Shown here: positions 1-36,286 of the stretch, piece by piece
Numbering within the stretch: position 1 is the stretch's first letter
Layout of the letters: the number at the start of each line of letters is the position of its first letter
Sequence record: SRR20825019_608
DNA length: 36,286 bases
Direction: 5' to 3' (one strand)
The notes under the pieces: generated by a model
Told to the model about the DNA's origin: nothing
The model's database searches: none
What the model saw: the letters and a program-made list of their open reading frames with translations, nothing else
Position numbers and translations under genes: made by a program

Positions 1-29
1 AAGGTGGGTCAGTTTACCCGGCTTATCCA
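1..29. mobile_element. Probable terminal inverted repeat (end) of an IS21-like insertion sequence
   Basis: GGTGGGTCAGTTTACCCGGCTTATCCA ends in CA and resembles IS21-family ends as I recall them from Bacteroidota. The translation before base 30 (KVGQFTRLIH) does not fit the HYR-like repeat, which resumes at base 30 as (D)NGC...DFTCADVG. Only 29 bp are visible and there is no transposase in the window. Confidence 0.5.
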
Positions 30-2475
30 CAATGGTTGCTATACGAGTTTTACCAGAACATTGAGTAAAACCGATTTTACCTGTGCTGATGTGGGAACAC
101 ATACGGTTACCTTAACGGTAAATGACGGTTATAATTCGGCTTCGGCCACAGCCACGGTTACAGTGGAAGACCCCTATGATCGCAGTTCGGGTATCATTTA
201 CGTGGATGAGAACGCAACGGGATCAAACAATGGAACCTCGTGGAACGATGCATATACCGATTTACAAGATGCACTAGCTCTGTCTGCGAATTGTGGGTTA
301 ACGGAGATATGGGTGGCCCAGGGGACCTACAAAACGGGAACATCCGAATACGATTCCTTTGTCATTCCCGAAGGGGTGACCCTTTTGGGAGGCTTTATCG
401 GAAATGAAACTTCATCAGACCAACGGAATTGGAACGCAGCGCCGACCCTGTTAAGTGGGGATATCAATGGGAATGATATGGCAGATGCAGGGGACAGCCA
501 TACCATTGTGACAGTGACAACTCCTAATGTGACTTTGGATGGACTTATCATTGCGTATTCCTATGCGGACGACCCTACGGACAATAGTCAAGTGGCCATT
601 GGCCGAACCGGGGGAGGGCTTTATATAAACCAAAATGCCAGCTTTCTTTTAAAGAATAGCATACTGCACGATAATATTGCCTTTAGTGATGGCATCAATG
701 GTTTGGGAGGAGCGGTAATCAGTTTTACCGGTGACACCAAATTGATAAGTTGCTTGTTGTATGATAATGTAGCCTCCACTGCTGGAGGTGCTGTTTCATG
801 TGAATCCGGTGAAGTTGAGATTATGAATTCCACGCTGGCCAATAATACGGCGAACATGGGAGGAGGTGTCCATTTAAGCGATGGGACCTTGTTGGTGGCG
901 AACTCCATACTTTCCAATAATACAGGAACAAATGGACATATCAATCTAGTTGCTGGATATGGACGCATGTATAGTTCATTGACATATAATGGAACTGTCT
1001 CTGGAGATGTGATGCAAAGCCGCAATCTGGTGGTAGATCCCGAGTTTGAAGATGTGGCACAACATGATTATAGCGTGAAGGCCACTAGTCCTGCCATAAA
1101 CGCCGGGAACAACAATTTTGTAACAACCTTAGGGGCACCAGAGGCCGCAGTCGATTTGGCCGGAAATGAGCGTATTTACGACTATGCCAACGGTGGTATT
1201 GTTGATATGGGCGCCTATGAGTTACTGGACCGGGCACCCGTGGCCATTTGTCAGGATATTATAGTAGCACTAGATGCAAACGGTAGTGCAATGATAAGCC
1301 CAGAGGAAATAGATGATGGCTCTTATGATGAGGATAATGGAATAACGCTTGCCCTGGATGTTACAGAATTCGATTGCTCAAACTTGGGAAACAATCAAGT
1401 GGTCTTGACCGTAACGGCTGATAACGGGGTCAGTGAACAATGTATGGCCACGGTGACCGTAGAGGATACCTTGCCTCCGGTTCCCGATCAGGCGGATTTA
1501 CCGGATATTACTACAGCGTGTGAAGTGAGCAGTCTCACCCCACCAACGGCCACAGATAATTGTACTAGTACTGCGGTAACAGTCTCCCATGATGCTGTCT
1601 TGCCTATCCATATTCAAGGTACTACAGTAGTAACATGGAGCTATGAAGATGAAGCTGGCAACATCAGCACGCAAACACAGAACGTGGGTATTGAAGATAC
1701 TACAGCTCCTGAATTGATTTCAGATTTGGATACTGATCTTACGGTGTATTGCAATCAAGTTCCGGAGATACCCGACCTGGCCTTTACGGATAATTGTGAT
1801 ATGGAGGTTCAAATTGAATATGGTCAAAACGAGACCGTTTCAGGAGAAGGGTACCTCATTGAGCGTTACTGGGTAGCTTCCGATTCCAACGGAAACGTAA
1901 GACGTGTTGAACAAAATATTACAGTACTACCAACACAGATAATGGTCGATGATGATATCACGGTATGTGACACCGAGACCCGTTTTGATCTTTATACGAT
2001 AATCGAAGGTACGGCTATGAACGGCACCTGGGAATCCCTAAACGATAGGGTAGGTCTGGAGGGCTCTATAATCGATCCATCGACCATGGAAGCGGGGTCC
2101 TATTCCTTTACTTATACCGAAGGCGAAGGAATGTGTGTCAATCAGGTCGTTGTCGATCTAAGCGTCGAAGATTCCTGTGGTATGGATGTGGACGCTGCCA
2201 TAGAGGTTTCAAGGGTGATTACCCCCAATGGGGATGGCCATAATGATTATTTCGTAGTGGAAGGTTCCGAGATCAATGGAAAAACGATAACCTTGTTCGT
2301 ATTTGATCGTTGGGGCCAGCAGGTCTATAAGTCGGATGATTATCAGAATGATTGGGACGCATTAAGCGGGCGAAACCAACGAACATTGGTCTCGGGAACT
2401 TATTTCTATGTGATACAGGTCCCGGGCAGCAATATCCGACCGATTAAAGGTAGTGTCTACATTGGAACAAATTAG
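30..2475 (+). CDS. T9SS type-B-CTD surface protein/adhesin with HYR-like repeats and a beta-helix/choice-of-anchor-like domain; 5'-truncated, probably IS-interrupted
   Basis: C-terminal VITPNGDGHNDYF...FDRWGQQVYKSDDYQNDW...GTYFYVI is a gliding-motility-associated type B CTD. Also contains IYVDENATGSNNGTSWNDAYTDLQDAL, SPAINAG...VDMGAYE and Cys-containing TVTVED repeats. There is no signal peptide and the frame is open to the window edge. Confidence 0.88.
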
Positions 2476-2482
2476 GATTAGG

Positions 2483-3391
2483 ATGAAGAAGTATATTATT
2501 TGGGCCATGATGGGAATCTTATGCGAAGGAATCTCCTATGCACAGCAGGCACCACAGTTTACACAGTATCTATATAACCCGGTCAGTATCAACCCAGCTT
2601 TTGCCGGAAGCACGGAGCGTTTCTCGGCCATTTTGATGCACCGTTCCCAATGGAGCGGTTTCGATGGTGCGCCATCCACACAGATATTTTCGGCACATAG
2701 CCCCCTGCCCAATGATAAAGTGGGGCTGGGTGTATCACTGGTCAGTGATGGCCTGGGGGAAGAAAGGTTTCATTACCTCTATGGTGATTTTTCCTATACC
2801 CTACGGGTCGGTAGAACTGTTCGTTTGGCCTTAGGGATAAAGGCCGGTTTTACCCATTATTCCTTGAGTCCTGGATTATTAGGCTCGCCGGGGATCCAGA
2901 GTGACCCTTATTTCAGTTCATACACGGATAGCTGGTCGCCAAATATGGGGGTAGGTGGGTTTCTGCACGGTGAAGGTTGGCACCTTGCCATTTCGGCACC
3001 ACAGTTGTTTCAGGTGGATTTTATCGAAAACCCGGGAAACGATACTGCCTATAGGGTTATGGAAAGGCCAAACTTGTATATCACTGGGGGATATGGTATT
3101 GATTTGACCAGATTTGTTGAACTGAAACCTACAACAATGCTCATCATCTCTAAGGGAAGCCCGATTTCCATCGATGTGGGAACCAATGTTACTTTTTATG
3201 ACCGTTTGATGTTGGGAATCAATTACCGTATCAACAGCTACGATGCCATTGGAGGTTTGGGAAGCTTTAGGTTGGGCAAACGGATGACAATGGGGTATGC
3301 CTATGAGATTCCTATTTCCGGTATCCGGCCTTATACGGGCGGGACACACGAGTTCTTTTTAAGGTATGATCTTATTCTCGATATCAACTAG
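2483..3391 (+). CDS. Type IX secretion system membrane protein, PorP/SprF family
   Basis: Signal peptide followed by AQQAPQFTQYLYNPVSINPAFAG...HRSQWSGFDGAP and C-terminal GYAYE...GGTHEF. Lies directly after a type B CTD gene, the usual pairing. ATG at 2483 is preferred over 2453. Confidence 0.95.
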   Translation: MKKYIIWAMMGILCEGISYAQQAPQFTQYLYNPVSINPAFAGSTERFSAILMHRSQWSGFDGAPSTQIFSAHSPLPNDKVGLGVSLVSDGLGEERFHYLYGDFSYTLRVGRTVRLALGIKAGFTHYSLSPGLLGSPGIQSDPYFSSYTDSWSPNMGVGGFLHGEGWHLAISAPQLFQVDFIENPGNDTAYRVMERPNLYITGGYGIDLTRFVELKPTTMLIISKGSPISIDVGTNVTFYDRLMLGINYRINSYDAIGGLGSFRLGKRMTMGYAYEIPISGIRPYTGGTHEFFLRYDLILDIN

Positions 3392-3474
3392 GACCATGGA
3401 CAATGTACCCGGATGCAAAAAATGCATAAATTTAAGTGACCGGTCCCCTGGGTTAAGCTATTAATGGTATTTTT

Positions 3475-5520
3475 ATGCATGTGAACATGTGTCCCGTTCC
3501 CATACTGATATTGTTTTTTTACTTGGTTTCTGGTCCCTGTAGTTCACAGGTGTTGAAGGCAAATGACACCGTTGTTGATACGTTTGTTACAATTCCTACG
3601 TTCCAGGGAAAAATGGACTATCTACACGGCTTGCTCAAGGATGCCGGACCTGATCAGGATCTGCTGGCCGATAAACTTCACCGATATAGGGATTCATGGA
3701 TAGCACAAGAACGATGGGAGGAAGCTCTATCGCTTACCAATGTTTTGGGCAACTATTTTATCTACGTGTCCATTAACCATAAAAAAGCCTATGAAATATT
3801 GGAAGGGTACACCCCCTTTATCCTTCATAATACCGATAGGGAACAGATTTCGTTCTTTTATATGACCCATGCGGAAGCAGCGACCTTTATGCAGCGCTAT
3901 AAGGAATCCTTGGGCATATTAGATCAGGGGATTGCGTTCATGGAAAAACATAGGGACTCCTCGTTGTACGAGTTCGGGTATGCCTATTTGAAGGCAGGGG
4001 AGAACAGTGATAAGGTCAATGAAATCTCCAAAAGTGTCTACTATTTTGAAAAAGCAAAGAAGATATTTATCCATCAAAAGGATACATTGATGTATTTATG
4101 GGCACAGAATGGCCTCGCCCAACTCTACGGTAAAAATGGCTTGTATGACAGGGCCTGGCAAGCGCGCAGGGAGGTTTTTGAAACAGGGACGCAAATAGGG
4201 GAACACCAAGTGGTGGCCGTAGCACGTTTGACAGCTTGTAATGAGGCAAATCAGCAAGGTGATTTTCAGGAGGAGCTGCATCAAATCAGAATGGCCTTAA
4301 AGGAAAGGAACCAAGAGGCCGATGTACAAGGGATTGTTGACATTTTAACACTTTCCTATGCCGTTTCCGTGTATGCAAGAAATGGTATTCGGGATACATC
4401 CGACCTGTATAAAAAGGAACTGATCTCTAAAATTGGGCCACATGTCAATAATCCTTTTTTGGAAACCTACTACCAATTGGCAATGAGTCAAAATGCCCTC
4501 GCCAATGATCAATTGGTCGAAGCGGAAAATTATGCCCAAAGGGTGCTTGATGGGGTACAGGGCACTTTGGAAGCCGAGAATATTATGCGCTCGGAATTTC
4601 TATTGGCAACCATCTATGAACGAATGAACGATTTGCAGGGGGCGCTCGAACATTTTAAAAACTACTCCAGGATGAAGGACTCCGTTAACAATGTGACCTC
4701 CAGACGGAAATTTGCCTTTATGCAGGCCGAGCTCGAGGCTGAAAAAAAAGATATGGAAATTGCCCAACAACGGAAGGATATCAAGATTTTGGATGCCAGC
4801 AACAAGGAAAAGACCTATTGGCTGGTTTTTGGGGGCATATTACTTTTGGGTGGCTCTGGCTTTCTGTGGTTGTTCAGGAACCGGCGTTTTGCAAAAAAGG
4901 AAAAGGAGCTTACGGAAAAATATTCCCAAGATCTTTTAAGGCAACAGGAAAGGGAACGAAGCCATATCGCTTGGGAGTTGCACGATGGGATAGGCCAACA
5001 ATTGACCATCATGTCCAAAAAGGCAAGGGACGCTGATCAAAAGGAATTATTGCAACTTTCACAAGATACCCTTGAAGAGGTGAGAATGTTGGGAAAAGGT
5101 CTCCTGCCTCCTGCATTGGCCAATTTGGGAACGACTGGTGCCATAGAACAGCTTGTCCATACCTTTGATGAAAAGTACAGTATGATCTTTACGTTGGAAA
5201 TGGATGGGATAGAGGGTTGCTTTTCCAAGGAACAAAATGTAAACCTCTATCGCTTTGTACAAGAGGCCATGACAAATTTGGTCAAGCATTCGCATGCCAC
5301 AGAAGTGCTCATACAGATAGTGCGAAGGGCCAATGGCGTAAAACTCTTTATCAAGGATAATGGAATAGGGTTCAATTATGAGGAAAATTACAAGGGCCAT
5401 GGCCTGGGACTAAAGACGATGGAACAACGGATCAGGATGATGGGAGGGACCATACATATCCGATCAGAAAATAAAAGAGGAACCATTATTAACGCAAACA
5501 TTCCTATCACCGATGCATAA
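3475..5520 (+). CDS. Membrane sensor histidine kinase with periplasmic TPR-like domain (HisKA_3/NarX-type)
   Basis: Signal peptide, helical repeats, TM segment (YWLVFGGILLLGGSGFLWLF), H-box ERSHIAWELHDGIGQQL, N-box EAMTNLVKHS, and DNGIGF/GLGL G-boxes. Confidence 0.93.
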   Translation: MHVNMCPVPILILFFYLVSGPCSSQVLKANDTVVDTFVTIPTFQGKMDYLHGLLKDAGPDQDLLADKLHRYRDSWIAQERWEEALSLTNVLGNYFIYVSINHKKAYEILEGYTPFILHNTDREQISFFYMTHAEAATFMQRYKESLGILDQGIAFMEKHRDSSLYEFGYAYLKAGENSDKVNEISKSVYYFEKAKKIFIHQKDTLMYLWAQNGLAQLYGKNGLYDRAWQARREVFETGTQIGEHQVVAVARLTACNEANQQGDFQEELHQIRMALKERNQEADVQGIVDILTLSYAVSVYARNGIRDTSDLYKKELISKIGPHVNNPFLETYYQLAMSQNALANDQLVEAENYAQRVLDGVQGTLEAENIMRSEFLLATIYERMNDLQGALEHFKNYSRMKDSVNNVTSRRKFAFMQAELEAEKKDMEIAQQRKDIKILDASNKEKTYWLVFGGILLLGGSGFLWLFRNRRFAKKEKELTEKYSQDLLRQQERERSHIAWELHDGIGQQLTIMSKKARDADQKELLQLSQDTLEEVRMLGKGLLPPALANLGTTGAIEQLVHTFDEKYSMIFTLEMDGIEGCFSKEQNVNLYRFVQEAMTNLVKHSHATEVLIQIVRRANGVKLFIKDNGIGFNYEENYKGHGLGLKTMEQRIRMMGGTIHIRSENKRGTIINANIPITDA

Positions 5521-6157
5521 TACCCACACCCTTTTAGTTGCAGATGACCACCCCTTATTACTCAAGGGCCTGGTCGATGAGCTCGAATCGAAAGGATACA
5601 ATGTGATCGCCCAAGCAAGCAATGGCCTTGAAGCCCTTGAGTTGATCATTGAAAAAAGTCCCGATATCGTGGTCTTGGATATCCAAATGCCAAGGCTAAC
5701 CGGAATAGAGGTCATAGCAAAGGCCAGGGAGGCCGGTAGTTCACCACGTTTCATCTTGCTTACCTCTTACAAGGAGGAGGGGTTGGTATACAAGGCCCAA
5801 CAGCTTGGGATCAGCGGTTACTTGCTCAAGGAGGAACCTTTTTCGGAAATGCAAAAGTGCCTTCAAAAGGTAAGCGCCGGAGGAACCTATTTCAGTAGGA
5901 CCTTTGAACAACTCGTCGAAGAAGGAATCAATCCACAACTGCAAAAGCTTAAACTACTATCTTCCTCCGAGAGGACCATCCTTAGGATGATGGCGCAGTC
6001 AAAGACTTCCAAGGAGATTGCAGAGGAGTTGGTGATTTCCTTGCGAACCGTCCAAAAGCACAGAAGTAACATGATCCAAAAATTAGCGTTGGAAAGCGAT
6101 GGGGACCAATGGACCTCATGGCTTACAAAATATAGGGAAATGATATTGGCCTTATAG
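5513..6157 (+). CDS. NarL/FixJ-family DNA-binding response regulator (REC + LuxR HTH)
   Basis: VADDHPLL...LDIQMP...GYLLK receiver domain and LSSSERTIL...SKEIAEELVISLRTVQKHRSN HTH. Start overlaps the kinase stop. Confidence 0.95.
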   Translation: MHNTHTLLVADDHPLLLKGLVDELESKGYNVIAQASNGLEALELIIEKSPDIVVLDIQMPRLTGIEVIAKAREAGSSPRFILLTSYKEEGLVYKAQQLGISGYLLKEEPFSEMQKCLQKVSAGGTYFSRTFEQLVEEGINPQLQKLKLLSSSERTILRMMAQSKTSKEIAEELVISLRTVQKHRSNMIQKLALESDGDQWTSWLTKYREMILAL

Positions 6158-6177
6158 ACGGATAACGAAGGTATTGG

Positions 6178-6220
6178 ATACGTACCCCTACGTAAAAATT
6201 GTGGTAGGGTACGTATTTTT
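6178..6220. promoter_or_regulatory. TACGTA-N4-TACGTA palindromic box plus a third TACGTA; candidate NarL-family operator or terminator hairpin
   Basis: TACGTA occurs at 6179, 6189 and 6210. The segment also forms the imperfect inverted repeat ATACGTACCCCTAC/GTAGGGTACGTAT followed by TTTTT. Confidence 0.5.
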
Positions 6221-6555
6221 AATGAGGCCAGGTCGATTTAACTTGTTTTGCACAAAAACAAGGTTGAATATGATGTCCGTTCCCCGACTTCTGGCCGTTG
6301 CCACGGTGTTTTACGAGTACATTTTTCATTATGGGTCATATCCTAAAACCTTTGGGAGTCCCAATCTTCAAAGTGATGCTGCCATCTGCCCATGGCTTTC
6401 CCTATATGGTGATCGGTCCCTGTTTTTTTCTGGGTTCTCTTTTTGGGATTCCCCAGTATGTAGGAAAGAAATTATTGTCGTTCGATTGTGTACTGAGCAG
6501 CTTTTGTACTTCAAAGACCATGTTTCTGCATTGGAAAACATGATTAATATAAAAT

Positions 6556-6587
6556 TGTTTAACCCTATTTCAACTTATGGTCGTCTT
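6556..6587 (+). promoter_or_regulatory. Putative ECF-sigma promoter, copy 1 (TGTTTAACCC-N15-TCGTCTT)
   Basis: Both boxes and the 15-nt spacer length are identical to the copy at 7450-7481. AAC...CGT is the ECF -35/-10 pattern. Confidence 0.65.
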
Positions 6588-6591
6588 AGTA

Positions 6592-6713
6592 ATGTTATGA
6601 GTGGAGTCCAACATAATATTATGCTGAAATTATTGAGTAGCGTAACTGTTTACACATTGTTGAGTCGTTTTAGTTAGTTTGAAATAGGGCAGTCTTTGAT
6701 TGCCCTATTTTTT
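6592..6713 (+). ncRNA. Putative ~120-nt ECF-dependent small RNA (or mRNA for a 26-aa peptide at 6597-6677)
   Basis: Bounded by the ECF promoter copy at 6556-6587 and a strong terminator at 6682-6713. The 5' end is approximate. Confidence 0.4.
6682..6713 (+). terminator. Rho-independent terminator
   Basis: AAATAGGGCAGTC-TTT-GATTGCCCTATTT stem-loop running into a T-tract. Confidence 0.8.
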
Positions 6714-6819
6714 GTGGATTGGACGGGTCTATTGATACGCAGTGACATATTGGCCTAGTTCTACCCAATTACAGGTGTGGGATATATCGAACCTAAGGGA
6801 ACAATGGATTTCCATCCTT

Positions 6820-6827
6820 TACATTTG
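6820..6827 (+). promoter_or_regulatory. Bacteroidota housekeeping -7 promoter element upstream of the ECF sigma gene
   Basis: TACATTTG matches TAnnTTTG, about 60 nt before the proposed CTG start. No clear -33 TTTG. Confidence 0.5.
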
Positions 6828-6887
6828 GGCGAACAAGGTGGCCATACTTGAAAAGTTTCATCGTAAGGTGAAAATAACCCCTTAAAA

Positions 6888-7439
6888 CTGAAAGCCGATA
6901 AAACATACCGTCTAACGACCAAAGAATATAAAGTTCTTTTCGATGACCACCATGCCGCACTTTGTCTGTTCTGCAATCGCTATCTGAACGACCTTGAACT
7001 GGCAAAGGACGTGGTACAGGAAATCTTCATTAAGGTTTGGAACCAAAAAACAGTTTTCAAAAGTCAGGGAACGGTTAAATCGTACCTCTATACCGCGGTA
7101 AAGAACAGGTCCCTGGACATATTGAAGAGCAAGCACTATAAATCGAAATGCAAGCTATCGGTAGAGATGGTCCAGACTATGGAGACCGATTCTTTTTTTA
7201 CCAGCGAACTGGTCCTGCAAGAAACCGCCCGTTTGGTGGACATTGCGGTCGATACGTTGCCAACAAGGTGCAAGAAAATCATCAAGTTGAGCTTATTGGG
7301 CTATAAGAATGGGGAAATAGCCAATGAATTGGAGATTACCTTAAACACGGTAAAGGCCCAGAAAAAAATAGCCTATCGCAAACTTCGTTTCCAACTTCGG
7401 GAACATATGGCCGCTTTGGTGCATATCTTCTTACCATAA
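6888..7439 (+). CDS. RNA polymerase ECF sigma-70 factor (FecI-like, PUL-associated), probable CTG start
   Basis: The frame is open from 6867. Upstream of the GTG at 7011 it encodes YKVLFDDHHAALCLFCNRYLNDLELAKD, continuing into VVQEIFIKVW (region 2). Also SYLYTAVKNRSLD and region 4 LPTRCKKI...EIANELEITLNTVKAQKKIAYRKLR. Confidence 0.9.
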   Translation: MKADKTYRLTTKEYKVLFDDHHAALCLFCNRYLNDLELAKDVVQEIFIKVWNQKTVFKSQGTVKSYLYTAVKNRSLDILKSKHYKSKCKLSVEMVQTMETDSFFTSELVLQETARLVDIAVDTLPTRCKKIIKLSLLGYKNGEIANELEITLNTVKAQKKIAYRKLRFQLREHMAALVHIFLP

Positions 7440-7449
7440 AAAACATAAA

Positions 7450-7481
7450 TGTTTAACCCCAGTCATTAATTCTATCGTCTT
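7450..7481 (+). promoter_or_regulatory. Putative ECF-sigma promoter, copy 2, for fecR-susC-susD
   Basis: TGTTTAACCC-N15-TCGTCTT ending 30 nt upstream of the fecR ATG. Confidence 0.7.
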
Positions 7482-7511
7482 TGGATTAAAGACAGTAACT
7501 AAAAATCCTTT

Positions 7512-8705
7512 ATGTCAAGAGATTTCGGCAAAATAATGGAGCTGGCCCAAAAACTGGCCAGAACGATATTTCTAAGAGAGCGCATCGATAAGGTGGATTC
7601 CTCAAAGGATCTTGATGATGGGGAGCGGGAATATATAATGCAGAAACTGGGGGAGCCCAGTTATTGGCTAGAAAGAAGCCGCCTAAAAAAGGATATCGAC
7701 CACGCGCACCAGAAGGATTGGGAAAAGTTAAGGGCCCATATGGTAGGAGATAAAAAAATCAGGCACTTGAAGGCCGTAATTAAGGTCGCCGCGATATTTA
7801 TAGGTGTTGTTGGCCTCACTTACTTAGGTTTTAAGGAAAATTTCATCACTGATGAAAACGAGGCTCTTTATCAGCAAGAGTCGATTACCTTGGAGCTGGA
7901 GAATGGCGCAATAGAGAAATTGACAAGCTCGGGTAGTCGACCGTTCATGAACGGTCAAGGCGGCATTGTCGGGTATCAGAAGGACAATCAAATTGATTAT
8001 TCAGGTGCTGACCATCAGGATAATCAAGATCAGCCGCTACAATACCATAGATTGACTGTTCCCTATGGCAAAACGTTCCAGGTTGTGCTTTCGGATGGAA
8101 CCCGAGTCCATTTGAATGCCGGGACCATGTTGCGGTATCCAGTACGTTTTGTCGAAGGGCGGGATAGAGAGGTGTTTATGGAGGGGGAGGCACTCTTTGA
8201 TGTGAGCAAGGATGCGAGGCAGCCTTTTGTTGTACATGCGAATCAATTGGGAGTGAAAGTGTTGGGGACACAATTTGTCGTTTCATCCTATCCCGAGGAT
8301 ACATCTATAAATACGATTTTATTGGAGGGTTCTGTAGGACTCTATAGGGCTTCCCATAACATGGGCTCGGAACAATATACCGTATTGAAGCCAGGGTTCA
8401 TGGGATCTTGGAACAAAGCAATAGATGATATCTCCGTAAAGGAAGTAGATACGGATATCTATACTGCATGGACCAATGGCAGAGTGGTATTTAGCCATTT
8501 GAAATTCAACGACATCATCAAAAAATTGGCCCGATGTTATAATGTGTCCATTACCAACAACAATGCTCGTTTGGGCGAAGCAACCTTTACGGCCACATTT
8601 GATATAAAGGTCGAATCAATCAGGGATATCCTGGAGTCGTTCAAAAGGAACTATGGCTTCGATTATGATTATCGTATCGAAGACAATCAAGTGAATATAT
8701 ACTAA
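7512..8705 (+). CDS. FecR-family anti-sigma factor
   Basis: Single TM (KVAAIFIGVVGLTYLGF) and motifs VVLSDGTRVHLNAGT, REVFMEGEALFDV and VKVLGTQF. Sits between the ECF sigma and SusC genes. Confidence 0.95.
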   Translation: MSRDFGKIMELAQKLARTIFLRERIDKVDSSKDLDDGEREYIMQKLGEPSYWLERSRLKKDIDHAHQKDWEKLRAHMVGDKKIRHLKAVIKVAAIFIGVVGLTYLGFKENFITDENEALYQQESITLELENGAIEKLTSSGSRPFMNGQGGIVGYQKDNQIDYSGADHQDNQDQPLQYHRLTVPYGKTFQVVLSDGTRVHLNAGTMLRYPVRFVEGRDREVFMEGEALFDVSKDARQPFVVHANQLGVKVLGTQFVVSSYPEDTSINTILLEGSVGLYRASHNMGSEQYTVLKPGFMGSWNKAIDDISVKEVDTDIYTAWTNGRVVFSHLKFNDIIKKLARCYNVSITNNNARLGEATFTATFDIKVESIRDILESFKRNYGFDYDYRIEDNQVNIY

Positions 8706-8768
8706 CCCTATAAAAATGAAATGCCAATGAAGTGAACCTTCGACAACAAATAACCATCATCCCTGCAT

Positions 8769-8847
8769 AAAAAAATCGGAAAATGCGGACACATTCCCCG
8801 ATTGGATGTAAGGGTTGATCTAAACCAAATGTTAAATCATCTTAATA
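8769..8847 (-). ncRNA. Putative antisense sRNA in the fecR-susC spacer (DonS-like architecture)
   Basis: A minus-strand -7-like element TATCTTCG (8853-8860) overlaps the susC start. The minus-strand hairpin AAUCGGGGAAUG/CAUUUUCCGAUU plus U-tract (8803-8769) pairs fully only on the minus strand, via G-U pairs. The 5' end is approximate. Confidence 0.55.
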
Positions 8848-8859
8848 CAGAACGAAGAT

Positions 8860-11800
8860 ATGAAAATCCTTTCGATGTTAAGGGGCATGCCCCCCTTATA
8901 CTTGAAGTTAGACCTTAAAATGAAACTGACAGTCTATCTTTTTATCATTTCCCTTTTTCATGTTCAGGCCAATTCGTATGCCCAGAACACGAAAATATCC
9001 TTGCACATGGACAATGTAAGCGTTGAAAAAGTATTGCGGGAAATAGAGTCCAATACACAGTTTAAATTCTTGTACAACGATAGTGAAATTGAATATGCTA
9101 AAAAAGTTTCGATCAATGTAAAGAACAAGCGTATTTCCAGAATATTGGATGAGCTGTTCCTTGATACGCCCATAACTTACGAGGTCTTCAAGAAACAGAT
9201 TATACTTAAACGTTCCATGCCCACCGCGGATGAGGATCACCCCAAGAGGGACCGATCAAATCAAGATGACCAACAAACCGTTTCGGGTGCTGTAGAGGAT
9301 GTCGACGGAAACCCTTTGCCTGGGGTCAATGTCCTAGTAGATGGCACGACAAATGGTACCCAGACCGATTTTGATGGCAATTATTCCATTGAGGCGGTTG
9401 AAGGCGATATTCTTGTATTTTCTTATATGGGGATGATATCCCAACGCATAGAGGTGACCTCGGGTACAGTGGATGTGACCATGAAGGAAAACACCAGTCA
9501 ACTGGATGAGGTCGTTGTAGTAGGGTATGGGGTACAGAAGAAGGAGAATCTGACCGGTGCCGTTGGTGAGACCTCTAGTGTGGTCCTTGAAAACAGGGCG
9601 GTCCAGAATGCTGGACAGGCATTACAGGGTACCGTTGCCAACCTGAACGTGACAACGAATCCCGGTTCACCAGGAAGAATCGGTCAAGGATCCGCTTTTC
9701 AGATTAGAGGTCTCGGTGACATCAATGGTGGAGCTTCACCACTGGTACTTATAGATGGGGTACAGGGAGATCTGAACCTGCTCAATCCGGTGGACATAGA
9801 AAGTATTTCCGTACTAAAGGATGCTGCTTCCGCTGCAATTTATGGAGCACGTGCAACCTTTGGGGTTATTTTGGTGACCACTAAAAAAGGATCCAGAAGA
9901 GAGACCAAAGTAAGTATCAATAGTTCAGTATCGAACAATGCCCAGACCGTTTTTCCAAAAACAGTGAATTCTTTGCTTCATGCCCAAACGATGAACGCCG
10001 CTGCTGCCAATTCGGGAATGAACCCGATTTTTGGTCCAGATCAGATGGATAGGATACGACAGTATCTTTCCGATCCCGGAAGTGTTCCCACCACAGTTCC
10101 CGAGCCTGGAGACCCTTCACGGTGGAGTTATGCACTGGGAAATGCAAACGTGGATTACTTTGATGCATATTACAGTGATTCCATGGTAAGCCAAAAGCAT
10201 GATTTTGCGGTAAGTGGCGGAGGGGACAATACGGATTACCGTATCTCCTTGGGCTATCTGGATCAAGATGGGATTTTTGAAATGGGAAAAGACAACTACA
10301 AGAGATACAACCTTTTGGCCAATATCAATACAGATTTGAACGAAAAGCTCAAGTTTAGATTCCAGACCTTGTATAACCGAGGTTTTACCAATGAACCCTA
10401 TGATTATTCCGCACAAACAGGGGATTTGTTCCATATCGCCTACACAAGACCGCCACATTGGCCGTTGTACGACCCAAACGGATATCCTTTATGGACTTCC
10501 GAAATCCAATATTTTGAAGGTTCGAGACGTAAAACTAGGGAGGACGAATTAAAATTGATGGGGACATTGGAATTTGAGCCAGTAAAAGGTTGGAAAACCA
10601 CTGCGAGGTACTCGTATTCCAAATTGATGACGGAAGCCAATGCCCATCAGGCTATTTTACAAGCTCATGATACGGATGGGAATCCATATGATATTCAATC
10701 GGTCAACGCCGTTAGCAAGACCAATGCATCCAGGGACTATGAAAGTTTGGAATTGTTTTCTTCTTATGATAAAACCATCGGCGGGCATTACTTCAATATT
10801 TTAGTCGGGGGTCAGAGAGAGGATTATACCCGCAACGCAATATCGGGCTATGTACCGAACTTGGTTACGGATGCCATACCTTCCTTGAATACGGGTACGG
10901 GTATTCGACAAACATCCGATTCGATTGATGAATGGGTCAATATCGGATTTTTTGGCCGGGTCAACTATAATTATGAAGGGAAATATCTATTCGAGGCCAA
11001 TGCCAGATATGATGGGACCTCGAAATTTCCTGTGGGTAATCAATGGGGCTTTTTTCCGTCTGTATCCGCGGGCTGGAACATCGCCAAGGAAAACTTTTTT
11101 AAGGTAGAGGAGATCAACTCCTTGAAATTAAGGGCATCGTATGGGGAACTAGGAAATCAACAAGTTTCAAATTACCTTTTTTATGCACAAGTGCCCATTC
11201 GTACGAACCTAGGTTATATCATTGATGGGGAACGTCCCAACTATATTTCCGCTCCTGGATTGGTCAGCAATAATTTGACCTGGGCAACTGCGAACACATT
11301 GGATTTCGGTTTGGATGCAACTTTGTTGAAGAATCGTTTGAGCCTAAGTTTTGATTGGTTTGAAAGAAAGACAATGGATATGGTCGGGCCAGCGCAAGCT
11401 TTGCCTTCTATTTTAGGAGTGGGCGTCCCGGTAACCAACAATGCCGATATGGAAACCAAGGGATTTGAGTTGACCTTGGGCTGGAACGATGTCATCAATG
11501 AGGAGTTCAATTATTCGCTTCAACTCAACTTGTCGGACAACTTCTCCAAAGTGACCAGATACAATAGCCCGACCAACAATATCTGGGGTTATTACGAAGG
11601 CAAGGAAATAGGTGAGATTTGGGGATATACCACTGCCGGTATTATCCAGACCGATGAGCAGTTGAACAATATGGCCGACCAAACGACCTATATCTATGGG
11701 GGCAACTGGAATCTTGGGGATATCGAATACACGGATTTGAACGGTGATGGTGTCATATCACAAGGGGAGAATACCATTGAAGACCCTGGAGATCTGACAC

Positions 11801-12309
11801 GGATAGGAAATACCACCCCACGTTATGCCTTTGGATTTACAACCAGGTTCGAATGGAAAGGGTTCGATTTCAATATGTTTTGGCAAGGGATTGCCAAGAG
11901 GGAAGTGTGGCTCGGTGACATCCCGTTCTTTGGACTTACAGGTAGTTGGACGCAGCAAGTGTTCGAAACGACCATGGATTACTGGTCACCGGAAAATACG
12001 GACGCCTATTTTGCCAGACCCTATGCAACCGGGGAAATCAGCAAAAACCAACAACGGCAAACCAGATTTTTACAAGATGCTTCCTATGCACGGTTGAAAA
12101 ACCTTCAATTGGGCTACTCCCTCCCGAATTCGGTTCTGGACCCCTTGGGCTTTAGTAGGCTTAGGGTTTACGTGAGCGGGGAAAACTTATTGACCTTTTC
12201 TCCCATTGATGAGAATTTTGACCCGGAAAGATTACATGGAAACTATGGTCCGGGTAAATCATACCCGTTGTTTAGAACAATCACCATGGGTGTAAATATT
12301 GAATTTTAA
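8860..12309 (+). CDS. susC: SusC/RagA-family TonB-dependent transporter with N-terminal STN signalling domain
   Basis: STN domain, carboxypeptidase-like domain (GNPLPGVNV...GTQTDFDGNY), LDEVVVVGYG, plug motif DIESISVLKDAASAAIYGARATFGVILVTTKKG and C-terminal F. An alternative start at 8920 is possible. Confidence 0.97.
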   Translation: MKILSMLRGMPPLYLKLDLKMKLTVYLFIISLFHVQANSYAQNTKISLHMDNVSVEKVLREIESNTQFKFLYNDSEIEYAKKVSINVKNKRISRILDELFLDTPITYEVFKKQIILKRSMPTADEDHPKRDRSNQDDQQTVSGAVEDVDGNPLPGVNVLVDGTTNGTQTDFDGNYSIEAVEGDILVFSYMGMISQRIEVTSGTVDVTMKENTSQLDEVVVVGYGVQKKENLTGAVGETSSVVLENRAVQNAGQALQGTVANLNVTTNPGSPGRIGQGSAFQIRGLGDINGGASPLVLIDGVQGDLNLLNPVDIESISVLKDAASAAIYGARATFGVILVTTKKGSRRETKVSINSSVSNNAQTVFPKTVNSLLHAQTMNAAAANSGMNPIFGPDQMDRIRQYLSDPGSVPTTVPEPGDPSRWSYALGNANVDYFDAYYSDSMVSQKHDFAVSGGGDNTDYRISLGYLDQDGIFEMGKDNYKRYNLLANINTDLNEKLKFRFQTLYNRGFTNEPYDYSAQTGDLFHIAYTRPPHWPLYDPNGYPLWTSEIQYFEGSRRKTREDELKLMGTLEFEPVKGWKTTARYSYSKLMTEANAHQAILQAHDTDGNPYDIQSVNAVSKTNASRDYESLELFSSYDKTIGGHYFNILVGGQREDYTRNAISGYVPNLVTDAIPSLNTGTGIRQTSDSIDEWVNIGFFGRVNYNYEGKYLFEANARYDGTSKFPVGNQWGFFPSVSAGWNIAKENFFKVEEINSLKLRASYGELGNQQVSNYLFYAQVPIRTNLGYIIDGERPNYISAPGLVSNNLTWATANTLDFGLDATLLKNRLSLSFDWFERKTMDMVGPAQALPSILGVGVPVTNNADMETKGFELTLGWNDVINEEFNYSLQLNLSDNFSKVTRYNSPTNNIWGYYEGKEIGEIWGYTTAGIIQTDEQLNNMADQTTYIYGGNWNLGDIEYTDLNGDGVISQGENTIEDPGDLTRIGNTTPRYAFGFTTRFEWKGFDFNMFWQGIAKREVWLGDIPFFGLTGSWTQQVFETTMDYWSPENTDAYFARPYATGEISKNQQRQTRFLQDASYARLKNLQLGYSLPNSVLDPLGFSRLRVYVSGENLLTFSPIDENFDPERLHGNYGPGKSYPLFRTITMGVNIEF

Positions 12310-12311
12310 AA

Positions 12312-14084
12312 ATGGACATGATCATGAAAAAACATACACTAGTCATAATGATGGCCGTACTATTTGTTGCGATGCTATCATGCGAAGATGAATTGACCAC
12401 TATTCCGAAGGACACCATCACGGACCAAGGAATTACCTTCTCGGCCAATGAAATGGAGATGTACGCCAATCAGTTTTATACATCCTTGCCCGGAACCATG
12501 GCCGCATGGGCTTGGGAGTCGGATGCCGCATCGGATAATGATGTGCCCGCATCCTTTACATCGTATCCATTGGCATTCGGAACCCAGACGATTCCGGCAT
12601 CCGGAGGAGGCTGGAATTGGGGCAATATTAGAAATGTGAATTTTTTCCTGGATAATATCTCGGTATCCGAGGCTCCGCAATCGGCCCAGGACAAATATCT
12701 GGGGGAAATCCTGTTCTTCAAGGCCTTCTTTTATTTTGACCTGATGAAAAGGTTCGGTGACCTGCCATGGTTGGAAACTACACTGGATGTGGACTCCCCG
12801 GAACTTTTCGAAGGGCGTCTTTCAAGATCGGTAGTTGCCGATTCCATACTTTCTGTATTGGACCGTTCCATTGAGAAGCTCCCAGTAAAATCGCAAACCC
12901 AATATGGTCGTATACATAGGGATGTGGCGCTACTATTTAAAGCAAGGGTGGCACTTTATGAAGGAACTTGGGAAAAGTATCACGCAGGAACCCCTTTTGA
13001 GGGAGATGGAAGGGACGTTGATAGATTTTTCACCCAAGCAAGGGATGCTGCTGAAGAAGTTATGGAAAGTGGATATACGTTGTACAGCGATTTTTCACAT
13101 CCCGAAATTCCGGAAGGCTTTAGTTACTGGAGGTTGTTCTCAACTCCCAGTTCCGAAATTTCAAGTATTTCCGAAGTATTGCTGGCCAGAGAGTATAGTG
13201 CCGATTTGGATTTGATCTATTGGGGCCAGCAGATCAGGACCTCTGGTGGGCCAAACGGACATGGAATTTCAAAATCTTTGGTGGATGCCTATTTGTGTGA
13301 TGATGGGTTGCCGATTTCGGTAAGTCCAGAATATATGGGGGATGAAACACTGGAGAATGTTACGACCAATAGAGACCCTCGCTTGAAAATGACCGTATCC
13401 ACACCAGGAATACCGATTAAGATTTTCAATGGTGTGGTCGATACATACGAACTCCCTTTTCTAACATTGAACCCATGGCCCAATACTACGGGATATCAAA
13501 TATATAAGTGGCTCAGTCCTTTTATAGCAACTGAGGATGCATCTGGTAACAATACCTCCAATGCCGTTCCTTTGTTCAGGTATGCCGAAGCATTATTGAT
13601 TGCTGCTGAAGCACATGAAGAATTAGGGACTTGTACCCAGGCAGTGTTGGATAGGACCATCAATTTACTGAGGGACAGAGCAGGAGTTCCCCATCTCGAT
13701 GTGAGTGTTGGATTTTCCGACCCCAATTGGAATTTTCCCGGCTTGTCTCCCCTAATGAACGAGATCAGAAGGGAGAGAAGAGTGGAATTGGCCTTCGAAG
13801 GATTTAGAAGAGACGATCTGTACCGCTGGGCAGCCACGGATTTGATTCGAGCGCCCCGACTTGGGTCCAAATTGGAGCAATGGAGGGACCGATCTTTTGA
13901 GCCTGCATATGATGTGGATGAAGTATCTCAACGGATAGAAAATGTCGATGGCTACATTTCTCCTTTATTACAGACCTTCGGCGAAGGGGAAGTTGGCTTT
14001 GATCCTTCAAAAAATTACTTGGCACCATTGCCCGTAGATCAACTTACATTGAACCCAAACTTGGAGCAAAACCCAGGTTACTAG
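12312..14084 (+). CDS. susD: SusD/RagB-family outer-membrane glycan-binding lipoprotein
   Basis: Lipobox MLSC, and motifs YFDLMKRFGDLPW, RYAEALL, EIRRERRVELAFEGFRRDDLYRW and terminal NPNLEQNPGY. The start may be 12324. Confidence 0.97.
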   Translation: MDMIMKKHTLVIMMAVLFVAMLSCEDELTTIPKDTITDQGITFSANEMEMYANQFYTSLPGTMAAWAWESDAASDNDVPASFTSYPLAFGTQTIPASGGGWNWGNIRNVNFFLDNISVSEAPQSAQDKYLGEILFFKAFFYFDLMKRFGDLPWLETTLDVDSPELFEGRLSRSVVADSILSVLDRSIEKLPVKSQTQYGRIHRDVALLFKARVALYEGTWEKYHAGTPFEGDGRDVDRFFTQARDAAEEVMESGYTLYSDFSHPEIPEGFSYWRLFSTPSSEISSISEVLLAREYSADLDLIYWGQQIRTSGGPNGHGISKSLVDAYLCDDGLPISVSPEYMGDETLENVTTNRDPRLKMTVSTPGIPIKIFNGVVDTYELPFLTLNPWPNTTGYQIYKWLSPFIATEDASGNNTSNAVPLFRYAEALLIAAEAHEELGTCTQAVLDRTINLLRDRAGVPHLDVSVGFSDPNWNFPGLSPLMNEIRRERRVELAFEGFRRDDLYRWAATDLIRAPRLGSKLEQWRDRSFEPAYDVDEVSQRIENVDGYISPLLQTFGEGEVGFDPSKNYLAPLPVDQLTLNPNLEQNPGY

Positions 14085-14107
14085 CCATTACGCCTATTAA
14101 AAAGCGG

Positions 14108-14150
14108 TTTAGTTGTGGCCTTTCGATTTTCTGGAAGGCCACAAACTAAA
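14108..14150. terminator. Stem-loop after susD (terminator or mRNA-stabilising hairpin)
   Basis: Imperfect inverted repeat TTTAGTTGTGGCCTTTC...GAAGGCCACAAACTAAA, with no clean U-tract on the + strand. Confidence 0.55.
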
Positions 14151-14242
14151 TCATGGATTGTTTTATGGATATTCCCATCTTTTAGGGACTTCCAACAACC
14201 AGATTGTGTTCTGTAAACCTTCTATAACCATAACCTTACGTA

Positions 14243-16417
14243 ATGAAATCAGTTCTGAAAACACTTATGTTCTTAGGGCCTTTGGCCATTATTTATATCC
14301 TATTTGTCCATTATGCATCACCTCAGAAAATACATGTTTACTGTAATGAAAGCAATGATCTATATGGGGTCATCCAAAAATTGGAGCATTTAAAAGTGGT
14401 TCGCTATAATAATCTAGAGCAATTGATGCATGGCGTTGGTCCTGGGGAACCATCACTTATTTTAGCAGACAGTTACCCAGGTGAACGCTTGACGTTTCCA
14501 GAGAATTTTTTCAATCTATTAAAGGAGAGGAAAAGTCGTTTTTATGTCGAGTTTGCAGATCGGCTCCCAGGGGTAGTGACCCAACCGAAAAATGAAACGC
14601 CAAGGTATGAACGGGCGGTGGTCAACTCTTCTTTTTTTGGAAGTTCAGTGGATAGTTTGGACATCTTGGCCGTTAATGGACTTACGTATGTTCCGGTCCA
14701 AGTTTCCGAGGCACATATGGTAGCAACTAGAGTAGCTGGCCTGGATAGCGCCATTTATGGAATTCCAGAATCGACTAATCCCCTGCTGTTTGAATTAAAC
14801 GGTTATGAAGGGTTGGTATCCACTACGGGACTGAGCAATTTCCTTAAGGGAAGGTATGCCCCACAAGAGGAATGGCAAGGGGTTTGGAAAGGTATTCTCC
14901 ATTATTTGCTCGGCGATACCTTGAGCATCGATACATTGGAATGGGAACCTAAAATTCGAACGACCTATGCTAGTAAAGAATCATTGCCGGAGGATGTCCG
15001 CAGAAAAAGTATCCAGCGGGGAATGGCATGGTTTCAAAATGCCAAAATGCTGGTCCCGGAGAACTATAACGTGATATTGGGGAACCGCCCCGACAAAGAT
15101 ATCAAGACCGAGTTTATCAACTGGAGCGACACCATTCCCGTAGGGGATGGTAGCAGTGGGGTATTCGAATGTATTTTTTCCAGGATAGATGAAAGGGGAA
15201 ACCAACCCATTGGCGTCGTACTCAGGGGGGATTGCACCGGTGAGGTAGCGGGAGCTTTTGCTACATCCGGTAAGTTTCTTGATAGAAGGGACAACTACAA
15301 GGTCGCCAATAATCTTTTGGCCTTTTATTTGAAAGAATCCCCCGCTTTGAAAGGGGCATATGGAGACCCTGGACATGGTGCTTATGGTCTTGTCCCTTGG
15401 GGCATTTCCAGCTATGCCTGGTATAAGGCCAATTATGGGGATGATAATGCCCGTCTTTTTCTTGGTGCCATCATCACTACGGCAATCACAGGGAACCTTG
15501 AACATGACAATACATTGATGCGAATGTTGCTCGCATTGTACAGGACCACGGGCAAGAATGGTTTCAGAGGGGATAGGATAGATTTGCCCCAATTACAGGA
15601 AAATGGATGGCAACATTATTATGATGGTGAAGTCCTAAACCTTTCCCCGCATATGGAGGCATATCTCTGGGCCTGTTTTCTCTGGGCCTATGATAAGACC
15701 GGAGACCCTATTTTTCTGGAACGTACCAAAAAAGCGATAAAGACCACGATGGAAGGCTATCCGGATAAATGGAAATGGATGAACGGATTGGCCCAGGAAA
15801 AGGCTAGGATCATTTTGCCCCTGGCTTGGTTGGTACGGGTGGAAGATTCTTATGAAAACAGGAAAATGCTCTATACTGCCCTGGACGGCTTATTGGAGCT
15901 CCAGGATGAGAGCGGTGCCATTAGGGAAGAATTGGGAAGCATCGAAAAGGGCGTTTTCCCACCTTCCAAGAGCAATGCCGACTATGGTCTGCACGAAGCC
16001 TCCCTGATTGCCAAGAACGGGGATTCCGTAAGCGATCTCCTCTATACTACAAATTTTGCTTTGGTTGGCCTTCATGAAGCATGGTATACCCTTAAGGATC
16101 CAAAGATAAAGGCCGCCCTTGACCAATTATCAGAGTTTCTCTTCCGTATCCAGGTAAAATCTCCGGAACATCCCGAGCTGGACGGAGGGTGGATGAGGGC
16201 CTTTGATTTTGAAAGGTTCGAACATTGGGGGTCAAATGCGGATGCCGGTTGGGGAGCTTGGGCCATCGAAAGTGGGTGGACACAGGGCTGGATTACGACC
16301 ATACTGTCCCTTCGTGGTCTGGACACCTCTATTTGGGACCTGACCCGGCAATCGGAGATAGGGGACCATTATAGCCAATTAAAGAAGGAAATGTTGCCTT
16401 CCACTGAACATCGATAG
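14243..16417 (+). CDS. Exported or membrane-anchored hypothetical protein with a probable (alpha/alpha)-barrel C-terminal domain; candidate carbohydrate-active enzyme
   Basis: 724-aa ORF in operon position after susD. N-terminal hydrophobic segment and a Trp/Tyr/Asp/Glu-rich helical C-terminal half (YGDDNAR, SPHMEAYLWAC, DLLYTTNF, GGWMRAFD, WAIESGWT). The fold is inferred, not computed. Confidence 0.8.
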   Translation: MKSVLKTLMFLGPLAIIYILFVHYASPQKIHVYCNESNDLYGVIQKLEHLKVVRYNNLEQLMHGVGPGEPSLILADSYPGERLTFPENFFNLLKERKSRFYVEFADRLPGVVTQPKNETPRYERAVVNSSFFGSSVDSLDILAVNGLTYVPVQVSEAHMVATRVAGLDSAIYGIPESTNPLLFELNGYEGLVSTTGLSNFLKGRYAPQEEWQGVWKGILHYLLGDTLSIDTLEWEPKIRTTYASKESLPEDVRRKSIQRGMAWFQNAKMLVPENYNVILGNRPDKDIKTEFINWSDTIPVGDGSSGVFECIFSRIDERGNQPIGVVLRGDCTGEVAGAFATSGKFLDRRDNYKVANNLLAFYLKESPALKGAYGDPGHGAYGLVPWGISSYAWYKANYGDDNARLFLGAIITTAITGNLEHDNTLMRMLLALYRTTGKNGFRGDRIDLPQLQENGWQHYYDGEVLNLSPHMEAYLWACFLWAYDKTGDPIFLERTKKAIKTTMEGYPDKWKWMNGLAQEKARIILPLAWLVRVEDSYENRKMLYTALDGLLELQDESGAIREELGSIEKGVFPPSKSNADYGLHEASLIAKNGDSVSDLLYTTNFALVGLHEAWYTLKDPKIKAALDQLSEFLFRIQVKSPEHPELDGGWMRAFDFERFEHWGSNADAGWGAWAIESGWTQGWITTILSLRGLDTSIWDLTRQSEIGDHYSQLKKEMLPSTEHR

Positions 16418-16448
16418 GATAAAACAACCAAAGACAATAGGAATTACA

Positions 16449-17666
16449 TTGGAAAACAAGAAAGATATAACAGAGGACTTGGACGGACTGAAAGAGGTCT
16501 ATCGTTCCGCACTTTTTGACGATTTGGTACCGTGGTGGGAAACCCATTCCGTTGATCAAATAAAGGGAGGTTTTTTGACGCGTCTCGCTAAGGATGGTAC
16601 ACCTTATTCCGAGGACAAGGATATGTGGATGACGGGCAGGCAGGTATGGATGTTCAGTCATTTGTACAACCGGTTCGAAAAGCGGGAACAATGGAAGGAA
16701 ATTGCTGGACATGGATTGGACTTTATGCTCGAGCATGCATTTTGTGATAATGGAAAGGTGCATTTTAGACTGGATGGCCATGGTAGGCCGGTATCCTCGG
16801 TACTGAGCTTGTACACCGAGGTTTTTTGCGCTATTGCATTGGCCGAATATGCAGCACTGGCAAAAGATGACCAATTAAAGGACCGGGCTTTCAGGATGTA
16901 CGATTTTTTACTGGGTAGGCTCGGGCAGCCATCGGACACCCCTATGCTGGGGTATCCGCTCAATAGGAAGTTTCACTTACATTCCCATGATATGTGCAGG
17001 ATTACGGTGGCTAAGGTTTTCAAGGATATTTGGCCTTTGAAACGTTTTGATCATGACATTACCTTGTCCATAGAATCCATACTGAAAAGACATTGGAAAC
17101 CGGATCAAGGCTATCTTTTGGAAAATGTTGGGATGGATGGATCGAGCATGTTGGATATCCCGGAAGGCCGTCTCTTTCACCCGGGGCATGCCATAGAGAG
17201 TGCATGGATGATCATGGAAATCGGTATCGAGCGCAAGGAGGAATACTGGATCAATGAGGCGGTAGCTATCATATTGGCATCAATGGAACATGGTTGGGAC
17301 AAAGATTTTGGGGGTATCCGCTACCTTACGAATATCGATTGGACCCCTACACATGAACTGGAAGCAGACCTGAAATTATGGTGGCCCCATGGAGAGGCGT
17401 TGTATGCTCTCTTGCTGGGATGGCTCCAAACGGGAAGGGATGATTTGAAGGTGTGGTATCAAAAAGTCCATCACTATACGTTTACGCATTTTCCCGATAG
17501 GGAACATGGCGAATGGTATGGCTATCTAAATCGGGATGGAAGCCCGGTCTGGTCAATGAAGGCCAATGGATGGAAAGGATTTTTCCACATCCCCAGGATA
17601 CTGTTAAGGTGTCATCAATTATTGGAGCTCACCATCAAATCAGATGCAGGAAATGACCGATTTTAA
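16449..17666 (+). CDS. AGE-family epimerase (N-acylglucosamine 2-epimerase-like)
   Basis: DKDMWMTGRQVWMFS, HPGHAIESAW, KLWWPHGEA, GEWYGYLNRDG and KGFFHIPR, with both catalytic His motifs. TTG start. Confidence 0.92.
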   Translation: MENKKDITEDLDGLKEVYRSALFDDLVPWWETHSVDQIKGGFLTRLAKDGTPYSEDKDMWMTGRQVWMFSHLYNRFEKREQWKEIAGHGLDFMLEHAFCDNGKVHFRLDGHGRPVSSVLSLYTEVFCAIALAEYAALAKDDQLKDRAFRMYDFLLGRLGQPSDTPMLGYPLNRKFHLHSHDMCRITVAKVFKDIWPLKRFDHDITLSIESILKRHWKPDQGYLLENVGMDGSSMLDIPEGRLFHPGHAIESAWMIMEIGIERKEEYWINEAVAIILASMEHGWDKDFGGIRYLTNIDWTPTHELEADLKLWWPHGEALYALLLGWLQTGRDDLKVWYQKVHHYTFTHFPDREHGEWYGYLNRDGSPVWSMKANGWKGFFHIPRILLRCHQLLELTIKSDAGNDRF

Positions 17667-19092
17667 CAGTAAGGTGGGCGCAGCGTCGTCAGGCAGCTCT
17701 CTTTTAGTGGTACAGGTTTGTTTGGTGGCCTCCTTGGGAGGACTGCTGTTCGGTTTTGATACCGCTGTTATTTCTGGGACCATTGGTATGGTAGAGACCC
17801 AATTTGGCTTGGATAAAGTGGAGGTCGGGTGGTTTGGAAGTGCAGCCTTGATAGGTGCAATTATCGGTTCGTTGATCTCGGGTGCACTTGGGGACCGATA
17901 TGGGCGCAGGTATATACTCCTTGTTTCAGCCGTACTTTTTTTTCTCTCTGCGTTGGGGTCTACTTTGCCATCCTCCTTTAGTGCATTGATCATTGCTAGG
18001 CTTGTCGGTGGCCTGGGAATAGGTATTGCCTCTGTCTTGGCGCCACTATATATCTCTGAGTTTTCCCCGGCCAAAATACGGGGACGTCTTGTGGCATTGT
18101 ACCAATTATCAATTGTCATCGGCATATTATTGGCCTATTTCTCCAACTGGGCCGTATTGGGCCTTGTCCAGATGGATTCGATTGGCCTTGAGGGGATGGA
18201 AACTCTCAAAAAGATTATGGTATCGGAAACCTGGAGGGCGATGTTCGGAACCGAGATGTTGCCCGCTCTTTTGTTCTTCTTGCTGTTATGGACCATTCCT
18301 GAAAGTCCAAGATGGTTGATCAAGGAAGGGAAAGACAAAAAAGCCATGGCCATATTGGAGCGCATAAACGGACGACGCTCCTTACCTGTCGAATTCAATA
18401 CAATTGTAGAGTCCCTGTCCCAAAAAGGAGGCTTACTGAAAGAGCTGACCCAGCCAGGTTTTAAAAGGGCACTGATCGCAGGACTGGGACTTTCCATATT
18501 TGGGCAGTTTACCGGAGTGAACATCATTGTCTATTATGGCCCGGATATACTAAGCGATGCAGGCATCAACTTTGATGGGGCCCTAAAATTCCAAGTAGCG
18601 ATAGGGTTTATCAACCTTGTTTTTACGGCACTGGCGCTTTGGAAAATAGATAGTTGGGGACGTAGGCCACTTTTGATATGGGGCATGTCATCCGTTTGTA
18701 TATCCTTGATCGTTATAGGTGTTTTGTTTTCTTTGCCATCCATTCCCAGTATTTGGGTCGTAGCCATGCTGTGCATCTATATGGCAAGCTTGGCATTTTC
18801 CATAAACGCCGTCATATGGGTTCTATTGGGGGAACTGTACCCTACACAGATCAGGGGACGTGCGATGTCATTGGTGACCTTCGCCAATTGGGGCGCCAAT
18901 TTCGGGACTGCATTTTTGTTTCCTTGGCTTGTTTCCGTGATCGGAATGGATTCGAGCTTCTTTCTTTTTGCAGTTTTTTGTTTTTTGGCAACAATTTTTT
19001 TCCATCAAATGATACCGGAGACCAAGGGCAGGACACTTGAGGAGATTGAAGAATATTGGAGAGACCATGATGCCCAGGATGCGGAACCTTGA
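17644..19092 (+). CDS. Sugar porter family MFS transporter (XylE-like)
   Basis: GGLLFGFDTAVISG, DRYGRR, PLYISE...RGRL, PESPRWL, QFTGVN and PETKGRTLEEIE. The start may be 17653. Confidence 0.96.
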   Translation: MQEMTDFNSKVGAASSGSSLLVVQVCLVASLGGLLFGFDTAVISGTIGMVETQFGLDKVEVGWFGSAALIGAIIGSLISGALGDRYGRRYILLVSAVLFFLSALGSTLPSSFSALIIARLVGGLGIGIASVLAPLYISEFSPAKIRGRLVALYQLSIVIGILLAYFSNWAVLGLVQMDSIGLEGMETLKKIMVSETWRAMFGTEMLPALLFFLLLWTIPESPRWLIKEGKDKKAMAILERINGRRSLPVEFNTIVESLSQKGGLLKELTQPGFKRALIAGLGLSIFGQFTGVNIIVYYGPDILSDAGINFDGALKFQVAIGFINLVFTALALWKIDSWGRRPLLIWGMSSVCISLIVIGVLFSLPSIPSIWVVAMLCIYMASLAFSINAVIWVLLGELYPTQIRGRAMSLVTFANWGANFGTAFLFPWLVSVIGMDSSFFLFAVFCFLATIFFHQMIPETKGRTLEEIEEYWRDHDAQDAEP

Positions 19093-19248
19093 TAAAGACC
19101 GGCACTTGAACGGTTACGGCTAGGTTACACTTTTCAAATATTGTACGACAATCGAATTTCTTAGAGGCGGCATAAAAAGTTTTTTATGAGTAATATTGTC
19201 CATGTATTGAAAAAATGATAATCCAATAATTTTATATATTCGGCTGTT

Positions 19249-21585
19249 ATGGCCATGAGCTTTATAGCGTATAATTTTTCCATCCGATCCAAACGCTCTT
19301 CCCAGTGGTGCATGTATTGCTTGTGGATTCTTTTTTTAGGGATGCGGATTACTTATTCCCAAAGTTATCCATCGTTAACGGAAGATGAGCGCCTTGAGCT
19401 TCGAACCACTGCCCATGTAGTAGTGGATCTCAATGATGCAAGTTTTGATACATTGTCCCCCATATTGGTTCCCGATAATGTTCCCTTGGCCGTAATTCCT
19501 TCTGAAAGTAGTGAACAGAACGCCAGTTTTTTTGAGCAGTATGTCCGTTACCAAAAACAGTTGGTGGTCCTTGGACAGGAGGGGTCTTTGACAAAGGTTC
19601 CCGAAAACCTTTCCATGGTCTGGGTAGCTGACTCGGATGTGGAAAGTGTGGAGCTTATTTCCAAGGGGAAACCCAATCTCTCGCAAGGCGCAAATGAAAA
19701 GGAACTTCTAGGTATTTATCCTTACCGGGGAAATGAACCAACATATAATGAACTATTGGATATTTGGCAGTATAAAGGAAAAATGCCCAATTTCATCAAA
19801 GCCGAATCTTCTTTTGAACACATTGACAGTTTAGTGCGCCGATTGAATCGTAGTCCAAAGATATTCGGAACTGTACGGACGGAAGAAGGGTTATTGGACG
19901 GGGTCATTTTTAAAAATTATTCCGGTGCCCAAGTGGATGGATATTTTAGCTATCCGGTTTTGGACACCTTATCGCTTCCCATATTGGTGCCCTACAAGCC
20001 GGGGTTCCATTTTTCCCCTGATATTATCTATACCACTCCCGAAAACCTGAACAACAAAAAAGAGTTTGTCGGTTTTCCCTTGAACCCAGAATATGGCCTT
20101 TCCCATCACTTTGAATTCAAAGAAGGTCCCAACGATGTTCTGGCCAAAAATGGAAAGGGGCTTATTTCAAATGATGTAATGGCAAAGAAGGATTCGGTAT
20201 ATGGAAAGGTTAGTTACTTCGCGGATGGAGCCTATGTCGACGTAGGTATCTCCAGTAAAGCTTCTTTAAAGGGAAATTTTACCATTAGTGCTTGGATAAA
20301 ACCAACCCAACGGGGGCACAATAACAGTATTCTTGGGAAGGGAGATAACTTTGTCTTTAAGATACATGATGGCTTTTTGACCTTTACCATGGCAGGGATA
20401 AAGGATTACATGTCCACTTCTTCACCGATACCCTTGAACGAATGGTCCCATGTTGCATTGGTCCATTCCAAGATGGGCAATACACTTTTTTTCTATATCA
20501 ATGGGGAACGTACCGATAGTGTCGAGCTGATTTCCGAATATGAAACGTCAGATTATAATATCCTTATAGGGAGTAATCTATGGGAAGAATTTTTTGAAGG
20601 TTATATCCGAGAAATAAAAATATGGGAGCGGGAATTGAACGATGCTGAAATCAGTGCACACTATGCTCAGACCATTACCTTGGAAAAGGACAGGGATTTT
20701 TTGGGATATATTGTCTCTTTACTGGTCTTGTTCGGTGCCGGATATATTGTGTTTCGGTATAGAAGAAAACAACCGGAACTCCTGGGGTCGAATCAAAAGA
20801 AGGCTGCCGTCCTACCAAAAGTTCATAAGGAGCGCGGGGCAGGCCAAGGACAAATACGGTGCTTTGGTCCCCTAAAGATTATCGACAAGGATGGTTCCGA
20901 CCTGGCCAAAAAGCTGTCCCCGCTCCAAAAGAAAATGTTCATGATCATTTTTTTACATAGCCAAGGAAGTGAAAAGGGCATAGATACCAAGGGCCTTACC
21001 GAATTGCTTTGGCCTGGTAGGAGTGTGGCGGATGCAAAAAATACAAGGGGGACAACGATTCAAAATTTAAGACAGCAATTGGCCACTTGTTCAGGTCTTG
21101 AGGTACTTTTTAGGGAAAGGCTCTGGTTTTTGCACTTGGGCGGGAACTGTTATTCGGACTATGCTGTGGCACTGGAATTTTTGGAATTTCTGGATAGTGG
21201 GGAGTATTCCGATAAGGAACTTGAAGCTGAACTCAGAAATTTGATTCCCATTGTCAACAAGGGAAGATTGTTCGCCAGCACAAGTGCAGCATGGTTAGAT
21301 CCGTTCATTGAAAGATTCAGCAATCAGATCGTGGAACAATTTATCCAAATTAGCAAGAATCCAAATATCAGTAGAGATACCGATATCATGTTTGATCTGG
21401 CCGAGGTAATCTGTCTCTATGATGACCTCAATGAGCATGCATTGCATATCAAGCTGAATGTGTTCATAGAACAGGGCAAATTAAGCCTGGCACATCAAGC
21501 TTACCATAACTTCAAAAAACAATATGAGAAACTCTACGGGGAGACCTATGAAGTTTCTTTCGAGGATCTTATTGCTACACAATAG
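19249..21585 (+). CDS. Transmembrane one-component regulator: periplasmic LamG-like domain, TM, cytoplasmic winged-helix/TPR (SARP-like) output
   Basis: LamG motifs FTISAWIKP, NEWSHVALV...FYING and FEGYIREIKIWERELNDAEI. TM FLGYIVSLLVLFGAGYIVF. Output domain IRCFGPLKIID...LTELLWP...AKNTRGTTIQNLR. The start codon is uncertain. Confidence 0.82.
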   Translation: MAMSFIAYNFSIRSKRSSQWCMYCLWILFLGMRITYSQSYPSLTEDERLELRTTAHVVVDLNDASFDTLSPILVPDNVPLAVIPSESSEQNASFFEQYVRYQKQLVVLGQEGSLTKVPENLSMVWVADSDVESVELISKGKPNLSQGANEKELLGIYPYRGNEPTYNELLDIWQYKGKMPNFIKAESSFEHIDSLVRRLNRSPKIFGTVRTEEGLLDGVIFKNYSGAQVDGYFSYPVLDTLSLPILVPYKPGFHFSPDIIYTTPENLNNKKEFVGFPLNPEYGLSHHFEFKEGPNDVLAKNGKGLISNDVMAKKDSVYGKVSYFADGAYVDVGISSKASLKGNFTISAWIKPTQRGHNNSILGKGDNFVFKIHDGFLTFTMAGIKDYMSTSSPIPLNEWSHVALVHSKMGNTLFFYINGERTDSVELISEYETSDYNILIGSNLWEEFFEGYIREIKIWERELNDAEISAHYAQTITLEKDRDFLGYIVSLLVLFGAGYIVFRYRRKQPELLGSNQKKAAVLPKVHKERGAGQGQIRCFGPLKIIDKDGSDLAKKLSPLQKKMFMIIFLHSQGSEKGIDTKGLTELLWPGRSVADAKNTRGTTIQNLRQQLATCSGLEVLFRERLWFLHLGGNCYSDYAVALEFLEFLDSGEYSDKELEAELRNLIPIVNKGRLFASTSAAWLDPFIERFSNQIVEQFIQISKNPNISRDTDIMFDLAEVICLYDDLNEHALHIKLNVFIEQGKLSLAHQAYHNFKKQYEKLYGETYEVSFEDLIATQ

Positions 21586-21738
21586 GGAACACCGATTTTT
21601 GTGGGCAAAATGCGAAAAAAACACATTTTTTTAATCCATTACCCCATTTGGTACCCCTTTTTTTAAGCCCTTGCTTTTTTATTTGCGGCATCGTTGATCA
21701 ATGAGCTTGTTGTAAATAATCAAATCAGAGCATACCAA

Positions 21739-23007
21739 ATGAAAAAAGAAATCGAAAGTAGAAGAGGGTTTGTAAAAAAATCCTTGATAGCGGCCACAGG
21801 GTTAAGTATCATACCTAGGCATGTTTTGGGCGGTCCAAACTTTATTCCTCCCAGTGATCAACTCACCAAAGCGGTAATTGGTGTTGGTGGCATGGGACAG
21901 GGTCATTTGACCTATGAGGGAACTAGGCTATTGGCCATATGCGATGCGGATGGAAAGCATTTGGCCGATACGCTCAAGAAGGTCGATGGTAGTGTTAAGG
22001 GGTACCGTGATTTTAGGGAAGTCCTTGAGAGGCCGGACATCGATATCGTTCATATCGCGACCCCTCCACATTGGCATGGACTGATGTCAATTATGGCCGC
22101 AGAGGCAGGTAAGGATGTTTGGTGCGAGAAACCGATGACCAGAACCATTGGTGAGGGTAAGCGTGTGGTGGAAGCTATGAAAGTCCATGGAAAAATGTTC
22201 CGATTGAATACCTGGTTCCGCTTTAAGGATAATTTCTACGGTATGGGAACCCCGGTAAAAAAACTAAAGAAAGTGGTCGATAGCGGTGCGCTCGGATGGC
22301 CATTAAAAGTTACGATAAGTGGGGTTACCGGTTTTAATTGGAAGTTCTATTGGGTAGGCAAGGAGAATTTGACACCGCAATCTGTTCCCGATTATTTGGA
22401 TTATAATATGTGGTTGGGGCCAGCTCCTGAAAAACCCTACAACCCGCATCGTGTCCATTCCACTTTTAGAGGATATTGGGACTATGATGGTGGAGGATTG
22501 GGCGATATGGGCCAGCATTATATTGATCCGGTTCAGTATTTTCTGGGAAAGGATCATACCAGCCCTGTCAAGGTTGAGGTGGATGCCCCGCAACAGCATT
22601 ATGATGCCATTGGAACTTGGCGAAGGATAACCTATACCTATGCAGATGGTTGTCAAATTATATTGGATGGAGAAAACAGTGACAAACATGCGGCCTATAT
22701 TGAAGGGCCCGATGGCAAAATTTTCAATGGATTTAGATCAACCATACCAAATATCGAAGGGCTTATCGATACACTTCCCGATCCAGAGGAACAGATTACC
22801 TCATTTTCGGAGTCCGTAAAGACCCGTCAAAAATTTGCACTGAACGAGGAGAACGGTCATCGCTCTGCAACCATTGTCAACATGGGGGTAGTGGCTCTTC
22901 GATTAGGTCGAAACCTCGATTTTGACCCAATCAAACAAGAGTTTGTGAACGACCCGGAAGCCAATAGGTTATTGGACCAACCCATGCGAACCTCTTGGGC
23001 CAACTGA
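21739..23007 (+). CDS. Tat-exported Gfo/Idh/MocA-family NAD(P)-dependent oxidoreductase (candidate glycoside 3-dehydrogenase)
   Basis: Twin-arginine signal SRRGFVKK, and motifs IGVGGMG, IATPPHWH, WCEKP and GGGLGDMGQHYID. ATG at 21739 is preferred over the TTG at 21694. Confidence 0.93.
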   Translation: MKKEIESRRGFVKKSLIAATGLSIIPRHVLGGPNFIPPSDQLTKAVIGVGGMGQGHLTYEGTRLLAICDADGKHLADTLKKVDGSVKGYRDFREVLERPDIDIVHIATPPHWHGLMSIMAAEAGKDVWCEKPMTRTIGEGKRVVEAMKVHGKMFRLNTWFRFKDNFYGMGTPVKKLKKVVDSGALGWPLKVTISGVTGFNWKFYWVGKENLTPQSVPDYLDYNMWLGPAPEKPYNPHRVHSTFRGYWDYDGGGLGDMGQHYIDPVQYFLGKDHTSPVKVEVDAPQQHYDAIGTWRRITYTYADGCQIILDGENSDKHAAYIEGPDGKIFNGFRSTIPNIEGLIDTLPDPEEQITSFSESVKTRQKFALNEENGHRSATIVNMGVVALRLGRNLDFDPIKQEFVNDPEANRLLDQPMRTSWAN

Positions 23008-23119
23008 TTATCATTTAAAACTCCTATTTGAAGAAATAAAGAAAGCGCCAATCTAATGCACGTTGCCATTCGAGAACTGATTGGATCAGGTGCATTCAAA
23101 TGGTCAAAAATCACGAAAA

Positions 23120-26100
23120 ATGAAAAGAATACAATACATTATATCATCGCTCTTTTTGCTCCTTGCCCTACAAGTTTCCACTGGACAGATCAACCGGACT
23201 TTGGAAACAAAAGTAGTGGATATATTGGCCCAGTTCCCTACCAAAGATCTAGAGCATTCGGACAGACTCATGCAAGAATTGGTGGGTTTGCAGGCCGAAG
23301 GGATCAATAAATTATGTGATCGAATCGTTCCTTCGGGAACAGGGGATGATACCCAAGCAAGGTATGCCGTCCACAGTTTGGCGGTTTATGCCGGTAAGCA
23401 CCGAGTAGGTACTGTGGAGAAAGCGCTGCTCAATGCTTTAGGGGAGGCGAAAAACAAAGAGATAAAAACGTTTTTTATCGATCGTTTGGCATTTTGCGGA
23501 ACCGATACCAGTGTAGCGTCATTGGGTAAATACCTTTTGGATGGAGAATTATATACGCCGGCACTGGCCACATTGACAGCCATAGGCACTCCGGGCGCCG
23601 GAGCAATCATTCATGCTACAACCAAATCGGTCGATGGTCTGCAGAAAGCGGCATTCCTCACAGTACTGGGACGTTTACGCTATGTTCCTGCTAAGGGATA
23701 TTTGGAAGGAGTTGTACCAGACCCTGCCTCGGATAGCATTGTCAAACAAAAAGCACTGATGGCATTGGCAGAAATAGCTGATCCCAAATCGGTTGATATG
23801 ATGTCCAGAGCTGTGGAGGGTGAGGAATATCGACTGGGTGATAGCCGTGCCATTATTGCATATATACATTTTGGAAACAGACTTATCGAGCAAGGAAATG
23901 CGTCCTTGGCCGAGCAAATAGCAACCTCATTATTGAAAAACTGTACTGCAGATGACCAGTTGCACTTCAGGGCTGCTGGAATCAACCTTCTGGTGTCCGC
24001 TATCGGTAAAAATGCAACAAAAACCCTTTTAAAAGAGGCGAAGCACCATGATGCGGCTTACACTGGAAGTGTGTTAAGGGCAGCAGGTCAATACCTTACG
24101 CAGACCTCGGTATCAAAATGGGTGAAACAGTACAGAAAAATGGAGGATGCCGGTAAAGTTCAACTTCTGGAAATGCTCAGGGAGCGTAAAGAGCCGGAGG
24201 TATTGGACAAATGCATTGAAAGAGCCATCGAATCCGATAACGAAACGTTAAGATTGGCTGGTATAAGGGCTTTGGATTTTCAAGAAAAGGACAAGGCGTT
24301 GCCATTGCTCTTTAGAATACTGGACGGGGCTACGTCCGATAGGATACTGTCTACCGTCCAAAATACGTTGATGAAAATAGTAAGTACCAAAGATGCTGCA
24401 CTGATTGCTGAAGAATTAGCACTTACCAATAACCGGAAGGCCAAGGCTGTCCTGGTACATGTGTTGGCCGAACGAAATGCCACAAATCAATTTGAGGTGA
24501 TTGCCAATTTGCTGGACAAAGCGGACGCTGGGCTAAAAAGGGCCATATATAGGGCAATTCCATCTGTTTCGACAGAAAAGGACCTAATGAGGTTGATGGA
24601 GCTGCTTTCTATGACAGAAGAGGAGGAGAACATCAATGCTGTGCAGCAAGCCCTTGTAAAAGTTCTTGGTAATGCAGGAAAGGAAAGTGCTCCGGCTATT
24701 TATAATGCCTTTGGAGACTTTGAAGATAAATCCAAATTGATTCCGGTCCTTCCCGCACTGAGAGGCCAAAAGGCATTGACCCTCATATCGGAACGCATGC
24801 AATTTGGTAATAACAAAGAGAAAAAAGCAGCCATCCTTGCACTCGCAGCATGGAAAGGCAACGAGAGTTTACCATATTTGTTCAAAGCCATAGTCAGTTC
24901 AAAAAAAGATATCAGGGAGTTGTCCTTTCGCCAATATTTGAAAAAAGTTGCTACTTCTGACCAACCCGATGATCAAAAACTATTATTGATACGAAAGTTG
25001 ATGCCGTACAGTAGCACCTTGCCAGAGAAAAAACAAGTGATAGTAGCAGCCCGATCGGCAAAGACATTCCTGTCTTTGGTTTTTGTATCGGATTATTTGG
25101 AAGATGCCGATCTAGCGGCTGTGGCATCCAATGCTGTGATTCAGATTGCCTTACCAACGCCCGGTGCCAACAATGGTCTACATGGTGAGGTGGTTCGGGA
25201 AGCCGTGTCAAAAAGTATGAAAAACTTAACGGGCCCAGATAGTCAATACCTAAGGATAGATGTACAAGAGTTTTTGGACAAAATGCCTAAAGAAAAAGGA
25301 TTTGTCCCCATTTTCAATGGCAAAGACCTTACCGGTTGGGAAGGTTTGGTGGAAAATCCCATCAAAAGAAGACAAATGTCCAAAACTGCTCTGAAACAAG
25401 CACAAGAAAAGGCCAATGCCCAAATGATGCAGGACTGGTTTGTAAAAGATGGGGTCATAGGCTTTAAGGGTGAAGGCTACAATAATATTTGTACCATAAA
25501 GGATTATGGTGATTTTGAGATGCTAGTGGATTGGAAAATTACGCACGGCGGGGATAGTGGAATATACCTTAGGGGAACCCCTCAAGTGCAAATTTGGGAC
25601 ACAGCACGTACCGACGTGGGAGCAGAAGTTGGCAGCGGGGGGTTGTACAATAATCAAAACAATACAAGTAAGCCCTTGGTGGTGGCCGATAATCCCATAA
25701 ACGAATGGAATACATTTAGAATCAAAATGATCGGGGAACGTGTTACGGTCTATTTGAACGGAAAGTTGGTCACCGACAACGTGGTTTTGGAAAATTATTG
25801 GGACAGGGACAACACCATTTTTGTGAAAGAGGCCATAGAACTCCAAGCCCACGGAGAGGACTTGGGCTTTAGGAATGTTTATGTCAGGGAAATAGCTTCA
25901 GGCAATGAGCTTCTAAGCCCTGAAGAACAAAGGGAAGGTTTTCAATCCCTTTTCAACGGAAAGGATCTTGACCATTGGATTGGAAACAAGACCGATTATT
26001 TGGTCCAAGACAATGAGTTGATGGTTCAGCCTAAACAGGGCGGTCATGGAAATTTATATACTGCCAATGCATATACGGATTTTATTTTTCGATTCGATTT

Positions 26101-26512
26101 TAAGTTGACCCCGGGAGCCAACAATGGGCTTGGTATCCATGCACCGTTGGAAGGTGATGCGGCCTATGTTGGGAAAGAGTTACAAATTCTGGACAATACG
26201 GCCGCCATCTATGCCGATTTAAAACCGTATCAGTATCATGGGTCGGTATATGGAATCGCAGCTGCTAAAAGAGGGTTTTTAAACCCTGTTGGAGAATGGA
26301 ATTCCCAAGAAGTCACTGTAAAGGGAAATCATGTCAAAATTATGCTCAACAATCATGTTATTCTTGATACCGACATCAAAGAAGCCTCGAAAAACGGGGC
26401 TGCGGACGGGCAGCACCATCCCGGGCTCCAGAAAAATACTGGACACATTGGGTTTTTGGGCCATGGTTCTGTACTCTGGTTCCGAAATATCAGGATCAAA
26501 GATTTAAAATAG
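23120..26512 (+). CDS. Secreted HEAT-repeat protein with two C-terminal DUF1080 (3-keto-disaccharide hydrolase-like) domains
   Basis: Signal peptide and about 700 aa of Leu/Ala-rich helical repeats. Two domains start GFVPIFNGKDLTGW and GFQSLFNGKDLDHW and end LQAHG...FRNVYVRE and FLGHG...FRNIRIKDL. Confidence 0.9.
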   Translation: MKRIQYIISSLFLLLALQVSTGQINRTLETKVVDILAQFPTKDLEHSDRLMQELVGLQAEGINKLCDRIVPSGTGDDTQARYAVHSLAVYAGKHRVGTVEKALLNALGEAKNKEIKTFFIDRLAFCGTDTSVASLGKYLLDGELYTPALATLTAIGTPGAGAIIHATTKSVDGLQKAAFLTVLGRLRYVPAKGYLEGVVPDPASDSIVKQKALMALAEIADPKSVDMMSRAVEGEEYRLGDSRAIIAYIHFGNRLIEQGNASLAEQIATSLLKNCTADDQLHFRAAGINLLVSAIGKNATKTLLKEAKHHDAAYTGSVLRAAGQYLTQTSVSKWVKQYRKMEDAGKVQLLEMLRERKEPEVLDKCIERAIESDNETLRLAGIRALDFQEKDKALPLLFRILDGATSDRILSTVQNTLMKIVSTKDAALIAEELALTNNRKAKAVLVHVLAERNATNQFEVIANLLDKADAGLKRAIYRAIPSVSTEKDLMRLMELLSMTEEEENINAVQQALVKVLGNAGKESAPAIYNAFGDFEDKSKLIPVLPALRGQKALTLISERMQFGNNKEKKAAILALAAWKGNESLPYLFKAIVSSKKDIRELSFRQYLKKVATSDQPDDQKLLLIRKLMPYSSTLPEKKQVIVAARSAKTFLSLVFVSDYLEDADLAAVASNAVIQIALPTPGANNGLHGEVVREAVSKSMKNLTGPDSQYLRIDVQEFLDKMPKEKGFVPIFNGKDLTGWEGLVENPIKRRQMSKTALKQAQEKANAQMMQDWFVKDGVIGFKGEGYNNICTIKDYGDFEMLVDWKITHGGDSGIYLRGTPQVQIWDTARTDVGAEVGSGGLYNNQNNTSKPLVVADNPINEWNTFRIKMIGERVTVYLNGKLVTDNVVLENYWDRDNTIFVKEAIELQAHGEDLGFRNVYVREIASGNELLSPEEQREGFQSLFNGKDLDHWIGNKTDYLVQDNELMVQPKQGGHGNLYTANAYTDFIFRFDFKLTPGANNGLGIHAPLEGDAAYVGKELQILDNTAAIYADLKPYQYHGSVYGIAAAKRGFLNPVGEWNSQEVTVKGNHVKIMLNNHVILDTDIKEASKNGAADGQHHPGLQKNTGHIGFLGHGSVLWFRNIRIKDLK

Positions 26513-26514
26513 AG

Positions 26515-27315
26515 ATGGATTATAGACGATACAATTTTATGATTAAACATATCGGAATGATGTGCTTATGTTTGGTTTTCAGTGGCCTGAATCCAATTCA
26601 GGCCCAAGTGAGACCTAAAGTGAGTGTCATGTCATTTAACATACATGCCGGTTACGGAACCGATGGAACTTTTAATTTGTTGGGAATCGGAAACCAAATC
26701 AAGGAAGCCCAACCTGATATAGTCTGTTTACAAGAGGTGGATTACAGGACGCAAAGGTCACAAGGCAAAGATGTGACTTTGGAATTGGCCAGTATTACCG
26801 GGTTTCATTCTTTTTTTGGAAAGGCAATTTTTTTTGACGGGGGGGAGTATGGTTTGGCCATTTTGTCAAAGCATCCCATTTGTGAGGTCAAAGTCCATAC
26901 CTTGCCCAATAGCGGAAATGCCGAGCCCAGGATAGCCCTGGAATGCATTGTTCAAGTTCCGGGTTTGGGTAAACTTAGGGTCGTGAACGTACATCTGGAC
27001 CATTCGAATATGGAATTGAATCTGTCCCAAATACGATATATGAACAAAAAATTTGCGGATAAGAGGCCCACTATAATGGCTGGCGACTTCAATCAAGAAA
27101 TGAAAGGCAAAGGCATGCGACAGTTGGGAAAGGATTGGAATTTTTCAATGGATGCAAACGCACTTACCTATCCAACAGATAAGCCCGACACAAAAATTGA
27201 TTATATCATGGCTTATCCCCGGAACAAATGGAAAATAAAAAATGCTCGGGTTTATAATGATTCTAGAGTCTCGGACCATTTGCCCATTATAGCTGACCTT
27301 CTTTATCTAGAGTGA
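26515..27315 (+). CDS. Secreted endonuclease/exonuclease/phosphatase (EEP) family protein
   Basis: MSFNIH, PDIVCLQEVD, YGLAILSK, NVHLD, AGDFN, IDYI and SDHLPI. Signal peptide; the start may be 26539. Confidence 0.93.
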   Translation: MDYRRYNFMIKHIGMMCLCLVFSGLNPIQAQVRPKVSVMSFNIHAGYGTDGTFNLLGIGNQIKEAQPDIVCLQEVDYRTQRSQGKDVTLELASITGFHSFFGKAIFFDGGEYGLAILSKHPICEVKVHTLPNSGNAEPRIALECIVQVPGLGKLRVVNVHLDHSNMELNLSQIRYMNKKFADKRPTIMAGDFNQEMKGKGMRQLGKDWNFSMDANALTYPTDKPDTKIDYIMAYPRNKWKIKNARVYNDSRVSDHLPIIADLLYLE

Positions 27316-27362
27316 ATACCATGGATTATAGGTTGAATTATTGGAGTTAGTTGATGAAGATG

Positions 27363-27387
27363 GGCAGGGTTTGCCCCTGCCTTTCTT
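27363..27387 (+). terminator. Hairpin, probable terminator, after the EEP gene
   Basis: GGCAGGG-TTTGC-CCCTGCC followed by TTTCTT. Confidence 0.6.
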
Positions 27388-27437
27388 AACCTAAAACAGG
27401 GAAATTCACTTTTCCTGCACTAAAACATGAATGAAAT

Positions 27438-29249
27438 ATGATAACACTACAATGGTTGGACTATGCCATTATCGTAACCTTTTTTGCCGTCACCCTAGGC
27501 ATTGGAATTTATGTATCCAAGAGTTCGGGCAGGAGCAGTTCAGACTTCTTTTTGTCTGGAAGGTCCATGCCCTGGTGGCTTTTGGGCATTTCCATGGTGG
27601 CGACCACTTTTTCTACTGATACGCCCAATTTGGTGACCGATATTGTCCGGACTAATGGGGTGGCCGGTAACTGGGTTTGGTGGGCCTTTCTTTTAACAGG
27701 TCTTTTGACTGTTTTTATATATGCAAGATTGTGGCGTAGGTCCAATGTCAATACGGACCTTGAGTTTTATGAACTTAGGTATGGAGGTGCACCCGCCAGA
27801 TTTTTAAGGAGGTTTAGAGCCATTTATCTCGGGGTGGTTTTCAATGTGATTACAATGTCGGCGGTGACTCTTGCCGCTATCAAGATCGGGGGCATTATGT
27901 TAGGTCTTGAACCATGGCAGACAGTTCTCATTGCAGGTATGGTAACGGTGATTTTTAGCGCTATCGGAGGATTCAAGGGTGTTGTGTACACGGATTTCAT
28001 CCTTTTTTTCGTGGCCATGGGGGGAACCATTGGAGCCGCCTATTATTTAGTAAATATCCCCGAGGTAGGGGGATTGGAAACGCTGTTTTCCAATCCGAAT
28101 GTCAAACATAAATTGAGCATGGTACCGGATTTGGACAATACCGATGCTTTGATTACTTTGATTATCATTCCCTTGGCGGTACAGTGGTGGAGCTCATGGT
28201 ACCCTGGTTCAGAACCCGGTGGGGGCGGTTATATCGCACAAAGGATGCTCTCTGCCAAAAATGCGAAGCATGCCATCGCGGCAACGTTCTTCTTCAATAT
28301 CATGCACTATGCCGTTAGGCCATGGCCTTGGATATTGGTGGCGTTGGCCTCTATTGTTGTGTTTCCCGACCTAGAGAGCCTCCAACAGGCCTTTCCGATC
28401 ATATCCGACGACAAACTTGGGCACGACCTGGCCTTTTCGGCCATGTTGACCAAATTACCCTCTGGCCTTATGGGCCTTGTACTCACTTCACTGGTCGCGG
28501 CCTATATGTCTACTATATCCACACAGCTCAATTGGGGTTCTTCGTATATTGTGTATGATTTCTATAAAGAAAGGGTGGATCCCCATGCATCCGAGAAACG
28601 CTTGGTAATGGTCGGTAGGTTGTCCACGGTGGGCTTGATGGTGCTGAGTGCCGCACTGGCCCTTTTGCTCCAAAACGCCCTTCAGCTCTTTGAGATATTG
28701 CTGGTATTTGGGGCGGGGACCGGTCTGATATTCATTCTAAGGTGGTTTTGGTGGCGAATCAACGCGTGGAGCGAGATTACGGCAATGTTCGCTTCCGGTA
28801 TACTTTCGCTGGTGCTGAAACTAACTCCTTTGGGAGATTATCTGTTCGGTGTTGATCATGGGGCGCTACCGAGTTGGTCGGAGTACCCTATGGTGGTCTT
28901 GACCACAACAGTCCTATGGTTGACAGCGACTTATGTCTCACCTCCTGAGTCCCGGGAGGTACTTTATGGGTTCTGTAAGAAGATAGGGCCCGGAGGTCCT
29001 GGATGGGAAACAATTGTCCGAAAGGGTAGGACGGAAGGGATCGATTTGGACATCGGTAAACAATGGAGTGTTCCCAGTGGTATATTGGCCATGCTCTTGG
29101 GCACAATACTAATTTACTCCTGCCTATTTGCAGTGGGACATTGGATTTATGGTGAGTGGCTGCTAGCTGGTTCCTTGACCGTCCTGGCGGTTGGTTCGGG
29201 GGTAAGTTTGATGCTTACCTGGAAAAGAATAGAAAAGATTATCAAATAA
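27438..29249 (+). CDS. Sodium:solute symporter family protein (probable amino-sugar importer)
   Basis: DFFLSGRSMPWWLLGISMVATTFSTDT, YIAQRMLSAK, AAYMSTISTQLNWG and many TM segments. Directly upstream of nagB and the GlcNAc kinase. Confidence 0.93.
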   Translation: MITLQWLDYAIIVTFFAVTLGIGIYVSKSSGRSSSDFFLSGRSMPWWLLGISMVATTFSTDTPNLVTDIVRTNGVAGNWVWWAFLLTGLLTVFIYARLWRRSNVNTDLEFYELRYGGAPARFLRRFRAIYLGVVFNVITMSAVTLAAIKIGGIMLGLEPWQTVLIAGMVTVIFSAIGGFKGVVYTDFILFFVAMGGTIGAAYYLVNIPEVGGLETLFSNPNVKHKLSMVPDLDNTDALITLIIIPLAVQWWSSWYPGSEPGGGGYIAQRMLSAKNAKHAIAATFFFNIMHYAVRPWPWILVALASIVVFPDLESLQQAFPIISDDKLGHDLAFSAMLTKLPSGLMGLVLTSLVAAYMSTISTQLNWGSSYIVYDFYKERVDPHASEKRLVMVGRLSTVGLMVLSAALALLLQNALQLFEILLVFGAGTGLIFILRWFWWRINAWSEITAMFASGILSLVLKLTPLGDYLFGVDHGALPSWSEYPMVVLTTTVLWLTATYVSPPESREVLYGFCKKIGPGGPGWETIVRKGRTEGIDLDIGKQWSVPSGILAMLLGTILIYSCLFAVGHWIYGEWLLAGSLTVLAVGSGVSLMLTWKRIEKIIK

Positions 29250-29278
29250 ACTTTATATACAATTTAAAAACATATATC

Positions 29279-31204
29279 ATGAAAGCAGCGCTACAATCAA
29301 TACGGTATGAACCAGCCGGAAGGTTCGAAGCCACCAGATATGAAAAAGTCCATAATGTTATCTTTCAAGATTCCAAGCAAGGGTCGTTGCAGGTGGCCAG
29401 GGAAATCGCAAGTTTGATACGTGAAAGGGCTGACAAGGGACAAAAATGTGTTCTTGGGTTGGCCACGGGATCCTCCCCGATCAGGGTCTACGAGGAATTG
29501 GTGCGTATGCATCGGGAAGAGGGACTCAGTTTTAAGAACGTGGTCACCTTTAATCTTGATGAATATCATCCAATGGATCGTAGCAATATCCAGAGCTACC
29601 ATTATTTTATGCACCAGCACTTGTTCGACCATGTGGACATTGCTGCCGAAAACGTACATATACCGGATGGCAGGATCTCCTTACAGGATGTACAGGAATA
29701 TTGTAAGAAATATGAGGGTATGATCGAACAAGCAGGTGGCTTGGACTTCCAATTGTTGGGCATTGGCAGGACCGGACATATCGGTTTCAATGAACCGGGC
29801 TCGCATTATAACTCCGCCACTAGGGAAATTACATTGGATTATGTTACCCGCATTGATGCTTCGTCTGCTTTCAAGGGACTGGAGAACGTCCCCCGTAAGG
29901 CCATAACCATGGGCATCGGAACCATTAAAAGGGCAAAGCGCATCGTATTGTTGGCATGGGGTCAGAACAAGGCCCCGGTCATCCGTGAGACCATTGAGGG
30001 CGATATCAGTTCGGAAGTTCCTGCCACTTATTTACAGGAACATGCCAACACCACTTTTGTCCTTGATAAAGAGGCAGCTTCACTATTAACACGGATAGAT
30101 ACCCCTTGGTTGGTACAGAGCTGTGATTGGACCCATGACCTGACGCACAAGGCGGTGGTCTGGTTGAGCCAGAAGAGGGGCAAGCCTATTTTACAATTGA
30201 CCGATAAGGACTATAACGATATGGGAATGTCCGACCTTTTGAGTTCGGAGCAATCTTCCTATGAAATCAACATAAAGATTTTTAACCGTTTACAACATAC
30301 CATCACAGGCTGGCCCGGAGGGAAGCCCGATGCCGACGATACCAATCGTCCCGAACGTGCAGAACCTAGAGCCAAAAGGGTCATTATCTTCTCACCGCAT
30401 CCTGACGATGATGTTATATCGATGGGAGGGACCTTCGATAGGTTGGTCACCCAGGGTCATGAGGTCCATGTTGTATACCAAACATCGGGCAATATTGCGG
30501 TTGCTGATCACGAGGCTATCAAAGCGGCTGAAGTGGCCAATAGCATAGGGCCGGCCGAAATATTTGATACGGTGATACGGGAGATTCGGGAAAAAACCGA
30601 AGGTGATTTCGATTCTAAGCTCGTACGAAGGCTCAAAGGAAATATAAGAAGGGCGGAAAGTATCGCGGCCACGCGGTATCTAGGCATACCGGATGACCAG
30701 GTACATTTTTTGGACCTGCCCTTTTATGAAACAGGATCCATAAAGAAGAAACCGTTGGCAGAAGAGGATATCGTCATAATGAACAATATCATTCAGAAAG
30801 TGAAGCCCCACCAGATTTATGCCGCTGGTGACTTGGCCGATCCACATGGTACCCATAGGGTATGTCTGGAGGCGCTGTTCGCCTCCTTGGAGTCCCTTAA
30901 ATCGGAAGAATACATGAAGAACTGCTGGGTTTGGCTCTACCGAGGGGCATGGCACGAGTGGGAGACCCATGAGATTGAAATGGCAGTGCCCATGAGCCCT
31001 GCACAGGTTCTTAGAAAGCGAAAGGCCATATTCTTTCATCAGACCCAAAAGGACGGGGTGATGTTCCAAGGAGAAGATTTACGCGAGTTTTGGGTAAGGG
31101 CGGAGGACCGGAACAAGGAAACGGCAGAAAAATACCAATCCTTGGGACTTGCCAGTTATGCGGCCATGGAGGCTTTCGTCAGATATGATTTTTTTAAAGC
31201 GTAA
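29279..31204 (+). CDS. nagB: Glucosamine-6-phosphate deaminase fused to a C-terminal PIG-L/LmbE-like deacetylase domain
   Basis: LGLATGSSP, TFNLDEY and LGIGRTGHIGFNEPG, then FSPHPDDDVISMGG and DPHGTH. ATG at 29279. Confidence 0.95.
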   Translation: MKAALQSIRYEPAGRFEATRYEKVHNVIFQDSKQGSLQVAREIASLIRERADKGQKCVLGLATGSSPIRVYEELVRMHREEGLSFKNVVTFNLDEYHPMDRSNIQSYHYFMHQHLFDHVDIAAENVHIPDGRISLQDVQEYCKKYEGMIEQAGGLDFQLLGIGRTGHIGFNEPGSHYNSATREITLDYVTRIDASSAFKGLENVPRKAITMGIGTIKRAKRIVLLAWGQNKAPVIRETIEGDISSEVPATYLQEHANTTFVLDKEAASLLTRIDTPWLVQSCDWTHDLTHKAVVWLSQKRGKPILQLTDKDYNDMGMSDLLSSEQSSYEINIKIFNRLQHTITGWPGGKPDADDTNRPERAEPRAKRVIIFSPHPDDDVISMGGTFDRLVTQGHEVHVVYQTSGNIAVADHEAIKAAEVANSIGPAEIFDTVIREIREKTEGDFDSKLVRRLKGNIRRAESIAATRYLGIPDDQVHFLDLPFYETGSIKKKPLAEEDIVIMNNIIQKVKPHQIYAAGDLADPHGTHRVCLEALFASLESLKSEEYMKNCWVWLYRGAWHEWETHEIEMAVPMSPAQVLRKRKAIFFHQTQKDGVMFQGEDLREFWVRAEDRNKETAEKYQSLGLASYAAMEAFVRYDFFKA

Positions 31205-31213
31205 AATTTTGAT

Positions 31214-32044
31214 ATGGTATTGATTGCTGATAGCGGTTCGACCAAATGTGATTGGCAAGTTTATGATACGACTGGCTCCATGATGTTTCAAAAAAGGACA
31301 ATCGGAATCAATCCAATTATTCATTCAGACGGTGATATTTGCTCAGTTTTACAAGAGTTGAAAAATGATATGCCCAATGAGATTTCACAAATTGAATTTT
31401 ACTGTGCCGGTGGTAAAAATGCGGAGTCAAAGCAAAGATTGATTCAAATTTTTGGTCAATTTTTTAAACAGGCTCAGGTGAAGATAGAGGATGATCTGGG
31501 AATGGCCGTGAAATGTACCAAAGGTTTACCAGGAGTGGTATGTATTTTGGGTACTGGAGCAAACAGTTGTTTTTTTGACGGAGCTAAGGTTCATAAACGG
31601 TTGCCGGACCTAGGGTATCAGATAATGGATCTGGGCAGCGGGAACTACTATGGGAGGGAATTGTTACGGAGTTATGCCTATGGCTATATGCCTGTAGATC
31701 TAAGAAAAAGCTTTGAGAAAAGGTATGATCTTGAGGACAGGGGCATTCTGAGGGAACTCTATCACGGGGAGAACCCAAGTTCCTATCTTGCCAGTTTTGC
31801 CAAGTTCATGATAGAGAACAACAAACATCCGTTTATGCTCTCTTTGATCAGGGAAGGGGTGGAAAAGGTCTTTACCCATGTTTTGGGACCCTACCAGTTT
31901 GAAATGAAACGGCATCCGATCTACTTTGTGGGTTCCATTGCTTTTTATCTACAAAACGCTATCCAGAACAAAGCAGAAGCGCATAATTTTAATAGGATTC
32001 ACTTTATTGGTAAACCACTGGAATATTTATCAGTGGTATCATAG
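31214..32044 (+). CDS. N-acetylglucosamine kinase-like protein (BadF/BadG/BcrA/BcrD ATPase family)
   Basis: LIADSGSTKCDW, CILGTGANSC, LGYQIMDLGSGNYYG and FVGSIA. Follows nagB. Confidence 0.88.
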   Translation: MVLIADSGSTKCDWQVYDTTGSMMFQKRTIGINPIIHSDGDICSVLQELKNDMPNEISQIEFYCAGGKNAESKQRLIQIFGQFFKQAQVKIEDDLGMAVKCTKGLPGVVCILGTGANSCFFDGAKVHKRLPDLGYQIMDLGSGNYYGRELLRSYAYGYMPVDLRKSFEKRYDLEDRGILRELYHGENPSSYLASFAKFMIENNKHPFMLSLIREGVEKVFTHVLGPYQFEMKRHPIYFVGSIAFYLQNAIQNKAEAHNFNRIHFIGKPLEYLSVVS

Positions 32045-32048
32045 GTTG

Positions 32049-32088
32049 AATAGAAAAGGGCCGTAGCTTTTGGTCCAACTGTTCTATT
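32049..32088. terminator. Imperfect hairpin between convergent units
   Basis: AATAGAAAAGGGCC...GGTCCAACTGTTCTATT immediately after the kinase stop. Confidence 0.4.
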
Positions 32089-32147
32089 AAAAGTTTTTGT
32101 TTGTTCCTTATTTGAAGTAAAGTTATACGGCAAAAAAATCACTGAAA

Positions 32148-32197
32148 GTAAATATATATGTTTACAAAAAGTCAAATACGTAAATGTTTAGGTTTAC
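32148..32197. promoter_or_regulatory. Tandem palindromic operator-like sites GTAAA-N8-TTTAC
   Basis: Copies at 32148-32165 and 32180-32197, 32 bp apart. Confidence 0.45.
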
Positions 32198-32240
32198 TTT
32201 AGGTGATGGTACTATAGAACCAGTAGGATATTGTACCGAT

Positions 32241-32342
32241 CTATGATTTTTTTCTTTTATCGATTTCCTTCAGTAAAGCCCGGATAATTCCTGAAAACAG
32301 TTGTCGCAATAAGGCAACCAAGGTCTTGAATATCTCAGTCAT
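32241..32342 (-). CDS. 33-aa amphipathic, cationic-tailed small protein coupled to the amidase
   Basis: MTEIFKTLVALLRQLFSGIIRALLKEIDKRKKS*. Its ATG overlaps the amidase stop (ATGACTGA). It is shorter than any ORF in the supplied track. Confidence 0.5.
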   Translation of the reverse strand: MTEIFKTLVALLRQLFSGIIRALLKEIDKRKKS

Positions 32343-32955
32343 GGTAGAACGTTTTGATCAGTGATTGTAATAGGGCCAGAGCGATAGCGGATCGGCCTTC
32401 CTTTTTTAGTAAGTGATCAGTTTCCAGATCATTGGAAAGGAACCCGGTTTCCAATAGGATGGAGGGACAGTGGCCAAAGGTATCCCGTAATACTTGGAGG
32501 TTCGCCTGTTTGATCCCACGGTCATGTATCCCCGGCCTACGTTGTAAATACTGGGCCAAGGTATGGGCGACAACATAGGATTTCCGGTTCACTTTCCCGT
32601 TGAACAAAAAGATCTCGAAACCTTGAGCTTTGGCATTTGGGGCCTGGTTGCAATGGATGGATACAAAGACATCAGCCTCAAGTACCTTGGCAAGAAAGGC
32701 CCGGTCACCCAATGAAATCAAGGTGTCCCTGTAACGGGTCAGATAAATTTCCAAACTATCCCGGAACAAGGTGCGGTTCAGTGCAAGACACTCCTTGGCT
32801 ATCCCCAATACCACTTCCTTTTCCATAATACCATGGGAGCCGATGGCCCCGGTGTCGGGACCCCCATGGCCAGGGTCGATGACCACAATAGGTTTTTGGG
32901 CCATCGCGATGGAAACGTAAAATAGCATTACCCAGGAGCATAGGTATATTTTCAT
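32335..32955 (-). CDS. N-acetylmuramoyl-L-alanine amidase (Amidase_3), ICE-associated
   Basis: Signal peptide, and VIDPGHGG, EKEVVL, FVSIHCN and ILLETGFLSN zinc/catalytic motifs. Divergent from the tra operon. An alternative TTG start lies at 32979. Confidence 0.93.
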   Translation of the reverse strand: MKIYLCSWVMLFYVSIAMAQKPIVVIDPGHGGPDTGAIGSHGIMEKEVVLGIAKECLALNRTLFRDSLEIYLTRYRDTLISLGDRAFLAKVLEADVFVSIHCNQAPNAKAQGFEIFLFNGKVNRKSYVVAHTLAQYLQRRPGIHDRGIKQANLQVLRDTFGHCPSILLETGFLSNDLETDHLLKKEGRSAIALALLQSLIKTFYHD

Positions 32956-33020
32956 ATCGAAACATTTTTGTTTGAACAATTTCCAGTGAACCGCTCATTT
33001 TGGTGCCAATACTTCAATAA

Positions 33021-33040
33021 TTAACACCTTCAAGTGTTAA
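33021..33040. promoter_or_regulatory. Palindrome TTAACAC-N6-GTGTTAA in the divergent amidase/tra spacer
   Basis: Perfect 7-bp inverted repeat with a 6-nt spacer between two divergent starts. Confidence 0.45.
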
Positions 33041-33182
33041 AAAATGTGATCGCTATAGCCTTTTCTCCATATCACTGGAAATTCCATATCGGAATCCAAG
33101 CTGGATAGGCAATCCATCTCCGGCAAGCATTCCAAACCACTGATCACAAACAGGTCTTGATCCGGCCAAAAAACGAACAGTC

Positions 33183-33476
33183 ATGAAAAACCTAAAAAAA
33201 TCAGTAGTACTGGGCATGGGATTATTGCTCTCCCAGACCGCCTATCCCCAAATCGGGGGCATCGAAGATTCCGTTGCGGACATTTCAGATACCATCCGGG
33301 CCATTTTTCCCATCATACTCGGGGTCATCTTCCTTATCGGCTTTCTTTTCAATGCAGGGCATTTCTTCGGGGAGAACGCCGACCTCAAAAAAGGGATTAC
33401 CCGCGTCTTGGTCTTTGTACTCATCGCAGGAGCGGTCGTGGGCATCTTTACCTATCTCATCGGCATCGTCGTCTAA
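33183..33476 (+). CDS. VirB2/TraE-like conjugative pilin-type membrane protein
   Basis: 97 aa with a signal-like N-terminus and two hydrophobic helices separated by a short charged loop. First gene before the VirB3- and VirB4-like genes. Confidence 0.75.
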   Translation: MKNLKKSVVLGMGLLLSQTAYPQIGGIEDSVADISDTIRAIFPIILGVIFLIGFLFNAGHFFGENADLKKGITRVLVFVLIAGAVVGIFTYLIGIVV

Positions 33477-33503
33477 GCCACAAAGCACATTAAATCCAAT
33501 CTT

Positions 33504-33794
33504 ATGAAACAGTACGAAGTATATAAGAACATCCGTGTTCGTGCCTTGATCTTTGGATTACCGGTCGCCTTTTTTGCCCTACAGATGATGGCCGTCGTCG
33601 GTTCGCTCATGGCGGTCATCTTTTCCTTTAATTTGGTGCTTCTTTTTTTGGCTGTCCTGGCCAATGTGGTCCTCTACGGTATGTTGCTCCGACTGGTGCA
33701 ACACCCTCGACTGCTCCAATGGGGCATACGATTTCCCCATATCGTCTCGAACAAAAAAATAACGTCCTATGGCTTCTACGATCAATTTTCATGA
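33504..33794 (+). CDS. VirB3/TraF-like conjugative membrane protein
   Basis: 96 aa, YEVYKNIR...IFGL followed by two TM segments. Overlaps the start of the VirB4-like ATPase. Confidence 0.75.
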   Translation: MKQYEVYKNIRVRALIFGLPVAFFALQMMAVVGSLMAVIFSFNLVLLFLAVLANVVLYGMLLRLVQHPRLLQWGIRFPHIVSNKKITSYGFYDQFS

Positions 33795-36195
33795 GCGCTA
33801 TCCCATCGTGGATGTGGACCGGAACAGGATCTTTGCCAATAACGGCAACATAGCCTATGCCTTTCGGGTAGTGCTGCCAGAAATCCATTCCCTATCGGAA
33901 AAGGATTTCGAGGAGCTCCATGGGCATTGGTTCCAAGCCCTGAAATCCCTGCCCGTGGGCACCTTGGTCCATAAACAGGACATCTACAGGAAAACTACAT
34001 ATGACGCCCATGAATTGCCCAACGACACATTTTTGCAACGTGCGACACGGGAACATTTTATGGGAAGGGAACACTTGACCCATGAGTCTTTGATCTTTTT
34101 TGTTTGGCCGAAGACCAGGGCCATCAACGATTCGGCCTTGGTCAATCCCTTTGCCACTATTTCAAAAAAGTTACCAGAAGCCCTAGGGGAGCAAGCGGAA
34201 GGATTCGGCAAAGCGGTAGGGGACGCCGTTACTTTTTTGAACAATGGCCCCAAGCTCATATTGGAACCGTTCAACCAGACAAAGGTCATCCAGTATACAG
34301 ATGCCTATTTCAATGGGTTCAATGAAGGTTTCGATACCGATATGGTGCTGGAAAAGGATAGGGTACAGGTGGGCAATCATTATTTTGAAGTGATGGCCGT
34401 GAACAATGAGGGCTGTTTTGGGGATGTTGTTCAGACCAGTGTGCCCAACAAACAATATGCTAAGGATGGTTTTTTGTTCCACCAAGGTTTTATCGACGGG
34501 CTTGGGCTCACTTTCCAAGGAAACCATATCGTCAACCAGATCATCCATTTGGACGATCGCCACAGATGGCGCAAACAGTTGGAGAAACGATTGGAAGAGC
34601 TCTCCAAGAGCAGCAATTTCGGCTCCCAGAACAAAGTACTGTACGATAGGGTGTCGGATACCCTCTCCAAGCTCAATCAAGATGATACCTCCCTGATCAT
34701 CCGAGGCCAATTGAACGTGGTATGCTGGTCGAAGAACGAAAAGAAGTTGGAGCAGTCGATATCAGAACTCACTGCCCGTTTCAAGGAATTGGACATACGA
34801 CCTTACTGCCCACAAGGGAAGGCCCGTATCCATTATGTGCTCAACAGTTATCCGTTGTTTTCCTCCAATTTCTCCGATACCGATCTCTATGTGACCGATT
34901 TGAAGCACGCCCTCTGTCTTTGTATCAACGCTACCAATTACCGCTGCGATAAACAAGGCATTATTTTCAATGACCGCTTGGACAACATTCCGGTAATGAA
35001 GGATGTTTGGGACGAGGAAAAACGACGTATCAAGGCCAGGAACTTTGCCATTTTCGCCCCCACGGGTGAAGGCAAATCCTTTTTGGCCAACAATATTTTG
35101 CGGCAGTATTTTGAGCAGGATGTGCGACTGGTGATCATCGATCTGGGCGGAAGCTATGCCAAGTTTGCCCAGTTGTACCCGGACCAACACATTATCCTTA
35201 AATACGAACCCGGCAAAAACCTGGGCATCAATCCTTTTTATAAGACCCCTGGCGAAGCTGTCACCGCGGAGTGGTTGGAAGATCTGACAAACTTCTTGAT
35301 AGAACTCTATGTCCCTGGCGAAAGGAGTAACAAAGCACAGGAAGTGGCCCTCAAAAAAATACTTCGTTCCTATTACGAACGGGTCAAGGAAAGGCATAGT
35401 CTGGATGGTCTATATCGGTATGTACAGGACAACCGGGACAGTCTGTTGGAGAAGCTTGGCATCGATCCCTGTTATTTCAACCTAACCAATTTTCTGCATA
35501 TCCTCTCCGAATATGTTGGTGATGGCCTTTACAGTTTTCTCTTCAAGGCAGGAGAGGACCAATCCCATCGCTTGGAGGATAAGCGTCTGATCGTCTTTGA
35601 GCTGGACGAGGTCAGGGACAACCGGGAGGTACTGTCGGTCATGCTCAAGCTCATCAAATCCGCCATACAGCGCACCATATGGCAGAACCGATCGGAGCGT
35701 GGCATCATACTCTTCGATGAATTCGCCAAACAGCTCAAGTTCGACAATGTTTTGGAGAGTGTTGAATTCTACTATCAGGCCATCCGGAAACAGAACGGGG
35801 CCATCGGCATTGTCCTGCAGTCCATCAACCAATTGCCCGAGAACCATACCTCGGCCACCATTTTAGAGAATACCCAGGTCATCTACAGTCTTCGAAATGA
35901 AAAGGGATATGGGGCACTTCGAGACCGCCTTAACCTAACTTCCCATGATTTGGACCAGCTCCGCTCCATAAAGAACGATCTCAAGGGCGAGCGCAAGTAC
36001 ACCGAAATCTTTATCAAGATCGGGTCCGAGAGCAATATCTACCGTTTGGAAGTGCCCCCTGAGGCCTATGCCGCCTATCTCACGGATGGCACCGAAAACC
36101 AAGCGATTATGGATCTGTACGAAAAGACCCATGATATGGAACATGCCATTACAGCATTCATCAATCAGAAAAAAAGACAACATGAATTCCATTAA
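33769..36195 (+). CDS. traG: TraG-family conjugative transposon ATPase (VirB4-like)
   Basis: N-terminal VVLPEIHSLSEKDFEELH...VHKQD, Walker A APTGEGKS, IIDLGGSY, Walker B ILFDEFAK, AIRKQNGAIGIVLQS and AYLTDG. Confidence 0.95.
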   Translation: MASTINFHERYPIVDVDRNRIFANNGNIAYAFRVVLPEIHSLSEKDFEELHGHWFQALKSLPVGTLVHKQDIYRKTTYDAHELPNDTFLQRATREHFMGREHLTHESLIFFVWPKTRAINDSALVNPFATISKKLPEALGEQAEGFGKAVGDAVTFLNNGPKLILEPFNQTKVIQYTDAYFNGFNEGFDTDMVLEKDRVQVGNHYFEVMAVNNEGCFGDVVQTSVPNKQYAKDGFLFHQGFIDGLGLTFQGNHIVNQIIHLDDRHRWRKQLEKRLEELSKSSNFGSQNKVLYDRVSDTLSKLNQDDTSLIIRGQLNVVCWSKNEKKLEQSISELTARFKELDIRPYCPQGKARIHYVLNSYPLFSSNFSDTDLYVTDLKHALCLCINATNYRCDKQGIIFNDRLDNIPVMKDVWDEEKRRIKARNFAIFAPTGEGKSFLANNILRQYFEQDVRLVIIDLGGSYAKFAQLYPDQHIILKYEPGKNLGINPFYKTPGEAVTAEWLEDLTNFLIELYVPGERSNKAQEVALKKILRSYYERVKERHSLDGLYRYVQDNRDSLLEKLGIDPCYFNLTNFLHILSEYVGDGLYSFLFKAGEDQSHRLEDKRLIVFELDEVRDNREVLSVMLKLIKSAIQRTIWQNRSERGIILFDEFAKQLKFDNVLESVEFYYQAIRKQNGAIGIVLQSINQLPENHTSATILENTQVIYSLRNEKGYGALRDRLNLTSHDLDQLRSIKNDLKGERKYTEIFIKIGSESNIYRLEVPPEAYAAYLTDGTENQAIMDLYEKTHDMEHAITAFINQKKRQHEFH

Positions 36196-36286
36196 AAAAC
36201 AACCCTTTCGAAAGAATGCCCTGATCACCGTATGGGTCATGGTCCTCATGTTAGTGTTGCCCGGCCGTGCTACGGCCCAGGGGATG
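36182..36286 (+). CDS. Conjugal transfer protein, N-terminal fragment (runs off the window)
   Basis: MNSIKKQPFRKNALITVWVMVLMLVLPGRATAQGM is a signal peptide ending ATA-Q. The start overlaps the traG end. Confidence 0.7.
   Translation, partial: MNSIKKQPFRKNALITVWVMVLMLVLPGRATAQGM

Follow-up and report, generated by a model that had tools for sequence, protein, structure and literature searches.

In Bacteroides, the lower part of the sialic-acid route leads from an N-acylglucosamine 2-epimerase (AGE) to a GlcNAc kinase and then to NagB, and nanLET-type catabolism uses an AGE-type NanE and the MFS transporter NanT. The locus described here resembles this arrangement in having an AGE and an MFS transporter, and then an N-acetyl-sugar kinase and NagB. 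It differs in that it has neither a NanL/NanA lyase nor a sialidase, its MFS transporter belongs to the sugar-porter family, and the conserved neighbour of its AGE is U724, a 724-aa exported protein of an uncharacterised family. The T. forsythia murTKQ system provides a second parallel, with a BadF-type kinase encoded after a sodium-symporter-type importer (the two genes are direct neighbours in the variants of the locus in genomes G022 and G025), and MurK is the best solved relative of the kinase in our locus. Unlike murTKQ, our locus has no MurQ, and in the window NagB separates the genes of the putative importer and kinase. Finally, B. thetaiotaomicron BT2156-BT2160 and Alistipes AL1-AL5 cleave 3-keto-glycosides stepwise, a Tat-signal Gfo/Idh/MocA enzyme and a DUF1080 protein performing periplasmic oxidation, elimination and hydration, according to Nasseri et al. 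(10.1101/2024.03.25.586180). In our locus, too, the genes for a Tat-signal Gfo/Idh/MocA enzyme and a secreted DUF1080 protein are neighbours, and a membrane-associated regulator is encoded upstream. By contrast, a Pfam scan found neither a xylose-isomerase-like TIM-barrel lyase of the BT2156 type nor a second cytoplasmic dehydrogenase in the window (the whole stretch of DNA analysed, 36,286 nucleotides). Moreover, the dehydrogenase, unlike BT2158, carries a PF19051 C-terminal domain, and the DUF1080 domain is doubled and fused to ~720 residues of HEAT repeats.

The locus comes from a marine flavobacterium and comprises 14 genes at positions 6888-32044, with all ORFs on the + strand. The Pfam and NCBIfam assignments confirmed the co-oriented gene content reported in the initial annotation, which had overlooked the gene for a 778-aa LamG-domain, SARP-like membrane regulator at 19249-21585; its amino-sugar theme was also upheld, by the AGE, NagB and kinase assignments given below. 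The arrangement is not due to chance: gene order is syntenic in related Flagellimonas/Muricauda loci (L007-L011). The same annotation had proposed a single, hydrolase-free oxidative pathway. This is probably not what the locus encodes, since a co-occurrence check failed to find the sub-modules together outside one genus. Instead, we give about an even chance to the region being a lineage-specific mosaic of four units that some Flagellimonas/Muricauda genomes carry as an accessory island (5/25 genus genomes), and not one dedicated pathway. The analysis established which genes are present, their fold and localisation signals, and how they co-occur; all the catalytic steps of the model are inferred.

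Unit A (6888-19092) would constitute a classical polysaccharide-utilisation core for an N-acetylhexosamine glycan. It starts with an ECF-type sigma-70 factor (6888..7439; Sigma70_r2/r4; TIGR02985 at 102 bits, below the 126-bit cut-off). The N-terminal residues upstream of its first canonical start, GTG 7011, are conserved in six loci, in a stretch with no ATG, GTG or TTG, and the start is therefore probably non-canonical. A FecR-type anti-sigma factor (7512..8705; PF04773 57 bits, PF16344 55 bits) is followed by a TonB-dependent transporter of the SusC/RagA type whose N-terminus carries an STN signalling domain (8860..12309; TIGR04056 895 bits, cut-off 368; STN 41.9 bits) and a SusD-family outer-membrane glycan-binding lipoprotein (12312..14084; PF07980, 160 bits). 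In the proposed model, the sigma/anti-sigma pair and the STN-bearing SusC would sense the glycan, SusC/SusD would import oligosaccharides, and exported U724 would cleave or modify the glycan. The released monosaccharide would enter the cell via the MFS transporter, and the AGE would interconvert ManNAc and GlcNAc. That an AGE is needed would point to ManNAc as the imported sugar; the presence of the AGE is the sole basis for this assignment.

U724 (14243..16417) is encoded directly after SusC/D and had no sequence or profile match in Pfam, NCBIfam or PDB. Its fold was predicted with high confidence (pLDDT 90.1, pTM 0.90): a hydrophobic helix at the N-terminus precedes an alpha/beta domain at residues ~28-230, and residues ~245-700 form an (alpha/alpha)6 barrel. 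This corrects its earlier description as barrel-like. In the family alignment, many Asp, Glu, Trp and Arg positions are invariant, the motif YGDDNAR being among them. Enzymes with the same six-hairpin barrel include GH76, GH88/GH105 and AGE/cellobiose 2-epimerase/YihS, but U724 is 8-14% identical to them and has the extra N-terminal alpha/beta domain; hhalign gave a 6% probability for a relationship to the AGE family. Hydrolysis is only a candidate activity, since the fold is also seen in isomerases/epimerases, terpene cyclases and thioester-domain proteins, the fold matches being tied within 1 Z unit. A glucuronyl C5-epimerase C-terminal model was weakly matched by 12/62 family members (best E 0.001), and U724 could act as a polymer-level epimerase or lyase. 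Relatives of U724 are fused to GH20, DUF4434 and F5/8-C domains, including Rosetta-stone fusions with GH20 (P0126-P0128) and DUF4434 (P0123-P0126); in P0127, residues 1-712 align to U724 residues 8-722, and GH20 occupies residues 888-1359. We infer that U724 is a candidate glycan-cleaving or glycan-modifying enzyme. A Pfam scan of 21 ORFs of the window, 16 of which were also scanned with NCBIfam, gave no match to models of GHs, PLs, sulfatases, sialidases or DHDPS/NanA, so the reported absence of a recognised glycosidase stands. Nevertheless, the label hydrolase-free is doubtful, and not demonstrable, with an exported six-hairpin-barrel protein directly following SusC/D.

The cytoplasmic AGE (16449..17666; PF07221, 171 bits) scored 340 bits with NF052547, below the 600 cut-off, and is closest to 2gz6 (E 1.1e-88) and 6f04 (E 2.1e-87), versus ~1e-19 for cellobiose 2-epimerases; by sequence, it belongs to the clade of true GlcNAc 2-epimerases. 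In genome G001, the only AGE-family gene found was the window-type one. The MFS transporter (17644..19092) is of the XylE-like sugar-porter family (PF00083 375 bits; TIGR00879 363.6 bits, cut-off 237.8). We compared 72 U724 loci outside the island (Flagellimonas) lineage. Near U724, an AGE was found in 20, an MFS transporter in 22, both in 13 and either in 29; on the same strand and within 3.5 kb, the AGE was found in 17 and the MFS transporter in 20. A strong Gfo or HEAT-DUF1080 match was found near U724 in 0/72, the absences being lower bounds because many of these loci are short contigs (41 reach at least 20 kb). Loci with U724, AGE and MFS span Bacteroidota, Planctomycetota and Verrucomicrobiota. 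The AGE and MFS transporter are partners of U724, and not of the dehydrogenase/DUF1080 pair. The order FecR/SusC/SusD/U724/AGE recurs in Seonamhaeicola (L014 and L016, where a sigma gene precedes FecR and the contig ends after the AGE) and in Membranihabitans (L022), where the AGE is followed by the MFS gene and the three neighbours scanned contained no Pfam GH.

Unit D (27438-32044) begins with a sodium:solute symporter (SSF; 27438..29249; PF00474, 115 bits), probably an amino-sugar importer. The next gene encodes a long NagB (glucosamine-6-phosphate deaminase; 29156/29276..31204, likely start near 29279) with a PIG-L/LmbE-type de-N-acetylase domain (PF02585 69 bits), scoring 1050 bits with PRK02122 (cut-off 384) and 254.6 with TIGR00502, above the equivalog cut-off of 236.9. 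The SSF-NagB pair has a paralogous copy in a GH109 locus of G001. The last gene encodes a 276-aa BadF/ASKHA-type N-acetyl-sugar kinase (31214..32044), recognised from PDB matches and without a Pfam match. Copies 66-99% identical to it occur solely in the 5 island genomes, and a second copy, 38-41% identical, occurs in 25/25; by sequence, the window kinase is a paralog specific to the island, with T. forsythia MurK as its closest match. Unit D would thus import an amino sugar via the SSF, phosphorylate it with the MurK-like kinase, and de-acetylate and deaminate it to fructose-6-phosphate with the long NagB.

The kinase had been annotated as a GlcNAc kinase. It is of the MurK/GlcNAc-kinase type, and T. 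forsythia MurK (8oqw, 131 bits; 8ow9, 129 bits) is nearer than its paralog K1058 (8oqk/8ow7, 98-99 bits), a difference of 131 versus 99 bits that cannot decide between MurK and GlcNAc-kinase specificity. The MurK codes are so assigned in PMC10465942, which also states that no structural basis of GlcNAc specificity could be concluded. An alternative suggested by these matches, which we consider unlikely, is peptidoglycan/MurNAc scavenging: SSF and kinase would be MurT-/MurK-like, U724 would act on GlcNAc-MurNAc-type strands, and a MurQ encoded elsewhere would finish MurNAc-6-P. Consistent with this notion, a close SSF homologue (735 bits) in L013 lies beside a ROK + MurQ-like SIS protein, GH20 and U724, and the MurQ gene in G001 is over the cut-off (316 bits). 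The introduction of PMC5790795 places Tf_MurT in the sodium symporter superfamily, but its discussion names MurT a major facilitator. Against this reading, G001 already possesses a separate MurQ/NagB/AmpG-like/GH3 locus, and the AGE, the most frequent partner of U724, plays no part in MurNAc catabolism.

Unit C (21694-27315) of the mosaic would be a conserved periplasmic pair, in which an NAD-type sugar dehydrogenase exported by Tat is joined by a HEAT/2xDUF1080 protein, followed by a secreted endonuclease/exonuclease/phosphatase-family (EEP) protein (26515..27315; PF03372, 79.4 bits). By analogy with BT2158/BT2157, the pair would most likely carry out C3 oxidation of a sugar or glycoside and act on the resulting 3-keto product. 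The Gfo/Idh/MocA oxidoreductase (21694..23007, likely start ATG 21739; PF19051 482.6 bits, PF01408 71.7 bits) has the twin-arginine motif SRRGFVKK, as read from the translation. Its nearest solved relatives are 8tdf (E 1.1e-24) and 8tdh, which we take to be structures from the 3-keto-glycoside study, and the EKP and D-x-x-x-H (GDMxxH) motifs are aligned and kept. The secreted 1143-aa protein (23081..26512, likely start ATG 23120) combines HEAT repeats (HEAT_2 61.5 bits) with two C-terminal DUF1080 (3keto-disac_hyd) domains (PF06439 271 bits, 2 stretches). Its nearest PDB entries are 4jqt and 3hbk, and 8tda/8tde and 8v31, presumably of the BT2157/AL2 type, were matched just at E ~5e-6.

In the initial annotation, the dehydrogenase was to C3-oxidise a HexNAc glycoside, the DUF1080 domains to eliminate and hydrate, and the AGE to funnel ManNAc/GlcNAc, scrambled at C2, to the kinase and NagB. 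The relationship to 8tdf/8tdh and the two DUF1080 domains argue for this reading, and a beta-thio-GlcNAc substrate also yielded hits in the screen of Nasseri et al. (10.1101/2024.03.25.586180). The pair, SusCD/U724 and the kinase, moreover, occur together in 6/6 island variants, including the reduced form in F. olearia. We nonetheless consider it quite improbable. The dehydrogenase reached 155.7 bits with the BT_2158_fam model versus a cut-off of 750, the DUF1080 domains resemble 8tda and 8v31 only remotely, and the missing lyase and second dehydrogenase, the doubtful hydrolase-free status and the partnership of AGE and MFS with U724 all speak against it. In 6/6 other Bacteroidia genomes the pair is adjacent and co-oriented, but within 15-20 kb no homologue of the window U724, AGE, NagB, kinase or SSF was found.

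In the genus, one and the same set of 5/25 genomes carries U724, a HEAT-DUF1080 protein of full length and the island kinase. AGE, MFS, EEP, SSF and NagB are each absent from some variants. AGE, MFS and regulator are dropped (F. olearia, L017), and F. olearia has the pair all the same; G022 is without NagB and EEP, G025 without NagB, and G003 retains a NagB remnant. The pair is retained where variants lose AGE/MFS, EEP, SSF or NagB. The EEP is present in 3/5 variants examined at that stretch (G001, G003, G011). Searching with the window sequence did not reveal it in G022 or F. olearia, and the G025 data cover its position in part only. SusCD/U724, Gfo, HEAT-DUF1080 and the kinase are kept together in all the variants of this one lineage, which would fit a genuine functional connection between units A and C.

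A locus for sialic or another nonulosonic acid, in which U724 would represent a novel type of sialidase or sialate-processing enzyme, with the AGE handling Neu5Ac-derived ManNAc, is highly unlikely: the AGE, kinase and NagB resemble the lower sialic-acid route, GDSL esterases lie near U724 in 6/72 loci, and an MFS_1 + DHDPS ORF does so in L031, but sialidase and NanA models were unmatched in the window, the best nanA-model matches in G001 were 112 and 108 bits versus a 382 cut-off, and the sugar-porter MFS matched sialate:H+ symporter models at just E 6e-21 and 6e-19.

Unit B (19249-21585) would act as a membrane-bound regulator that has a sensor domain of its own. The 778-aa protein has a LamG domain (Laminin_G_3 88.9 bits, residues 328-469) and one membrane helix, the hydrophobic stretch FLGYIVSLLVLFGAGYIVF in the translation. 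Its C-terminus had no Pfam match and was likened to BTAD/Trans_reg_C, with scores of 0.93-0.95, by a language-model look-up alone, which we treat as a lead only. It is probably a one-component membrane regulator with a cytoplasmic C-terminus resembling the SARP type (Trans_reg_C + BTAD), LamG/SARP-like where the BT2156-BT2160/AL1-AL5 regulator is of the DUF6377 type.

The 25-kb co-oriented gene set of the initial annotation was recovered in full: 14 ORFs lie between 6888 and 32044, every one of them on the + strand, and Pfam and NCBIfam provided their identities. An ECF sigma factor and a FecR anti-sigma factor are followed by SusC with an STN domain and by SusD, and then by a 724-aa exported protein without a family (U724, 14243-16417), an N-acylglucosamine 2-epimerase (AGE) and a sugar-porter MFS transporter. 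The eighth gene, left out of the initial list, encodes a 778-aa membrane protein with a LamG domain (the regulator), whose C-terminal 261 residues and N-terminal 334 residues have no Pfam match at E up to 1. It is followed by a Gfo/Idh/MocA oxidoreductase that bears a twin-arginine motif and has PF19051 at its C-terminus (21694-23007), a 1143-aa HEAT-repeat protein with two DUF1080 domains at its end (23081-26512), an EEP protein, an SSF symporter, a long NagB fused to a PIG-L domain, and a 276-aa kinase. SusC and SusD are adjacent, with 2 nt between the genes (TIGR04056, 895 bits, over the cut-off; PF07980, 160 bits), which identifies the locus as a PUL. As initially described, no GH, PL, sulfatase, sialidase or DHDPS-type lyase model of Pfam or NCBIfam matches in 6888-32044.

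A PUL without a recognised GH is no evidence for a hydrolase-free mechanism. These genes had been read as one pathway, in which hydrolase-free 3-keto chemistry would be coupled to C2 epimerisation and GlcNAc catabolism. The amino-sugar theme and a possible oxidative glycoside unit are supported by our analysis. The hydrolase-free description is not, since a candidate enzyme with a six-hairpin barrel, U724, is present; nor is the coupling of 3-keto chemistry to C2 epimerisation, since AGE goes with U724 and the dehydrogenase/HEAT-DUF1080 pair is autonomous elsewhere. The best reading, to which we give about an even chance, is a mosaic composed of a PUL core with U724, AGE and MFS, a regulator, an oxidative pair and an amino-sugar cassette. 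The modularity of the locus is well supported, a catalytic role of U724 is a reasonable proposal, and ManNAc can be named as the substrate only tentatively.

U724 has no match in Pfam or NCBIfam. Among PDB sequences phmmer found none, and the 62-member family profile gave only chance matches (thymidine kinase, E 0.85). A single-sequence AF2 model reached a pLDDT of 36 and was replaced by a model built from the family alignment A1 (pLDDT 90.1, pTM 0.90). In this model a hydrophobic N-terminal helix precedes an alpha/beta domain, and residues ~245-700 form an (alpha/alpha)6 barrel. The barrel was matched to MmpH (7qsj; Z 25.5, 315, 3.4), GH76 (4v1r; Z 25.4, 332, 3.7), GH88 (1vd5; Z 25.1, 332, 3.2) and a cellobiose 2-epimerase (4z4j; Z 24.8, 342, 3.7), four matches whose Z scores differ by no more than about one unit and that signify likeness at the level of the fold only. 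Mannose and sulfoquinovose isomerases, the polysaccharide lyase 5no8 and terpene cyclases come close behind. Foldseek placed AGE-superfamily epimerases on top (E 4e-7); the hhalign profile-profile probability against the AGE family, only 6%, does not establish common ancestry with it. In these searches U724 matches no known GH, yet its predicted fold is common to many glycosidases. The family alignment contains many invariant acidic and aromatic residues. When all 62 family members were scanned against Pfam with an E limit of 1, twelve matched C5-epim_C weakly, at E 0.001 at best, and one matched GH127, which we regard as a lead and not a finding; the N-terminal domain alone has no Pfam match at the same threshold.

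The family is a large one. A 90%-clustered database, in which 8000 candidates were scored, gave 327 matches; a 50%-clustered library contains 1753 representatives with E of 1e-3 or better, 576 of which reach 1e-30 or better. The longer relatives are natural fusions, with GH20 (P0126-P0128), DUF4434 (P0123-P0126, P0112), F5/8 type C or LamG/GH43. Residues 8-722 of the window's U724 align to residues 1-712 of the relative P0127, which carries a GH20 beta-N-acetylhexosaminidase at 888-1359. P0126-P0128, which are metagenomic and Phycisphaerae proteins, each combine a complete U724 module and GH20 in a single polypeptide, and P0126 also contains DUF4434 and F5/8 type C. The notion that DUF4434 might be a GH156 sialidase was dropped: the DUF4434 neighbour of U724 in locus L019 has no PDB sequence match, and the GH156 papers, in the parts available, are silent on DUF4434. 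The PMC and bioRxiv literature searched yielded no paper on the U724 family, on PF19051 or on an N-acetylmannosaminidase.

The genomic neighbours of U724 were assessed in species-representative genomes, where 80 U724 loci were queried with the 14 window proteins and six further neighbour families. Seven loci belong to the Flagellimonas/Muricauda lineage that carries the 6888-32044 type of region (the island); of the 73 others, one did not score above 550 bits for U724 and was dropped, which left 72. Since just 41 of these extend over at least 20 kb, all neighbour counts are lower bounds. Sugar-porter MFS genes were found near U724 in 22/72 loci (20 within 3.5 kb on the same strand) and AGE in 20/72 (17 within 3.5 kb on the same strand); both are present in 13 and either in 29. 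SusC and SusD follow with 14 loci each, the PF12831 FAD oxidoreductase with nine, DUF4434 with seven, the GDSL esterase with six, and GH20, GH92 and EEP with four each. NagB was seen in two of these loci, SSF in one, and the island-type kinase in none, and neither Gfo nor HEAT-DUF1080 occurred as a strong match (300 bits or more) in any of the 72. Of the 41 loci of at least 20 kb, 14 contain AGE, 15 contain MFS and none has a strong Gfo match. The trio of U724, AGE and MFS occurs in records of Bacteroidota, Planctomycetota and Verrucomicrobiota.

Two Seonamhaeicola loci (L014, L016) consist of sigma/FecR/SusC/SusD/U724/AGE up to the contig end, and a Membranihabitans locus (L022) reads FecR/SusC/SusD/FAD oxidoreductase/GDSL/U724/AGE/MFS. 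A Pfam scan that covered three neighbours in L022 found no GH. On this arrangement U724 becomes the candidate degrading enzyme of this PUL type, and AGE is tied to U724. The PF12831 FAD-dependent oxidoreductase adjoins U724 in several loci of Bacteroidota (L019, L021, L022, L028, L033), and the GDSL esterase is also present in L019, L021 and L022; the gene content suggests that the substrate may be O-acetylated and that there may be a further uncharacterised redox step.

AGE itself is closest to authentic GlcNAc 2-epimerases (2gz6, E 1.1e-88, 301 bits; 6f04, E 2.1e-87, 297 bits; 1fp3, E 1.1e-55), compared to about 1e-19 or weaker, and 74 bits or less, for cellobiose 2-epimerases. By sequence it belongs to the AGE clade and not to those of the cellobiose 2-epimerases or mannose isomerases; against NF052547 it reached 340 bits, below the equivalog cut-off of 600. 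In G001, the nearest of the genomes compared, the search for AGE-family genes found this one alone. The best matches to the nanA model in G001 scored 112 and 108 bits, compared to a cut-off of 382, and lie on other contigs, so that a sialate lyase as the source of ManNAc is not evident. The window shows no sialic-acid (nan) cluster: Pfam and NCBIfam detected neither N-acetylneuraminate lyase nor sialidase there.

The dehydrogenase of the pair has its best PDB matches in 8tdf (E 1.1e-24) and 8tdh (5e-23), with the EKP and GDMxxH motifs aligned; we take these structures to come from the Withers-lab study of 3-keto-glycosides. It carries a Tat motif and matches NF058561 (BT_2158_fam) at E 1.5e-45 over profile positions 1-286 of 487, with 155.7 bits compared to a cut-off of 750. 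The HEAT-DUF1080 protein matches PF06439 at 271 bits in two domains, which are nearest to the structural-genomics proteins 4jqt and 3hbk, both uncharacterised; 8tda/8tde and 8v31 were matched only at E 3.7e-6 to 5e-6. In the 3-keto-glycoside system (BT2156-2160 / AL1-5), a Tat-signal Gfo enzyme is reported to carry out the oxidation, a xylose-isomerase-like TIM barrel to eliminate beta-linked substrates, and the DUF1080 protein (BT2157 type) to perform alpha-elimination and hydration (Nasseri et al., 10.1101/2024.03.25.586180); background on DUF1080 and periplasmic 3-ketoglycoside routes is also found in PMC9007349. The 21 window ORFs scanned include no such TIM barrel (PF01261, BT2156/AL1 type). 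A second, cytoplasmic Gfo/Idh/MocA protein (BT2159/AL4) and a DUF6377 regulator are likewise absent: the window has one Gfo/Idh/MocA ORF and no DUF6377 match in Pfam or NCBIfam.

HEAT-DUF1080 homologues at E up to 1e-60 number 11 among 401 Bacteroidia genomes. Besides G001, long homologues occur in six genomes, five of them full-length with 37-41% identity and one with 33%. Directly 5' of the homologue and co-oriented with it, each of the six has a PF19051 dehydrogenase gene (661-689 bits). The pair is surrounded there by peptidases, glycerol genes, enolase, two-component systems and similar genes; SusC/D and a PF01261 TIM barrel stand beside it in only one of the six (L107), and no homologue of the window's U724, AGE, NagB, kinase or SSF was found within 15-20 kb.

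Within the genus, G001 carries the island at 99-100% protein identity, and U724 is 100% identical in a Flagellimonas aurea record (L006). The same five of the 25 genus genomes encode U724, the full-length HEAT-DUF1080 protein and the island kinase, which defines the whole region as an accessory island. Its left flank holds a T9SS cargo gene, PorP and a histidine kinase/LuxR pair (Pfam). On the right, an N-acetylmuramoyl-L-alanine amidase (32335-32979, - strand) and then a TraG P-loop/DUF3875 conjugation gene (33769-36195, + strand) indicate that the island borders on a conjugative element; F. olearia has a PP2C phosphatase and a Ser/Thr kinase on this side instead.

The island varies in gene content. 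The HEAT-DUF1080 gene is followed 3' by EEP, SSF, NagB and kinase in G001 and G011, by the same series with a NagB remnant in G003, and by SSF and kinase in G022 and G025; the island NagB is intact only in the first two and absent from the last two. The reduced island of F. olearia (L017) reads sigma/FecR/SusC/SusD/U724/Gfo/HEAT-DUF1080/kinase, without AGE, MFS, the LamG regulator, EEP, SSF or NagB. SusCD/U724, the pair and the kinase are kept in 6/6 island forms, which is the strongest argument that U724 and the pair are functionally linked. The forms all come from one lineage, however, and their shared persistence thus counts as one evolutionary event.

NagB exceeds the curated cut-offs (TIGR00502, 254.6 compared to 236.9; PRK02122, 1050 compared to 384), and its PIG-L domain is matched at 69 bits. 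Pfam gave no match to the kinase, even at E up to 1; the protein aligns end to end with T. forsythia kinases (8oqw, E 5.2e-37, residues 1-272). It scores 131 and 129 bits with the MurK entries 8oqw and 8ow9, compared to 98-99 bits with the K1058 entries, the PDB entries being assigned as in PMC10465942. A kinase of 38-41% identity is encoded elsewhere in all 25 genus genomes, and the island type (66-99% identity) is confined to the five island genomes. A housekeeping NagB, 56-58% identical, is present in nearly all of the 25, each of which gave at least one NagB match. Another SSF-NagB pair of G001 lies in a GH109/GHMP-kinase locus, and the genome also has a separate DeoR/MurQ/NagB/AmpG-like/GH3 locus; from these two loci we infer that the import-deaminase cassette is a reusable amino-sugar module. 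The former (L115, G001:C11:404000-423999) contains SusC/D, a true GH109 (Glyco_hydro_109_C), DUF4832/DUF4874, a phosphohexomutase, a nucleotidyltransferase, a GHMP kinase and a LacI regulator, together with a long, 80%-identical NagB and a close SSF paralog. It is probably a GalNAc-type PUL in which the same SSF-NagB cassette has been reused.

The locus therefore holds two sizeable protein groups without experimental function, the U724 family and the Gfo/HEAT-2xDUF1080 pair. If U724 turns out to be a glycosidase or lyase, it would represent a new CAZyme family and would explain PULs that now seem to be without a degrading enzyme; its partners (AGE, the sugar porter and the GH20 fusions) provide a concrete hypothesis open to assay. 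With the pair, the oxidative route of glycoside breakdown described recently may prove to reach beyond gut Bacteroides. It is tempting to speculate, as a rather unlikely proposal, that U724 founds a new exported (alpha/alpha)6 carbohydrate-active family which acts on glycans of bacteria or algae to release ManNAc or a different N-acetylhexosamine. A sialic-acid-independent ManNAc route, from U724 through the sugar-porter MFS, AGE and the kinase to NagB, would then be common to Bacteroidota, Planctomycetota and Verrucomicrobiota, and in Flagellimonas would be joined to the uncharacterised periplasmic dehydrogenase/HEAT-DUF1080 pair.

Scans of 13000-32800 gave 31 sigma-70 promoter sites (38.5 expected from shuffles) and 14 terminator sites (19.6 expected), numbers that are uninformative on operon structure. 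The marine oligo-dT RNA libraries X17 and X18, both of the same study, yielded short contig pieces (9 and 11, with lengths of 151-268 nt among those listed) scattered over SusD, U724, MFS, the regulator, HEAT, EEP, SSF and the kinase; this thin record attests presence only and says nothing of co-induction or transcript structure. A further library, X16, is probably DNA. The LuxR response regulator and sigma genes are 730 bp apart, and the 167-aa ORF in this gap (6174-6677), which matches no family, is unlikely to be a gene. Upstream of its first ATG/GTG/TTG codon (GTG 7011; 6867-7011 in the window), the ECF sigma ORF encodes a conserved N-terminal stretch, LKLKA[D/N]KTYRLT.KEYK[V/I]LFD. This stretch contains no canonical start in the window and five related loci (loci listed: L006, L007, L009, L010, L011, L017), and translation probably begins at a non-canonical codon, for example CTG 6888.
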